A stretch of 61,565 nucleotides of DNA, filler included, from Chthonomonadaceae bacterium (lineage in GTDB: Bacteria > Armatimonadota > Chthonomonadetes > Chthonomonadales > Chthonomonadaceae): NCBI GenBank assembly GCA_035650735.1. It is 3 parts of 3 records of this genome, joined end to end, with 100 filler letters (N's around TTAATTAATTAA, not from the genome) between each part and the next. Parts side by side here need not be neighbours in the genome. Positions count along the whole stretch, not along the records: positions 1 to 22,665 come from DASRGZ010000212.1; positions 22,766 to 43,137 come from DASRGZ010000213.1; positions 43,238 to 61,565 come from DASRGZ010000216.1. One strand, 5' to 3'. Made by a program: the position numbers and the translations under genes. The notes below the pieces were generated by a model. The model was not told where the DNA came from. It did not search any database and worked only from the letters and a program-made list of their open reading frames with translations. Shown here piece after piece: positions 1-61,565 of the stretch; within the stretch, counting starts at the first letter, position 1; every line of letters starts with the position of its first letter.

Positions 1-12
1 ATACGATAAGTA

Positions 13-115
13 ACCCAAGTTGCTACCTAGGAACACGTTTGAGAGAGAATCGCTCTGGAAACCGGCTTTTGCATCACCGTTTGCCTTCTCGAAGAGGCAA
101 GGTAGCAACTTGAGT
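13..115. mobile_element. MITE-like element with 16-bp terminal inverted repeats
   Basis: ACCCAAGTTGCTACCT (13-28) and AGGTAGCAACTTGAGT (100-115) are inverted with 1 mismatch; flanked by direct repeat TAAGTA (7-12, 116-121); no ORF inside. Confidence 0.65.
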
Positions 116-258
116 TAAGTATTCCATCGGACTTGATATAATCCATCCCTCTGCCGGGAAAATCGAGCGCGGGCGAAAGGGCAGGAATGCCGCAGGCCCT
201 CCGCGAATCATGCAGCGGCGATTGGCCGAAGACAGTTCCGCAACGGGAGCATGAGAGG

Positions 259-395
259 GCCGGGCACGGAAAGTACCCGGCTCTAGGGCGGCTTTGCCGC
301 CAACCGTCCTAGCGGACGGAACACCTGGCTTGGCTTTGCGTCCGCCAGGACGCCTGGCCGCAGGCCCTTGAGACGGGGGGGTTTCAACCCCCGGC
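259..395. repeat. REP-like palindromic element, family B
   Basis: GCCGGGCACGGAAAGTACCCG...GGCGGCTTTGCCGCCAA...GCGTCCGCCAGGACGCCTGGCCG...AGACGGGG...CCCCCGGC; homologous to 42820-43083 and 60488-60665. Confidence 0.85.
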
Positions 396-450
396 GCAAA
401 ACTCATGTTCTGCGTCTGATTGTGTGACTCTCGCAAAGGGGGTTGGAGCC

Positions 451-1194
451 ATGGATTCCACAGTTGCAGCGCAATTGGAACACTTAGAGGAGAAGGGATA
501 TGTCCTGATTCCCGGCGCGCTCTCGCCCGCCGAGGTCGAACGCTGCCGCACGGCGATCAACCAGGCCCGCGCCAACGGTTGGGAAGAGGGATTAAACCAC
601 GTCGGCAATATGTGGTTTGACACGCTGCTCGACCGGATGCCGGAGGTCTTCGGGCCGCTGGTCGCCCATCCGAGCGTCCGCCCGCACCTGGAGGCGCTGC
701 TGGGGCCGCAATGCCAGCTTCGCTCCCTGCGCGCCCACCTCAACCCCGGCCCCTATGAGCAGGAGTGGCACATGGACTTCTACGGGTACTGGCAGCAGGC
801 CGACGGCGCGCGCTACGCCAGCAAGGGGACGGGCATCAACACCACTTTCTACTTCCAGGACAACGGCCCGGGTATCGCCCGCCTTACCTACGTCAAGAAC
901 GGCCACCGCATCCAGCCGCCCGCCGAAATCGTGCATCGGGGCGGTTGGTCCCGCTCGGAGGCGCTCTTTAACGCCTGGTGCAACTCCCTGGAGCAGGAGA
1001 CCATCTACCCGAAGGCTGGAGACTGCGTGCTCTTCTTCTCGCATATTCCGCACCAGGGAGCCAAAGAGGATCCAACCGTCGAGCGCTCTAATGTCGTCTG
1101 CCACTATCAGAACAACCCGTTCTATGAGGGCATTCCCCATGTGAGCGCCGTGCGTCCCTTCCACGGCTCGTTCCCATTGGCGGGCGGCAAGTGA
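451..1194 (+). CDS. Phytanoyl-CoA dioxygenase (PhyH) family Fe(II)/2-oxoglutarate dioxygenase
   Basis: EEKGYVLIPGALS start, WHMD and distal HQG facial-triad motifs; ATG at 451 after GGAG. Confidence 0.85.
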   Translation: MDSTVAAQLEHLEEKGYVLIPGALSPAEVERCRTAINQARANGWEEGLNHVGNMWFDTLLDRMPEVFGPLVAHPSVRPHLEALLGPQCQLRSLRAHLNPGPYEQEWHMDFYGYWQQADGARYASKGTGINTTFYFQDNGPGIARLTYVKNGHRIQPPAEIVHRGGWSRSEALFNAWCNSLEQETIYPKAGDCVLFFSHIPHQGAKEDPTVERSNVVCHYQNNPFYEGIPHVSAVRPFHGSFPLAGGK

Positions 1195-1267
1195 TCAGGA
1201 GCCGAGAAAATTAGGAAGCCGAAGCGGACGGACGCGAGAAAATCTTGTAATCAGGAAAAAGAGAAGC

Positions 1268-2164
1268 ATGAAGCTGAAGATGGCGCATCAAGAGTTAGAG
1301 TTGGGCGGCAAGTACCTGGGAACGCTGCGGGAGGCTAACGATCTCCTGGACGATCCCGCCGCTTTACAGGCCCGCATGGCGGAGGATGGCTACCTGCTGC
1401 TGCGCGGCCTGCACAACAAAGAGAAGGTGCTGGCAGCACGCCGGCTGATCCTGGAGAACCTGGACGCCAACGGCCAGATAGACCGCAGCTATCCGCTGAT
1501 GGAAGGCGTGGTCAAGGAAGGCGCGCGCGGCGCATTTCTCGGCGGCAGCAAGCCGCTGACCCGCAACCAGACGTTTCTGGACCTGGTCGAGTCGCCGGAG
1601 GTCATGGGCTTCTTTGCTCACTTCCTGCAAGGGGACGTGCTGACTTACGATTACAAGTGGCTGCGCGTGGTCGGGCCGGGCGACTTTACCGGCGCTCACT
1701 ACGATATCGTCTATATGGGACGCGGCACGCACAACGTCTATACCACCTGGACTCCCCTCGGCGATGTGCCTTACGAGATGGGGCCGCTGGCGCTGCTGGT
1801 CGGCTCGCATCGCGGCCCCGGCTTTGAGCGTGTCCGCGAGACCTACGGCAAGATGGACGTGGATCGGGACAAGGTGCAGGGCTGGTTCTCCAACGACCCG
1901 CTAGAGATGGTGGATAAGTTTGGCGGGCAGTGGCAGACGACCGAGTTCCAGGCCGGAGATGCCCTTATCTTCGGGATGTTTACCATGCACGGCTCGCTCA
2001 CTAACGTCAGCAACCGCTACCGCATCACCACCGACACCCGTTACCAGCGTGCCGACGAGCCCGTAGATGAGCGCTGGATCGGCGAGAACCCCATCGCCCA
2101 CTATGCCTGGCAGAAAGGCCAGACGGTGACGATGGAGGAAGCGCGCAAGAGGTGGAACGTCTAG
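1268..2164 (+). CDS. PhyH family dioxygenase
   Basis: EDGYLLLRGL, AHYD, TWTPLGD, TMHGS, DTRY motifs. Confidence 0.88.
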   Translation: MKLKMAHQELELGGKYLGTLREANDLLDDPAALQARMAEDGYLLLRGLHNKEKVLAARRLILENLDANGQIDRSYPLMEGVVKEGARGAFLGGSKPLTRNQTFLDLVESPEVMGFFAHFLQGDVLTYDYKWLRVVGPGDFTGAHYDIVYMGRGTHNVYTTWTPLGDVPYEMGPLALLVGSHRGPGFERVRETYGKMDVDRDKVQGWFSNDPLEMVDKFGGQWQTTEFQAGDALIFGMFTMHGSLTNVSNRYRITTDTRYQRADEPVDERWIGENPIAHYAWQKGQTVTMEEARKRWNV

Positions 2165-2178
2165 CAGCGCCATTGCGA

Positions 2179-3702
2179 TCAGGGCTGAGGCGCGCCCTCC
2201 CAGGCCAGGCGTGCGCCTTTGCGAATGGCCGCCACCACGCCGGATACGTTCTTATTGCCTGTCAGCGCCTGCGCATCGCCCGCCAATCCTGCGGCTACGG
2301 ATCGCACGCCCACCCACGTCGTCGCCAGGTAGCCCAGCATCCGGTCGCTTGTATTCTTGAGCGCACAGCCGGCCAGCCGCTGCGCGTTCTCCTCCGAGTT
2401 CCAGCCGGAGGGCCAGACGGCAAAGCCCTGCTCCTGAAAATACTTCACGGAGGGAAAGTCGGCCAGCGGCTCGTAGTGCCAATCACAGATTACGATGTCT
2501 TTGGGAATGAGATGGAGGGCCGGGGCCGTGTCGTTTCGGCTCGATTCCCATTCGCCATAGTGCATCTGCGCGTCGTCCAGCAGGCGGTCGCCCCACATGA
2601 GCATCTGCACCTTGCGCTTGCCGGCCAGATGGCTGTGGTAGTCATTGACAGCCCTGGCGAAAAGTTCTGCGTTCGCCTTGCCCTTGCAGCGCGGACACTG
2701 GCCGAGAATGAAGACCTCATCCATGCCGACATGAAACGCATCGGCGTCGAAAGCGTCGATCAGCTCATCGAAAAGGTCAAAGACGACTTTGTTGACATCT
2801 GGGTGCGAGGGACACCAGCTGCGGCAGTAGATGCCGGGATTGTTGGCGGGCAGGTCGGGCGTCTCGTCGAATTCGGGATGAGCTCTCAGGAACGCCCCGG
2901 TGGTCTCCGCCCAGGACTGGTGCCCCAGGCAGTTGAGCATGGGTATCAGATGGACGTTGTTCTGTTTTGCCAGGGCGCTTAACCTACGGCAATCCTCGAC
3001 GGTCAGGGCGTTGGGGCCGCTGCTAATCTCAGGGTGAGAACGGAACTGGAAGTTATAGTTGATCTCCAGAATAAGCCGGTTCAGGCGATACTGCGGCAAG
3101 AACCGGGTAAGAAGCTGCTCGACGGCAGGCAGATCGTCCCGCGAATTGACGAGAACATGCATCCCGCGCCAGCGCATCGTCGGCCAGTCGGCGATTCGGA
3201 CGGCGGGGATGTCCCAGGAAGCCGCCGCGTCTCCGGCCCTCTCCAGCAGCTTCAAGACGCCGTAATAGGCTCCTGCCGGCTTCTCGGCGGCAATTAAAAT
3301 CCGCTCCGGGGCCACCTCCAGCAGATAGCCCTCCTGGCCCAGCCCGTCTTTAGGCAGCCGGGACTTTAGATCTGCCTCCAACTGCTTCAGGGCCGGGTGA
3401 TCCTTGACCAATCCGACCAGCACAAACGGCCCCTCCGGCAGCCGCGTTTCCGGCGCGGCGGGCTGCATCGCCTCGCTATGAAACTGCTTCCGGCATTGCT
3501 CCAGGAGCGGCTGCGCCGCCTCGCTCCCCGACGCCCGCAGCAAATCGCCCACCAGAATCTGCGGCGCCGAGGTGCAGCGAAAGACGCCCGCCCTCTCCTC
3601 TCTGATTTTTGCTTCCATTCTTATTCCTTCTTCCGCCCTCGCCTGCGCAGACCATAGTCCTATTATCCATGCGGCCATCCCTATTGCCATTTGCCATCTC
3701 AT
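2179..3702 (-). CDS. Secreted glycoside hydrolase family 20 (hexosaminidase-like)
   Basis: Signal peptide from MRWQMAIG; GH20b-like domain (EGYLLEV...IADWP..WRG); LGHQSW and FHVGMDEV catalytic Asp-Glu; start set at 3702 rather than ORF-track 3960. Confidence 0.82.
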   Translation of the reverse strand: MRWQMAIGMAAWIIGLWSAQARAEEGIRMEAKIREERAGVFRCTSAPQILVGDLLRASGSEAAQPLLEQCRKQFHSEAMQPAAPETRLPEGPFVLVGLVKDHPALKQLEADLKSRLPKDGLGQEGYLLEVAPERILIAAEKPAGAYYGVLKLLERAGDAAASWDIPAVRIADWPTMRWRGMHVLVNSRDDLPAVEQLLTRFLPQYRLNRLILEINYNFQFRSHPEISSGPNALTVEDCRRLSALAKQNNVHLIPMLNCLGHQSWAETTGAFLRAHPEFDETPDLPANNPGIYCRSWCPSHPDVNKVVFDLFDELIDAFDADAFHVGMDEVFILGQCPRCKGKANAELFARAVNDYHSHLAGKRKVQMLMWGDRLLDDAQMHYGEWESSRNDTAPALHLIPKDIVICDWHYEPLADFPSVKYFQEQGFAVWPSGWNSEENAQRLAGCALKNTSDRMLGYLATTWVGVRSVAAGLAGDAQALTGNKNVSGVVAAIRKGARLAWEGAPQP

Positions 3703-3707
3703 CGGGC

Positions 3708-3802
3708 CTCTATATCCTTCCCAGTTGCTTACGGCTGCCGTTACGATGCCAAAGCCGTTCCCGACCGTTCCGTCTCTATATCCTTCCCAGTTGCTTACGG
3801 CT
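3708..3802. repeat. Exact 29-bp direct repeat pair separated by 37 bp
   Basis: CTCTATATCCTTCCCAGTTGCTTACGGCT at 3708-3736 and 3774-3802. Confidence 0.9.
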
Positions 3803-3925
3803 CGATTCGGAGAACAGGGCCGGTGTTCCTCCCTGCACAAGGAAAATAGCAGGGGGCTTGGAGAATAATCTTCTTGAATGGCGCTCTTCCCAGCGCTCTC
3901 TTCCCGGCGGTAAAGGAAACTGTAT

Positions 3926-4303
3926 ATGATGAGGCTTTGGATTCTCTTAGGCGGCATCAATGCCTTTCTTGCGGTCGCGCTCGGCGCGTTCGGCGCGCAC
4001 TCGCTGAAGGCACGATTGGTCCAGACGGGCCAGACGGAGGTCTATCAGACGGGCGCGCACTACCACCTGATCCACGCGCTGGCCCTGCTGTTGATCGCGA
4101 TCCTGGCGGAGCGATGGAGAAGCCCCCTCGTGGAGTGGTCCGGCTGGCTGCTGTTCGCCGGGATCGTCCTCTTCTCCGGGAGTCTGTACGCGCTGGCGAT
4201 CAGCGGAGTGAGGCCGCTTGGCGCGATCACGCCGCTGGGCGGCCTCTGCTTTCTGGCCGGCTGGGCGCTGCTGGTGGTAGCGGCGCTTAAAGAGCCGCAT
4301 TGA
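3926..4303 (+). CDS. DUF423 (YgdD/TMEM256) small membrane protein
   Basis: ALGAFGAHSL, YHLIHALALL, LFSGSLY, GAITPLGG motifs. Confidence 0.92.
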   Translation: MMRLWILLGGINAFLAVALGAFGAHSLKARLVQTGQTEVYQTGAHYHLIHALALLLIAILAERWRSPLVEWSGWLLFAGIVLFSGSLYALAISGVRPLGAITPLGGLCFLAGWALLVVAALKEPH

Positions 4304-4316
4304 TGGGGAGGGTGGG

Positions 4317-5285
4317 ATGGATAGCGAACGGCGCATCAGCCGGCGTGCGTTTCTGCTTCAGGCGGCGGTCGGCGGGTGGAGCGCTCTGGCGGGAAAGCCG
4401 CCTCTCCGGCGGAAACCAGAATGGAAAGGACGCAAGGGCATGGTTCCCATCATAGACACGCATCAGCATCTCTGGGATTTGAGCAAGTTCCGGCTGCCCT
4501 GGCTGGAGGGCGGCGGGCCGCTCGCCAAAGACCATCTCATGCGGGACTACCTACAGGCGGCGCAGGGACTCAACGTGGTCAGAACGGTCTACATGGAGGT
4601 AGACGTAGATCCGGCCCAGCATGTCGCCGAGGCCGAGTATGTGATCGATCTCTGCCAGCGCGACGATAACCCAATGGTAGCGGCGGTCATCGGCGGGCGT
4701 CCGGCCTCCGAGGGCTTCCAAGCCTACGTAGACCGCTTCAAGGGCAGCCCCTATATCAAGGGCGTGCGGCAAGTCCTTCACGGCGGGACGCCGCGCGGCT
4801 ATTGCCTGGACGAGAAGTTTGTTCGAGGCATCCGCCTGTTGGGTGAGGCCGGGCTGCGCTTCGACCTTTGCCTGCGCTCGGAGGAGCTGCTGGACGGCGC
4901 GAAGCTAGCCGATCTGTGCCCGGAGACGCGCTTCGTGCTTGACCATTGCGGCAACGCTAACGTTCAGGCCAAAGACCGCTCCCAATGGCAGCGCGACATT
5001 GCCGAGGTCGCCAAACGCCCCAACGTCATTTGTAAGATCAGCGGAATCGTGGCCTCAGCCAAGCCGGGCGCGTGGACGGCGGACGACCTGGCGCCCATCG
5101 TCACGCACTGCGCCGAGGTCTTCGGCAGGGATCGCGTGATGTTTGCCAGTGATTGGCCTGTCTGCACGCTGGCGGCGACGTATCGGCAGTGGGTCGAAGC
5201 CCTGAAGTCTATCGTACACGCCTGGAGTGAGGCCGACCAGCGCAAGCTGTTCCATGACAACGCCCAGCGCTTCTACGGTTTATAG
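4317..5285 (+). CDS. Amidohydrolase_2 family protein (sugar lactonase-like), possible Tat signal
   Basis: SRRAFL twin-arginine motif; IIDTHQHLWD, VLDHCG, CKISG, MFASDWPV. Confidence 0.85.
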   Translation: MDSERRISRRAFLLQAAVGGWSALAGKPPLRRKPEWKGRKGMVPIIDTHQHLWDLSKFRLPWLEGGGPLAKDHLMRDYLQAAQGLNVVRTVYMEVDVDPAQHVAEAEYVIDLCQRDDNPMVAAVIGGRPASEGFQAYVDRFKGSPYIKGVRQVLHGGTPRGYCLDEKFVRGIRLLGEAGLRFDLCLRSEELLDGAKLADLCPETRFVLDHCGNANVQAKDRSQWQRDIAEVAKRPNVICKISGIVASAKPGAWTADDLAPIVTHCAEVFGRDRVMFASDWPVCTLAATYRQWVEALKSIVHAWSEADQRKLFHDNAQRFYGL

Positions 5286-5372
5286 AATCTACCATTGGCA
5301 CAGCCATCGCAACCCCGGAATTCGCCGCTTCTAGAGCAGGCTCTATCGCTACGGCCCTCCCCAATAGCCCGT

Positions 5373-6245
5373 CTATTGGCCCCTAAAGAGACGCTTAAGG
5401 AGCGGCGGCTTCCTCGGTTCTTGCTCTGCGGGAGCTTCTGAGGCTTGCAGAAGCTCCTCAGGAGCGGTACTGGAAACTATATTGGCCCGGATATGGTCCA
5501 TGTAACGGGCAAAGTCTTCGTCATATTCATCATGAATCTCTGACCAAACCTTTTGGTAAGCAGGGCGAACAAGAAATTTTTTAATATAGGCATCCCAGCC
5601 CGGCCATTGCTGCTTAAAGAAGTTCTCCCTGACCTCGTCAGGTATTGCCCTCGTTTTATGATACTGCACGTAAGCAACCTCAAACACATCCGTAAGGTTT
5701 GAGTAAAGCATGCGTTGTTGCATTTTCTCGTCTTCTGTTAGAGGAGGCTTTAGTGGACTGGATCTAGGTATGCTGTAGACATCTAGTCGAGGATAGGGGA
5801 TAGCCGTCTGAATATATTCTATAAAGCGATCATCTACGTCCCTATAGATTTCCTCGGCGACAGCATTTTGCTGTTTCTGTACATGGTTGCGGAACTCTAA
5901 ATAAGCAAGCAGACCAGTAATAATTATAGCAGCAAAGGAAAATAGCTCTACATACCGGCATATCCGTTCAAAGGAAAGCCACTGAAGCGACTGATTGTTT
6001 GCTTGTGGTTTATCCTCGGACTTTCTTTCCAAGAGTGCTAATATGGTTTCCCTTGCGCGCAGATCAAGAGTCAAGCTCTCTACTTCTTTCGATTTAGCGG
6101 CAAGCTCTTGCTCCTTAAGGGCTAATGCCTCCTCTTTTGCCCGAATGTCGGCAGCAAGGCGCTCTACTTCTGCTGACAGCTTTGGAAGTATATCGCCCTG
6201 CGTTGAGTTCCATATTGTTTGTTCGGGAACGTGTGAATCTGACAT
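5373..6245 (-). CDS. Hypothetical protein: coiled coil, one TM helix, soluble C-terminal domain; low GC
   Basis: 290-aa ORF with E/K/L-rich heptads and hydrophobic segment FSFAAIIITGLLAY; visibly AT-richer than flanks. Confidence 0.7.
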   Translation of the reverse strand: MSDSHVPEQTIWNSTQGDILPKLSAEVERLAADIRAKEEALALKEQELAAKSKEVESLTLDLRARETILALLERKSEDKPQANNQSLQWLSFERICRYVELFSFAAIIITGLLAYLEFRNHVQKQQNAVAEEIYRDVDDRFIEYIQTAIPYPRLDVYSIPRSSPLKPPLTEDEKMQQRMLYSNLTDVFEVAYVQYHKTRAIPDEVRENFFKQQWPGWDAYIKKFLVRPAYQKVWSEIHDEYDEDFARYMDHIRANIVSSTAPEELLQASEAPAEQEPRKPPLLKRLFRGQ

Positions 6246-6457
6246 CGGAATACCTCTCCTGAGCCAGGGTAATTAATGCCTGTTGCAGGCAAAAGATTTG
6301 CCACAGTTGGAATCTATTCCTTCTCAGGGACTAACCGTCAAATCGGCTGACTGCAAGCATTTCGATCTCTTCACGCGTTCTATACTTCCACTGTGGGAAG
6401 GAACGAAGACAAAGCAGAATCGGGTATAAAGAATCCTACTAAATCCTGGGAGGGAGC

Positions 6458-9400
6458 ATGAAGGGGTTGCGAGCGTCGGTCGGAAGTCGGGCCGTCGCGT
6501 TACTATGTATCATTCTCTGCCTGGGCGCCTGGACGGGCACGGGCATTGGCGTAAGAGCTCAAAGCGCTCCATCGTCGCAGAGCACCAGCACCGATCTGCT
6601 GGCTCTGCCGGAAGAGAAGCCCATTCGCGGCATGAGCTATCCGGCCCTCTCGCCGGACGGCAAGCGGATCTGCTTTACCTACCTGGGCGATCTCTGGATA
6701 GTTCCCGCTGCCGGGGGCGTCGCCACCCGGCTGACGGTGCATGAGGCGCTGGACGCCTCTCCGCGCTGGTCGCCCGATGGCAAATGGATCGCCTTCACCA
6801 GCCTGCGCACCGGCAACTACGATATCTTTCTCGTGCCCTCGGAGGGAGGCGAGGCCCGTCAGGTCACTTTCCACAGCGCCAGCGATTGGGTCAACGATTG
6901 GTCGCCGGACGGCACGAAGCTGCTCTTCTACTCCATGCGAGATACGCGCGCGTTTGCCCTCTACTCCATGGACCTGCGCACGCATGCCGTCAAGCGCCTG
7001 ACCGACGACGAGGAGCCGCTGCGCTTTGGCGCCTGGTCGCCCGACGGCAAGACCCTGGCCTACACGCGCGGCGGGGAACCCTGGTGGCGGCCCTGGTATC
7101 GTGGGAGCGTCGCTGCCAGCGTCCTCACCAAAGACCTGGCGACCGGCAAAGTGAGAACGCTGCTCAAGACCAACACGCAGCAGTTCTGGCCGCTCTGGTC
7201 GCCGGACGGCAGGGCGCTCTACGTGACGATGGTCTATAGCGGCAGCAACACGCCCAACCTGTGGCGCGTCCCCCTCGGAGGCGGCACGCCGCGCCCGATC
7301 ACCCGCTACACGACCGACGCCGTGCGCTTCCCCAGCATGGCCCGCGACGGCTCCCTGCTCACCTACGTCTATGACGGCTGCCTCTATACCATCCACCCGG
7401 ACGGCACCCATCTGACCCGGCTTGACATCATCGCCCGCTCGGATGATAAGGTGAACAACCAGGAGCGGCTGACGCTCACCCAGGAGGCCGACGAGTCCGA
7501 GCTATCGCCCGATGGGAAGCAGTTGGCTCTGGTCGTGCGCGGCGACATCTGGCTGGTGCCCGTCTCCGGCGGGGACGCCAAGCGCCTGACCGATGACCCC
7601 GCTGCCGATAACGATATCAACTGGTCTCCGGACGGCACGAAGCTGGTCTTCGTCTCTGACCGGCACAACCAGCCCGACGTCTACACGCTGGATGTCAAGA
7701 CCAAAGCGGTGACCCGGCTGACCAACGACCCCGACGCCAAGAGCAATCCCACCTGGTCGCCGGATGGCCGGTGGATCTCTTTTGCCAGAGCGGGCGCCCA
7801 ACCCGGCCTCTACCTGGTTCCCAGCGCAGGCGGCGAGCCGCGCCGCCTCGCGGAAGGCAACGGCAACAACAACATCGGCACGGGCATCACCTCGCATGCC
7901 TGGTCGTCCGACAGCAAGTGGGTGGCCTTCTCGCGCATGGATCGTTACAAGACCCGCGACATCTTTCTCGTGCCGGCCATTGGCGGCGAAGCGGTCAACA
8001 TCACGCGCTATCCTGGAAGCAATGTCGCTCCCCAGTTTACGAAGGATGGCCGGCGGCTGCTTTTCCTCTCCAATCGCGACGGCGCCGGGCGGCTCTACCA
8101 GGTGCCGCTGGAGGCCCAAGAAGATACGCCAGGGGACGATGAGCAGAAGCAAAAGGCCCGGCCCGACCGCAGCCACGATGTCAAGGTAGATTTCGAGGAC
8201 ATCCATCTGCGCGCCAAGCCCGTCACGCAGCCCAACGCCGACGTGGAGGACTACGCAATTACGCCGGACAGCAAGAAGGTGATCCTGCAGATGGCGGGGC
8301 GCTTCTGGTCCGTGCCGGTGACAGGCGGACCCATGCAGCCCCTCACGCCCAACCCCGAGCCGGGCGGCGCGCTCCGCATGGCGCCGGACGGCTCCCGCTG
8401 CTACTATATCGGCCCCAATGGCACGCCGCGCTTCCTGTCCGCCAACGGTGGACCGGTGACGGTAGTGGCGTTCAAGGTGGAGCTGCTTTTCGACCGTCGG
8501 GTGCAGTATCGGCAGGCGTTCAACGAGTTCTACCGCCGCTACGGCGCCGGCTTCTACGACGCGACGATGCACGGCATCAACTGGAAGGCGCTGCACGACA
8601 AGTACGCGCCGCTGCTGCAGGGCGTGGGCACGCCGGAGGAGTTCGCTAACCTGCTCTCCGAGATGGTCGGCGAGGTCAATTCGTCGCATTCCGAGATCGC
8701 GGCCCCGAGCAAGGGCGGCGGCCCGCAGACGGCCACGCTCGGCCTGTTCTACGATCAGGACTATGCCGGGCCGGGTCTGAAAGTGAGCGGCGTCCTGCCC
8801 AAAGGCCCGGCGGACAAGCCCGCCTCTCGCATCCAGCCCGGCGAGTACGTTCTGAGCATAGACGGAACCGACGTGAAGCCGACCGAGGACTACTACCAGG
8901 GGCTTCAGGACAAGGCCGACAAGACCGTCGAATTGCTGGTCAACGGCAAGCCGACCAAAGACGGGGCGCGCACCGTCAAGATCAAGCCCATTGCGATGTC
9001 CCGGTGGTTCGAGCTGGAGTATGAGGCGCGCGTGCGGCACAACCGAGAGCTGGTAGATAAGCTCTCCGGCAATCGTCTGGCCTATATCCATCTCAAAGCG
9101 ATGGATTCGGACTCGACCCGGCGGTTCGAGCGGGAGCTTTACAGCGAGGCGATAGACAAGGACGGCCTCCTCCTCGACATTCGCGGCAATCCCGGCGGCA
9201 ACACGCACGATACTGTGCTCGAAGCGCTCTCGCGGCGCATCTACGCCTACGTCCAGCCGCGCGACGGCCAGCGCCAGAGCCAGCCGGAACGCGCCTTCAC
9301 CAAGCCGATTGTGCTGCTGATCGATCAGCATTCCGACAGCGACGCCGAGATCTTCCCCGCCGGGTTCCGCGCCCTGCACCTGGGCAAGATCATAGGCATG

Positions 9401-9733
9401 CCGACGCCGGGCTACGTCATCGGCACGTATGAGGCCCGCCTGGTAGACGGCACGCGCTTCCGCCTGCCCTCCTGGGGCTACTACACCGCCGACGGCAAGA
9501 ATATGGAGAACCTGGGCATTCCGCCGGATATTCAGGTAGAGAACACGCCCGAAGACATCGCCGCCCATCGGGACCGCCAGTTGGAGGCCGCCGTCCAGAC
9601 GCTGCTGCGTGCGCTTCCGACGGGTACCGACACAACGGCAAAGGCAGGGAGCGGTGTCGGCGTGCTCTCCAGCGCCAACAGCAACCCCAACGGCGGCTCT
9701 GCCGCCGTCCCGCCGCCCCATCACAGCAACTAA
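6458..9733 (+). CDS. Tricorn-like protease, peptidase S41 family
   Basis: Signal peptide, many PD40/WSPDG propeller repeats, PDZ-like segment, [10 protein letters not shown] and SDSDAE catalytic region, NLGIPPDI. Confidence 0.92.
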
Positions 9734-9757
9734 AACCGCTCGCTACGCCCCTAAATT

Positions 9758-9950
9758 ACCTAACCCCCCCTCCCCCTTCCCTACTGCGTTCGCTACGCTC
9801 ACAGGGAAGGGGGGCCTCAGCTTCTCTTCCCCTACAGCCCTCACCCCCTGCCCCCTCTCCCGCAGCGTGGGAGAGGGGGCAGGGGGTGAGGGTGTCCCTA
9901 TACCCTACACCCTATCCCCTATACCCTGCACAAGGGGCCGGGGGTGAGGT
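9758..9950. repeat. Composite family A palindrome cluster with heptamer tandem repeat
   Basis: Perfect 24-bp arms CCCTCACCCCCTGCCCCCTCTCCC / complement (9838-9892) inside outer ACCTAACCCC...GGGGTGAGGT; 5 degenerate CCCTATA-type heptamers at 9896-9930; between convergent genes. Confidence 0.85.
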
Positions 9951-10007
9951 CTTTAGTCACCGCAGGCCACACAGCCGGGTACAGAACGTACCCAGCTGAT
10001 TTATCTA

Positions 10008-10862
10008 TCAGGCAAGAGGGATGTCGGCGGCGAGCAGCGCGGCGCGCACCGCCTCTCGCACGCGCATCTGCGCGGCGGGAAGGTCGCGCGGGTCGGAGAC
10101 GACGGCAACGCGCACCGTAATGGAAGTGGCGCTGAAGGCGGTGATGCCCAGCACGCGCGGAGGGTTTTTCAGATAATGCGCCTCAGAGTTGGCAAAGAGA
10201 GCCTCGCCCGCCGTATTAATGGCTTTCACGACCTGGTTGAGGTCGGCGGCGGCGCCGACGTTGACCTCGATGAAGTCTTCCAGCGGATAGCGCGAGAGGT
10301 TGGTGACCGTGCCGATGTCGCCATTGGAAATATGGTGCAGGCGTCCCGTAACGTCGATCACGCGGGTTACACGCATTCCCATCTCCTGCACCTGGCCGGT
10401 GATCGCGCCGATGGTGACCGTATCGCCGACGACGAACAGGTTATCTATGACGATGAAGAAGCCGGAGATGACATCCCGCACCAGTTTCTGTGCGCCGAAT
10501 CCGATGGCAAGCCCAAGCACGCCCGCCGTCGTGATGAACGGCATAATGTTGAAGCCGAGCGCCTGTAGGAAGAGAATGCCGAAGAGGAAAAACAGAACGT
10601 AGCCTACGACGCTGCGGAACAACCCTTGCAGCGTTTGCAGGCGGGCCGCGCGCTCCTCTGACAGGCCGATGCGGGACTCGTGGGACAGTACACGCTCCAG
10701 TATGCTATCAATGAGGCGAAACAGCAGCCAGCGCAGAAGCAGATAGGCGAGGACGACGCCGACAGCCTGAAGTAGCGAATAGAAGCTATGCTCGGTGACC
10801 GTGTTCCAGATGTTGAGCCAGAACTGCCGCTGGAAGAAATTGGGCGGCGTATCCTTATTCAC
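10008..10862 (-). CDS. Small-conductance mechanosensitive channel (MscS family)
   Basis: AGVLGLAIGFGAQKLVRDVISGFF, VGDTV, GQVQEMGMRVT. Confidence 0.92.
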   Translation of the reverse strand: MNKDTPPNFFQRQFWLNIWNTVTEHSFYSLLQAVGVVLAYLLLRWLLFRLIDSILERVLSHESRIGLSEERAARLQTLQGLFRSVVGYVLFFLFGILFLQALGFNIMPFITTAGVLGLAIGFGAQKLVRDVISGFFIVIDNLFVVGDTVTIGAITGQVQEMGMRVTRVIDVTGRLHHISNGDIGTVTNLSRYPLEDFIEVNVGAAADLNQVVKAINTAGEALFANSEAHYLKNPPRVLGITAFSATSITVRVAVVSDPRDLPAAQMRVREAVRAALLAADIPLA

Positions 10863-13345
10863 CGGGCCAGACCCTCCTTGCGCCGCGCCGCCTCCATCCG
10901 CCAGAGAATAGCCTCCAGCAGCCCGGTCTTATCCGCGTCGGCGTCTTCCAGGTCAAGGCGGGCCGACTCGCGCCACATCGCGGCCTTGCGCGTATTGCGC
11001 TCGTCGGTGGGGATGCGCGCGGGCAGCGCATCGTAGGGGCGCAGATCGGGCGCGGCGGTCCAGACATCCAGAATGGGATCGGCCAGGTCGTCATACTGGC
11101 TCATCGGCGGCAGATGCAGCAGGCGCTCGATAGTGGCATAGAGGCCGGCCTGGGAATAGTGGTGGGAGGTGATCGCGCCGGGGCGCACCCATGGGCTGGC
11201 GATAAGCAGGATGTTGCGGTGGGCATCCACATGGTCGCGCCCATCCTGGCTGTCGTCCTCGCAGACAAAGATGGCGGTATCGCGCCAGTAGCGGCTGTGG
11301 CTGATAGCTTCGATGATTCTGCCGGTCGCCACATCGTTATCGGCGACCATGGCACGGGGCGTGCGGCTGCCCAGGCGGGCCCCGGCGGTGTGATCGTTGG
11401 GAAGCCAGATATAGGAGAAGGCCGGGAAGAGGCCGCTCTTGAACTCGCGCAGCCACTCCTCGGCCCGCTGCGTATCCGGGTACTCCAGATCCCAGCCGCG
11501 ATAGTGGGGATCATACTTGTCGGCGAGTCCCGGCAGCGGCCTGCCGCCCTTGCCGATGCGCACGACATCACCGTACATCCGGCAGGAGACGCCGTGGCGG
11601 ACGCAATGGTCTAAGCTGTAGCCGAGGGCCGGGTAGGAGATAGGCGAGAGAGGGGAGTCGGCCAGGCGCCCGCGCGGGGTATAGTAGGCCATCCAGGTCT
11701 TCTCGACGTAATCCGGGCAGTTGGCGCCAAGCGTCCACTGGTGGCCCTGCGCGCTGATCTCGCCATCGCTATAGAAGTTATCGCCGGTGGCGAAGCGGTC
11801 AGCGAGCGCATGCAGGTTGGGCGTGACCTCGGCCCCGAACATCGTCAGGGACGGGTCGCCGTTGCCCTGCGGGCGGTCGCCCAGCACCTGATCATATGTT
11901 CGGTTCTCCCGCACGATCAGGACGCAGTGCGTGATAGGTGGGAGGCGCTTATCCGCTTGCGACCCTGCTCTCGCTCCAGAGAACCTAACCCCCCAGCCCC
12001 CTTCCCTGGGAGGGAAGGGGGTAACCCGGCTTCTCCCTTCTCCTGTTCTTGAGTAAGGAATGCTCTGACTTCTGCTCTCCCTTCTCCCTTGCAGGGAGAA
12101 GGGTCGGGGATAAGGGGAGATAGAGGAGGACGGAAGAGCCTGAGAGTGAGGTGCTCTCCCCTCCCCTGTTCTTGGGGGAGGGGTAAGGGGGTGAGGGCTA
12201 TATCCGTTATTGCGTGCGACCTGCTCCAGGCCGTTCTTGGTTGCCTGGGTGGGGATGGCCGAGAGCGTGCCGTTCATCATGTGGCCGATATAGCCACCGT
12301 TCGCGTTGGGGCCGCTGCCGACGCCCTTGCTGTTGATGACGTAGAGGGTCTGGCCATCGCGCGTGCAGAGCAGGTTGGTTGGGTACCAGCCAGCGGGATA
12401 GGCGTTTTGCGGCTTGCGGGTACGGGTATCGTAGGCGACGACGGCGTTGTTGCCGGCGAGCGCAACGTAGAGGGTTTTGCCGTTGGGGGAAAGGGCCAAG
12501 CCATTAGGGATGCTGCCGTAGGGCGCGTTCGGGTAGGGGCCGACGGCAATATCGGCCAGCTTCCTATCCGCCGCCGTATCCAGGATAGAGACGGTATCGG
12601 TATTGGCGTTGGCGACGTAGGCGCGCTTGCCGTCGGCGGAGACGACGACCGCGCAGGGCAACCCGCCCGTGGGAATAGTTTTGAGCCGGGCGCGCGTGCG
12701 TGTATTTAGCACGGAGACAGTCCCCTCGCCCCAGAGCGTCACGTAGGCTTTGCGCCCGTCGGGAGTGAGCGCGATGGCGAAGGGAAGCAGCCCCGCCGTG
12801 ATCCGTCCCGTTTCGGCGTGTCTGACCGTGTCCAGCACGGCGACGCGCGTGGAGAGATTGCAGGTGACGTAGAGCGTCCTGCCGTCCGGGGCCAGGGCCA
12901 TGCCGGTCGGATAGCCGAGGATGGGAATAGAGGGCGCGGGCGTGAGTTTACCGTCCGCAAAGGAAAACTCCAGCACCGCCTGCGCGCCGCCGCCTGCCGC
13001 CCAGACCCGCCTTCCATCCGGGGAAACGACCACGCCGTTGAAGACGATCCGCACGGGCAATGTCTGTCGGATCCTGCCGGTTGCCGCCTCGACGACTTGC
13101 AGCGATTGCGGCCCCGCGCCGTTGTTGACCACGATCAGGTACTTGCCATCCGGCGTGGCGGCCAGGCCGAGCGGAAAGTTGCCGAGCATGGTCTGCCTTC
13201 CGGCGGGCGTAATCAGGCGCCCGTTGGGCAGTATCCAGGTTCCCGGCTCTGCGGCGACCGGGCCGGTGGGACGATCTCCGGCGGGCGTCTCGGCCCAGGC
13301 AGGCAGGCCAATAAGCAGCGCAAGCACGATACCAAGCAGGCGCAA
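10859..13345 (-). CDS. Secreted YVTN/YncE beta-propeller plus phosphoesterase, with in-frame repeat insertion in the linker
   Basis: Signal peptide, propeller repeats (SPDG/TPDG), ENRTYDQVLGD, LPNDHT, EDDSQDGRDHVDAHR. Confidence 0.88.
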   Translation of the reverse strand: MRLLGIVLALLIGLPAWAETPAGDRPTGPVAAEPGTWILPNGRLITPAGRQTMLGNFPLGLAATPDGKYLIVVNNGAGPQSLQVVEAATGRIRQTLPVRIVFNGVVVSPDGRRVWAAGGGAQAVLEFSFADGKLTPAPSIPILGYPTGMALAPDGRTLYVTCNLSTRVAVLDTVRHAETGRITAGLLPFAIALTPDGRKAYVTLWGEGTVSVLNTRTRARLKTIPTGGLPCAVVVSADGKRAYVANANTDTVSILDTAADRKLADIAVGPYPNAPYGSIPNGLALSPNGKTLYVALAGNNAVVAYDTRTRKPQNAYPAGWYPTNLLCTRDGQTLYVINSKGVGSGPNANGGYIGHMMNGTLSAIPTQATKNGLEQVARNNGYSPHPLTPPPRTGEGRAPHSQALPSSSISPYPRPFSLQGRRESRSQSIPYSRTGEGRSRVTPFPPREGGWGVRFSGARAGSQADKRLPPITHCVLIVRENRTYDQVLGDRPQGNGDPSLTMFGAEVTPNLHALADRFATGDNFYSDGEISAQGHQWTLGANCPDYVEKTWMAYYTPRGRLADSPLSPISYPALGYSLDHCVRHGVSCRMYGDVVRIGKGGRPLPGLADKYDPHYRGWDLEYPDTQRAEEWLREFKSGLFPAFSYIWLPNDHTAGARLGSRTPRAMVADNDVATGRIIEAISHSRYWRDTAIFVCEDDSQDGRDHVDAHRNILLIASPWVRPGAITSHHYSQAGLYATIERLLHLPPMSQYDDLADPILDVWTAAPDLRPYDALPARIPTDERNTRKAAMWRESARLDLEDADADKTGLLEAILWRMEAARRKEGLAR
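11983..12198. repeat. Family A palindrome cluster inserted in frame within the phosphoesterase gene
   Basis: ACCTAACCCCCCAGCCCCCTTCCC...GGGAAGGGGG...GGGGTGAGGGC; about 216 bp, translated as PHPLTPPPRTGEG...PFPPREGGWGVR. Confidence 0.85.
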
Positions 13346-13378
13346 CAGTTCCTCCCTCCAACGCGATGTTCGGGCTTC

Positions 13379-13407
13379 ATCTTAGCAGGCGCAGAGGGGC
13401 CTGTCAA
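13379..13407 (-). promoter_or_regulatory. Sigma70-type promoter for the phosphoesterase-mscS operon
   Basis: TTGACA-N17-TAAGAT on the minus strand just upstream of the start. Confidence 0.65.
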
Positions 13408-13416
13408 GGCATCGCC

Positions 13417-13714
13417 GCTCTTGTTGCTGCGAATGGATTCGCCTGGTTACAAGGGTCGAGAACGGAAAGGCCTAGGGCCGGCCCAAAGCTATTCAGTTTT
13501 CCTTGCGTGCGGCTAAAGCCGCAGCAACAAGAGCACAAAGTCGCCCTCCGGCGACTGCCCTCACCCCCGCCCCCTACTGCCAGGGGCGGGGCTACAATGG
13601 TTCGCCCCTCCGCCTTGCGATCCACGCTGCGGCAGAGGGAAGCAACGAACCCGCGCAGGCGGGTTTAGTGCCTTGGTTGCCGCGAATTTATTCGCCCGGT
13701 TACAAGGGCCGGCC
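13417..13714. repeat. REP-doublet-like cluster (family C) containing a family A element that contains a family D unit
   Basis: Direct copies GCGAAT(GG/TT)ATTCGCC.GGTTACAAGGG in 13418-13458 and 13671-13711; inverted GCTCTTGTTGCTGC/GCAGCAACAAGAGC; A at 13557-13640; D at 13576-13620. Confidence 0.8.
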
Positions 13715-13784
13715 TATCTCTATAGGATTCCAGGGCAGCGGCGTCGAAGAGCGATGACATCCCGAAAGGACAGGAGGCCGCTAT

Positions 13785-14966
13785 ATGGACAAGCGCGCGG
13801 AGATGCTGATGTGCCTGGTTTTGCCGATGCCCGCCTTGCTCTTCGTCCTGGGCACGACTCCCCTCGTCCCTCTCAACGGCGGATTGGACACCGACGGGCG
13901 CTTCTACGCAGCGATGGCCCTCCGCTCTCCCGGCGAAAACGCGCATCTCGCTCCCTGGTGCTGGCGGATTCTGACGCCTTGTCTCGCCTCGACGCTGCCC
14001 TTCGGGCTGATCGCCAATTTCAAGGTGCTGGCCTTCTTCTCGAACTGGCTATCCCTGGTATTGATCTATCTTCTCCTGCGCCGGATGGAGAGGCCGCGCT
14101 ATGCGGCCCTGTTAGGAACGCTGCTCTACGCCGGGGTTTTCTGGACGCTCAAGTTCTCCTTCTATTCGCCCACCTACATTGACTACCAGACCCAGACCTT
14201 TCTCCTGGCTGCCCTCTATCTGATGGTCCGGCAGACATACGGGCCGATCCCTATCCTGCTGGCCGTCGGCGTGCTGCAAAAGGAGACCCTGCTGCTGCTG
14301 GGGCCGGTCGTCTACGTGCACTATGCCCGGACGCACGGCTGGGGCAGCAAGAGATCGCTGCTTTACCTCACCGCCCTGCTGCTCTTGCCGTTTCTGGCGC
14401 ATCAAGCCGTGCAGAGCGCGATTTCGGCCATCAACCGGTATTCGGCGGTGGATACATATCTGGAGAACCTGGTGGATCAGACCACTTGGCTTGGGTTCTG
14501 GCCCCGCTTCCTGCTGGAAATCTGTAGCGGACTGGGCCTGCTGCCCTGCCTGGTACTCTATCGGGCGAGAGAGGCGGCCCATTTCCTGCGGCGGCAGCCC
14601 GAATGGGCGTGGCAGATCGGGATTGGCGTCGTGCTGCTCTTCGGCGGGATAGATAAAGCGCGCCTGTTTCTCTTTATGCTGCCCGCACTCATCGTGGTTG
14701 CGGCGTATCTGCTAGACCAGCTACAGCTACTCACAAGCGTCTCTGGCCGCGCCTGGATCGCCATCACGGTCTTGCTCCATCTCTACATCGGCCACTACCT
14801 GACGCCGATGGGGACGTTCGCGCGGTATCTGGCGCGCATGGTTCCCATCCACGCGACCACTTCTGTTGTGCCCACTCTTCTAGAGTATGGGACGATTCTG
14901 CTGATCTGGGCCAGCCTGACGGCGCTCCTGGCGCGCGGCAAGCAGCCAGCCGCAGAGTTGGCGTGA
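13785..14966 (+). CDS. Polytopic membrane protein, possibly GT-C glycosyltransferase-like
   Basis: About 10 hydrophobic segments; loop DTDGRFYAAMA..APWCWRILTP after the first TM; later KE motif. Confidence 0.6.
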   Translation: MDKRAEMLMCLVLPMPALLFVLGTTPLVPLNGGLDTDGRFYAAMALRSPGENAHLAPWCWRILTPCLASTLPFGLIANFKVLAFFSNWLSLVLIYLLLRRMERPRYAALLGTLLYAGVFWTLKFSFYSPTYIDYQTQTFLLAALYLMVRQTYGPIPILLAVGVLQKETLLLLGPVVYVHYARTHGWGSKRSLLYLTALLLLPFLAHQAVQSAISAINRYSAVDTYLENLVDQTTWLGFWPRFLLEICSGLGLLPCLVLYRAREAAHFLRRQPEWAWQIGIGVVLLFGGIDKARLFLFMLPALIVVAAYLLDQLQLLTSVSGRAWIAITVLLHLYIGHYLTPMGTFARYLARMVPIHATTSVVPTLLEYGTILLIWASLTALLARGKQPAAELA

Positions 14967-14969
14967 GGA

Positions 14970-15977
14970 TCAGAGGGGCTCGACGCTAACCGGCCTCTGG
15001 GCCGAGGGATCGATCCGAATCGGGTTGCGGAGGGGCCTGCCGTAGCCCTCCACTGCCACCGCCATGACATCCCCATCGGCCAGCGCCACGCCCGCCCCGA
15101 AGCTGAACGCTCCCGTGCCGAAGAAGTGGATGTGCGCGTCACCGGGCCGACGGTGCTGCGGGTATTTGAAGTGGTGGTGCTCCAGGTTGGCCAGCGTGTG
15201 CACCATATGGGCCTCGCCCGTCGCAATAGGATGCGACCAGATCACCTCTCCGTTGCGCTCGATGCGCACGGCGCCGGTGATCTCATCGAAGGGCGCGTCT
15301 ACCGCCAGTTCCGGGCCGAGAGAGCAGGTGCGCAGCTTGGAGGGAGCCAGGTAGAGATAGTTCTTCTTCTCCATCTGGTGGTCGGAGAACTCGTTGCCGA
15401 TGGCAAAGCCGACGCGATAGGGCTGCCCCTCCGTCCCGATGAGATAGGCTCCGGCGATCTCCGGCTCCTCGCCGCCGTCGTCGGCAAAGGCGGGCACCTC
15501 CAGCGGCTCGCCGTGCGCCCGCAGGATCGTCCCACAGCCTTTGTAGAACCACTCCGGCTGCGCCCCGATCTGGCCCGGCTCCGGGCGGCCTCCCGCCACG
15601 CCCCACTCATACATCCGCATGCTGTCGGTCACGACGGGCGGCCCGGCCTGGCCGGATTGGTGCATGGCATCCCGATTCACGGCGCCCTGCCGGTGCGTCA
15701 GTCCCGTGCCGCTCACCAGGCAGCGTGCCGGTTCGTCGGGATGGTCAAAGGCCGGAAGCAGCCGCCACTCTGAGTTCCCGGCATAGATAGGATCGTAATC
15801 CAGAGCCTGGTCGGACAGGTCGGCGGCGACCACCTCGGCCAGCCGCTCCCGGCGCTCGATGGCGGCCAGCGCGCATTCATAAATCGTCGCATGACGCCCC
15901 AGAAGCCACAGCCGCTCCCCTTCCACGACGGCAACACGCCTTCCCTGGCGCGGATGATGAAGTTGAACCAGTCGCAT
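14970..15977 (-). CDS. AraD1/GguC-type fumarylacetoacetate hydrolase superfamily protein
   Basis: SGTGLTH, QPEWFYKG, DGGEEPEIAG, GNEFSDH, NYLYLAPSKLR, NLEHHHFKY, HFFGT. Confidence 0.88.
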   Translation of the reverse strand: MRLVQLHHPRQGRRVAVVEGERLWLLGRHATIYECALAAIERRERLAEVVAADLSDQALDYDPIYAGNSEWRLLPAFDHPDEPARCLVSGTGLTHRQGAVNRDAMHQSGQAGPPVVTDSMRMYEWGVAGGRPEPGQIGAQPEWFYKGCGTILRAHGEPLEVPAFADDGGEEPEIAGAYLIGTEGQPYRVGFAIGNEFSDHQMEKKNYLYLAPSKLRTCSLGPELAVDAPFDEITGAVRIERNGEVIWSHPIATGEAHMVHTLANLEHHHFKYPQHRRPGDAHIHFFGTGAFSFGAGVALADGDVMAVAVEGYGRPLRNPIRIDPSAQRPVSVEPL

Positions 15978-15997
15978 CCTACCCTCTCTTTGAGAGC

Positions 15998-16858
15998 TTA
16001 CCTATCCACCGGCGCATCGGTTGCCTGCCGGCTCTGCCGACGATACGCCCGCCACGCCTCCCAGGAGTCTACGCTGGCCGGGTTCCGTCGGCTGCGGGCG
16101 ACAAAGCCGGGGAAGCGGTCGAAGAGCCAGGCCATGTCGTAACCGGTGGGGCTGTAGCGCAGGTCAATGCTCCAGCGCACATCTTCGGAGTGGTTCCTCA
16201 GTGAGCCGTGAAAGGTGAATCGGCTGAGTATCACGACGTCTCCCACGCGCATCGGCAGGGTGATCGGCGGCTGGCCCATCGTCTCGACATCCTCCACAGG
16301 AACCAGAAACGGCTCTTCGGAGCGCATCGGACGCTGGCCCCATTGGTGGCTGCCCGGAATGACCTTCAAGCAGCCGTTGTGCTCGTCCACGTCAATCAGG
16401 GGAACCCAGACCGTCAGAATGGGGATGGGAATCGACGCCGGGCCATAGTAGGCGCTGTCCTGGTGCCAGGGGTAGGTGATCAGTTTGCCGCCGGGCAGCT
16501 TGGGGCGCACCCAGTAGTCTCCGTTGACGGTGATCTCCGGGCCGATCAGCGATTCGACCACATCCAGCAGGGGAGGATAGACCAGCAGATCATAAACGGC
16601 GCGGCTGAAGACCTCGTTATTCCAGATGCCCAGTTCTTCCCCGGTCTCGCGGTGCATAGCGGCCAGGCGGCGAGTGAAGGGAGCCTCCGTATAGAGCGAC
16701 GTGATCCGGCCCTCAGCATAGAGCTTCTGCGCCTCTCGCTCCACCGCCTTAGCGATGGCGCGGCGCACCGGCTCCAGGCTCGCCTCGTCAACCACGCCCG
16801 GCACGACCACGTAGCCCTGCTCTTCAAAGTGTTGCCGTTGCTGTTCCGTTAGCGCCAT
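15998..16858 (-). CDS. PhyH family dioxygenase
   Basis: FEEQGYVVV, PWHQDSAY, TVWVPL, GCLKVIPGSH, TFHGS, RWSIDLRY. Confidence 0.9.
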   Translation of the reverse strand: MALTEQQRQHFEEQGYVVVPGVVDEASLEPVRRAIAKAVEREAQKLYAEGRITSLYTEAPFTRRLAAMHRETGEELGIWNNEVFSRAVYDLLVYPPLLDVVESLIGPEITVNGDYWVRPKLPGGKLITYPWHQDSAYYGPASIPIPILTVWVPLIDVDEHNGCLKVIPGSHQWGQRPMRSEEPFLVPVEDVETMGQPPITLPMRVGDVVILSRFTFHGSLRNHSEDVRWSIDLRYSPTGYDMAWLFDRFPGFVARSRRNPASVDSWEAWRAYRRQSRQATDAPVDR

Positions 16859-16874
16859 CTGTAGAAACTCCCCG

Positions 16875-17020
16875 CTATTTGAGCAGTTCCTGCCAGTTCT
16901 CGACTTCGAGTATCCGCTCGACTAACTGCTCCAGTGGCTCCAGCGATGTAATGGCTGCAACAGCCGCTTGCGTCTGAGCGTCCGGCGGGCCGAAACGTTT
17001 GCTTCCTAACCGTAGTACTA
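16875..17020 (-). pseudogene. C-terminal remnant of a DUF4351/Rpn-like protein truncated by the IS
   Basis: Hand translation VLRLGSKRFGPPDAQTQAAVAAITSLEPLEQLVERILEVENWQELLK*; frame is not continued on the far side of the IS. Confidence 0.6.
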
Positions 17021-17542
17021 AAGCCTATCTGACAAATGTCATCTCAACCAGAGGACAATCGCCGCCAATGTCACGAAGGCCAAGTAATGGCTCGCTCGCT
17101 TGTTATAGCGGGTTGCCACTCGGCGCCACTGTTTGAGACATAAGATACAGCGCTCTACCACGTTGCGCTCGCCATAGCGCTCCGGGATAAAGACCACCGG
17201 ACGCCCACCGGCCCGCCCCTTCTTGCGGCGGTGCGCGATCTGGGCGTCGCGTGCGGGGATCAAATGCCTTATGCCCCGCCGACGCAGCAGTAGGCGACAG
17301 CGGGGATAACTGTAGCCTTAGTCCGCTTTCAGACCAGGGCGCGCCGGTTCGATCCACCCAAAGGATGCCGTTAATCACCGTGTGATGGTCTTTATCAGGA
17401 TGGCCTCGCCGTCCCGAACGTTGCGGGGGCAGCAAGGGGACAAGACGCTCCCACTGAGCGTCGGTCAAGTCACCACGAGCCAGGAACGTCTTACCTCCGA
17501 GAGGATATTACGAGATTCAGGCTCGATTTGTCAGATAGGCTT
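17021..17542 (-). mobile_element. Internally deleted IS5-family element (non-autonomous)
   Basis: Perfect 17-bp TIRs AAGCCTATCTGACAAAT / ATTTGTCAGATAGGCTT, TA duplication in CTA/TAG context; transposase N-terminus (LTDAQWERL..INGILWVDRTGAPW) joined to C-terminus (AD*GY...RNVVER..LKQWRRVATRY). Confidence 0.9.
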
Positions 17543-17929
17543 TAGAAAACATCAGAAGTATGGGCATAGGATACGACCATGCAATTACAGAGTCCTGCCA
17601 GAAAAATGGAGACAGGGCTGCTTTCCGTCTCCGGATTATTACGAGATTTTGCTGACCATTCGACCCAGGCGTTTCGGATCATCTTGGTTCTATTGGCGGT
17701 TTAGGCATTCTTATAGGTTTCCTCCATCGCCGCTAACTCCGTAATGGTCTTGGTGTGCAGGCGGGCCATGCCTTTCAAGCCTTCCAGCATCTTGCCCCGC
17801 GTGCTGTTGCGCTTAGCTTCTGGAAGTGTCGTTCTAGTAAGCCGAGAACCCGATGCCGCAGTTCTATAGAGGTGGGTGGCATAGCGGTATAATAGTCGTA
17901 AGCAAGCAGCAGGCAGGAGGGTATAACCG

Positions 17930-18254
17930 ATGGGCAAGCATCTGAGCGATACGGAAATCAGCAAGCGCGGACATAGACTGTACGAGCAGGAACTCCGCCA
18001 AAAAGTGCAGACCGAGGAAAATATCGGTAAAATTATCGTTTTCGATGTGGAGACTGGACGTTACGAGATAGACGCCGACGGAATCTAGGCCAACAGACGT
18101 CTGCGCGCGCTACCCGGAGATCGATCCCTAGAACCTCGTTGCTATTCGTATTGGATATGATGCCGTATTTGCTGTAGGCGGTACGCTGACAAGGATTGCT
18201 GAAAAGCGAACGACAGAGTTTACGGGAGGCAGCCCCGCACGGAGGTGCCGTTAA
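17930..18254 (+). pseudogene. Degraded small hypothetical gene (DUF5678-like)
   Basis: TATAAT and AGGAGG upstream; MGKHLSDTEISKRGHRLYEQELRQKVQTEENIGKIIVFDVETGRYEID then TAG at 18086, a frameshift, TAG at 18129, then AIRIGYDAVFAVGG. Confidence 0.65.
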
Positions 18255-18281
18255 TCCTTGCGGGGCCACGAACGTTACCGT

Positions 18282-19220
18282 CTAGCTCAGGTAGCGGGCA
18301 AACCAATCGAGGGTGCGCTTCCAGGCCAGTTTGGCCGCTTCGGGCCGATAGCTTTCCCGCGTGTCGTTGTTGAAGGCATGGCCCGCGTGTTCGTAGACGT
18401 AAATCTCGGCGACCTGGCCGTGATCTTTCAGGGCGGAGCGGAGCTTGGCAGCCTCCGAGGGAGGAATGCCCTGGTCTTCGGCGCCGAAATGGCCCAAGAG
18501 CGGCGCGTGCATCTTCTCAACCAGGTCAATGGGATGGGCCGGCTGATTGGCCGACTTATCGCCGGAGATGCGGCCATAGTAGGCGACGGCGGCGTTGAGG
18601 TCGGGAGCGTTGGCGTCCAGCAGCATGCTGATGCGCCCGCCCCAGCAGAAGCCGACCACGCCGACCTTGCCATTGGAGTCGGGCCGCCCGCGCAAATAGC
18701 GCATCCCCGCTTTCAGGTCATCCATGATCTGGCTGTCCGGGATTTTGCCGACAAACTGCATGAGGGGGCCGAAGCCTTCGGAGGGGGAAGGCGGCGAGCC
18801 TTCGCGGGTGAACAGATCGGGAGCGAGAGCGGTATAGCCGGCCTGAGCCAGCCGACAGGCAACGTCCTTGATGTGATCATTGAGGCCGAATATCTCGTGA
18901 ATGACGATGACTGCGCCGCGCTTACCCTCCGTCTTGGGCGTTGCCAGGAACGCTTTGATGGCGGTCTCTTGCTCCCCGATCTTGGAGGGATAGGTGATGT
19001 CGCGCTTGTCCAGGTTCTCATCCTCCAGGGCGCGTTTAGGCCGGTCCGCATCCTGCGCCGCCGCTTGCGGGCCGAGCACGGCAGCGGTGACCACGCCTGC
19101 CGCGCCGGCGCCCGCGCGTCCGAGGAACGTGCGGCGAGTCAGTTGATCCAGCCTGGGATCGAGCGCGGGATCGATCTCCCGCATTGCGTCATCCTGCGTA
19201 AGCGGGTTGTGGTTACTCAC
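18282..19220 (-). CDS. Dienelactone hydrolase family protein with Tat signal
   Basis: TRRTFL, VIHEIFGLN, APDLF, GFCWGG nucleophile, AGHAFNND; GTG start after AAAGGAG. Confidence 0.9.
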   Translation of the reverse strand: MSNHNPLTQDDAMREIDPALDPRLDQLTRRTFLGRAGAGAAGVVTAAVLGPQAAAQDADRPKRALEDENLDKRDITYPSKIGEQETAIKAFLATPKTEGKRGAVIVIHEIFGLNDHIKDVACRLAQAGYTALAPDLFTREGSPPSPSEGFGPLMQFVGKIPDSQIMDDLKAGMRYLRGRPDSNGKVGVVGFCWGGRISMLLDANAPDLNAAVAYYGRISGDKSANQPAHPIDLVEKMHAPLLGHFGAEDQGIPPSEAAKLRSALKDHGQVAEIYVYEHAGHAFNNDTRESYRPEAAKLAWKRTLDWFARYLS

Positions 19221-19414
19221 GGCCAACACTTCTCCTTTCGCGTTGTCAAAACGTCTCTGCTTTCGCGCCGATGGCCCGGTTCTCCTGCATGAAGGGCTAT
19301 TCCGTTCCCTTCTCTCAGGAACAGAAGAAGTGGGAGCCAGGCAAATCAATATAGGCCGCTCCCCTCCCCTGTTCCTCACCGTCTTAAGCCCGCGCGCCAC
19401 GCCTGGATAGTCGG

Positions 19415-20326
19415 TTACGGCCAGGCGATGCCCAACGCCTCTGCCGTCTGGGGGCCGCAGACGCCGTCGTCGGCATGGGGGCCGAAGGCATGCGTCTGGA
19501 ACTCCAGCAGGGCGCGCAGGCTGCGCGCTCCGAAGTCGCCATCTACCTGACCCTCATAGAACCCTTTCTGCCGCAGCGCCTCCTGCACGCGCTGCGCGCG
19601 CGTCCCCCACGAGCCGAACCGCACCCTCTCCATGCCTTCCTGCCCCGCCACCGCCAGACGGCGGGCGTCCGCGCCGTTGATAAGCACGTAGCCGAAGGTG
19701 TTCTGGCTGCACGCATAGGCTGCCGCATGGAAGGCTTTCCAAGGCCCGGTGCCGGGCTGATCGCCGCGCGCCGGGCACTGCGGAAAGCCCACCACGACCT
19801 GGCAGCCCGCGCTGGCAAATCGCTCGGCCTCGACACCGGCGCACCAGGCCGCGTGCAGGTTATCGCCCGGCAGGTCAATATCTACCGGATCCTCCAGGCC
19901 ATAATCCAGGTCATCGGTCGTGCGCCAGAAGGGCCGGACGCTCGTCTGCAAGAAAGCCTCATGGCGGCGGGGTGTGCTTGCGCGGTGGATGCCCTTGCGG
20001 TAGTCGGCAAAGTAGCCGGTCAGCAGCTCATTCGCCCCACGCCCGCCTCTGGCCCGCGCCTTCTCGATATAGACGCGGTGCGGCACGGTGGAACCGGGAT
20101 AGACGGCAAACGTGCCTTCTCCGGGCAGCCACTGGATCAGCGTGCAGCGGGGATGGAGATGATCCACTTCGGCGGCGGTCAGGGCATGCTCGGCGCGAAA
20201 CGCCTGATCAAAGGGATGCAGGGGCAGGCAGCCGCGCAGGCCGAAGAAGATCAGGCCCTCGGAATCCACCGGAAACTCGTTTAAAGCACATAGCTGCGCC
20301 AGATGCGCCGTCGTCAGGGTGTACAT
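19415..20326 (-). CDS. Peptidoglycan-binding domain protein with His/Cys putative catalytic domain
   Basis: C-terminal VQEALRQKGFYEGQVDGDFGARS..DGVCGPQT (PG_binding_1-like); NLH...SAGCQVV motif. Confidence 0.72.
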   Translation of the reverse strand: MYTLTTAHLAQLCALNEFPVDSEGLIFFGLRGCLPLHPFDQAFRAEHALTAAEVDHLHPRCTLIQWLPGEGTFAVYPGSTVPHRVYIEKARARGGRGANELLTGYFADYRKGIHRASTPRRHEAFLQTSVRPFWRTTDDLDYGLEDPVDIDLPGDNLHAAWCAGVEAERFASAGCQVVVGFPQCPARGDQPGTGPWKAFHAAAYACSQNTFGYVLINGADARRLAVAGQEGMERVRFGSWGTRAQRVQEALRQKGFYEGQVDGDFGARSLRALLEFQTHAFGPHADDGVCGPQTAEALGIAWP

Positions 20327-20515
20327 AGCGTCCTTTCCTTTCTGAAACCAACAAAAACGCGCCTCTCGCAGCGAAGAGGCGCTCTTAATCTCCGTGCCCC
20401 AGGAAGGCTAAATACGAGTTGAAAAGGGATGCTTTGGATAGATTCCGCCAAAAACAGGCAATTACTGTAGGTATTTGACCGGCCAAAACTCTTCCAAAAA
20501 AAGTTCCCGTTTCCC

Positions 20516-20573
20516 TTGCGGGGCGGGCAGAGAGAGGTTATAATAGTAGTGTTAGAACTAATCGGTTCTAACA
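20516..20573 (+). promoter_or_regulatory. Sigma70 promoter plus palindromic TetR operator
   Basis: TTGCGG-N17-TATAAT (20516-20544) followed by TGTTAGAAC-N6-GTTCTAACA (20550-20573). Confidence 0.75.
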
Positions 20574-20607
20574 AGGCAAAATACCACCCTAACGGAAGTG
20601 ACCAGGG

Positions 20608-21210
20608 ATGACGGGCCCCGCCAGTAGCCGAGAGAAAATCTTGCAGTGCGCTAAAGACCTGTTTTATCACGTCGGGTATCAGTCTACCAGCGTGGACGAT
20701 ATCCTCCGGGCGTGCGGTGTGGCAAAGAGCAATTTCTATTATCACTTCAAGACCAAGGAAGATCTGGCCGTTGCCGTGCTGGAGCTGCGCATCGCGGAAT
20801 ACGAGGCGCTGATACTTGGCTCGCTGCAAAACCCTGTCCTGACCCCGGCAGAGCGCCTGCGAGAGTTCTTTGACCGGGTCCATCAGGCGCAAGCGAAGAT
20901 TGCGGCGCGGTCCGGGTGTCCTTTCGGCAACTTCGCGGCGGCGCTGCCCAACCCGGAGAAGGATGCGCGCTATGAGCGCTTTCGGCTGCGCCTGGGCGAG
21001 TTCTTCCGCCGCATGGAAGCGGCGATGCAGGATTGCCTGGCCGAAGGCGTGGAGCGCGGCGAGTTCCGCAGCGACCTCTCTTCTCAGGAGATGGCGGCGT
21101 TTCTGGTGGCAGTCGTGCAGGGCCTGCTGATCCTGACCAAGACGTACAAGGATACTGCGCCGCTCATCACGGGGTTTGCGGTTGTACAGCAGTTGTTGCG
21201 CGCCAAATAG
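20608..21210 (+). CDS. TetR/AcrR family regulator (NemR/LmrA-like)
   Basis: HTH GYQSTSVDDI..GVAKSNFYYHFKTKEDL; GCPFGN. Confidence 0.92.
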   Translation: MTGPASSREKILQCAKDLFYHVGYQSTSVDDILRACGVAKSNFYYHFKTKEDLAVAVLELRIAEYEALILGSLQNPVLTPAERLREFFDRVHQAQAKIAARSGCPFGNFAAALPNPEKDARYERFRLRLGEFFRRMEAAMQDCLAEGVERGEFRSDLSSQEMAAFLVAVVQGLLILTKTYKDTAPLITGFAVVQQLLRAK

Positions 21211-21369
21211 CCTCTTGATTGAAACCGCGCTCCTCACCGGAGCGTCCAAAGAGTAGCAGCCCAGGAACTGCCTGGCGTCACGCATTGATAAAAAGGACGT
21301 TTGTTATTGTAACCAAAAGTAGGACGAACTATTCCGCCCTAAATCCGGCACAAAGAGTTAGGGAGTAGA

Positions 21370-21394
21370 TGCAATTTGTTGCCTATCCTGCGTC
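21370..21394 (+). promoter_or_regulatory. Candidate ECF sigma promoter upstream of the ECF sigma gene
   Basis: TGCAAT-N15-CGTC; a second candidate TGAAAC-N17-CGTC at 21220-21246. Confidence 0.45.
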
Positions 21395-21521
21395 AATAGC
21401 ATTACATGAGGCGCTTGCAAAGCACTTTCCCGTTTTTTTGTGTTTTTTTGAGTAATAGGACGTGAACGCATCGCAGGGTTAGGGTTCTCGAAGCATTTTT
21501 GTTTTAGAGGGAGACAGCGAA

Positions 21522-22184
21522 ATGAAACTCGAAACCATCGCCTGGCAGCCCCAGGAGACAGCGCAGGGCAGTGACCATGCCGAGTTTGAGCGACTCGTGG
21601 AACGCACTCACCGCCAGGCGTATAATATGGCCTATCGTATGACCGGCAACCATGAGGATGCGGAAGACCTGACCCAGGAAGCGTATCTGCGCGCCTATCG
21701 CTCCTTCCGAACTTATAACCGGCAGATGCCCTTTGAGAGCTGGTTCTTCCGGATTTTGTCGAACCTGTTCATCGATCTGCTGCGCCGCCGTCCCAAGCAG
21801 AAGCCGCTTTCGCTGGATCAGCCGATGGAGACGGACGAGGGCGAGGAGAACCTGCTGCTCCAGATTCCCGCTGAGGGAAGCGATCCGGAGCGCAGCCTGA
21901 TGGAGCAGGTCATGGATGAGCGCCTGCAAAAGGCCCTGGCCGCTTTGCCGGAGCCGTTCCGCATCGCCGTACTGCTCTGCGATGTGGAGGGCAAGTCCTA
22001 CGAGGAGATCGCTCAGATCATGAACTCGTCCATCGGAACGGTGCGCTCGCGCATTCACCGGGGACGTCTGCAACTGCGCCGCGCGCTGGAAAGCCCGAAA
22101 GCGACGCCGGCCACGACCAGGTCCTCTGTCCGGTCTTTATCCCGCCGGCGCCAGGAGCCCGGCCTGCTGGCAAACGCCGCGTAA
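21522..22184 (+). CDS. ECF-type RNA polymerase sigma-70 factor
   Basis: DAEDLTQEAYLRAY, WFFRILSN, SYEEIA..GTVRSRIHRGR. Confidence 0.93.
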   Translation: MKLETIAWQPQETAQGSDHAEFERLVERTHRQAYNMAYRMTGNHEDAEDLTQEAYLRAYRSFRTYNRQMPFESWFFRILSNLFIDLLRRRPKQKPLSLDQPMETDEGEENLLLQIPAEGSDPERSLMEQVMDERLQKALAALPEPFRIAVLLCDVEGKSYEEIAQIMNSSIGTVRSRIHRGRLQLRRALESPKATPATTRSSVRSLSRRRQEPGLLANAA

Positions 22185-22416
22185 TGCGGCGGCCTGTCCC
22201 TCCATCCCTTCGATCAGGAATTCCGCCAGGCAGGGCGCGCCGGGCGATGCGGGCATGAGCCGGCATAGAGCGCACGCGCGCAAACAGGCAAGGTTATTTT
22301 ATCCAGCCGATTCCCAAATGGAGAATCGGCTGGATGCGTTTGGGGCATCGGCCCGGGCAGGACATTCCGGGCGCGATGGAGAACATGAGGCTGCTGTCCC
22401 GGTTGATGATAAGGCC

Positions 22417-22665
22417 ATGTCCGAACCCCAACGCCAACCTCACCCCCTTTCCCAGAGCGCCGCGCCGCCGGCAGTTCGCACGGTGGTCAAAGCACGCGCG
22501 CAGCGCGGCGTCACGCTTCGCGCTGTGGCTCTGGGGGCGCTGCTGACGCCTCTCAACGCCTACTGGATCGTGCGCCTGGAGCGAGTGATGTTCGGGCCGT
22601 ATCCCTCCACCATCTCCCTGTTTGCCAACGTCGTCTTCCTGCTGTTCCTCTTTATCGGCCTCAAC
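22417..22665 (+). CDS. Membrane protein N-terminus (DUF6785-like), truncated by the contig end
   Basis: RGVTLRAVALGALLTPLNAYW...STISLFANVVFLLFLF runs into the N spacer. Confidence 0.55.
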
Positions 22666-22765
22666 NNNNNNNNNNNNNNNNNNNNNNNNNNNNNNNNNNN
22701 NNNNNNNNNTTAATTAATTAANNNNNNNNNNNNNNNNNNNNNNNNNNNNNNNNNNNNNNNNNNNN
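22666..22765. other. Artificial contig spacer
   Basis: 44 N + TTAATTAATTAA + 44 N. Confidence 0.97.
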
Positions 22766-22775
22766 GGAGGAAGGT

Positions 22776-23903
22776 TTGAGAGTTCCACTGGCCGACTTGC
22801 CCACTCAGTACCAGCGCCTCAAGGCAGACATCGATGCCGCTCTGCTTTCAGTCCTGGAGAGCGGACACTTCCTCGACGGAGAGCCCGTCCGCCAGCTCGA
22901 ACACGAGATTGCCACTCTCTGTGGAGCGGCGCAGGGCATCGCCGTCGCCTCCGGCACCGATGCCCTGCTCCTGGCGCTTAAGGCCGCTGGTATCGAGGAA
23001 GGCCAGGAGGTGATTACCTCCCCTTTCACCTTCGCCGCCACCGCCGAAGCCATCGCTCTTTTGGGCGCCCGCCCCGTCTTTGTCGACATCGACCCCTGCA
23101 CCTTCCTGCTCGACGAAGCGCAGATTGAGGCGGCCCGGACGCCTCGGACTAAGGCTCTGCTGCCCGTGGACCTGTTCGGACAGATGGTCGACAGACAGGC
23201 CCTGGAGGCTCTTGCCAGCAAGCATGGGCTGGCGGTGATCTACGATGGGGCGCAGGCCATTGGAGCCAGGCAGCAGGGAGGCCCGCTGGCCGCTTGGGGG
23301 GAGGCGGTCACCCTCTCGTTCTATCCGACCAAGAACCTGGGGGCCTATGGAGATGGGGGCATGGTGCTGACCAACTCTTGGGAGCTAGCCGCGCAGGTAA
23401 AGAGCCTGCGCTCGCATGGGGTAGGAGCGGGGGGTCGGTATGGTTATCATGAGCGGGTGGGCTACTGTAGTCGGTTGGACAGCCTGCAGGCGGCGGTGTT
23501 GTTGGTCAAGCTCTCGCACCTGGCGGCCTGGACCCAGCGGCGCAGGGAGCATGCGGCCCGCTACCAGGCGTTATTGTCTCCCTTGAGCAAGCAGGGGTTG
23601 GTGTTGCCTGGGTGTGGGGTAGGCAACTACCATGTCTACCACCAGTACACCGTACGGCATCCGCAAAGAGAGCGGCTGCAAGCTTACTTGCTTGAGCAGG
23701 GGATAGAGAGCAAGGTGTTCTATCCGTTGCCGCTGCACTTGCAGGCAGCGTTTAGGTCTCTGGGTTACCGAGAAGGCGACTTTCCGCAGGCAGAGCAGGC
23801 CGCCAAGGAAGTGTTGTCGCTGCCCATCCATCCCGAGCTAACGAGCGGGCAGGTGGAGTATGTGGCCGAGCAGATACACCGCTTCTTTGAGCAGGCAGGC
23901 TAG
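22776..23903 (+). CDS. DegT/DnrJ/EryC1/StrS PLP-dependent sugar aminotransferase
   Basis: ASGTDAL, PFTFAAT, DGAQAIGA, SFYPTKNLGAYGDGG, SLPIHP. Confidence 0.93.
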   Translation: MRVPLADLPTQYQRLKADIDAALLSVLESGHFLDGEPVRQLEHEIATLCGAAQGIAVASGTDALLLALKAAGIEEGQEVITSPFTFAATAEAIALLGARPVFVDIDPCTFLLDEAQIEAARTPRTKALLPVDLFGQMVDRQALEALASKHGLAVIYDGAQAIGARQQGGPLAAWGEAVTLSFYPTKNLGAYGDGGMVLTNSWELAAQVKSLRSHGVGAGGRYGYHERVGYCSRLDSLQAAVLLVKLSHLAAWTQRRREHAARYQALLSPLSKQGLVLPGCGVGNYHVYHQYTVRHPQRERLQAYLLEQGIESKVFYPLPLHLQAAFRSLGYREGDFPQAEQAAKEVLSLPIHPELTSGQVEYVAEQIHRFFEQAG

Positions 23904-24029
23904 CCCCTAAAGGACCGGGCTAAGGGATGGGCTGCCCGCGAGTTCCCCTATACGCTCTGCGCCAGCAAAGTCTTTCTCTTCTCCCAAAAGCCGGGACATC
24001 GCCTCGATTTTCCCAGTAAATAAATCGGC

Positions 24030-24045
24030 TGGCACGTTTTGTGCT
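24030..24045 (+). promoter_or_regulatory. Possible sigma54 -24/-12 promoter
   Basis: TGGCACGTTTTGTGCT, one mismatch to TGGCACG-N4-TTGCW. Confidence 0.3.
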
Positions 24046-24248
24046 TTCTTGCGTAAAAGACAGGGCACGCATTGATCTGCCTATAGAGCGCTATCTCTTC
24101 TACACCGACAATAACGGCAGGTGGTTGTCGGACAGGGCGAGCCGCATTGCCCTCAGAGGAGATGCCGCCGCGCCGCTGCCTGTCTCCACAGCGCGCTCTG
24201 CGCCGCGGTCGGGAGACGCGCACCAACACCTTCAGGAGTAGAAGTGGC

Positions 24249-25304
24249 ATGAAAGCAATGATATTGGCCGCCGGTGTCGGCTCACGCCTCGATCCTCTCA
24301 CCCGTAATGTCCCCAAACCCATGGTTCCCATCGTTAACCGCCCCGTCATGGAGTACCTGGTGGAACTGCTGAAAAAGCATGGTTTCGACGAGATCATGGT
24401 CAACCTGCACTACCTGGGCGACCAGATCCAGGACTACTTTGGCGATGGCTCAAAATGGGGCGTCAAAATCTATTGGTCGTGCGAAGATAGGCTCTGGGGC
24501 GATGCGGGCAGCGTCAAGCGAGTGGAGGGTTTTTTCAAAGACAATACCTTTATTGTCATCGGCGGCGATGACTTGACCGATATGGACCTGTCGCGCCTGA
24601 TCCGCACGCATAAGGACAAGCGCGCGCTGGCCACTATCGCGCTCTCCCTGGTGGATGATCCGAGCGAGTACGGCATCGTCCTGATGAACGAGGACAGCCG
24701 CATCACCCGCTTCCTGGAAAAGCCCAAGGGCGAGGTCATTTTCTCTAACACAGCCAATACCGGCGTCTACGTCTTCGAGCCGGAAATCTTTGAACTCATT
24801 CCACGCGGCGTCTTCTATCTGTTCGGCAAGCAGGTGTTCCCGCTGCTGCTGGAGCAGCGCTTGCCGCTCTACGGGCACCTCACCGCCGCCTACTGGAAAG
24901 ATGTCGGCAACCTTAAGGTCTATCAGCAGACGCACAAGGACGTTCTGGAAGGACGTGTCAACATCGAAATGCCTTTCGCCGAAGTGCGCAAATACGTCTG
25001 GATGGGCGAGAACGTCGAGATCGATCCTACGGCGGAAATCGGCTATCCGGTCGCCATCGGCAACAACGTGCGTATTCTGGCGGGCGCGAAGGTGCTGGAG
25101 AACACGGTCATCGGGGATAACTGTGCGGTCGAGGAGGGCGCTTCGGTCAAAGATAGCATTCTCTGGGACGGCGCGGTAGTCATGCGAGGCACGCATCTGG
25201 AGCGCTGCGTCGTCGGCAAGGACTGCCACGTCAAGACCGATGCCGCCATTTTTGACGGCATTATCGTCAACCCGCAGCGTCCCGCCAACGCCAACGGGAA
25301 GTAA
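24249..25304 (+). CDS. NDP-sugar pyrophosphorylase (mannose-1-phosphate guanylyltransferase-like)
   Basis: MKAMILAAGVGSRLDPLT..PKPM, FLEKP, YWKDVG, C-terminal hexapeptide repeats. Confidence 0.9.
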   Translation: MKAMILAAGVGSRLDPLTRNVPKPMVPIVNRPVMEYLVELLKKHGFDEIMVNLHYLGDQIQDYFGDGSKWGVKIYWSCEDRLWGDAGSVKRVEGFFKDNTFIVIGGDDLTDMDLSRLIRTHKDKRALATIALSLVDDPSEYGIVLMNEDSRITRFLEKPKGEVIFSNTANTGVYVFEPEIFELIPRGVFYLFGKQVFPLLLEQRLPLYGHLTAAYWKDVGNLKVYQQTHKDVLEGRVNIEMPFAEVRKYVWMGENVEIDPTAEIGYPVAIGNNVRILAGAKVLENTVIGDNCAVEEGASVKDSILWDGAVVMRGTHLERCVVGKDCHVKTDAAIFDGIIVNPQRPANANGK

Positions 25305-25306
25305 TC

Positions 25307-25393
25307 GCCCTCACCCCTAACCCCTCTCCCACGCTGCGGGAGAGGGGAGAGTACCTCACTTCCTGGCCCTTCCCACTTCGGGAGGGGTTTTTT
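25307..25393. repeat. Family A palindrome (uninterrupted) followed by hairpin and T-run, possible terminator
   Basis: GCCCTCACCCCTAACCCCTCTCCCACGCTGCGGGAGAGGGG then CCCTTCCCACTTCGGGAGGGGTTTTTT. Confidence 0.8.
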
Positions 25394-25466
25394 GCTGCAA
25401 CGCTTAATCTCAAACCACGGTTCGTGTGACGTGACCTCAGGCTTGAGGTCACGCCAAAACCGGGCA

Positions 25467-25495
25467 TTGACATCTATACCGATCTGTTGTATGCT
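25467..25495 (+). promoter_or_regulatory. Sigma70 promoter of the TA operon
   Basis: TTGACA-N17-TATGCT; palindrome CGTGACCTCA-N4-TGAGGTCACG just upstream (25430-25453). Confidence 0.65.
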
Positions 25496-25570
25496 TTGTA
25501 ATGGATGTAAGTCCCATTCGCTTGTTCTGAACGCAGAGGCCGTATCGGCTCTCAGGGAAGGTTATTAACC

Positions 25571-26005
25571 ATGTCGCAGGTTGTTACTCTCCGGCTGCCG
25601 GATGAGACCGCCGAGGAGATTCGGCGGATCGCCCAACGCGAACGACGCTCCTTAAGCGATGTCGGCGCCCGCATGATCGAAGAGTGGGTCCGACAGAACC
25701 GTTTTGCATATATCGAGTTCCGCTCCTTTAACGGTGAGCGCCACGCCTGTCTCAAAGGACGCTTGCAGGTCTGGCAGGTGATCCGGGTGGCACAGGATTA
25801 TGGAATGGATGTGGAGAAGACGGCGGCGCACCTTTCCCTTTCGCCGGAGCAGGTACAGGCAGCCCTGAATTATTATGAAACCTATCCGGAAGAGATCGAG
25901 GCCGCGATAGCGGAGAACCAGGCGATGACCTATGAACAGATCAAGCGCCTACTGCCTAACGCCCAACTGTTCGAGGCATCGCTTCCCCATGAGGAGACCT
26001 CCTAG
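25571..26005 (+). CDS. Putative antitoxin: ribbon-helix-helix plus DUF433
   Basis: VVTLRLPDE..RSLSDV N-terminus; RLQVWQVI..LSPEQVQAALNYYETYPEEI. Confidence 0.8.
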   Translation: MSQVVTLRLPDETAEEIRRIAQRERRSLSDVGARMIEEWVRQNRFAYIEFRSFNGERHACLKGRLQVWQVIRVAQDYGMDVEKTAAHLSLSPEQVQAALNYYETYPEEIEAAIAENQAMTYEQIKRLLPNAQLFEASLPHEETS

Positions 26006-26391
26006 TGGCTCTCTCGCTGCTCCTGGATGAACATATGTCACCTGATGTGGCGGCACAAATTCAAACTAAGCGACCGGAAATACCTGTGACCAGCGTGCTG
26101 CTATGGCGTAACGGGGCGCTGCGGGGACAGCCGGAGGAGACGGTACTGCGCACGGCGGCGCAGGAGGCGCTTACCCTGGTCTCTTACGATGTGAGCACGA
26201 TAACGCCCGTGTTGGTCGCCTGGGGCTCTGTCGGCGAGGAGCATAGCGGAGTTATTTTTATTGACGAGCTTACCATCTTCCAGGGAGACATCGGGGGCCA
26301 GGTCGCCGCGCTCATAGAGCACTGGGAGGCTACCCACACCTGGGAGTGGAAGAACCGGGTGATGTTCCTGCGCGCGACGAGACGAGAATAG
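26005..26391 (+). CDS. Putative toxin: DUF5615 PIN-like domain
   Basis: LLLDEHMS, LVSYD, HSGVI; GTG start overlaps the upstream stop. Confidence 0.78.
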   Translation: MALSLLLDEHMSPDVAAQIQTKRPEIPVTSVLLWRNGALRGQPEETVLRTAAQEALTLVSYDVSTITPVLVAWGSVGEEHSGVIFIDELTIFQGDIGGQVAALIEHWEATHTWEWKNRVMFLRATRRE

Positions 26392-26524
26392 AGTGGTATA
26401 GGCGCAGTCACCAGGTAGTAACGGATTCCACAGAAAAGGTGTGACCTCAAGACTTGCCAAGTAGGTTTGATTGCGTTAAAATGGGGCGCTGTCGCACCGT
26501 ACATCGGAAGGAACGCCTCTTGCC

Positions 26525-27859
26525 ATGGCTCTGGATACGCTCGCCCCGAACTCTGCTGCTTTCTATTTCGTCGGAGGCAACCTCCCCCTTGATGCTGCCT
26601 GCTACGTCACCCGCAAAGCCGATGACGAGACCAACCCATTGGTGACGGTGCTGCACCTTTCGGGCATTGTCAAGGCCGAGCAGGGCAGGCTCAAGGTCCG
26701 CAACCGGATTTATCAGCGGGTGTTTGACCGCGTGTGGGCCGAAGCCAATATGCCCGACGTTGAGCTAAGGAGGCAACGAGAAGCCTACCGGCGTGGCGTG
26801 CTGCGAACGATAACTCTCTCCGGGATCATCATCGCCATTATGTGTGTGCTAATGGTGACGGCAGTCAGATACGCCAGACGCGCTCTTAGTGCTGAGAAGA
26901 ACGCAAAAGCGGAAGCAGAGAATACAAGCCGCTTGGCAGCGAATGCCAACCGTTTGCTCTACATTGCGGACATGAACCTGGCACAGCGGGAATGGGAAAG
27001 CAACAACGTAGGGCATGTACTGAGCATATTGGAAGAGACACAATCGAATGAGAATCGCAACTTTGAATGGGGTTATTGGAACCGCCTCTGCCATCTAGAC
27101 CTGAAAACCCTCGAGGGACATACAAAAGAGGTCACTTCGGTGGCCTTCTCTCCAGACGGCAAGCGGATCGTCACCGGCGGTGGGGACACCACGGCTAAGG
27201 TCTGGGATGCTGCCACAGGAAATGAACTGCTCACTCTCAAGGGGCCGGACTATGTCACCTCGGTGGCCTTCTCTCCGGATGGTAGGCGGATTGTTACCGG
27301 CTGTGGGAACAAGACCGCCAAGGTGTGGAATGCCACCTCTGGTAAAGAATTGCTCACTCTTAAGGGGCATACCTTGCCAGTTACCTCCGTGATCTTCTCG
27401 CCAGATGGCGGAAAGATAGTTACCGGAAGTCTAGACAAGACGGCTAGGATCTGGGATGCTAACTCCGGCAGAGAACTGCTCACTCTCAAGGGGCATACTA
27501 GCTGGGTTCTGTCTGTGGCCTTCTCTCCGGATGGCAAGCGCATTGCTACGGGTAGCGATACCACAGCCGAGGTCTGGGATGCTGCCACAGGAAAGGAAAT
27601 ATTCTCTCTCAGGGAGCATACAAGTAAAGGGCATATTGGGGGCGTTAACGCCGTAGCTTTCTCTCCAGATAGCAAACGGATTGTCACAGGCGACTATGAC
27701 AACACAGTCAAGGTCTGGGATGCTAACTCCGGTAGAGAACTGCTTACGCTCAAGGGGCATACAGGCCCGGTAGACTCAGTTGCCTTCTCCCCGGATGGCA
27801 AGCGCATTGTTACCGGCAGTGCTGATGGTACAACAAAGGTTTGGTTCTCTACGCCCTGA
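26525..27859 (+). CDS. WD40-repeat membrane protein with remnants of an AAA_35-type domain
   Basis: FYFVGGNLPLDAACYVTRKAD fused to DETNPLV..LSGIV..LKVRNRIYQRVFD; one TM; six near-identical V(A/I)FSPD(G/S)..I.TG WD40 repeats. Confidence 0.82.
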   Translation: MALDTLAPNSAAFYFVGGNLPLDAACYVTRKADDETNPLVTVLHLSGIVKAEQGRLKVRNRIYQRVFDRVWAEANMPDVELRRQREAYRRGVLRTITLSGIIIAIMCVLMVTAVRYARRALSAEKNAKAEAENTSRLAANANRLLYIADMNLAQREWESNNVGHVLSILEETQSNENRNFEWGYWNRLCHLDLKTLEGHTKEVTSVAFSPDGKRIVTGGGDTTAKVWDAATGNELLTLKGPDYVTSVAFSPDGRRIVTGCGNKTAKVWNATSGKELLTLKGHTLPVTSVIFSPDGGKIVTGSLDKTARIWDANSGRELLTLKGHTSWVLSVAFSPDGKRIATGSDTTAEVWDAATGKEIFSLREHTSKGHIGGVNAVAFSPDSKRIVTGDYDNTVKVWDANSGRELLTLKGHTGPVDSVAFSPDGKRIVTGSADGTTKVWFSTP

Positions 27860-27893
27860 AATCAAGCGGTCGCGCGCAAGGAAAGCCGGAGCG

Positions 27894-28940
27894 TCAATAG
27901 CCATGCCCGTCGGACTCCGCCGTGACCTTGCCCTGGAAGGAGCGGAAGAGGAAGATGAAATAGCCAATTGCCAGGAGAATGGCAAGCACCCACCAGATAA
28001 GGCCGACGCGCAGGCCGGTTGTGCCTGCGGCCCCATTGAAGGCGGTGATATTGTAGGCGCTATCGAGCGTGGAGACCAGCAGGTTCGGGTACAGTCCCGC
28101 CGCCGTCGCGCCCAGCAGGCTCGCGATGAACACGGCAGAGGCAAGAAAGGCGTGCAGCTCGTTCCGCTGCCGGATGCGCAGGAACAGCACGACCAGGCTT
28201 GCCGCCACCAGGAGGGCCAGGAGCCAACCCCAGGGACGCGCCAGGAGGTTCGCGTAGAGGGCGGGCTGCACCCGCGACGTGGCAAGCGTGGTGAGCACGC
28301 CCAGGATCACCACGACCACCCAGAGGCGGGGCGCAATGGCCTGGCTGCGCGCCTGCACCGGGCCGGAGGTCTTCCAGGTGAGATAGAGCGCGCCGTGCCC
28401 GGCCAATACGCTCAGGGCAAAGAGGCCGACCAGCACCGTGTACCAGTCCAGCACGCCCGGCTGCGGCCCCGGAACAAAGTTGGTAAAGAGCGGGCCGGTG
28501 AAGTAGCCGGAGGCGTCCAGCGGCACGCCGCGAATGACGTTGCCGAGCGCCGCGCCCAGCACAATCGCCATCAGAGTCGAAGAGAAGAAGAACATCCCGT
28601 CCCAGAAGCTGCGCCAGAGCGGGTTCTGCTGCTGCGAACGGAACTCGATGGAGATGCCCCGCAGCACCAGCAGCCAGAGGACGATCATCAGGGGCATGTA
28701 GAAGCCGCTGAAGCCCGCCGCGTAGACGCGCGGAAAGGCGAAGACCAGCACGCCCCCGGAGGCGATCAGCCAGACCTCGTTGCCGTCCCACACCGGCCCG
28801 ATGGCCGCCAGGACGGTGCGGCGCTCCGCGTCCGTTTTGGCGACGGCCAGATGCAGGATGCCCGCCCCGAAATCGAAGCCGTCCAGCACCACGTAGACGG
28901 CCAGCATCAGCGCGATCAGCGCGAACCACACGGTCTCCAT
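27894..28940 (-). CDS. cydB: Cytochrome bd ubiquinol oxidase subunit II
   Basis: LDGFDFGAG, IGPVWDGNEVWL, LRGISIEFR. Confidence 0.95.
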   Translation of the reverse strand: METVWFALIALMLAVYVVLDGFDFGAGILHLAVAKTDAERRTVLAAIGPVWDGNEVWLIASGGVLVFAFPRVYAAGFSGFYMPLMIVLWLLVLRGISIEFRSQQQNPLWRSFWDGMFFFSSTLMAIVLGAALGNVIRGVPLDASGYFTGPLFTNFVPGPQPGVLDWYTVLVGLFALSVLAGHGALYLTWKTSGPVQARSQAIAPRLWVVVVILGVLTTLATSRVQPALYANLLARPWGWLLALLVAASLVVLFLRIRQRNELHAFLASAVFIASLLGATAAGLYPNLLVSTLDSAYNITAFNGAAGTTGLRVGLIWWVLAILLAIGYFIFLFRSFQGKVTAESDGHGY

Positions 28941-28949
28941 GTGCGCCTC

Positions 28950-30350
28950 CTATTCCCCTGCCGGCTGCGGCCCGCCCGCTGCGCCGGAGGGCTGCGCTTT
29001 CCCCACATCCAGGCTTTCCGCGCCGTGCGCTCCCGTAACCTCCGGGCCGCGCTCGATCTGGCGCATAATTAAGAAGAGAAAGAGCAGGCCGAGCGCCATA
29101 TAGAGGCCCATGAATCCCAGCGTCGTAAAGGCCACGTTGCCGCCGCTGACGGCGGGCGAGGTGCCGTGCGTTGTCCGTTGCAGGCCCCAGATGAGCCAGG
29201 GCTGCCTCCCCAGTTCCGCTGTCATCCAGCCGGCGGTGGTGGCAATATAGGGGAAGGGAAAGGCTAGCATCAGGGTCCAGAGCATGGGCCGGGCATGGTA
29301 GAGCGTCCCGCGCCAGAGCAGGAGGGCGGCAACGCCCATCAGGGCGATGAAGATGGTTCCCAGCCCGACCATGACATGATACATATAGTAAAGAAGCTCG
29401 ACGTTATCCGGCCACTGATCTTTAGGGAAGTCGTCGAGGCCGTAGACGGTCGCGCCGAACGAGCCGTAGGCCAGGAAGCTCAGGACGCCGGGGACGATGA
29501 TGGGGTTCTCCAGAGTGCGGCGCTTGACATCCGGCTGCCCGATGATAACCATCTCCGCCGGGGCGCTGCTGGCGAATTTGCCCTCCATCGCCGCCAGCGC
29601 GGGCTTTTGATACTGCGCGACCAGCTTGCCGTGCTGGTCGCCGGTCGGGAAAAGCTGGAGCAGGCAGAAGATCAACCCGACAACGACGCCGACGCGCAGA
29701 AAGAGGCGCGCGTGCTCCTCGTGGCGGCCCATGAGGGTGTAGAACGCGCCGACCGCGCAGACCACAAACGAGCCGGTGATGACCGCCGCGCTCATGTTGT
29801 GCGCGTACTGCCAGAGCGCCCAGGGATTAAGCAGATAGCCCCAGAAGTCGGTCAGTTGCAGGGCGCCGTTGGGGCCGACGGAATGCCCGACCGGGTGCTG
29901 CATGAAGGCGTTGGTGGCGATGATGAAGTAGCCGGAGAGCCACGAGCCTAAAAACACCATGACCGCCGCTGCCATGTGCCCCTTTGGTCCCAGCCGCTTC
30001 TCCCCGAAGAGGAACATTCCCAGAAACGCGGACTCGGCGAAGAAGGCGAACATCCCCTCCATCGCCAGGGTCAGCCCGATGACCCCGCCCGCATAGTCGG
30101 AGAAGCGCGCCCAGTTGGTGCCGAACTGGAATTCCATCGGGATGCCGGTCACCACGCCGACCGCGAAATTGATGCCAAAGATGCGCCCCCAGAAGCGCGC
30201 GGCGTCGTTATAGCGCTCGTCTTGTGTTTTGAGGGCGAGGGCTTTAAAGAGGACGATGAGCAGAGCCAGGCCCATCGTCAGTTGCGGGAAGAGATAGTGA
30301 AAGGTGATGGTGAAACCAAACTGGAATCGGCTCCACGTCAGCGCGTCCAT
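28950..30350 (-). CDS. cydA: Cytochrome bd ubiquinol oxidase subunit I
   Basis: SRFQFGFTITFHYLF, GVVTGIPMEFQFGTNW, KPALAAMEG, GWMTAELGRQPW; start at MDALTW. Confidence 0.95.
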   Translation of the reverse strand: MDALTWSRFQFGFTITFHYLFPQLTMGLALLIVLFKALALKTQDERYNDAARFWGRIFGINFAVGVVTGIPMEFQFGTNWARFSDYAGGVIGLTLAMEGMFAFFAESAFLGMFLFGEKRLGPKGHMAAAVMVFLGSWLSGYFIIATNAFMQHPVGHSVGPNGALQLTDFWGYLLNPWALWQYAHNMSAAVITGSFVVCAVGAFYTLMGRHEEHARLFLRVGVVVGLIFCLLQLFPTGDQHGKLVAQYQKPALAAMEGKFASSAPAEMVIIGQPDVKRRTLENPIIVPGVLSFLAYGSFGATVYGLDDFPKDQWPDNVELLYYMYHVMVGLGTIFIALMGVAALLLWRGTLYHARPMLWTLMLAFPFPYIATTAGWMTAELGRQPWLIWGLQRTTHGTSPAVSGGNVAFTTLGFMGLYMALGLLFLFLIMRQIERGPEVTGAHGAESLDVGKAQPSGAAGGPQPAGE

Positions 30351-30520
30351 ATGGCGTCTCCCTTTCTCGTCCTGTGCTGCCGGTTCTCCTCCCATTATGA
30401 CAGCAGCAACGCGCACAAGGCTATCCCCAAAACGGCGGATTATGCGCCAGTTCTACGCAGAAAGAGAACAGCACCCGCTGACTATAGAATAAAATCCCCG
30501 CACTGTTTTCAGCAAATCGC

Positions 30521-30569
30521 TTGACATCTGCCCGCTTGAGGTTTATAATAGTAACCACTCAAGTAGTTA
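30521..30569 (+). promoter_or_regulatory. Consensus sigma70 promoter plus palindromic operator
   Basis: TTGACA (30521)-N17-TATAAT (30544); TAACCACT-CA-AGTAGTTA at 30552-30569. Confidence 0.82.
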
Positions 30570-30678
30570 ACATTGACGTGAACGCGCAAAGATTACGATG
30601 CGGCAAAGGTTTGGCTGCGACAACCCTGGACACCAGGAAGGCGCTCGTGGTGGGCCTCTTGAACGCACACAGGTTACG

Positions 30679-31488
30679 ATGCTGGAGAAGCTGCGACAAC
30701 TGGGATGGGGTGATTACGAGGCGAAGGCGTATCTGGCGCTACTGGGCCATCATCCGGCTACCGGCTACCGCGTCGCCAAAGAGTCGGGGGTGCCCACGGC
30801 CAAAGTATATGAGGCGCTGGCGCGGCTGGTGGAGCGCGGAGCCATCCGCCTGCATCCCGGCGCGGAGGGCGAGGCGGCCCAATACGTCCCCGTTCCCCCA
30901 GAAGAGGTCATGGCCGGGCTGCGTGCCCGCCACGCCCGCATGCTCGATGAGTTGACCCGCGAGCTCGCGTCCCTGTTCGCTCCCTCCGCCGCCGCGCCGG
31001 AGGCCGCGTGGCTGCGCGGGCGCGCGCCGGTCCTGGGCCGCGCCAACACGCTGCTTGCTGCTGCCCGGCAATCGGTCGCGCTGGCCCTGCCCTGGGGTTG
31101 GGAGAGCGCGCTGCGGGCCGGGCTGGAGACCGCACGATCCCGCCGCGTGCGCATGGATCGCGTGGCGCTCTCTGCGGAGGGAGCCACAGGGCAGACCGAG
31201 CCGGGCCTGCTCGTCCTGGTCGTGGATGGCAGGGAGACGCTGATCGGCACGCTCGGCAGCCCGACCGATGACGCCGCCGCCGAAGCCCTCGCCTCCCAGG
31301 CTCCCTTCCTGGCGCGTCTCGCCGCCGATTACGTGCGCCTGCGCCGCGCCCTGGCGCTCGTTCCCGATGCTGTTGCGCGCCTGCAGCGCCACGACGACTG
31401 GCTCGATTGGGAGGAGGCCAAACAGCGCCGCCTCCTCCAGCACACGGCCCTGCCGCGCCCTGACCGCGTCGGCGGCTCACCCAACTAA
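30679..31488 (+). CDS. TrmB family transcriptional regulator
   Basis: LRQLGWGDYEAKAYLALL..TGYRVAKESGVPTAKVYEAL..L.ERG winged HTH; LVVDGRETL. Confidence 0.85.
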   Translation: MLEKLRQLGWGDYEAKAYLALLGHHPATGYRVAKESGVPTAKVYEALARLVERGAIRLHPGAEGEAAQYVPVPPEEVMAGLRARHARMLDELTRELASLFAPSAAAPEAAWLRGRAPVLGRANTLLAAARQSVALALPWGWESALRAGLETARSRRVRMDRVALSAEGATGQTEPGLLVLVVDGRETLIGTLGSPTDDAAAEALASQAPFLARLAADYVRLRRALALVPDAVARLQRHDDWLDWEEAKQRRLLQHTALPRPDRVGGSPN

Positions 31489-31504
31489 GAGTCTCTCCCA
31501 ATAG

Positions 31505-32887
<1,383 letters not shown>

Positions 32888-32929
32888 ACCATCTGCTTGT
32901 TTTTGCGTTACACCTGAGCAGAGACGCAA

Positions 32930-32975
32930 GAACGCCCCTTTGCCATTGGGCATGGGGGCGTTCCTGTTTTGGTTT
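32930..32975 (+). terminator. Rho-independent terminator after ahcY
   Basis: GAACGCCCC..TGCC-ATTG-GGCA..GGGGCGTTC followed by TGTTTTGGTTT. Confidence 0.7.
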
Positions 32976-33010
32976 GGGAGCCCTTCCGTTCGGGTCCCCG
33001 ATCCTTACTG

Positions 33011-33442
33011 TTAGGGCCGCGCCTGCGAGGATTCGGTGTTGTTGCCTGCGGCGTTCTTATGGCCGTGACGCCTGCCGTGCTGCTGCCGCAGCTCCTTCAT
33101 CTTCTCCTTCTGCTCGGGGGTCAGGATCGCGGCGATCTTCTCCTGGGTCTCCTTGCGCAGCGCCTGAAGCTTGGCCTTCTTCTGCTCCGGCGTCAGGGAG
33201 TTGTCCTGCCGGATGGCCCGCACCTTCGGGCGCTGCTCCTTCATAATGGATTTGATCTGGGCCTTCTGGGCGTCGGTCAGGTTAAGCTTTTTGGCCAGGC
33301 CCTTCATCCTCATGCCCATGTGGCGCTGCTGATGCTGTCCCTGCGTCTGCCCCGGCTCCTGCCCAGCCATCGCCGGCTGACCGAACACCGTAAAGGCGCC
33401 GAGCGCCAGAGCCGCCGTCGTAATCAACATAAATCGCTTCAC
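33011..33442 (-). CDS. Spy/CpxP-like periplasmic protein (LTXXQ)
   Basis: Signal peptide; LNLTDAQK, LTPEQK twice. Confidence 0.8.
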   Translation of the reverse strand: MKRFMLITTAALALGAFTVFGQPAMAGQEPGQTQGQHQQRHMGMRMKGLAKKLNLTDAQKAQIKSIMKEQRPKVRAIRQDNSLTPEQKKAKLQALRKETQEKIAAILTPEQKEKMKELRQQHGRRHGHKNAAGNNTESSQARP

Positions 33443-33512
33443 GTCTGTGATCTCCTATTTTGTGTCCTGTCGTTATGTCATGAGGTAAGTCTGCGCTCAC
33501 CCTCTGCGCTTA

Positions 33513-33539
33513 CAGACGCAAAGTTGGGCCGGGAGTTCA
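33513..33539 (-). promoter_or_regulatory. ECF (sigmaE-like) promoter for the Spy-like gene
   Basis: GAACT-N16-GTCTG on the minus strand. Confidence 0.55.
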
Positions 33540-33593
33540 TTTTGCGGCGCGGGCTTGCCGGCATCCGTTTCGCGCAGGGAAATGGCAGGTATT

Positions 33594-36500
33594 TCAGCGG
33601 GCGGCGGGCGGAACCGTGGGTGGCTGCTCGCGCTCCGGCTCGCCAACGCCGTTGCCTGCGCGCTCGGCCAACTCCGGCCCGGAGAGACGCGCGGCCCCGG
33701 AACGCCCACCGTAGAGCGCGCGCCGCTTCCGCTTGCCCAGCCAATCGTCGAAGAGGCTGTAGAGGGACGGAATCACGATCAGCGTCAGCACCGTCGAGAT
33801 GAGCAGGCCGCCGATGACCACAATCGCCATTGGCGCGCGAATTTCAGAGGCCCGCCCGATGCGCAGCGCTACCGGAAGCATACCAACGATGGTGGCGGTG
33901 GTCGTCATCAGGATGGGGCGCAGGCGTGTGGCGCCCGCCTCCTCGATGGCGGCGTTGCGCTCCAGGCCGCGCGCCCGCAGCGTATTGGTGTAGTCGAGCA
34001 GCAGGATCGCGTTGCGGCCCATGAGCCCGACCAGCATGATGATGCCGATAGCCGCCACCAGCGAAAGCGTCTCGCCCGTCAGCACCAGCGCGCCCAGCGC
34101 GCCCACCAGCGCCATAGGCAGCGTGAACATGATGACAAAGGGCGTGCCCAGGTTATTAAATAGCGAGGCCATTACGATATAGACCAGCAGCACCGCCATG
34201 ATCAGCGCGCTGGCAAAGGGGAGGATGTTCTCGTTGAGGGTTTCGGCCTCGCCGCCCCATTTCACGTCTATGTCCGGGTGGGGCATGGCATCTATCTCTC
34301 TCTGGATGACCGCTTCCACGTTGCCCAGCGGGGTATTCGGCGCCAGGTTGGCCGTCACCGTTACCATGCGCTGGCCGTTGTAGCGGTCAATGTTAGTCGG
34401 GCCGGTCGTCAGCGAGATATGGGCGACGTCGCCTAGCGTCACCGGCTGGCCCTGCGCGTCGTAGCCGACGAGGATATTCTGCACGTCCGCCGGGTTGTCC
34501 CGCTGGAGGTTTTGCAGCCGCACGCGGATCGGAAACTCCTGCCCGCCCTGTCGGAACACCGTCTCCGTGTTGCCTGAAACCGAGTCGCGCAGGATCGCGC
34601 CCGCTAGCCCTGCAGGAACGCCGACCTGCGCCGCCGCCTGTCGGTCTATGTCCACGCGCACCTCCGGCCTGCCGCTGCGCACCGAAACGTCCGGGTCGAG
34701 CACGCCGGGCACGGAGCGCATATGCTGCTGAAGCTGGGCGGCAAACTGCGTCAGGCGCTCGATATCCGGCCCGCGCAGTTGAATTTCGACCGGCAGCGCG
34801 ATGCCCACCACCGAGCGCACCGCCGCCGTCGTCACCCGGCCTCCGATCTGCTGAGCCAGAGGCTGCAATTGCCGCCGTAGCTGCGTGGCGATGTCCTGGT
34901 CGGAGCGGGCACGGGTTGCGCCCCCTGCCCCGCCGGGATGCAGCAGGCGATCCAGCAGGCCCGCCTTCTCCTTCAGGCGCACGTTGATCTGGGCGAACTG
35001 CGGCCCCTGCTGCGGGATGGAGCCAAAGCCGCCGAGTATCTGCCCGACGTTGGTGCTGGTCGCCTCCACATCCGGCGTCCCGACGACCTGCTGCTCGATG
35101 CGGCGCGCGGCGGCGTCCGTTGCTTGCAGGCTTGCGCCGGGCGGCATCTCAATGTTGACCGCGATCTGGCCCTGATCCGTGCCGGGCAGGAACTCCGTGC
35201 CCAGCTTAAAGAAGGAGACGACGGAGATCCCCGCCAACGCCGCCACGCCCAGCCCGATCACCAGCCAGCGCCACCTCAGCGCCCACCGGATGACGCGCCG
35301 GTAGATGCCTTCCAGCCATCGGTAGAACTGCTCGAACGGGGCGAACAGGCCGCGTTTGGCCTCTACGTCCTCGCCGGATTTGTACCAGCGGGAGGCCAGC
35401 ATCGGCGTGACGGTGAAGGAGACGACCAGCGAGAAGAGCGTCGCCGCCGCGATGGTCAAGCCGAACTGCTTGAAGAAGCCGCCGACGACACCGCCCATGA
35501 AGGCGATGGGCACGAAGACCACGACGTCTACCAGTGTGGTGGTGATGTCCGCAAAGCCGATCTCGGTGCGTCCGTTGAAGGCGGCCTCGGTCGGCGTCTC
35601 GCCGTAGCGCAGGTGGCGCGTGATGCTCTCCAGCACAACGATAGAGTCGTCTACCAGGATGCCGACGGAGAGCGACAGGGCCAGCAGCGTCATCTGGTTG
35701 AGGGTGAACCCGGCAGCCCACATGACCAGGAACGTGGCGACGATACAGGCGGGAATGGCTAGCGAGACAATGAAGGTGCCGCGCAGGTTATGCAGGAAGA
35801 AGAGGATGACGACCATCGCTAGGATGGCGCCCAGGATCAGCGTGCCGTTGACGTCCTCCAGGGCGGCGCGCACCGTCACGGCGTCGTCGCGCAGCGTCAC
35901 GCGCTTGAGGTCCTTGGGCAGGGAAGGCTCCAGTTGCCGGAACGCCGCGTTGACCTGGTCCACGACCGTGATCGTGTTGGCATCGGTGGCTTTGGTAAGG
36001 ACCAGGCTGACGCCCTCGCGGCCGTTGATGCGGTTGATCTCGGTGCGCTCAGCCTGCCCATCGGAGACGGTGGCGACGTCGCCGACCGTCAGCGCGGGCT
36101 CCGGCAGGGCGGCGGGCTGGAGGCCGGCCTGCGGGTTGGCGGCTGCCGCCTGGGCCTGCCGCTGGGCGAGTTGGGGAGCGAGGATCTGGGTGTTGCGGAT
36201 GGCGTCCAGCGAGGAGTAGGCCCCGATCAGGCGTACCTCGGTTGCGCGGCTTCCTTGAGCGATCTCGCCGCTCGGTACGTTGCGCCCGGACGCCTTCAGG
36301 GAGTTGACCACGTCCTCGATGGTCAGGCCGTACTGCGCCAGCCTCTGCTCGTCCACGGCGACGTGGATCTCGCGCTGCACGCCGCCGACCACGCGCACGG
36401 TCGCCACACCAGGGACGCGCTCCAGGCGCGGAACGATGGTGTTGTCGGCGAGGGCGCGCAACTGAGCGAGCGTTTGGGAGGGGCTTTCCAGGCCGATATA

Positions 36501-36917
36501 GAGGATGGGCAGCGCATTGATATCCAGCTTGGCGACGACGGGCGGGCGCGCTTCGGGAGGCAGTTGAGCGCGCACGGCATCTACGCGCGCCCGCACCTCA
36601 TTGGACGCTACGTCCAGGTCAGTGCCGACCTGGAGATCCATGCTGATGATGGAGACATTGGGCTGTGAGCTAGAGTAGACGTCCTTGACCCCGCCGACCG
36701 TGCCGACCGCCTCCTCCAGCGGCTTGGTGATCTGGGTTTCGATCTCGGGCGGCCCGGCCCCCGGGTAGATGGTCGTGACCGTCAGCGTGGGGATGTTGAC
36801 GCGCGGGTTGAGTTCAGCGGGCAGGCGAAAGTAGGCCTGTAGCCCCAGTACCGCGATTGCGGCCAGCGCCATCCAGATCAGGATCGGTCGGGAGATAGCC
36901 AGTCGCGTTAACCACAT
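33594..36917 (-). CDS. RND efflux transporter permease (AcrB/AcrD/AcrF family)
   Basis: GILVDDSIVVLE, RNAILLLD, RLRPILMTT; 1107 aa. Confidence 0.95.
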   Translation of the reverse strand: MWLTRLAISRPILIWMALAAIAVLGLQAYFRLPAELNPRVNIPTLTVTTIYPGAGPPEIETQITKPLEEAVGTVGGVKDVYSSSQPNVSIISMDLQVGTDLDVASNEVRARVDAVRAQLPPEARPPVVAKLDINALPILYIGLESPSQTLAQLRALADNTIVPRLERVPGVATVRVVGGVQREIHVAVDEQRLAQYGLTIEDVVNSLKASGRNVPSGEIAQGSRATEVRLIGAYSSLDAIRNTQILAPQLAQRQAQAAAANPQAGLQPAALPEPALTVGDVATVSDGQAERTEINRINGREGVSLVLTKATDANTITVVDQVNAAFRQLEPSLPKDLKRVTLRDDAVTVRAALEDVNGTLILGAILAMVVILFFLHNLRGTFIVSLAIPACIVATFLVMWAAGFTLNQMTLLALSLSVGILVDDSIVVLESITRHLRYGETPTEAAFNGRTEIGFADITTTLVDVVVFVPIAFMGGVVGGFFKQFGLTIAAATLFSLVVSFTVTPMLASRWYKSGEDVEAKRGLFAPFEQFYRWLEGIYRRVIRWALRWRWLVIGLGVAALAGISVVSFFKLGTEFLPGTDQGQIAVNIEMPPGASLQATDAAARRIEQQVVGTPDVEATSTNVGQILGGFGSIPQQGPQFAQINVRLKEKAGLLDRLLHPGGAGGATRARSDQDIATQLRRQLQPLAQQIGGRVTTAAVRSVVGIALPVEIQLRGPDIERLTQFAAQLQQHMRSVPGVLDPDVSVRSGRPEVRVDIDRQAAAQVGVPAGLAGAILRDSVSGNTETVFRQGGQEFPIRVRLQNLQRDNPADVQNILVGYDAQGQPVTLGDVAHISLTTGPTNIDRYNGQRMVTVTANLAPNTPLGNVEAVIQREIDAMPHPDIDVKWGGEAETLNENILPFASALIMAVLLVYIVMASLFNNLGTPFVIMFTLPMALVGALGALVLTGETLSLVAAIGIIMLVGLMGRNAILLLDYTNTLRARGLERNAAIEEAGATRLRPILMTTTATIVGMLPVALRIGRASEIRAPMAIVVIGGLLISTVLTLIVIPSLYSLFDDWLGKRKRRALYGGRSGAARLSGPELAERAGNGVGEPEREQPPTVPPAAR

Positions 36918-36947
36918 AGGATGGTTACCTAGCCCCCGGCTTTAATA

Positions 36948-37068
36948 GCCCTCACCCCCTGCCCCTACTGCCAGGGTCGGCCCTGCAACGGTTCGGGCCA
37001 CTGCCAGGGTCGGCAAGGGTACGGCCCTTGCCTCCGCCTAGCGATCTACGCTGCCGGGAGAGGGAGAG
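36948..37068. repeat. Family A element interrupted by two family D units
   Basis: GCCCTCACCCCCTGCCCCT[ACTGCCAGGGTCGG..ACTGCCAGGGTCGG..CTCCGCCTAGCGA]TCTACGCTGCCGGGAGAGGG. Confidence 0.82.
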
Positions 37069-37126
37069 CAACGGCAAGGCATAGCGGAGGAAACCGCACG
37101 TAGCCGCCGGTCGGCCTTCCGTATCT

Positions 37127-38452
37127 TTAGCGGGCAAGGACGGTGATATGCGCCGTCTGGCCGGGGCGCAGCGCCACATTGGCAGTGCGGAAGCGGAACC
37201 GGACGCGGAAAGTGCGCCCGCCCGGCTCGGCGACGCGCGCAATCTCGCTGAGGGTGGTGGGGAAAATCCGACCCGGCTGGGCCTCCACCGTAATCCGCGC
37301 CGCCTGCCCGACGTGCAGCCGGGCCAACTGCCGGGCGGGGACCAGCGCCTCCACATACAGGCCGGCCAGAGAAACGACCGTCACCAGCGGTACGCCGGGC
37401 TGCGCCGTCTCGCCGACGTGCGCCGTCACGCTCGCCGCCACGCCCTCCAGCGGGCTGACCAGCCGGGCCGTGCGCTGCGTGGCTTGCGCCCCCACCACGC
37501 CCGCCCGCGCCTGCGCCAGCGCCGCCTCCGCCGCGCGAATATCCTGATCCGCCAGGGCGAGCGTCTGCCGCCGCGCCCGCAGGGCCGCCTGCAGGCCCTC
37601 CTGCGCCTGCCGCACGCCCGCCTGCGCTGCATCCACGTCCTGCTGGGCCAGCGCGACACGATAGGAAGGGCCGTTCCCCGGCCCCGCCTCCAACCGCCGC
37701 ACCTGCGCCTGCGCCGTCTCCAGATCGGACTGCGCCACCGTCACCTGCGCCCGCGCGCCCTCCAGATCGGAGCGCGATACGCCCCCAACTTTAGAAAGCT
37801 CCTCCAGGCCGCGCAGGTTTTCCTGGGCGCGCTCCAGAGCCACCTGCGCCTTGCGCACGCCCTCTTCCGCCGCCGCGCGGTCGGCGCGCGCCTCATCCCG
37901 GGCCGCATCACGGGCGAGGATCGCCTGCCGCAGCTTCGCCTGGGCCTGCCGCAGCCCGGACTGTGCCGCCGCCACGTCGGAGTCGGCCTTGACCTTCTGG
38001 GCTTTCCGGCCAACCTGCGCCTTGCTCAATTGCGCCTCGGCGGCGGCGACGCCCGCCTGTGCCGTGCGCTCCTGCGCCGCAAATTCCGACGCATCCAACT
38101 GCACCAGCAGTTGCCCGCGCCGCACCCGGTCGCCCTCCTGAACATAGACGGCGGCGATACGGGCCGGCTGGCGCACCGAAAGCGCCGCCTGCGCCCCCGA
38201 TTGCACCGTGCCCAGCAAGGTCAGCCCGCCGCGATCCACCGCCGTCCCACCGGCCTCCACTGTGGGCGGGTTCCCCGCTGCCGGCGGCGGGGCCGTTGTC
38301 TCTTCGCCGGTCGGCGATGGCTCTGTGGGCGCGGTGGCGACCGGCTGCGCCTGCGTCGGAGGCGGCTGTTGGCTTGGATTCGAGCGGCAGCCCGGCAGGA
38401 GACCGATCAGGCACGCCAGGAAGAGAACCGGGAAGTGGGGTCTACCGGCCAT
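37127..38452 (-). CDS. RND periplasmic adaptor (HlyD/MFP family) lipoprotein
   Basis: Lipobox LPGC, VQEGDRVRRGQLL, long Ala/Gln coiled coil, SPLEG, LRPGQ. Confidence 0.88.
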   Translation of the reverse strand: MAGRPHFPVLFLACLIGLLPGCRSNPSQQPPPTQAQPVATAPTEPSPTGEETTAPPPAAGNPPTVEAGGTAVDRGGLTLLGTVQSGAQAALSVRQPARIAAVYVQEGDRVRRGQLLVQLDASEFAAQERTAQAGVAAAEAQLSKAQVGRKAQKVKADSDVAAAQSGLRQAQAKLRQAILARDAARDEARADRAAAEEGVRKAQVALERAQENLRGLEELSKVGGVSRSDLEGARAQVTVAQSDLETAQAQVRRLEAGPGNGPSYRVALAQQDVDAAQAGVRQAQEGLQAALRARRQTLALADQDIRAAEAALAQARAGVVGAQATQRTARLVSPLEGVAASVTAHVGETAQPGVPLVTVVSLAGLYVEALVPARQLARLHVGQAARITVEAQPGRIFPTTLSEIARVAEPGGRTFRVRFRFRTANVALRPGQTAHITVLAR

Positions 38453-39989
38453 GGCGCGCTCCTCTTGCCGGTCGAGGGCCAGGCGCCTCCAGTCCCGGCA
38501 GCGCCGCGCCCTGGGCATGGTCAAACTCTGCCGCCGCCGTGTGGAGATCATAGAGCGCCTGTAGCTCCCGTTCACGCGCGGCCCGGACCTCGCGCTGCGC
38601 CGATTGGACCTCGATCACCGTCCCGCGCCCAACCTCATAGGCTTTTTCGGCCACCGTCGCCGTCGCCTGCGCCCCGCGCACCTGCGTCTGCGCTAGCGCC
38701 ATCCGCGCCTGCGCCTCGCGCATCTTCTGCCACGCCTGAGTCACGTCCAGCGCGATAGCCTGTCGCGTATCCTCCAGCAGCGCCTCCAGCCGCTGCGCCT
38801 GCGCCTGCGCCTCGCGCGTATCCAGCTGCGCCTTGCCGCCGTCTAGAATGGGCCAGCGCACCTCCAGCGTCGCCGCCAGATAATGCTCATGGACGAATGC
38901 GCTCGGGGTTTGTTCCGTCATCTGGCCGCGCACGCTCCATGCCGGCTGCGACTGTACTCGCGCCAGCGACACGCCCGCGCGCGCCGCCACCAGATTCTGC
39001 TCCAGGGATACCAGCTCCAGGCGGTTGCGCAGGGCGGCGGCGATGGCGGCCTCGGGCGCCTCCGGCACGACCGGAAGGGCCGCTACCGGCTCCAGGCTAA
39101 CCGGCGTCGAGAGCGGACGGCCCAGCGCGCGGTTGAAGGCCAGCCGGGCCAACGCCAATCCACCCTCCGCCTGCGTCACGCCCGCCTGTGCCTCCGCCAC
39201 CTGCGCCGCGACCGTCTCCGCATCTACCGGCTTGGCAAAGCCCGCCGCGATCTGGCGCTGCACCAACGCCTGATAGCGCTGCGCCGCCGCCAGGCCGTCC
39301 TGCGCCGTCCGCACGCCCGACTCGGCCCGCAGCACATCCAGATAGGCCTTCCGCACCGACAGCGCCAGGTCGGCCAGCGCCTTGCGGTAGTCCAGCGCCG
39401 CCGCATACGATTGGGCCGCATAGCGCTGCCGGGCCGCGCCCAATCCAGGCCGGTAGACCACCTGCTCCAAAGTCAGATCCAGCCGGGCCACTCGCTCCGG
39501 CAGCACCACCGCCTCGGTCTCGTCCGGGCGCGGGAAGGTAACGCGCGGCCCCTGGAGCGTGCCGGAAGCCGTCGCATTCAGCGTTGGGCGTGCCACCGGC
39601 TTCTCTCGATCCGCCTGCGTCTGCGCGGCCTCCCAGGCAAACCGCGCCGCCCGCGCCTGCGGACTCTGCCGCAGCGCCGTCTCTACACTCTCCGCCAGCG
39701 TCAGCGGTTTCGCCGCCTCCTGCGCCCCCGTCACCGACGCAATAAAGAACAAGAGAAAGAGAATATAAACCACCCGCTGCGCTAGAGCCACGGAGACACA
39801 GAGGAAACACGGTGAAAAGACACAAGCAAAAAACCCTTTGGACAGGATGAACGGGATGAACCGGATTTCCAATAACCGCCAAGCCTCAGGTCTGTGGGTT
39901 TGTCTAATCCTGTAAATCCTGTTAATCTTGTCTAATTGTCTTTGTTTTTCTCCGTGAATTCTCCGTGTCTCCGTGTCTCTGTGGTTCAT
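38442..39989 (-). CDS. TolC family outer-membrane efflux protein with repeat-derived N-terminal extension
   Basis: LTLAESVETAL, VRKAYLDVL, WPILDGG, YEVGRGTVIEV; ATG overlaps the upstream TGA (ATGA). Confidence 0.85.
   Translation of the reverse strand: MNHRDTETRRIHGEKQRQLDKINRIYRIRQTHRPEAWRLLEIRFIPFILSKGFFACVFSPCFLCVSVALAQRVVYILFLLFFIASVTGAQEAAKPLTLAESVETALRQSPQARAARFAWEAAQTQADREKPVARPTLNATASGTLQGPRVTFPRPDETEAVVLPERVARLDLTLEQVVYRPGLGAARQRYAAQSYAAALDYRKALADLALSVRKAYLDVLRAESGVRTAQDGLAAAQRYQALVQRQIAAGFAKPVDAETVAAQVAEAQAGVTQAEGGLALARLAFNRALGRPLSTPVSLEPVAALPVVPEAPEAAIAAALRNRLELVSLEQNLVAARAGVSLARVQSQPAWSVRGQMTEQTPSAFVHEHYLAATLEVRWPILDGGKAQLDTREAQAQAQRLEALLEDTRQAIALDVTQAWQKMREAQARMALAQTQVRGAQATATVAEKAYEVGRGTVIEVQSAQREVRAARERELQALYDLHTAAAEFDHAQGAALPGLEAPGPRPARGARHGR
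39787..39986. repeat. Nested palindrome (family E)
   Basis: Outer CCACGGAGACACAGAG / CTCCGTGTCTCTGTGG; inner GACAGGATGAACGGGATGAACCGGATT (39841-39867) / AATCCTGTAAATCCTGTTAATCTTGTC (39906-39932). Confidence 0.85.
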
Positions 39990-40750
39990 TCGCGTTCTTC
40001 CGGCAGGGTTTGCAGGAAAGTTTCGAGGAAGGCGGCCAGATTCCTTGCTGCCCGTGCCGAACGCAAGCCCAACCGCGCGAGTGCCGGGATCTTCCAGGGG
40101 CGGAGGAGGGTTGCGTGCAGCACGGGACCCGTGTACACGTTGCCGTCGGGGTCAGCAAGGGCATTGAAATCCAGCGGCATCGCGTCCTCCGGGCCGTCGG
40201 TGATGGCGCGCACGGCCAGCCAGGGAATGCCGTGCGCCTGAGCTACTCGCGCCGCGCCCGCCGTTTCCATGTCTACGGCGAGGGCGCCGGTGCGCCGGGC
40301 CAGAGCGCGTTTTTCCTCGGGAGAAAGCAGCACGCGAGCGGCCGTGACCAGCGTTCCGCGCCGCAGGGAAAGGCCAGACAAGCGAACGGACTCCGCTGCG
40401 CAAAGCAGATCGGAGTCCGCGGAATAGATCGTTGCGGGGGTGTGGGCGTCTTCCGACTCATCCATCACCCTATCGGCCAGGACAAGCGTTTCCGGGCGCA
40501 CTCCCTGCGCCAACCCGCCAGCAAACCCACAGATAAGCAGATACTTTATGGCGTCCGGATGCGCCGCAAAAAGCTGGGTCGCGGCCCGCGCAGCGTTCTG
40601 CGCTCCCGCTCCCGAACTGGACACGATGACGCGGCTTTCTGGAACGCGCCTTCTTTTCTGGAAAGACCACGCCTCCTCCGGCAAGGCAAAGAGGAGACAA
40701 CCCTTCTGCAAAGGGGCGGCCTGCGGCAAGGGTTCCTCCGGGCCGGTCAT
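39986..40750 (-). CDS. Nucleoside phosphorylase, HpnG-like (PNP_UDP_1)
   Basis: ICGFAGGL, AVDMETAG, AVRAITD; next to hpnA-like and ispH genes. Confidence 0.75.
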   Translation of the reverse strand: MTGPEEPLPQAAPLQKGCLLFALPEEAWSFQKRRRVPESRVIVSSSGAGAQNAARAATQLFAAHPDAIKYLLICGFAGGLAQGVRPETLVLADRVMDESEDAHTPATIYSADSDLLCAAESVRLSGLSLRRGTLVTAARVLLSPEEKRALARRTGALAVDMETAGAARVAQAHGIPWLAVRAITDGPEDAMPLDFNALADPDGNVYTGPVLHATLLRPWKIPALARLGLRSARAARNLAAFLETFLQTLPEERE

Positions 40751-40757
40751 GGCTTTC

Positions 40758-41654
40758 CTATTCCGAGGCCGTGACGGCCTCGGCGGGTTCGATGTCGGCG
40801 GTGAGCACCTTCACCTTGACGGCCTCGACCAGGTCTTCCGGCGTGGAAAGCCCGGAGGCGATACCGATGAGCTCGTAGGACGTGAACGCCTCGACCGGCA
40901 GTTCGTCGGCGTTTTGAACGTGGATGGTGTTCGGGTTATAATGGCGGCAGAGGGCGGCCAGCTCCATGGTGTTGGCGCTGGTGCGCGATCCGACCACGAT
41001 CATCAGCTCCACCTTCGAGGCCAGATCCACTGCATCGTCCTGCCGGTTTTGTACCGGGCGGCAGATGGTGTTGATGATCTGGATCTCCTTGCACATCATC
41101 AACAGCTCGTTGACGATCTCGCGGCAGAGCTCCAGGGCGTGGGTGGTTTGGAAGATGACACCGACCTTGCGCATCAGCTTGCGGCTGGCTTTGGCCTCGC
41201 GCAGCTCCTCCACGTTATCAACGACGAGCGCGGGATGCTCCAGCGCGCCCAGAATGCCCTTGATCTCGGCGTGGTTGCGGTCGCCGACAATCACCACCTG
41301 GCAGCCGCGCGACTCCAGGGTCTTGGCCGCCTCCTGCGCCCTGAGCACGATAGGACAGGTGGCATCCACGACCTCCAGCCCGCGATCCCGGGCCTCCTGG
41401 ATTCTGGCTTTAGGCAGGCCGTGGGCGCGAATGACCATCGTGCCCTGCTTCTGGTCGGCGTAGGTGTCTACCTTGCGCAGGCCCTTGGCCTCCAGCTCAT
41501 CCGTAACACGCTTGTTGTGAACAAGGTCGCCGAGGATAAAGACGTCGTTGCGTTCGGCCAGCGCCTGGCGCGTCAGGTTGATCGCGCGCTTGACGCCGAA
41601 GCAAAACCCGACCTCCTTAGCCATGATGACCTTGCGTTTGGGTTGGCTCTCCAC
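40758..41654 (-). CDS. ispH: 4-hydroxy-3-methylbut-2-enyl diphosphate reductase
   Basis: GFCFGVKRA, LVHN, IRAHG, DATCP, HAE, QTT, NTIC, SANT; GTG start after GAGG. Confidence 0.93.
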   Translation of the reverse strand: MESQPKRKVIMAKEVGFCFGVKRAINLTRQALAERNDVFILGDLVHNKRVTDELEAKGLRKVDTYADQKQGTMVIRAHGLPKARIQEARDRGLEVVDATCPIVLRAQEAAKTLESRGCQVVIVGDRNHAEIKGILGALEHPALVVDNVEELREAKASRKLMRKVGVIFQTTHALELCREIVNELLMMCKEIQIINTICRPVQNRQDDAVDLASKVELMIVVGSRTSANTMELAALCRHYNPNTIHVQNADELPVEAFTSYELIGIASGLSTPEDLVEAVKVKVLTADIEPAEAVTASE

Positions 41655-41710
41655 CCTGCTATCCTCTCTGAAAGACGGAAAGATGAAAGAGACCTCGCTT
41701 TGTTCATCCT

Positions 41711-42733
41711 TCATCCTTTGTGTACGTATGCTCCTTTGTGTACGTATCCGTGCTCACGGAACCAGGCCACCGCCCGCGCCAGGGCGTCCCGGACGGGCGA
41801 TTGCGGCAGGCCCAGCTCCCGCACGGCTTTGGAGGGATCGAAAAACATCTTGTGCCGCGCCATTTTCACTCCCTCGAAGGGATGGAGGGGCGCGCGATGC
41901 AACACCCGCTCGGCAAACACGTTTTCCAGACCGACGGCCAGCCACGCCACGGCATAGGGCATGCGCGCCTTCGGCGCGGGCAGCCCCGTAATCCCGGCCA
42001 GCAGATCCAGCATCTCCTTGAGAGTCAGATTCTGGTTCCCCAGTATATAACGTTGGCCGGTGCGCCCGCGTTCCCGCGCCAGCAGCATCCCCGCCGCCAC
42101 GTCGCGCACGTCAATGAGGTTCAGACCGGTATCCACATAGGCGGGCAGCTTCCGGTTCAGGAAATCCACGATGATCTGGCCGGTGGGCGTCGGCTTGATG
42201 TCGTTCTCTCCGACGGGCGTGCTGGGGTTGACGATGATGACGTCTAATCCCTTCTCCACGAAGGAGCGCGCCTCCTGCTCGGCCAGGAACTTCGAGCGCT
42301 TGTAGTGGCCGATCATATCCGCCTCGGAGACGGGCGTTTCCTCCGTTCCGGGCGTGCCGTCGTGCGGGATGCCGAGCGCGCCGACGGTGCTGGTATAGAT
42401 GACTCGTCCGACGCCCGCCTCCAGCGCCGCTTGCAGCAGATGACGCGTGCCTTCCACGTTGGCCCGGTAGAGCTCCCGTGGGTCTTTGGCCCAGAGCCGG
42501 TAATCGGCGGCGACGTGGAAGAGCGCATCACAGCCGCGCACCGCCTCTCGCAGCGAGGCGGGATCGGTCAGGTCGCCGCAGACGAACGTGACCAGGCGCG
42601 GATCGAGGTCGGCCAGGTTATCGCGGCGACTCTGGGGGCGCACCAGCACGCGAACTGGCTCCCCGCGCGCCACCAGTTGCCGCGCCACGTGGCTGCCTAC
42701 AAACCCCGTCGCGCCCGTCACCAAAGCAAGCAA
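41711..42733 (-). CDS. hpnA: Hopanoid-associated NAD-dependent epimerase/dehydratase
   Basis: GATGFVG, FHVAADYRLW, MIGHYKRSK, NPSTPVG..DIKPTPTG, YVDTGLN. Confidence 0.85.
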   Translation of the reverse strand: MLALVTGATGFVGSHVARQLVARGEPVRVLVRPQSRRDNLADLDPRLVTFVCGDLTDPASLREAVRGCDALFHVAADYRLWAKDPRELYRANVEGTRHLLQAALEAGVGRVIYTSTVGALGIPHDGTPGTEETPVSEADMIGHYKRSKFLAEQEARSFVEKGLDVIIVNPSTPVGENDIKPTPTGQIIVDFLNRKLPAYVDTGLNLIDVRDVAAGMLLARERGRTGQRYILGNQNLTLKEMLDLLAGITGLPAPKARMPYAVAWLAVGLENVFAERVLHRAPLHPFEGVKMARHKMFFDPSKAVRELGLPQSPVRDALARAVAWFREHGYVHKGAYVHKG

Positions 42734-42784
42734 GGTTCTGTCTCTTCAAGAAACTTCTAAACTCATGTTACGCAACCTGACTCT

Positions 42785-43137
42785 GCCGGGCCATGAATGA
42801 CCCGTCTGGCCCGCATCCAGCCGGGCACGGAAAGTACCCGTCTGGTGGGCGGCTTTGCCGCCAAGCGACTGCAAGGGACGGCGCTACCACTGCAAGGGTC
42901 GGAACTACGCACGCTCGACTGCCAGGGACGCCGCTCAACGGTTCGCGGCTCTGCCTGGCGATCTCCGCCTGGCGACACTCGCGCCTCTGCCTTGCGACTG
43001 CGGACGGAACCACCCGGCTTGGCAGGGCGTCCGCCAGGACGCCTGGCCGTAGGCCCTCCAGACGGGGGTTTTCACCCCCCGGCGTGCCGGGGCGGCTATG
43101 CCTGCGGACGGAACCACCTGCCTATCGGGAGGTTGCT
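42785..43137. repeat. Multi-level nested repeat: B within B, containing D within D within D
   Basis: Outer B starts 42785 and resumes after 43083; inner B 42820-43083; D openings at 42868, 42889, 42918 and closings ending 42961, 42975, 42997. Confidence 0.82.
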
Positions 43138-43237
43138 NNNNNNNNNNNNNNNNNNNNNNNNNNNNNNNNNNNNNNNNNNNNTTAATTAATTAANNNNNNN
43201 NNNNNNNNNNNNNNNNNNNNNNNNNNNNNNNNNNNNN
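43138..43237. other. Artificial contig spacer
   Basis: 44 N + TTAATTAATTAA + 44 N. Confidence 0.97.
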
Positions 43238-43724
43238 CCTCGTGGGGGAGATGCGCGACCTGGAGACCATCAAGCTGGCCATTACCGCCGCCGAGACCGG
43301 CCACCTGGTCTTTGCCACCCTTCACACCACCGACGCTCCCCAGACCATTGACCGCATCATTGATGTCTTTGAGCCTGACGCCCAGCAGCAGATACGCCTG
43401 CAGGTTTCGATTGTCTTGCAGGCCGTTATCTCCCAGCAGTTGCTGCGGCGCAAGGATGGAACGGGGCGTGTGGCGGCCTTTGAGGTGATGGTCTGCACCA
43501 GCGCCATCCGCACCCTGATTCGGGAAGGCAAGACTTACCAGCTCTATACCGACATTCAAACAGGGCACGAGTATGGTATGCAGACGCTGGATGGCAGCCT
43601 GCTGAACCTGGTGCGGCGCGGTCTGGTAGATTTTGAGGAGGCGCTGGGCAAGGCGGCGAACCCGGTGGAGTTTTGCGAGCGGGCCGAGCGGTTGGGCCTC
43701 ATGCGCGAGCTGGCGCAACTGTAG
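43238..43724 (+). CDS. pilT: Type IV pilus retraction ATPase PilT/PilU family, 5' truncated
   Basis: GEMRDLET, AAETGHLVFATLHT, AIRTLIREGK, GMQTLD. Confidence 0.9.
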
Positions 43725-43800
43725 CGGCTTCCCCTTGCCGATGGAACCGGCGTGTAGGCTTGTCCCTACCACCAGGCCTGTGAGGCAGGAAACGACGGCG

Positions 43801-44598
43801 TCACTGTTGGCGGACTTCGATGCTCCAGTCCACTAGGTCGAGCGTTGGGTCATTGCCGCCGAAGACGTCCGGATCGGCAGGCTCTTCGATCAGCTGGCCG
43901 GTGAAATCGCTGTTGCGGACGATGCGATTCTGGGAGACGTCTAGAACCAGGAAGCTGCTCGCCCCGGCTAGCGTGCGCGTATCCCCAAACGAGTCCACCA
44001 GCTTGACGACCGGCGTGGTGACATCGCGCGGGACGATATTGGTGGCGACGACGTTGACCTGTAGAAACCGTATCTGACGGGCGCGGTTGGCGGCTTCGGT
44101 TGGATCGGGCAGGGGCGCGCCGTTGGCGTCCGTGATCAACTGGGAAAGGTCGATCTCAAACTGAAGCTGGCTGGCCGTGCGCGGATCGGTCGGGTCGGGC
44201 AGGACAGCGTTAAGCGGGCGACCTTCATAGACAAAGTTAGAGCGGTTCGGGTCGCCGACGGCGTGATAAAGCCCGTAGCCCTGCGGCTGCAGGTTATCGA
44301 AGCGGACGAAATCGGTAAACCCGCTCGTTCCGCCGCCTGAGCCGGTCGCAAAGCCATTGCCATAGGGCGGTATGAGCACCGGCACGGGGCCAGGCGCGTT
44401 CTGATCGCCGGCGTTGTTGATCAGAAAGAAGTAGTGGTAGTTGGGATTGACGGGGGAACGGAAGCGCAGCGTGACGATCAGGCGCTTGCCGGAAAGCTGG
44501 TTGCGCTCCGGCGGCTGCCGCGCGCAGCCGCCCACACCGAACAACAGGATGAGCGCAGCCAATCCGGCCCACCATCCGCCACGACAACCTCTATTCAT
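43801..44598 (-). CDS. Hypothetical lipoprotein
   Basis: Signal with VGGC lipobox; beta-rich mature region; start set at MNRGCRGG. Confidence 0.65.
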   Translation of the reverse strand: MNRGCRGGWWAGLAALILLFGVGGCARQPPERNQLSGKRLIVTLRFRSPVNPNYHYFFLINNAGDQNAPGPVPVLIPPYGNGFATGSGGGTSGFTDFVRFDNLQPQGYGLYHAVGDPNRSNFVYEGRPLNAVLPDPTDPRTASQLQFEIDLSQLITDANGAPLPDPTEAANRARQIRFLQVNVVATNIVPRDVTTPVVKLVDSFGDTRTLAGASSFLVLDVSQNRIVRNSDFTGQLIEEPADPDVFGGNDPTLDLVDWSIEVRQQ

Positions 44599-44651
44599 GT
44601 ATCCGAATTCCTTCCAACAACCCTGTTTAAACTCCTCATGTGTTCCCTTTG

Positions 44652-46160
44652 CTAAACCTGGACAAACTCCAGCTCCAGCAGCCGGGCCATTTTGGCAAGC
44701 GTCCCGGCCTGATGGCCCACGCCCAGGGCGACATGGTGGGTCGGGCCCTGGGAGGCCCAGCGGTTCATCCAGGCGGCGACATCGAAGGCGTCCTCCGGGC
44801 GAGGGGTAAAGCGCAGGCGAGAGTTGGTGTTGCCGATATGGAGGATGTCTCCGGGCAGCGACCATCCCTCCGCGCAGAGCCACTTGAGCCGCCCGTCGCG
44901 CGTCTGGGTCAGGCCCAGGATGGTAACCGGACCGTTACGCACCTGCGCTTCCACGGAGACGCCATAGCCCCGTTTGCCGTGGTAGAGACCCAGCCCGCGC
45001 AGCACGGGTCGGCCCTGCGCGATGCCGATGTGGAATGGCCCGTCGTGGCCCATTAAGATAAAGCGCTCGGCGAAGTCCATCGCGTAGAGCTCCGTGTAGC
45101 TGCCGCCCGCCCCCAGCGTATCCATTACCTTCATCGCCATGCAGTTCTTGAGGTCGCCCTCGCCGCTACAGGGCACGCCGCGCCCGGTCAGCAGCGAGCA
45201 GCCCAGGATCATGCCCGCCGCCAGACGCTCGTAGACATTGCCGTTGACGCCGCGATGATAGTAGGCAAGCCCCTGAAGATCAAAGTCCGCCGCCAGCTTA
45301 TCCAGGCCGACGGCCACGCGACAGGCCCACTCCATCTCCTCCGGCTTGGGCTTTTTGGCAAGCGGATCGCTGGGGCTGTCCTCGCTCACGTCGAAGATCG
45401 CCAGCGCCTCTTCCTGCTTCGCCCGCACTTCCGCCTCCGTGACGGCCTCCACGCGCGCCTCCAGGTCGTCCATCTCCAGAAGCTCGATATGCACGCCAAG
45501 CTGGCCTGTGTGCTGGGTGAAGTCGCTATACATGTCCATCATGCCGGGATAGGTGTGCCCCAGGAAGCCGATACGGCTGCGGGAGAGGGTCTTCTGGACG
45601 CGCGCCGCCGCCAGCCACTGCCCAACCTCCTCCCAGGCGGCCTTTGCCGCCGGATGGTCGGCGGTGATCTCGTTGGCGACCGCGCCCGGCGTCTGCCGCT
45701 CCAGCCCGAGCAGGCCCGTGACCGTGTAGAAATCAATGCCGCACCGCTCGAAGGCGCAGGCGATCTCGGGGACGCAGCACGCCTGGCAGTTGGCAAGCCA
45801 CTCTCCCGTGCCGGTCTTGAGGTATTCCAGTTGCGCCGTCGGCTGAAGGTTGAGGATCAGCACGGGCCGCTTGACCCGCTGCACCGCCGGCACCACCTGG
45901 CTGCTGGTGGAGTAGGTGGTGACGTAGCAGACGACAAGATCAACATCCTCGCGGATGAAGCGGTCGGCGGCAGCGGCGGCAGCCGGCTGGTCGTCTACCA
46001 TGCCGACGTTGACGACCTCGGCTCCCATCTGCCGCAGGCGCTCGCCGACAAAATCGCCGTAGCCGGCCAGCCGCTCACGCAAGCCGGCAAACTGCGGCCA
46101 GTAGGCGGCCAGGCCGATGCTAAACAGTCCGACGGTGCAGCCCTGTTGTGATATGGACAT
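44652..46160 (-). CDS. L-fucose/L-arabinose isomerase family protein
   Basis: YWPQFAGL, GEGDLKN, GSYTE, MGHDGP, GNTNSR, GPTHHVALGVGH. Confidence 0.85.
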   Translation of the reverse strand: MSISQQGCTVGLFSIGLAAYWPQFAGLRERLAGYGDFVGERLRQMGAEVVNVGMVDDQPAAAAAADRFIREDVDLVVCYVTTYSTSSQVVPAVQRVKRPVLILNLQPTAQLEYLKTGTGEWLANCQACCVPEIACAFERCGIDFYTVTGLLGLERQTPGAVANEITADHPAAKAAWEEVGQWLAAARVQKTLSRSRIGFLGHTYPGMMDMYSDFTQHTGQLGVHIELLEMDDLEARVEAVTEAEVRAKQEEALAIFDVSEDSPSDPLAKKPKPEEMEWACRVAVGLDKLAADFDLQGLAYYHRGVNGNVYERLAAGMILGCSLLTGRGVPCSGEGDLKNCMAMKVMDTLGAGGSYTELYAMDFAERFILMGHDGPFHIGIAQGRPVLRGLGLYHGKRGYGVSVEAQVRNGPVTILGLTQTRDGRLKWLCAEGWSLPGDILHIGNTNSRLRFTPRPEDAFDVAAWMNRWASQGPTHHVALGVGHQAGTLAKMARLLELEFVQV

Positions 46161-46192
46161 CGCTACGCTCCTCTCTGATGGGGTGAGGTCAG

Positions 46193-46951
46193 TCAGACGT
46201 CAAGAATGTACCGGGCGGCCTCGCTCAGGCGGGCGTAGGTCTCCGGGCGGATGTATTTGCGCTGGTCAAGCTGTTGCGGATAGTCCCGGTGGCAGAAATA
46301 GCCGTGCATGGCGCGGCGCGGCCTGTTCGTGCGGTTGGTCGTGCCCCCGTGCCAGGTGTGCGCGTTGATGATAAAGACGGTTCCGGCAGGCGCGGTTAGC
46401 TTGATCTCGCGTGGGTGCGGATCGCCAGGATTGACCATCTCATCGCACGGGACTTTGCCGCTGCGGTGTGAGCCGGGCACGACGCGCGTAGCCCCATTCT
46501 CCTCGGTAAAGTCATCCATCAGCCAGATGGAGTTGCAGCCGTAGTAGCCGCCTGGCTTCGGCGCTTCGTCCAAGTCCAGATGCAGGTGCTGCTGCCCCTG
46601 GCCGGGAAGCGCGGCGCGGCTGTTGAGCGAGGAGAAGTGAAACTCGCTTTGCAGGATGTGCGCGACGGCGGCCAGCACGCGCGGGTGCGTGAAGCAGACC
46701 GTGAACATCTCTCCTTTGTTGATCAGGTCGGCCAGGCGGTCGGCTCCTGCTTCCTGGTGGACCTCCTTGCCCGCGTCTTCGCCTTCCAGGGCCAGCAGTT
46801 CTTCCATCCGATCACCGCACGCCCGGACCTGTTCCGGCGTCAGGATGTCGGGCAGGAGCAAGTAGCCGTTTCGATCCAGCGTCTCTTTTTCCCCTGGCGT
46901 CAGCGTGTCCTCGCGCACGCCGAGCGCATAGAGAGCCTCTTGAATGTTCAT
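46193..46951 (-). CDS. PhyH family dioxygenase
   Basis: LDRNGY, HLHLD, IWLMDDFTEENGATRVVPGSH, TWHGG. Confidence 0.9.
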   Translation of the reverse strand: MNIQEALYALGVREDTLTPGEKETLDRNGYLLLPDILTPEQVRACGDRMEELLALEGEDAGKEVHQEAGADRLADLINKGEMFTVCFTHPRVLAAVAHILQSEFHFSSLNSRAALPGQGQQHLHLDLDEAPKPGGYYGCNSIWLMDDFTEENGATRVVPGSHRSGKVPCDEMVNPGDPHPREIKLTAPAGTVFIINAHTWHGGTTNRTNRPRRAMHGYFCHRDYPQQLDQRKYIRPETYARLSEAARYILDV

Positions 46952-47162
46952 GTGTTGCCTCTCTGTTGGTTGGCCGGGCGACTGCGCGCGCTACCCCTTC
47001 ACAGCCTCCTGGACAACGATACATATAAGCTATCCGCCCTCCGGTTCCCTGCTGTCGCCGCTAAACTTCTCGCAAACAGGAATCTTCTGCCGCGATCACG
47101 AAAGGTCTTCTGCACTCCAATCCAGGCATGGGGGCAAGAGGTTAGGTGAAAGGAAGACCGTA

Positions 47163-48842
47163 ATGCAGGCGCCAGATACGCTCGATTTGAGGGATTACGC
47201 CCGCCTTGCCATCCGCCACATGGCCGGCAACCACGACCATAAGACGGGCTATCCCTATTTCTATATTAACGTCCATGCTGACGTTCCTTCCGCCAGTCAT
47301 AATGGCTGGGATTTGATTGACGTTCTCTCCCGCTACATCGACTCGCTGATTCTGGCGCGGGAGATGACCGGCGACACGCACGGCACCGACATAGAGGAAC
47401 GCTACCGCCGCCTGCTGGTAGAGAATCTAAACCCGACGGACGGACTGGCCTATCGGCCGGAAACGCCCTGGTCGCAGCACGAGGCGGAGATGTTCGACCA
47501 GAGCCGCGCCCTGAACGGCCTGGTCACCTGGTACATGCAGGAGCGCAGCCCCGAACTCAAAGGCCATATCGAGCGGATGGTCAACGGGCTTTGGCAGAGC
47601 GCCATCCACATCGTCAAGCGCCGTGCCGGGTACTCCTTCTGCTTCTTCCCTTACGCCAGCCGCTTTGAGGAGGGCTGGAACCCGGCCACGCCCGGCGAGC
47701 CCTGCTGCTACAACGGCGGGGCGCTTATTCTACCGCTGACCAAATATGCCGAGGTGAGCGGCGACGAGCGCGCCCTGGAGCTGGCCCGACGCTTCCTTCA
47801 CTACATTGTAGACGAGACCCGTATCTTCCGCCGGGACGGCTCCTTCTGGCCCGATGAGATGCACCTGGCCGCCGGCCATTTTCACACGCGCTCCCTGTCT
47901 ATGGCGGGCATCCTCCGCTACGCCCTGCTCGTCCATGACCCGGAGCTTATCGCCTGGGTGAAGCGGGCCTTCGATTGGGCCATGACGGTCAGCGGCTCCT
48001 TCGGCTGGTTCCCGGAAGGCGTAGGGACGGAAGACTACTACACCACCAAGCACAGCGAAACCTGCAACATCACCGACATGGTGCATCTGGCGATCAAGCT
48101 GGCCGAGGCCGGCCATCCTGAGTATTGGGGCCATGTCGAGCGGTTCGTGCGCAACCACCTGTTGGAGAGCCAGTGGACCCGGGAAGACTGGCTCAAGCCG
48201 CCTGCCGCCAACGTGCCGGAGGACGATGCCGTCACCACCCGCCGCTGCATGGAGGAGCGCATCCTGGGCGGCTACGCCGGACGCACGCTGCCCAACGAGT
48301 TCGTTGCCGACGGCGTGATGATGGGCTGCTGCTGCGGCGCGGGGCCGCGCGCGCTCTTCCTGGCCTGGGACCATATCCTGACTCGTAAGCCCGATGGCCT
48401 TTACGTGAACCTGCACCTGAATCGCTACAGCCGGGAGGCCGACGTATTAAGCTGGCAGCCGCATCAGGGCCGCCTGGAGGTTGGGATGCACTCTCACGGC
48501 CCGCTGGCTATCCGCGTGCCGGAGGCGGCGCAAGAGAGCGCCCTGAGCGTGGAGCGCAACGGTTCGCCTGCGCCTTACACGCGGCGGGATGGTTATGTTC
48601 GTATTGCGGAGGTCGGGCCGGGCGACAGCGTGACCCTGCGCTTCTCGCTCCAGACCGAAGAGCGCCACGAGCGGCTCTACAATTGGCCCTTGCAGATCAA
48701 ATGGCGGGGCGATACTGTGGTCGCCATGCGCCCGGAGGGCCACCGGCTTCCCCTCTATCGGCGTGAGCCTCTGGATACGGACGCCTGCCCGCAGCGGGAG
48801 GTCAGCGAAAACGAGCGCCGCGATCCGGCGGTGCGCTGGTAG
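47163..48842 (+). CDS. GH127/DUF1680-like protein (beta-L-arabinofuranosidase-like)
   Basis: SETC and GCCCG motifs matching the Zn-binding Glu/Cys set; ERFVRNHL; IRVP C-terminal beta domain. Confidence 0.65.
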   Translation: MQAPDTLDLRDYARLAIRHMAGNHDHKTGYPYFYINVHADVPSASHNGWDLIDVLSRYIDSLILAREMTGDTHGTDIEERYRRLLVENLNPTDGLAYRPETPWSQHEAEMFDQSRALNGLVTWYMQERSPELKGHIERMVNGLWQSAIHIVKRRAGYSFCFFPYASRFEEGWNPATPGEPCCYNGGALILPLTKYAEVSGDERALELARRFLHYIVDETRIFRRDGSFWPDEMHLAAGHFHTRSLSMAGILRYALLVHDPELIAWVKRAFDWAMTVSGSFGWFPEGVGTEDYYTTKHSETCNITDMVHLAIKLAEAGHPEYWGHVERFVRNHLLESQWTREDWLKPPAANVPEDDAVTTRRCMEERILGGYAGRTLPNEFVADGVMMGCCCGAGPRALFLAWDHILTRKPDGLYVNLHLNRYSREADVLSWQPHQGRLEVGMHSHGPLAIRVPEAAQESALSVERNGSPAPYTRRDGYVRIAEVGPGDSVTLRFSLQTEERHERLYNWPLQIKWRGDTVVAMRPEGHRLPLYRREPLDTDACPQREVSENERRDPAVRW

Positions 48843-48898
48843 GGACTTTAGGGGCGGGGGTTAGGTGTGGCGAAGAAGAGAGATTAGGTGAAAAGTGT

Positions 48899-49711
48899 AT
48901 GGAAGTGGGCGTGGAGAACGTAAATAGCCCCGTGCCTGCGGAAGCGGTGAACTACAGCATCGTCGCCGTCGGGCTGTCTAAGGCGTTTGGTGCCAACGTG
49001 GCGGTGGATAATGTCAACCTGCATGTGCGCGAGGGCGAGTTCTTCGGCTTTCTCGGCCCCAACGGCGCGGGCAAGTCCACGACCATTAAGATGCTCTGCG
49101 GCCTGCTGCGTCCCGACGCCGGAAGCGTCTGGGTGGCCGGGTACGACCTGGCAACGCAGCCGCTGGAGGTGAAGCGGCGGATCGGCGTGCTGCCGGAGGA
49201 GACCAACCTCTATGAGCGGCTGACGGGCGAGGAGTTCCTGCTGTTTTCCGGGCAGATGTACGGCCTGCCGCTGGAGGAGGCCCGCCCTCGCGCCGCCGAT
49301 CTGCTGGAGCTAATGGAGCTAACGGAGGTCAAGGATAAGCTCATCGTGGACTACTCGATGGGCATGAAAAAGAAGGTTGCGCTGGCTTCCGCGCTCATCC
49401 ACCGGCCCAAAGTGATGTTCCTGGACGAGCCTTTCAACGGCATTGACCCCATCTCCGTGCGCGCCATTCGCAACGTCATGCGCCATCTGACCGAGCGCGG
49501 CACGACCATCTTTATCTCCTCGCACGTTATGGAGGTCGTCGAGCGGCTCTGTACCCGCGTGGCTATCATCCATCACGGGCGCATCGTCGGGGAGGGCACG
49601 CTGGCCGAGCTGCGGGCGATGGCTCAGGCTACCGGCGACTCCTCCCTGGAAGACATCTTCCTCAAGCTGGTGGGCGCGCAGGTGGGGGAGGAGACCCTGA
49701 GCTGGCTCTGA
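48899..49711 (+). CDS. ABC transporter ATP-binding protein
   Basis: GPNGAGKST, YSMGMKKK, FLDEP, SSH. Confidence 0.95.
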   Translation: MEVGVENVNSPVPAEAVNYSIVAVGLSKAFGANVAVDNVNLHVREGEFFGFLGPNGAGKSTTIKMLCGLLRPDAGSVWVAGYDLATQPLEVKRRIGVLPEETNLYERLTGEEFLLFSGQMYGLPLEEARPRAADLLELMELTEVKDKLIVDYSMGMKKKVALASALIHRPKVMFLDEPFNGIDPISVRAIRNVMRHLTERGTTIFISSHVMEVVERLCTRVAIIHHGRIVGEGTLAELRAMAQATGDSSLEDIFLKLVGAQVGEETLSWL

Positions 49712-49774
49712 CCGATCCGGGACAGGCGGAAACCGGGAACCGGGGATGCTCTGCGTGAAATCCTTTTCCCATTG

Positions 49775-51463
49775 ATGCCTTATCCTTCTCTTCAGGAGAA
49801 TGCCTTGCAGCCGTTACGCCTGCTCTTCTGGCTCAAATGGAAGCTGATGCTGCGCGGGTATCGCCGCAACCCGTCGTCGGCCATCGGCGCGGTCTTGATG
49901 CTGCTCTTCTTCTTCCCACTGGCGGTGGTGCTGGCGCTCCTGTGCGCTGAAGGCTTCACGCAGATGGCCCCGCCCAACAACGCCAACCTGCTGCGCGCGG
50001 TGCTGCTGGGAATCTATTTGCTCTGGCTGCTGGGGCCTACGATGGGCTACGCCCTCAACGAGTCCTACGATATTACCAGGCTGTTCGTCTACCCGCTCTC
50101 GCTGCGGCAGATATTCGCCGGCGCGATGCTCGGCTCGCTGCTCGATGTGCCGGTGCTGCTCCTCCTGCCGACTCTTATCGCCATCCTGACCGCTTTCACC
50201 CGAGATGGGCCGTCGTTTGTCTTTAGCTTCTGCGCGGTCGGGCTGTTCCTGCTGCATACGCTTTCGCTGAGCCAGACGGTTATTCTAGCCGGTGCGGGCA
50301 TTTTACGTAGCCGCCGTTTTCGGGATCTGGTGACGGTCCTGATCCCGCTCGTCTGGATTCTCTGGTACATCTTCACGCAGACGCTCTCGCGGCACGCTGG
50401 CCCTGTGGACTGGACAACCCTGCTGGGCAGCCCGGCCTGGAACATCGTCAACTATCTGCCGCCTGGATTTGCGGCGCGGGCGGTCGTGGCGGCGGAGCGG
50501 GGACAGTACGTGGTTGCGGCGGGCTTTCTGTTGGCGCTGAGCGGCGTCACCGTCGGCACAGTCTATCTGGCGGCGTGGCTGCTGCAAAAGATCTATGCGG
50601 GCGACATCCTCACGCGGCCTGCCGGGGCGCGCGCTCCTGCGCCGCCGCCCGCTGTCAGCGCGCCGTCCCGTCCCGTCCGCGTCTCCTCCGGCCCGTTCGC
50701 CGGGATGCTGCCGCCTGTCCTCCAGGCGGTGATGGCCAAAGAGATACGCTATCTCTTCCGCGACCCCTATTTCAAAATTGTGCTGATGAACCTGGTCTAT
50801 ATGCTGGTCGCCGCCGGGTTCGGCGTGGTCAATACGGCGCGGGACGAGCGGTTCGCCCTCTTGAGCGCGGGGATGGTGCTGGGGGGAACCTGGATGCTGC
50901 TGCTGGGGGAGATGCAGGTGATCTGCAACCTCTTCGGCACGGAGGGCAGCGCGGCCTCCCTGCTCTTTCTGTTTCCCGCCTCTCGCCGGCAGATCATCCT
51001 GGGCAAGAATCTGGCCTTCTTCGTCGCGCTCTCGGCGATAAACCTGACCTTCCTGGTCATCCTGGCCGCGCTGGGCCATGCGTTTCGCTGGATCGGCCTA
51101 CTCCTCTGCTGGATGGAGCTGGCGCTGGTGGCCTGCCTGGCGCTGGGCAACCTCGTCTCCGTCTACTTCCCGTACCGGATGGTGCTCAAAGGCTGGCGCG
51201 TTCGGCAGCAGTACGCCGCGCGGGGCTGCGGCTACAGCCTCATTTACTTGCTGGTGGTGGCGGGCGCGTTTTTCCTCCTGCTGCCCGTTCTGGCCGCGCT
51301 CATCGCGCCGATGTTCTGGATCGAGCCCTGGTGGTGGGCGGTAACGATCCCGCTGGCTGTCGGCTACGCCCTCGGCCTCTACGCCCTTTCGCTCTACCAG
51401 GCGGGGCCGCTGCTGGAACGCCGGGAAACGGAGATCATCGCTAAAGTCGCGCAGGAGGATTAA
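49775..51463 (+). CDS. ABC transporter permease (ABC-2 type, multi-TM)
   Basis: Two hydrophobic halves, KEIRYLFRDP, ILGKN; follows the ATPase. Confidence 0.78.
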   Translation: MPYPSLQENALQPLRLLFWLKWKLMLRGYRRNPSSAIGAVLMLLFFFPLAVVLALLCAEGFTQMAPPNNANLLRAVLLGIYLLWLLGPTMGYALNESYDITRLFVYPLSLRQIFAGAMLGSLLDVPVLLLLPTLIAILTAFTRDGPSFVFSFCAVGLFLLHTLSLSQTVILAGAGILRSRRFRDLVTVLIPLVWILWYIFTQTLSRHAGPVDWTTLLGSPAWNIVNYLPPGFAARAVVAAERGQYVVAAGFLLALSGVTVGTVYLAAWLLQKIYAGDILTRPAGARAPAPPPAVSAPSRPVRVSSGPFAGMLPPVLQAVMAKEIRYLFRDPYFKIVLMNLVYMLVAAGFGVVNTARDERFALLSAGMVLGGTWMLLLGEMQVICNLFGTEGSAASLLFLFPASRRQIILGKNLAFFVALSAINLTFLVILAALGHAFRWIGLLLCWMELALVACLALGNLVSVYFPYRMVLKGWRVRQQYAARGCGYSLIYLLVVAGAFFLLLPVLAALIAPMFWIEPWWWAVTIPLAVGYALGLYALSLYQAGPLLERRETEIIAKVAQED

Positions 51464-51496
51464 GGTCGTCCCACGAAGTCTAACAGTCCATTATCT

Positions 51497-51725
51497 GCCC
51501 TCACCCCCGACCACTCTCCCAACGCTGCGGGAGAGGGGAGCGGCCCCCACCCCCTTACCCACTGCTAGGGTCGGGGCTGCAATGGACTGCAAGGGTCGGC
51601 AGGGCTACGGCCCCTGCCTCCGCCTTGCGGCAGCCTTCCGCCTCGCGATCCCCAATTCTAGGGGAGGGGAGAGCAGAAGCCGGGTCCCCCCTTCCCTAAG
51701 AGGGAAGGGGGCCGGGGGTTAGGTT
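51497..51725. repeat. Family A cluster containing D nested in D
   Basis: Outer D 51561-51648, inner D 51586-51629; A arms GCCCTCACCCC...GGGGGTTAGG. Confidence 0.85.
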
Positions 51726-51794
51726 AAACACGAGGGAGAGCAGAAGCCCTGCTGTTAGTGTAAGAGAATTTCTAATCCCTGGAGGAGAAGCCCG

Positions 51795-52439
51795 ATGAGT
51801 GAACCCCTGTTTCATTCCCGTTTGCCAGACTATCTCGACAGCCTCGTGCCGCCGCGCAACGAGGTGATGCAGGAGATGGAAGCCTACGCCCGCGAGGTGC
51901 GCTTTCCCATCATCGGCCCGGCGGCAGGCTATTTCAACTACCTGATCGCGCGGCTGATAGGAGCGCGGCGCGTTTTTGAGCTCGGCTCCGGCTACGGCTA
52001 CTCGACCGCCTGGTTTGCGCGCGCCGTGCGCGAGAACGGCGGCGGGGTAGTGCATCACGTCGTCTGGGACGAAGAGCTGTCGCAGAAGGCGCGAGGCTAT
52101 CTGGGGCGCCTGGGTTATAACGACCTCGTGCAATATCAGGTCGGAGAGGCGGTGGAGACGCTGCGCAACACCGAGGGGCCGTTTGACCTGATGTTTAACG
52201 ACATTGACAAGCATGGCTATCCGGCCTCTATTCCGGTCATTAAGGAGAAGCTGCGGCCCGGCGGCGTGCTGCTCATTGACAACATGCTCTGGCACGGCGG
52301 GATCTTCGACGAGCAGAATCAGTCGCCGGACAAGCTCGGCGTCCAGGAGGTCACCCGTATGCTCACCCAGGACCCCGAGTTTATCACCTCGCTTGCGCCC
52401 ATTCGCGACGGCGTCATCGTGGCCTATCGCCAGCCCTGA
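51795..52439 (+). CDS. SAM-dependent O-methyltransferase (family 3)
   Basis: FELGSGYGYS, FDLMFNDIDK, LRPGGVLLIDN. Confidence 0.9.
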   Translation: MSEPLFHSRLPDYLDSLVPPRNEVMQEMEAYAREVRFPIIGPAAGYFNYLIARLIGARRVFELGSGYGYSTAWFARAVRENGGGVVHHVVWDEELSQKARGYLGRLGYNDLVQYQVGEAVETLRNTEGPFDLMFNDIDKHGYPASIPVIKEKLRPGGVLLIDNMLWHGGIFDEQNQSPDKLGVQEVTRMLTQDPEFITSLAPIRDGVIVAYRQP

Positions 52440-52565
52440 CTTCAGAGGCAGGATGCGAGCCTCCTTCAGGAGGCTCGCGCGCCTTAACGTTACTTCCACC
52501 GCCCTTCATTCAGAGGCCAAAGCCGTCTGCTGAAGGGAGACGCTTTGGCAGAAAGGGGCACCCCT

Positions 52566-53642
52566 ATGAGGCCGGAGACCGGGTTTGGAGTGATCGGAGT
52601 GGGAACCTGGGGCGGGCTGCATGCCAGGGTCTATGCCAGCACTCCGGGGGCGCATCTGGCCGCCATCTGCGATGCCAACGGCGAACGCGCCCGGCAGGTA
52701 GGAGAAGCGTGCGGGGCCGCCCGGATATACACCGACTACCGCCAACTGCTAGACGATCCCAACGTGCAGGCCGTCTCCATCGCGCTGCCGGATTTCCTGC
52801 ATCGCGAGGCGACGGTGGCGGCGGCGCAGGCCGGCAAGCACATCCTGGTAGAAAAGCCATTGGCGACCACCGAAGCGGATTGCCTCGCCATGCTGGAGGC
52901 AGCGCAGGCGGCAGGCGTCCTCCTGTTTGTGGATTTCCACAATCGCTGGAGTCCGCTCTTCCACGCGCTCAAACAGGCGCTGGAGGCGGGCGAGCTGGGC
53001 AACCCACAACTGATCACCTATCGGCTCAGCGATACGCTCTACGTGCCGACTCAAATGTTATCCTGGGCGCGGCATTCTTCGGTCGCTTGGTTCCTGGCCA
53101 GCCACTGCCTGGATACGCTGCTCTGGCTGATGAACGCCCGGGCGTATGCGCGGGGGGAAGCGGGGGACACGATAGAGCGGTTATCCTGCCTCACGCGCTC
53201 GCGCCTGCTGGGGCCGGAATATGGCGTGGACACGCCCGATTTCTACCTGACGACCCTGGAATGGAAGTCGGGGCTGGTGGCGCACGTGGAGAATAGCTGG
53301 ATACTGCCGGAGAGCGGGCCTTCTGTGGTGGATATGAAGTGTCAGTTCCTCGGCTCGCGGGGCGCGTTTTACCTGGACGGCGCGCGGCACGGGGCCATCC
53401 AGAAGCATACTGACCGGGCCAGTTACCCGGATGCGTTCGTCACGCCGACCTTATACGGGCGGCCTATGGGCTTTGGGGCCGAGAGCATCCGTCACTTTGC
53501 CCAGTGCGTGATGACAGGCCAGCGGCCCCTGGTGGACGGAGCCGACGGCCTGGCGGTGACGCGCCTGATCTTGAAGATGGAGGAGTCGGCGCAGAAGCGC
53601 CAGCCGGTCGAAGTCGGACCGCTGTTTGATCCGGAAAGTTGA
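52566..53642 (+). CDS. Gfo/Idh/MocA oxidoreductase
   Basis: GVIGVGTWG, GKHILVEKP, HNRW. Confidence 0.9.
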   Translation: MRPETGFGVIGVGTWGGLHARVYASTPGAHLAAICDANGERARQVGEACGAARIYTDYRQLLDDPNVQAVSIALPDFLHREATVAAAQAGKHILVEKPLATTEADCLAMLEAAQAAGVLLFVDFHNRWSPLFHALKQALEAGELGNPQLITYRLSDTLYVPTQMLSWARHSSVAWFLASHCLDTLLWLMNARAYARGEAGDTIERLSCLTRSRLLGPEYGVDTPDFYLTTLEWKSGLVAHVENSWILPESGPSVVDMKCQFLGSRGAFYLDGARHGAIQKHTDRASYPDAFVTPTLYGRPMGFGAESIRHFAQCVMTGQRPLVDGADGLAVTRLILKMEESAQKRQPVEVGPLFDPES

Positions 53643-53729
53643 TCGCTAGATTTCAGAATGGGGGTGTCGGCGAAAGAAAGCCAACACGGTTTAGTCATTG
53701 GAGTTTCCCAGGAGGAGCGCCCGGAGAAG

Positions 53730-55880
53730 ATGCGACGGATCGGTTTCAGCCTGCTTGTCTTGATCGGTATCGGCCTGTTAGGAAGGGCTCACGAGCCCGG
53801 AGCCGCCGCCTCTACAGTGAAAATGCCCTCACCCCCTGTCCCCCTCTTCCACGCTGCGGGAGAGGGGGACCCGGCTTCTCGGTTCCCCCCCTTCCCTAGC
53901 AAGGGACGAGCGGATAGGGAAGGGGGCCGGGGGGTTAGGCCCACCGGGGCTGTGGTAAAGTTCAAAGACCTGGGCGATGCGGCGGACACAGACCCCACTT
54001 CTCCCATTTTCCTTCCCCAAAACTCCGGTCGGTGGTCCAGCGACCCGTCTGCCGAAAACCCCGACCTCCCGGATGGCTGGGAGCCGTATGCCCTTCAGCG
54101 TCAGGGCAAACCCGGCTGGATCACGCTGCGCGCAGTGCTGGGAGACTACTACGGTGATTTCTCTGTCCATACGGACGGCCTTGCGCTTACGGGGGATGGG
54201 TACAACGCCGTCGCTCTCTGGCTGGCCGTGCGCTATAAAGATACCGTGCTCTCCCCGGAACGCGATCCCTACTACGGCTCAAGGACGTTCCCCTGGGAAG
54301 GAAAATCGGCGGGCGTCTGGGCGTTTACCGGCGTGCCCGATCCGCGCGCCGGGGATGCTCCCTGGGTGCGGCTGGGAGAATTAGGCGGGCGCAACGATAA
54401 GGTGTGGCGCACGGCGGTCTATCAGATCGCCCCCCATACGATCCGCGCTGAAAACGGGCTTTTCAAGTTCTCCCTGGGCTACCCGGCGCCGTTCGGTCGC
54501 TCCACCCTCTACGGCGACCTGCGCGTGGATTGGATCAAGCTCTCCTCTGCGCCGGTCCGACCCGACCCGGATCGCAGGGGCTTCTTTCCGGCAGCGCGGC
54601 CCAGTAAGTTTGCCTCCTTGCCGCGCTCAGGGTTCCTGGTGGACGGCAAGCCCTTCTTCCCTATCATCCTGGATGTCAACGATGGCGAGAGCAGCGCCCG
54701 CGAGGACTCGTTCCAGCTCTGGAGGGATACGGGGTTCAACGTCATCGGCTATTACGAGAACGCCGACAGCCAGTATTCGGGAGCCGGGCGCTCTTACTGG
54801 GGCTACAAAGACCCCATCGTGGATAACGGACGCCGCTTCATGGGGTTCGGCAACTTTCTGGATGCCTGCCAGCGGCACGGCCTCAAAGGAGCGATCTTCC
54901 TCTGGAACTCCATGCGGCGCTACTGGATACTCAACACAAAGGCAGACCGTTGGGCCAGCGATCCGCTTGGCGGCAAAGACTGGCCCAGGCCCGACGGCAC
55001 ATTCGCCGGAATGGCCGCTCAGATCTTCAAGGTGGTGAACGCTTACAAGCAGCATCCGGCCTATTTTGGAATAGACATCAAGGATGAGATCGATCATGAG
55101 GCCCCGGAATGGGGAGCCCCCATAGAGGGCATTCGCTACCTGTACGCCGGCATCCAGCGCCTGGATCCGGATCATCCCCAGTGGGTGAATTTGATGGGCT
55201 ATCGGCGGCTAATGTGGCTGCATAACCAGGTAGCCGACGACGGTATCGAGAGCTTTGATCGCTATCCCGATGGGAAGGAGACGCCGTTCAGCTAGGTCGG
55301 GGAGTGGATGGAGGAGATCAAGCGCCAGAAGGGAGACCGCTGCATTATCCCCATTCATAGCATCATGGAGTTCCCGCCGGTGGAGAACGTGCGAACGGCC
55401 ACCTGGATCAGCCTGATACACGGCGCGCAGGGATTGAACTACTTCGTCTATCAGGGAGGCAGCCTGGACCATCCCGCCTGGTGGCGGGAGATGCAGGCCA
55501 TGCTCTCCCAGGTCAAGGAAACAACCCCGGCGCTGCATCGCTCGACCAGCTCCCTCCTGGGCTACTCCTGGGCGACAACAGAAGGGTCACGCGACTACTA
55601 CCATATCGAGCACACGGCCTCTGGCGCGCTGGCAACCGATAACGACAGGGTAGATGCCATGCTGCGCCGTCTCAAGGCAACCGAGCAGCGCTATCTTTTT
55701 GCCATCAACACGCGGGCCGAACCGACGCAAGCGGCCTTCCGTGTGAAGGGCTTATCCGCAGGAACGCCCATTCGGGTGCTGTTTGAGAACCGCACCCTGA
55801 CAGCCACCGCTCAGGGCCTTCAGGACGACTTCGCCGGGTACCAGCTTCATATTTACGTCTGGGGACCGACCACGAGATAG
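53730..55880 (+). pseudogene. Secreted glycoside-hydrolase-like protein split by one in-frame TAG (55293-55295)
   Basis: Signal peptide; VDGKPFFPI, TGFNV, KDE, SFDRYP; ORF 55308-55880 is in the same frame (TWISLIHGAQGLNYF) directly after FS*VGEW. Confidence 0.65.
53825..53940. repeat. Family A element in frame just after the signal peptide
   Basis: GCCCTCACCCCCTGTCCCCCTCTTCCACGCTGCGGGAGAGGGGG...GGGAAGGGGGCCGGGGGGTTAGG read as PSPPVPLFHAAGEG...REGGRGVR. Confidence 0.85.
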
Positions 55881-55984
55881 GGTTCCGTCCGCACTTAAGA
55901 CAAAGAGCACCTAACACAACCCGGTCTAGCCCTTGCCTTATGGGAGAAACAAGGGAGGTTGTGTTAGGCACTCAAAGGAGAGAG

Positions 55985-56890
55985 ATGAAAACCAACTGGA
56001 AAGGCGTGTTTCCCGCCGTCACCACCCAGTTTAAGCCGGATCAGAGTCTGGATCTGGCGGCGACGGCGCGGCACCTGGAAGTGCTTATCGAGTCCGGGGT
56101 GAGCGGCCTCATTATGCTCGGCTCGCTGGGCGAGAACACCTCCCTGGAGCCGGAAGAGAAGCGGCGCGTGGTAGAGATGGCCGTAGAGGTCAGTGGCGGG
56201 CGCGTGCCGGTCTTGAGCGGCGTGGCCGAGTGCAGTACCGCGCTGGCCTGCCGGTATGCCCGCGATATACAGAAATTGGGCGCAGACGGCCTCATGCTCC
56301 TGCCCGCGATGGTCTATAAGGCCGATGCGCGCGAGACGGTGGCGCATTTTCGCGCGGTCGCCCGCTCCACCGACCTGGCAATCCTCTGCTACAATAATCC
56401 CATCGCCTACGGCGTGGACATCACCCCGACAATGTTCGCGGAACTGGCCGACGAGCCGAACCTGGTCGCCATCAAAGAGTCGTCCGGGGACACGCGCCGC
56501 CTGACCGACATTCGCAACCTCGTTGGCGACCGCTACACGCTGTTTATCGGCCTGGATGACCTGGCGCTGGAAGGGGCGCTGCTGGGCGCGGAGGGCTGGG
56601 TCGCCGGGCTGGGGTTGGCCTTCCCACGCGAGAATCAATACTTCTGGCGGCTTGCCACGAGCGGGCAGTGGGAGCAGGCGCGGGAGATCTACCGCTGGTA
56701 CATGCCTCTACTGCACCTGGATACGCAGGTCAAGTTCGTCCAGTACATCAAGCTGGCCTTGCAGGAGGTCGGATTGGGCGCGGAGTGGGTGCGCGCGCCG
56801 CGCCTGCCCCTGGAGGGAGCCGAGCGCGAGGCGATCCTCCAGATTATCCGGCAGGGCATTGCAACGCGCCCGGAGGTTCCGGGGCCATGA
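55985..56890 (+). CDS. DapA-family protein, likely delta1-pyrroline-4-hydroxy-2-carboxylate deaminase
   Basis: [26 protein letters not shown]; context with hydroxyproline epimerase. Confidence 0.8.
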
Positions 56891-57843
56891 CCGTCGCGGA
56901 GGTACAGCGGGTTCGGGTGATCGATTCGCACACGGGCGGGGAGCCGACGCGCGTGATCATCGCGGGCGGGCCGGATCTGGGCGGGGGCAGCATGGCCGAC
57001 CGACTGAACGTCTTCCGCACGCAGTACGACGCCTTCCGCTCGGCGGTGGTCAACGAGCCGCGCGGCTCGGAGGTTCTGGTCGGCGCGCTCCTGCTGGAAC
57101 CCTCCGATCCCTTCTGCACGGCGGGGGCGATCTTTTTTAACAACGTGGGGTATCTGGGCATGTGCGGGCACGGCACCATCGGCCTGATCACGACGCTGGC
57201 CTATTTGGGGCGGATACAGCCGGGAGAGCATCGCATAGAAACGCCCGTCGGGGTCGTGACGGCCCGGCTGCACGAGACTGGCGACGTTTCGGTTCAGAAC
57301 GTTGCCAGCTATCGCTATCGGAAAGCAGTGCCGGTGGAGGTGGCCGGACAGGGCCGGGTGGTCGGCGACGTGGCCTGGGGCGGCAACTGGTTCTTCCTGG
57401 TCGCGGAGCATGGGCAGGAGATCGCGCTGGGCAACGTCGAGGCGCTGACCGACTTTACCTGGCGCATTCGCCAAGCCTTGCAGCGGCAGGGCGTGACCGG
57501 GCGCGGGGATCAGGAGATAGACCATATCGAGCTGTTTGCGCCTTCGCCCAGGCCGGGGGTGCATAGCCGAAACTTCGTGCTCTGTCCCGGCAAAGCCTAT
57601 GACCGCTCGCCCTGCGGCACCGGCACCAGCGCCAAGCTCGCCTGTCTCTACGCGGACGGTAAAATCAGGGAGGGAGAGGTCTGGCGGCAGGAGAGCGTCA
57701 TCGGGAGCGTGTTTGAGGGCAGCGTGCGCGTGGTCAACGGCGAGGTGATCCCGACCATTCGCGGCAGCGCCTATGTCACCGCCGAGTCCACGCTAATCCT
57801 CAACCCCACCGATCCCTTCTGCTGGGGCATCCGCGAGAGCTAG
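56887..57843 (+). CDS. Proline racemase family, likely 4-hydroxyproline 2-epimerase
   Basis: [26 protein letters not shown] (Cys/Cys pair); ATGA coupling to the upstream gene. Confidence 0.9.
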
Positions 57844-57859
57844 CCGCTATGCCCATTCT

Positions 57860-57963
57860 GGCCCCCATCCCCAACCCCTCCCCCAAGAACAGGGGAGGGG
57901 AGAGTCAGAGCTTCTCGGCTCCCCCTCTCCTAAAATTGGGAGAGAGGGATAGGGGTGAGGGCC
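57860..57963. repeat. Family A palindrome cluster inside the hydroxyproline operon
   Basis: CCCCTCCCC-CAAGAACA-GGGGAGGGG and CCTCTCC-TAAAATT-GGGAGAG..GGGGTGAGGGC. Confidence 0.8.
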
Positions 57964-58000
57964 GCAACCGAAAACAAAATGCCCTGAACCAGGAGGCTGC

Positions 58001-59260
58001 ATGTCCGGGTCTAAATCGGTTCTCATTATCGGCGGGGGCGTGATCGGCCTCTGCACGGCCTATTATGCTCTGCAGCGGGGCCACCGGGTAACTGTGCTGG
58101 AGCGGGGTGGACCGGGCCATGACTGCTGCTCGCTCGGCAACGCGGGTATGGTCGTGCCCAGCCATTTCGTGCCGCTGGCGGCGCCGGGCATGGTAGGGTT
58201 GGGCCTGCGGATGATGCTGCACCCCGAAAGCCCCTTCTGGATTCGCCCGCGCCTGAGCCGCGACCTGCTGGAATGGGGCTGGCGGTTCGCCCGCGCGGCC
58301 AACGCCGCCCATGTGGCCCGCGCGGCCCCGCTGCTGCGCGACATGAACCTGGCAAGCCGCCGCTGCTATGAAGAACTAGCGGAAGAGTTCGGCAATGCCT
58401 TCGGCCTCGTCCAGAAGGGGATGCTCATGCTCTGCAAGTCCGAGAGCACGCTGCGGGAAGAGGCCCATCTTGTCGAGCAGGCCCGGCAGTTGGGGCTGAG
58501 CGCCGAAGTGCTCACGCCGGAGCAGGCGACAGACCTCAACCCCGGCCTTCAGATGGATATTGCCGGGGCCGTCTATTTCCCACAAGACTGCCATCTCGTG
58601 CCGCCGCGTTTTCTGTCCGTATTGCAGCAGGGATTGGAGCAGGCGGGAGCCTGCTTTGCCTGGTCTACGGAGGTCACCGGCTGGCGGACGGGCAATGGCC
58701 GCGTCCAGGCCGTTCAGACCACGCAGGGAGAATGGACGGCGGATGAGTACGTTCTGGCAGCCGGGTCCTGGTCGCCGGGCCTCGCGCGCGGTCTGGGGCT
58801 GCGCCTGCCCTTGCAGGCCGGCAAGGGCTACAGCCTTACCCTGCCCAATCCCCGCCAGAGGCCCGCTACCTGCGCGGTCCTTACGGAAGCGCGCGTGGCC
58901 GTCACGCCCATGGGAGAGGCGCTTCGCTTCGCCGGAACCCTGGAGGTTACCGGGCTGGATCCCTCCATCAATCCGCGTCGGGTGGAGGGCATTCTCAAGG
59001 CCATCCCGCGCTATTTGCCGCAATTTAGCGCCGATGATTTGCGCGGCGTGCCGGTCTGGAGCGGACTGCGCCCCTGTTCAGCCGATGGAGTGCCCTATAT
59101 CGGGCGCACCGGGCGTTACGCGAATCTGTGCATTGCGACGGGCCACGCAATGATGGGCCTGAGCTTAGGGCCTATCACCGGCAAACTGGTGGCGGAAATC
59201 CTCTCCGACGAGCGCCCCTCCCTCCCTCTGGAGGCCCTAAGCCCGGAGCGATACGCTTAA
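58001..59260 (+). CDS. FAD-dependent D-amino acid dehydrogenase (DadA-like), likely D-hydroxyproline dehydrogenase
   Basis: IIGGGVIG, SLGNAG, GKGYS, WSGLRP, TGHAMMGLSLGP. Confidence 0.85.
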   Translation: MSGSKSVLIIGGGVIGLCTAYYALQRGHRVTVLERGGPGHDCCSLGNAGMVVPSHFVPLAAPGMVGLGLRMMLHPESPFWIRPRLSRDLLEWGWRFARAANAAHVARAAPLLRDMNLASRRCYEELAEEFGNAFGLVQKGMLMLCKSESTLREEAHLVEQARQLGLSAEVLTPEQATDLNPGLQMDIAGAVYFPQDCHLVPPRFLSVLQQGLEQAGACFAWSTEVTGWRTGNGRVQAVQTTQGEWTADEYVLAAGSWSPGLARGLGLRLPLQAGKGYSLTLPNPRQRPATCAVLTEARVAVTPMGEALRFAGTLEVTGLDPSINPRRVEGILKAIPRYLPQFSADDLRGVPVWSGLRPCSADGVPYIGRTGRYANLCIATGHAMMGLSLGPITGKLVAEILSDERPSLPLEALSPERYA

Positions 59261-60408
59261 CGCAGGGAATCGTGAATCGCTTGAACCTGCTCCTGGGCGA
59301 GGTGGCCGATGTAGATGATGTCCATAGACGCGCCGGTCGGCAGGGGGATCTGCCAGCGCTGAATGCTGCGCCGAAAGGCCGGCCTCCGGATGCGCCCCAG
59401 AAGCGGCCTGGCATTGGCACGCGCCGGGCGCTCGAATAGGCTGAAGGCGGTGACGCCATCCGTATAGCGCAGCAACACGGCCTGGCGTTCCGGACGCGGC
59501 TTGGAGCCGGACGAAAACACCCAGACGCCGCTCAGGTGGAAGCCGGGCGGCAGCACGCTCGGCTCCAACGGCGCGAAGGACAGCTGGGGCCGCGCTTCCT
59601 GCATGGAGCCGTAGCGCTGCGCGTTGGGCGGGAAGAGGATGTTGGGCGTGGCGGTCTGTAGGAACGGCGGCTCGAAATCTTTCGGGCGGACGTCGGCGGC
59701 AGGACCGATGGCAATGCGGATGAAATACGACCGCGAGACCAGCCCGCGCGGCCCGGAGATCTCCTGCTTGAGCTTGATCCCGGTTTCCGGATCGATCCAG
59801 AGCTTGCTTTCAAACCCGCGCAACCCTCCGGACGGAGTCGCAATTTCGATGATGGCGGCGTTACGCCCGGCGACGAGTTCGTTGCCAACGGCCATGACTG
59901 CGAGCCGCTTTTGCCGGATGGCGTTGGCGATCCGGCGCTCCTGGCCAGATAAGTCTTGCTGCGTAGGCCAGAAGGCGATATCGAGCGTGTTGGTCCGTTT
60001 ATGATAGTACCGGTACTGATTGGGAGCGATCAGCATCACGTCCCCGGCTAGATTGGCCGGCTCCAGAAAATCCATGCGCACACGGCCGCGTGTATCGCCC
60101 CGAATCCACTGCCGCGACATGCGCTCGTTGCGCTCCGTCACCTGCTCGCCCGCGTAGGGCGCCAAGGGTCGGAACATCCGCTTGAGCAGGGCGAGGGCCG
60201 CAGGGGCCTGCGGGACGGCGCGCGGAGGCTGGGGAGCCTTCCGGCGCAGGCCGTGCAGCGTCCCTGCCTGCAAGGCATGCTGCGCGTGTCCGCTGCCGTA
60301 GCGTGGGAAGCGCGCCTGGCCGTGCGCAAAGGGCAGAGCGATCAGGCAGAGGCAGGCTGCGGCTGTCAGCCAGAATCGGCGCCGCTTCCGTTCTAGATGC
60401 CCTGTCAT
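59257..60408 (-). CDS. MucB/RseB-like periplasmic sigma regulator
   Basis: Signal peptide; VAGRNA, LWIDPETG, LPPGF, YTDGVTAFSLFE; downstream of the anti-sigma gene. Confidence 0.7.
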   Translation of the reverse strand: MTGHLERKRRRFWLTAAACLCLIALPFAHGQARFPRYGSGHAQHALQAGTLHGLRRKAPQPPRAVPQAPAALALLKRMFRPLAPYAGEQVTERNERMSRQWIRGDTRGRVRMDFLEPANLAGDVMLIAPNQYRYYHKRTNTLDIAFWPTQQDLSGQERRIANAIRQKRLAVMAVGNELVAGRNAAIIEIATPSGGLRGFESKLWIDPETGIKLKQEISGPRGLVSRSYFIRIAIGPAADVRPKDFEPPFLQTATPNILFPPNAQRYGSMQEARPQLSFAPLEPSVLPPGFHLSGVWVFSSGSKPRPERQAVLLRYTDGVTAFSLFERPARANARPLLGRIRRPAFRRSIQRWQIPLPTGASMDIIYIGHLAQEQVQAIHDSLR

Positions 60409-60487
60409 AGCAAAGGGCAGGCGTTTTCGCCCGCCCTCCCAATTGTCCAGATGCCATTGCTCCATAATTCTCTGCAAGACATACCGT

Positions 60488-60665
60488 GCCGGGCGATGAA
60501 TGACCCGTCTCTGGGGCGGCTACGCCGCCAACCGTCCTCCGGACGGACCTCACCCCCGGCCCCTCTCCTTACGAAGGAGAGGGGTGGCCGCAGGCCGGGG
60601 TGAGGTAAGGCATCCGCCAGGACGCTTGGCCGTAGGCTACACAGACGGGTAATTTATTGCCCGGC
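60488..60665. repeat. Family B element with a family A element nested at 60547-60606
   Basis: GCCGGGCGATGAATGACCCGTCT..GGCGGCTACGCCGCCAACCGTCC..[ACCTCACCCC..GGGGTGAGGT]..CATCCGCCAGGACGC..AGACGGGTAATTTATTGCCCGGC. Confidence 0.85.
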
Positions 60666-61244
60666 TGGATCGACCTCCACATTCGTTTCTTCCAGCGCCG
60701 TCTGCGCCTCCAGGTTGGCAGCCGCCGGGTCGTCGAGCGGGTTGCTGGCCGCCAGGGCGACATTGCGCCGTAACGGCTGCTCCACTATGGGAGCCGGTGG
60801 CGGGGGAGCCGTCCCCGGATTATTGTCCGACGCGGGGCGCGATACGAGCAGCAGCGCGATCAGCGCCGTCACGGCCATGCCCATGCCCAGCGCCGGAGCG
60901 GGGCGACGGCGCAGCGCCTCCAGAACGCGCATCAGCCCATCCTGCGCTGCCGTCAGCAGCGGGCGCGCACGGGGTGCCTCCGGCTCTACGGCATCCAGAC
61001 GCGCGTGGAGCTTTGCCATAAAATCCGCGCTCGTGTCGTAGCGCGGGGCCGTCCGCAACAGATGCACGGTCGCCTGCATCTCGCGCGATATCCGGGCGCA
61101 CTCCGCGCACGCCGCCAGATGCTTCTCTACCTGCCATGCCTGGCGGGCCGAGAGCGTATTGCCCAGGTAGTCGGTCAGCAGCGCCTGCGTCTGCTCACAA
61201 TCCTTATTCTCAAAGGCATAAGAAGTTGCCATGGTTGGTTCCAT
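60654..61244 (-). CDS. Zinc-binding (zf-HC2/ZAS) transmembrane anti-sigma factor
   Basis: C..L..YL....L....VEKHLAACAEC (HxxxCxxC), one TM. Confidence 0.88.
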   Translation of the reverse strand: MEPTMATSYAFENKDCEQTQALLTDYLGNTLSARQAWQVEKHLAACAECARISREMQATVHLLRTAPRYDTSADFMAKLHARLDAVEPEAPRARPLLTAAQDGLMRVLEALRRRPAPALGMGMAVTALIALLLVSRPASDNNPGTAPPPPAPIVEQPLRRNVALAASNPLDDPAAANLEAQTALEETNVEVDPAGQ

Positions 61245-61251
61245 TTACTAT

Positions 61252-61565
61252 TTACGCGATGCCTTGCAGGTAGGGCGCCAGCTTTTCGCGCAGGGCCGCG
61301 CGGGCGTTGAACAGGCGAGATTTCACCGTGCCCAGCGGGCAGCCGACAATCGCGGCGATCTCATCGTAAGGAAGCCCTTCGATGTCATAGAGCAGCACGA
61401 CCGTGCGCAGCTTTTCGGGGAGTTGCTTGAGAGCCTGATCCAGACGCGCGCCCAACTCCTGGTTGAGCAGGAGCCGCTGCGGGTCGAAGGCGCTATCCGG
61501 GATGTCGCGCTCAGTCTGCTCTGCGCCCTCTGTCTCCTCCGAGAGCGAAGCCGTCAGGCCGCTAA
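61252..61565 (-). CDS. ECF sigma factor, C-terminal part (start outside window)
   Basis: LPEKLRTVVLLYDIEGLPYDEIA..GTVKSRLFNAR. Confidence 0.9.
   Translation of the reverse strand, partial: SGLTASLSEETEGAEQTERDIPDSAFDPQRLLLNQELGARLDQALKQLPEKLRTVVLLYDIEGLPYDEIAAIVGCPLGTVKSRLFNARAALREKLAPYLQGIA

Follow-up and report, generated by a model that had tools for sequence, protein, structure and literature searches.

A probable two-tier nest of selfish hairpin repeats in a Chthonomonadaceae-type Armatimonadota genome

The closest described relatives of the repeats analysed here are found among several bacterial hairpin systems, which are compared below as far as the available parts of the cited papers describe them. 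REP, REPIN and BIME elements with their RAYT enzymes are extragenic hairpin doublets that occur in hundreds of copies without target duplication, each repeat type having its own enzyme gene (Bertels and Rainey 2011, PMC3116915; Messing et al. 2012, PMC3479197), and TnpA-REP cuts and rejoins single-stranded DNA near REP hairpins (PMC3479197). The REPtron-like class 3 TnpA-Y1 genes (Quentin et al. 2018, PMC6006769) and the TIRYT genes of TIRtrons (Di Nocera et al. 2013, PMC3733652) have repeated atypical hairpins on their flanks; in both systems one Y1 gene, bearing a Y---Q motif, lies between long inverted arms, several such genes are present per genome, and gene-less doublets reach high copy numbers. 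REPs inserted in other palindromes have also been noted by Di Nocera et al. (PMC3733652). The Ssn/SRM system (Chenal et al. 2025, PMC11893778) sets a precedent for a non-HUH single-domain nuclease gene with its own flanking hairpin repeat. Finally, the SDR modules of Nostocaceae are very small and sit at exact positions of other palindromes, SDR5 being a precise insertion into HIP1 (PMC5861425; PMC4390886), and certain IS elements use REPs as their target (Tobes and Pareja 2006, PMC1525189).

The window, that is, the whole 61,565-nt stretch of DNA that was analysed, comes from a Chthonomonadaceae-type Armatimonadota genome (G000; 224 contigs, 97.6% complete) and consists of three separate contigs (C212, C213 and C216) with N-linkers between them at 22666-22765 and 43138-43237, so that reading it as one 60 kb region has no meaning. 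An earlier sequence-only reading, which the present analysis partly supports, had described several families of palindromes inserting into one another, and every element that it listed was found in its place. The families are also genome-wide. Compared with an order-4 Markov control scaled to genome size, G000 contains 248 copies of the family A motif against 0, 66 of B against 0, 102 of C (both strands) against 0 and 271 of E2 against 2, while the left and right arms of element D are found 831 and 604 times against 24 and 26, respectively. Each repeat family occupies about 50 to 500 loci, family A about 500, and the elements are non-autonomous and vary among lineages, as had been proposed. 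The chance that the composites are assembly collapses, or random overlaps in limited intergenic space, is negligible. Repeats do break the assembly into its 224 contigs, one composite lies at a contig end, and some of the compared runs and assemblies may be the window's own source; however, unitigs from unique DNA cross the C-A-D junctions without difference in three runs (X2, X5 and X6) and the A-D-D junction in two (X2 and X6), which contradicts collapse at the tested junctions, and 116 of 131 metagenome loci match G000, nearly all at 99.5-100%. The families and their composites are real and genome-wide, and no assembly collapses.

The families A, B, C, E and further ones, which we call hosts, are gene-less copies of arm-gene-inverted arm modules; the genes between such arms are small and mostly code for nucleases or transposases. 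In G000 or its relatives the arms of B, C, J, K and N flank IS200-like Y1 (HUH) genes as inverted repeats (17 of 27 relative loci inspected); four Y1 genes of the same-genus genome G001 are surrounded by B, J, C and N arms, those of C being found at locus L231. The arms of A flank DUF559 genes, E1 and E2 flank GxxExxY genes (at C161, C18 and C52), and F4 flanks four-helix-bundle genes. The enzyme classes suggested from the sequence alone were found beside matching repeats, Y1 TnpA with B and C, DUF559 with A, GxxExxY with E and the four-helix bundle with a further family. An A motif lies within 220 nt of DUF559 at 17 of 30 loci, compared with 2 of 97 control windows, and, as judged by eye, five of six GxxExxY matches have adjacent E-type tandem units, three of them on both sides. 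These flanked genes would move their own repeats in trans.

Judged by arms, motif and profile scores, the Y1-linked hosts B, C, J, K and N resemble the class 3 TnpA-Y1 and TIRtron systems in their long inverted arms round a single gene, in the Y---Q motif, in the gene-less high-copy doublets and in the presence of several such genes per genome. The Y1 proteins have an IS200-like and not a RAYT core, scoring above the IS200 cut-off (NF033573) and below that for RAYT (NF047646; at most 31 bits, with the cut-off at 80). In G000 the Y1 genes of the hosts both seem to be damaged, the first by a frameshift and the other by a change of its second catalytic His to Pro, and an intact catalytic HUH motif with Tyr, as in class 3 TnpA-Y1 and TIRtrons, was not found in this genome; the catalytic motifs of the Y1 matches in G001 look intact. 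With the REP/RAYT system the hosts have in common extragenic hairpin doublets in high copy, the absence of target duplication and an enzyme gene for each repeat type. In contrast to that system, the Y1 proteins are not canonical RAYTs, and the genes linked to A, E and F4 are of non-HUH kinds. For the DUF559-A and GxxExxY-E pairs it is rather the logic of Ssn/SRM that fits, although the enzyme folds differ and a search of D-bearing genomes gave no small GIY-YIG gene. No stand-alone DUF559 gene was found in G000, despite its roughly 500 A loci. A literature search outside subscription journals found no description of DUF559, GxxExxY or four-helix-bundle repeat pairs, and no published definition of DUF559- or GxxExxY-linked repeats was found.

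Within the window, family A has nine loci, B three, and C and E one each. The B doublet at 259..395 (plus strand; fold z -4.4) has two inverted arms, a short spacer and no insert, and the same arms flank a Y1 gene elsewhere (G000:C166:80026-80526). The second B element (42785..43085, plus strand) adjoins a contig end and has its left hairpin doubled (42785 and 42820); this had been taken for B inserted in B, but the structure is a second left hairpin behind a truncated one and need not be an insertion. The A units range from a single insert-free copy that serves as the empty reference (25307..25349, plus strand; fold z -3.5) to pairs (53825..53939, with a micro-insert in one loop, and 57861..57961) and clusters (9759..9950, 11984..12197 and 51497..51720), the first of which has a 21-nt micro-insert in a hairpin loop (9783-9803) and contains a 7-nt tandem array of family F4 (9896-9927). 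Among the copies inspected, hairpin loops of A carry inserts of 19-21 nt, similar in size to the Nostocaceae SDRs of Elhai et al. (2008), which reportedly measure 21-27 nt. The single E locus (39766..39990) is an E2 inverted pair (about 39840-39931) nested in an E1 inverted pair, a nest that had escaped the sequence-only reading; E had been listed as a palindrome, which is true solely of the inverted pair, since its units are 7-9 nt tandem repeats.

Nesting among hosts takes place in the central spacer and follows a fixed order (A within C, J within A and E2 within E1); C-A-C is found 13 times in the whole genome and A-C-A once. The only C doublet of the window (13429..13697) has its spacer occupied by an A unit (13557..13640, plus strand) that unitigs of three runs reach up to position 13616 from unique DNA; A does lie within the C doublet as proposed, but between its inverted arms and not in a C hairpin. 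Occurrence of A in C is frequent, that of A in B below chance. The A palindrome (60546-60608) in the spacer of the third B doublet (60487..60665, plus strand) is real, yet exceptional, being found in one of 48 B spacers, and the composite is without counterpart in the orthologous gap of G001, a genome too divergent for fixing host boundaries. Most host-host pairs share gaps less often than under the null; the null is based on a crude ORF caller and leaves 3-124 loci per family unassigned, making the ratios rough. Host-host co-occurrence is selective, and insertion of all families into one another is not supported as a general rule. The class 3 TnpA-Y1 and TIRtron doublets, as far as the available text of those papers goes, differ from these, which capture other families in the spacer and D in the stems.

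The second tier is formed by D, a covarying hairpin of 44-45 nt with fixed length, non-inverted termini, a compensated inner stem and fixed arms, their invariance in the alignment being partly built in by the search pattern. All five pairs of the inner helix change on both sides, with only two one-sided G-U changes, and 88% of the helix cells are paired, compared with 72% after shuffling (none of 500 shuffles as high) and at most 56% in slid controls. A covariance model whose training set includes the four window units calls complete units at 13576, 37000, 42918 and 51586, which bears out the proposed presence of D in A, in B and in D itself. The first (13576..13620, plus strand) lies in the 5' stem arm of the A unit within C, in place of two bases. 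The A unit at 36948..37070 (plus strand) contains an outer D with its left arm at 36967 and its right arm missing, in which the complete inner D (37000-37044) is nested, and in the A cluster at 51497..51720 one unit holds a D at 51561-51648 that encloses another at 51586-51630. In the second B element D is nested in three levels (42868..42997, plus strand), with outer arms at 42868 and 42889 and the innermost complete unit at 42918-42961.

In the stems or loops of its hosts D stands in place of two target bases, without duplication. Of 213 flank pairs tested, 147 have no empty counterpart, and among the remaining 66 a gap of 2 nt is found in 59. For outermost composites the 2-nt gap is seen in 66 of 124 matched pairs (of 257), with almost half of the matched pairs favouring another gap (cytosine runs, short anchors). 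A clean-insertion model was rejected in favour of the gap model, since no boundary yielded more than 5 of 372 empty sites. Absence of target duplication, as previously noted, is upheld, but the insertion is not clean. The replaced bases are mostly pyrimidines on the strand as written, and the dinucleotide that follows is CA in 211 and CG in 3 of 357 cases, with CG kept in four of the eight displayed G001 copies; a CG after D is often changed to CA. Motif avoidance was rejected as the cause of this change, the relevant 5- and 6-mers being present at 0.88-0.98 of expectation. D lies in the 5' arm of the host hairpin at 153 of 307 sites and in the 3' arm at 29, with symmetric controls, which we read as a pyrimidine preference combined with host architecture and not as proof of a loop-measuring enzyme. 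Neither is D a MITE, as its termini are non-inverted and two bases are lost rather than a target duplicated.

Fixed length and a conserved fold would also suit transcription of D into RNA followed by reverse transcription primed at a nick; R2 retroelements are known to lose target bases, and such a route has reportedly been suggested for the SDR elements of cyanobacteria. Here, however, no RVT_1 match is found in G000 (97.6% complete), G-U wobble substitutions are nearly absent from the D stems and the window has no Rfam match (0), which makes this route very improbable. In other respects D and the loop inserts of A are SDR-like, as short modules with compensated structure at fixed sites in other repeats. 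D is about twice as long as the SDRs, takes the place of two bases, has many hosts and is also found nested in itself, going by the available text on SDRs (PMC5861425; PMC4390886). From REP and REPIN elements it differs in its non-inverted arms, fixed length and two-base replacement and in that no enzyme gene flanked by it was found. It shares the use of repeats as target with the REP-targeting ISs; in the accessible part of that paper these are of kilobase size with a transposase of their own (PMC1525189), and no IS110 match was found in G000.

D is confined almost only to hairpin-type repeats and itself. A host motif lies within 30 nt of 315 of 361 outer D sites (87%), compared with 15.8% of 8000 non-coding positions, so that the 87% against 16% speaks against chance overlap and nesting of D is far above expectation, unlike that of most host-host pairs; a motif-free k-mer test gives 164 of 361 against 5-7%. 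An apparent 116 of 378 D sites in coding DNA was discarded, as the crude ORF caller reads through GC-rich repeats. By the same rough ratios, A, B, C and J occur in one gap with D 2.0-3.5 times as often as under the null, and E1, E2 and an ordinary MITE of G000 0-0.2 times as often. The commonest host is A (at least 196 of 361 sites), and Y1-type hosts receive D as readily. The sequence-only reading had repeats as safe landing sites; taken in the sense of selection alone, this is doubtful because this MITE lies in unrelated-looking spacer and rarely in a gap with D, a point that rests on inspected copies and on gap sharing.

It is unlikely, though worth weighing, that there were only one or a few entries of D into each of some 15-20 host sites, followed by spread through copying of the hosts and gene conversion between D arms, with no independent mobility of D today. 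D sites are at fixed positions per host, the next two bases follow the site class more than the D subtype, one composite of an inner and an outer D recurs at least 27 times, and the seven copies in G010 share one site. On the other side, host copies with D are identical over 9+9 nt to many different empty variants of the hosts, 346 of 359 composites are unique when taken together with their 12-nt flanks, each target class hosts several D subtypes, the arms common to D copies are only 12-13 nt long, and the same loss of two bases is seen in hosts unrelated to each other and in other organisms, where D again lies within repeats. D is amplified in G000 only, with 2 to 10 copies in each of three relatives and 0 in viral contigs. 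No presence/absence polymorphism of D was found in other assemblies or runs, and the contigs of six runs contained no allele without D, one comparison at 80% likeness being noisy; current mobility is thus not demonstrated.

D is likely moved by an enzyme. A gene with D on its flanks was looked for and not found in G000, beside the 14 copies of G001 and G010 or, by eye, in the displayed portion of 14 metagenome loci, all searched in incomplete assemblies, and long-range pairing of arms for an autonomous left arm-gene-right arm form gave ten pairs, none convincing. Less likely still than spread by host copying is a small nuclease (GIY-YIG or PD-(D/E)XK, for example DUF559) that cuts the host hairpin with a two-base 3' overhang, after which repair patches in D and the overhang is removed. 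GIY-YIG homing nucleases typically cut with a stagger of two bases, and the commonest host A is DUF559-linked; the small GIY-YIG Ssn genes, moreover, have their own flanking hairpin repeats and cut adjacent single-stranded DNA (PMC11893778, in its available part). Yet Ssn acts on single-stranded DNA only, the sole GIY-YIG match in G000 and in G001 lies within a frame of 618-632 aa, the eight small GIY-YIG loci inspected in other families have different repeats, and D enters Y1-type hosts as readily as A.

We favour a reading in which host repeats and the hairpin D form two tiers of selfish DNA and D is joined in by a borrowed enzyme, most likely a host Y1, and as a whole we give it a probability of roughly 0.6. 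The two-tier nest itself is very probable. Movement of D as single-stranded DNA by a dedicated or borrowed nuclease or transposase is probable, and the choice of a Y1 for this enzyme is tentative. D would enter while a host hairpin is extruded and being processed, and would be joined in as a single strand by the cut-and-rejoin activity of, most likely, the host IS200-like Y1 (HUH) enzyme; two nicks two bases apart would account for the lost dinucleotide. Insertion of IS200/IS605 elements is not known to lose target bases. This base retention is counted against the reading, as are the absence of a D-flanked gene and of a stand-alone DUF559 in G000, the damaged Y1 genes of that genome, the CG to CA change, the lack of D polymorphism, the shortfall of empty counterparts, the alternative gaps and the pattern-built arm invariance. 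A bolder picture, which we hold to be rather doubtful, would make D a gene-less hyperparasite of REP-like elements that hijacks the single-strand processing of several unrelated repeat-enzyme systems (Y1, DUF559), swapping two bases and editing the next CG, with DUF559, GxxExxY and four-helix-bundle genes as three further, so far undescribed, repeat-mobilising classes beside RAYT and Ssn.

The system is a variant of REP/TIRtron-plus-SDR biology, to which the repeat-enzyme map and the two-base replacement are useful additions; no description of D-like elements or of Armatimonadota repeats was found outside subscription journals. The way in which REP-like repeats multiply has long been an open question. 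Eight pairs of repeat and gene are present side by side in this lineage, among them three protein families without known function on repeats, and with intact-looking genes in the same-genus genome the specificity of enzyme for repeat is directly testable. D provides hundreds of internal comparisons of filled and empty sites, and its junction signature, with two bases lost, no duplication and a frequent CG to CA change, constrains any chemistry proposed for it. If the reading is true, an element of 45 nt whose integration is restricted to other hairpins would rank among the smallest targeted mobile DNAs, and would be a lead for compact tools that edit single-stranded DNA.

The repeat system of this Chthonomonadaceae genome (6.52 Mb, 63% GC, 224 contigs, 97.6% complete) is real. 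Every family and composite, that is, nested stack of repeats, claimed by the sequence-only reading was found at its place in the window, and genome-wide the families exceed an order-4 Markov control at least 20-fold, with 248 versus 0 matches for A, 66 versus 0 for B, 102 versus 0 for C, 271 versus 2 for E2, and 831 + 604 versus 24 + 26 for the arms of the hairpin D. After merging, there are approximately 500 loci each of A and D, 240 of B, 145 of C, 260 of E2 and 210 of a further family, J, the patterns taking in some chance matches. The composites are unlikely to be assembly collapses, since unitigs of the sequencing runs X2, X5 and X6 cross the C-A-D junctions from unique DNA up to position 13616 with zero differences, those of X2 and X6 cross the A-D-D junction to 37006-37015, and 116 of 131 metagenome loci match the genome, almost all at 99.5-100%, a support that is not fully independent as the runs and metagenome data may include the window's own source. 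Apart from an IS5-family transposase fragment at 17103-17468, the 35 ORFs scanned in the window code for unremarkable metabolic and transport functions; the N-linkers at 22666-22765 and 43138-43237 connect three unrelated contigs by artificial spacer, and ORFs spanning them are artefacts.

The sequence-only reading had also named enzyme genes that might lie beside such repeats, and genes for Y1, an IS200-like HUH protein (families B, C, J, K and N), DUF559 (A), GxxExxY (E1 and E2) and four-helix-bundle proteins (F4) were indeed found repeat-flanked in this genome or its relatives. B arms flank the Y1 gene at C166:80026-80526 and K arms a second Y1 gene of the genome, E1 and E2 arms flank GxxExxY genes, and F4 arrays flank two four-helix-bundle genes. 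Four Y1 genes of the same-genus relative G001 have B, J, C and N arms around them (17 of 27 loci inspected), and of 30 DUF559 loci examined in relatives, out of 42 matches listed, 17 have an A-type motif no more than 220 nt away, 7 of them on both sides, compared with 2 of 97 control windows. By profile score, the Y1 proteins lie above the IS200 and below the RAYT cut-off, and they have the Y---Q motif; on these features they fit class 3 TnpA-Y1 (PMC6006769) or, alternatively, TIRYT (PMC3733652). The Y1-linked hosts are additional members of an already known kind of element. Both repeat-flanked Y1 genes of the genome (C166:80026-80526; 12616-12951) look inactivated (catalytic His to Pro; frameshift), despite which the cognate repeats are abundant. 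The assembly holds no stand-alone DUF559 gene, which together with the damaged Y1 genes counts against present host activity. At C52:7587-8075 an IS200/IS605-type element seems to break a GxxExxY gene, and a close copy is present in G001 (L234).

Nesting of hosts in hosts is selective. Relative to a length-weighted null, the sharing of one intergenic gap by two families stands at 2.4 for A-C, 3.2 for A-F4, 1.5 for A-J and 6.3 for E1-E2, at 0.23 for A-B and at 0-1 among the Y1-type families, ratios that depend on crude gene calls with 3-124 loci per family unassigned to gaps. The order is directional (C-A-C 13 versus A-C-A 1, A-J-A 7 versus J-A-J 0, E1-E2-E1 3 versus 0 reversed), and the inner repeat lies in the spacer between the arms of the outer doublet, where it may have inserted or may have been captured by those two arms. 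The reported A in B at 60546 is present but represents only one of 48 B spacers, and the orthologous gap of G001 has neither element, while for 'B in B' insertion was not demonstrated.

A third layer resides in the loops of A, where the four bases are often swapped for modules of 19-21 nt, as at 9783-9803 and about 53898-53917; A arms next to DUF559 genes in the relatives G001, G012 and G019 carry such modules too, and in G001 D is found within a micro-module within A. GNA triloops with flanking GA steps form stable DNA mini-hairpins, and on the opposite strand two of the three module types show just this arrangement, the middle base of the triloop being variable. As a separate observation, the copy number of a 21-nt tandem unit differs between L089 and C133, loci of two assemblies.

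D forms the second tier, and simple units measure 44-45 nt counting the last base (274 of 343). All five inner helix pairs are compensated among 55 copies chosen from a larger set, with 88% of cells paired versus 72% in shuffles, none of 500 as high, and at most 56% in slid controls; one outer pair is intact in just 27 of the 48 distinct sequences, the arms in the alignment being partly fixed by the search pattern. The near-absence of G-U changes suggests that selection acts on the fold of the DNA and not of an RNA. At C115:3821 and C223:6365 the D left arm is fused to its own reverse complement in a perfect fold-back, as template switching would give. The nesting of D proposed earlier clearly exceeds chance, with a host motif within 30 nt of 315 of 361 outer sites versus 15.8% of non-coding controls and 45% versus 5-7% in a motif-free test; the 46 outer sites lacking a motif are nearly all host variants by eye. 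D falls into one gap with A, B, C or J at 2-3.5 times the null rate and with E1, E2 or a MITE at 0-0.2 times, and at least two left arms occur in 200 of 378 outermost composites.

Clean insertion of D was rejected, as directly joined flanks yield almost no empty sites and a gap model fits instead. When a gap is allowed, it measures two bases in 59 of the 66 flank pairs having an empty counterpart (213 tested) and, with shorter anchors in outermost composites, in 66 of 124 (257 tested; next class 13). Both lost bases are pyrimidines in 60 of the latter 66, and the net gain per D is 43 nt. We favour a D of 45 nt in place of two bases over one of 46 nt in place of three, which is supported by sites where GG or TG follows D. 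The dinucleotide after D tracks the target class: CT and GG are kept, CC is unchanged or turns into TC, and CG is nearly always replaced by CA (CA 211 and CG 3 of 357). The CG to CA change is also seen in the relative G010, in 7 copies that share one site, and in a metagenome contig where the host is E1; in G001, 4 of 8 copies retain CG. Motif avoidance was tested as its cause and does not account for it.

The anatomy of D and its hosts points to single-stranded DNA chemistry. TnpA-REP cuts single-stranded DNA close to REP hairpins and joins it again (PMC3479197), and SsnA is a case of a non-HUH nuclease that likewise pairs with flanking hairpins (PMC11893778). We favour a model in which a host hairpin would become exposed and a borrowed cut-and-rejoin enzyme would join D into it, with two nicks, two bases apart, at entry. 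No D-flanked gene was found by long-range arm pairing and inspection of D neighbourhoods in the genome, around D copies in relatives or in metagenome loci, and the assembly lacks genes for RT, IS110 and small GIY-YIG proteins. The main rival is hitchhiking of D from a few founder events, with which the fixed sites and the junction bases specific to each site class agree; against it, 346 of 359 composites are unique and D subtypes are mixed within each site class. That selection alone confines D to repeats is a weaker alternative, as the near-identical 81-nt MITE, with 8-9-nt target duplications by eye and without a copy in the window, lies genome-wide (e.g. C17, C22, C44) in approximately 100 copies in unrelated-looking flanks, so that other spacer DNA tolerates insertions.

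Repeats inserting into other palindromes are already in print, in PMC3733652, in PMC5861425 and PMC4390886 for SDR5 in HIP1, and in PMC1525189 for ISs into REPs; passages of PMC3116915 and PMC3184786 add nothing further on such nesting. In our literature search, repeats linked to DUF559, GxxExxY or four-helix-bundle genes and a two-base-replacing, self-nesting hairpin were both undescribed in the papers listed, although Elhai 2008 or supplementary material to the papers above may bear on either point.

Finally, a strict D pattern occurs 251 times in the genome and 2, 1 and 1 times in three of 40 relatives, a loose one 331 times and at most once, equal to control, in 400 genomes of the phylum. 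A covariance model finds 10 copies in G001, 7 in G010, 2 in the relative G019 and none in 64 other genomes (92 candidates scored per genome), and in all 15 metagenome loci without a match to the genome D lies, by eye, inside another repeat. D is therefore common to a few lineages and has undergone a burst in the lineage of this genome.
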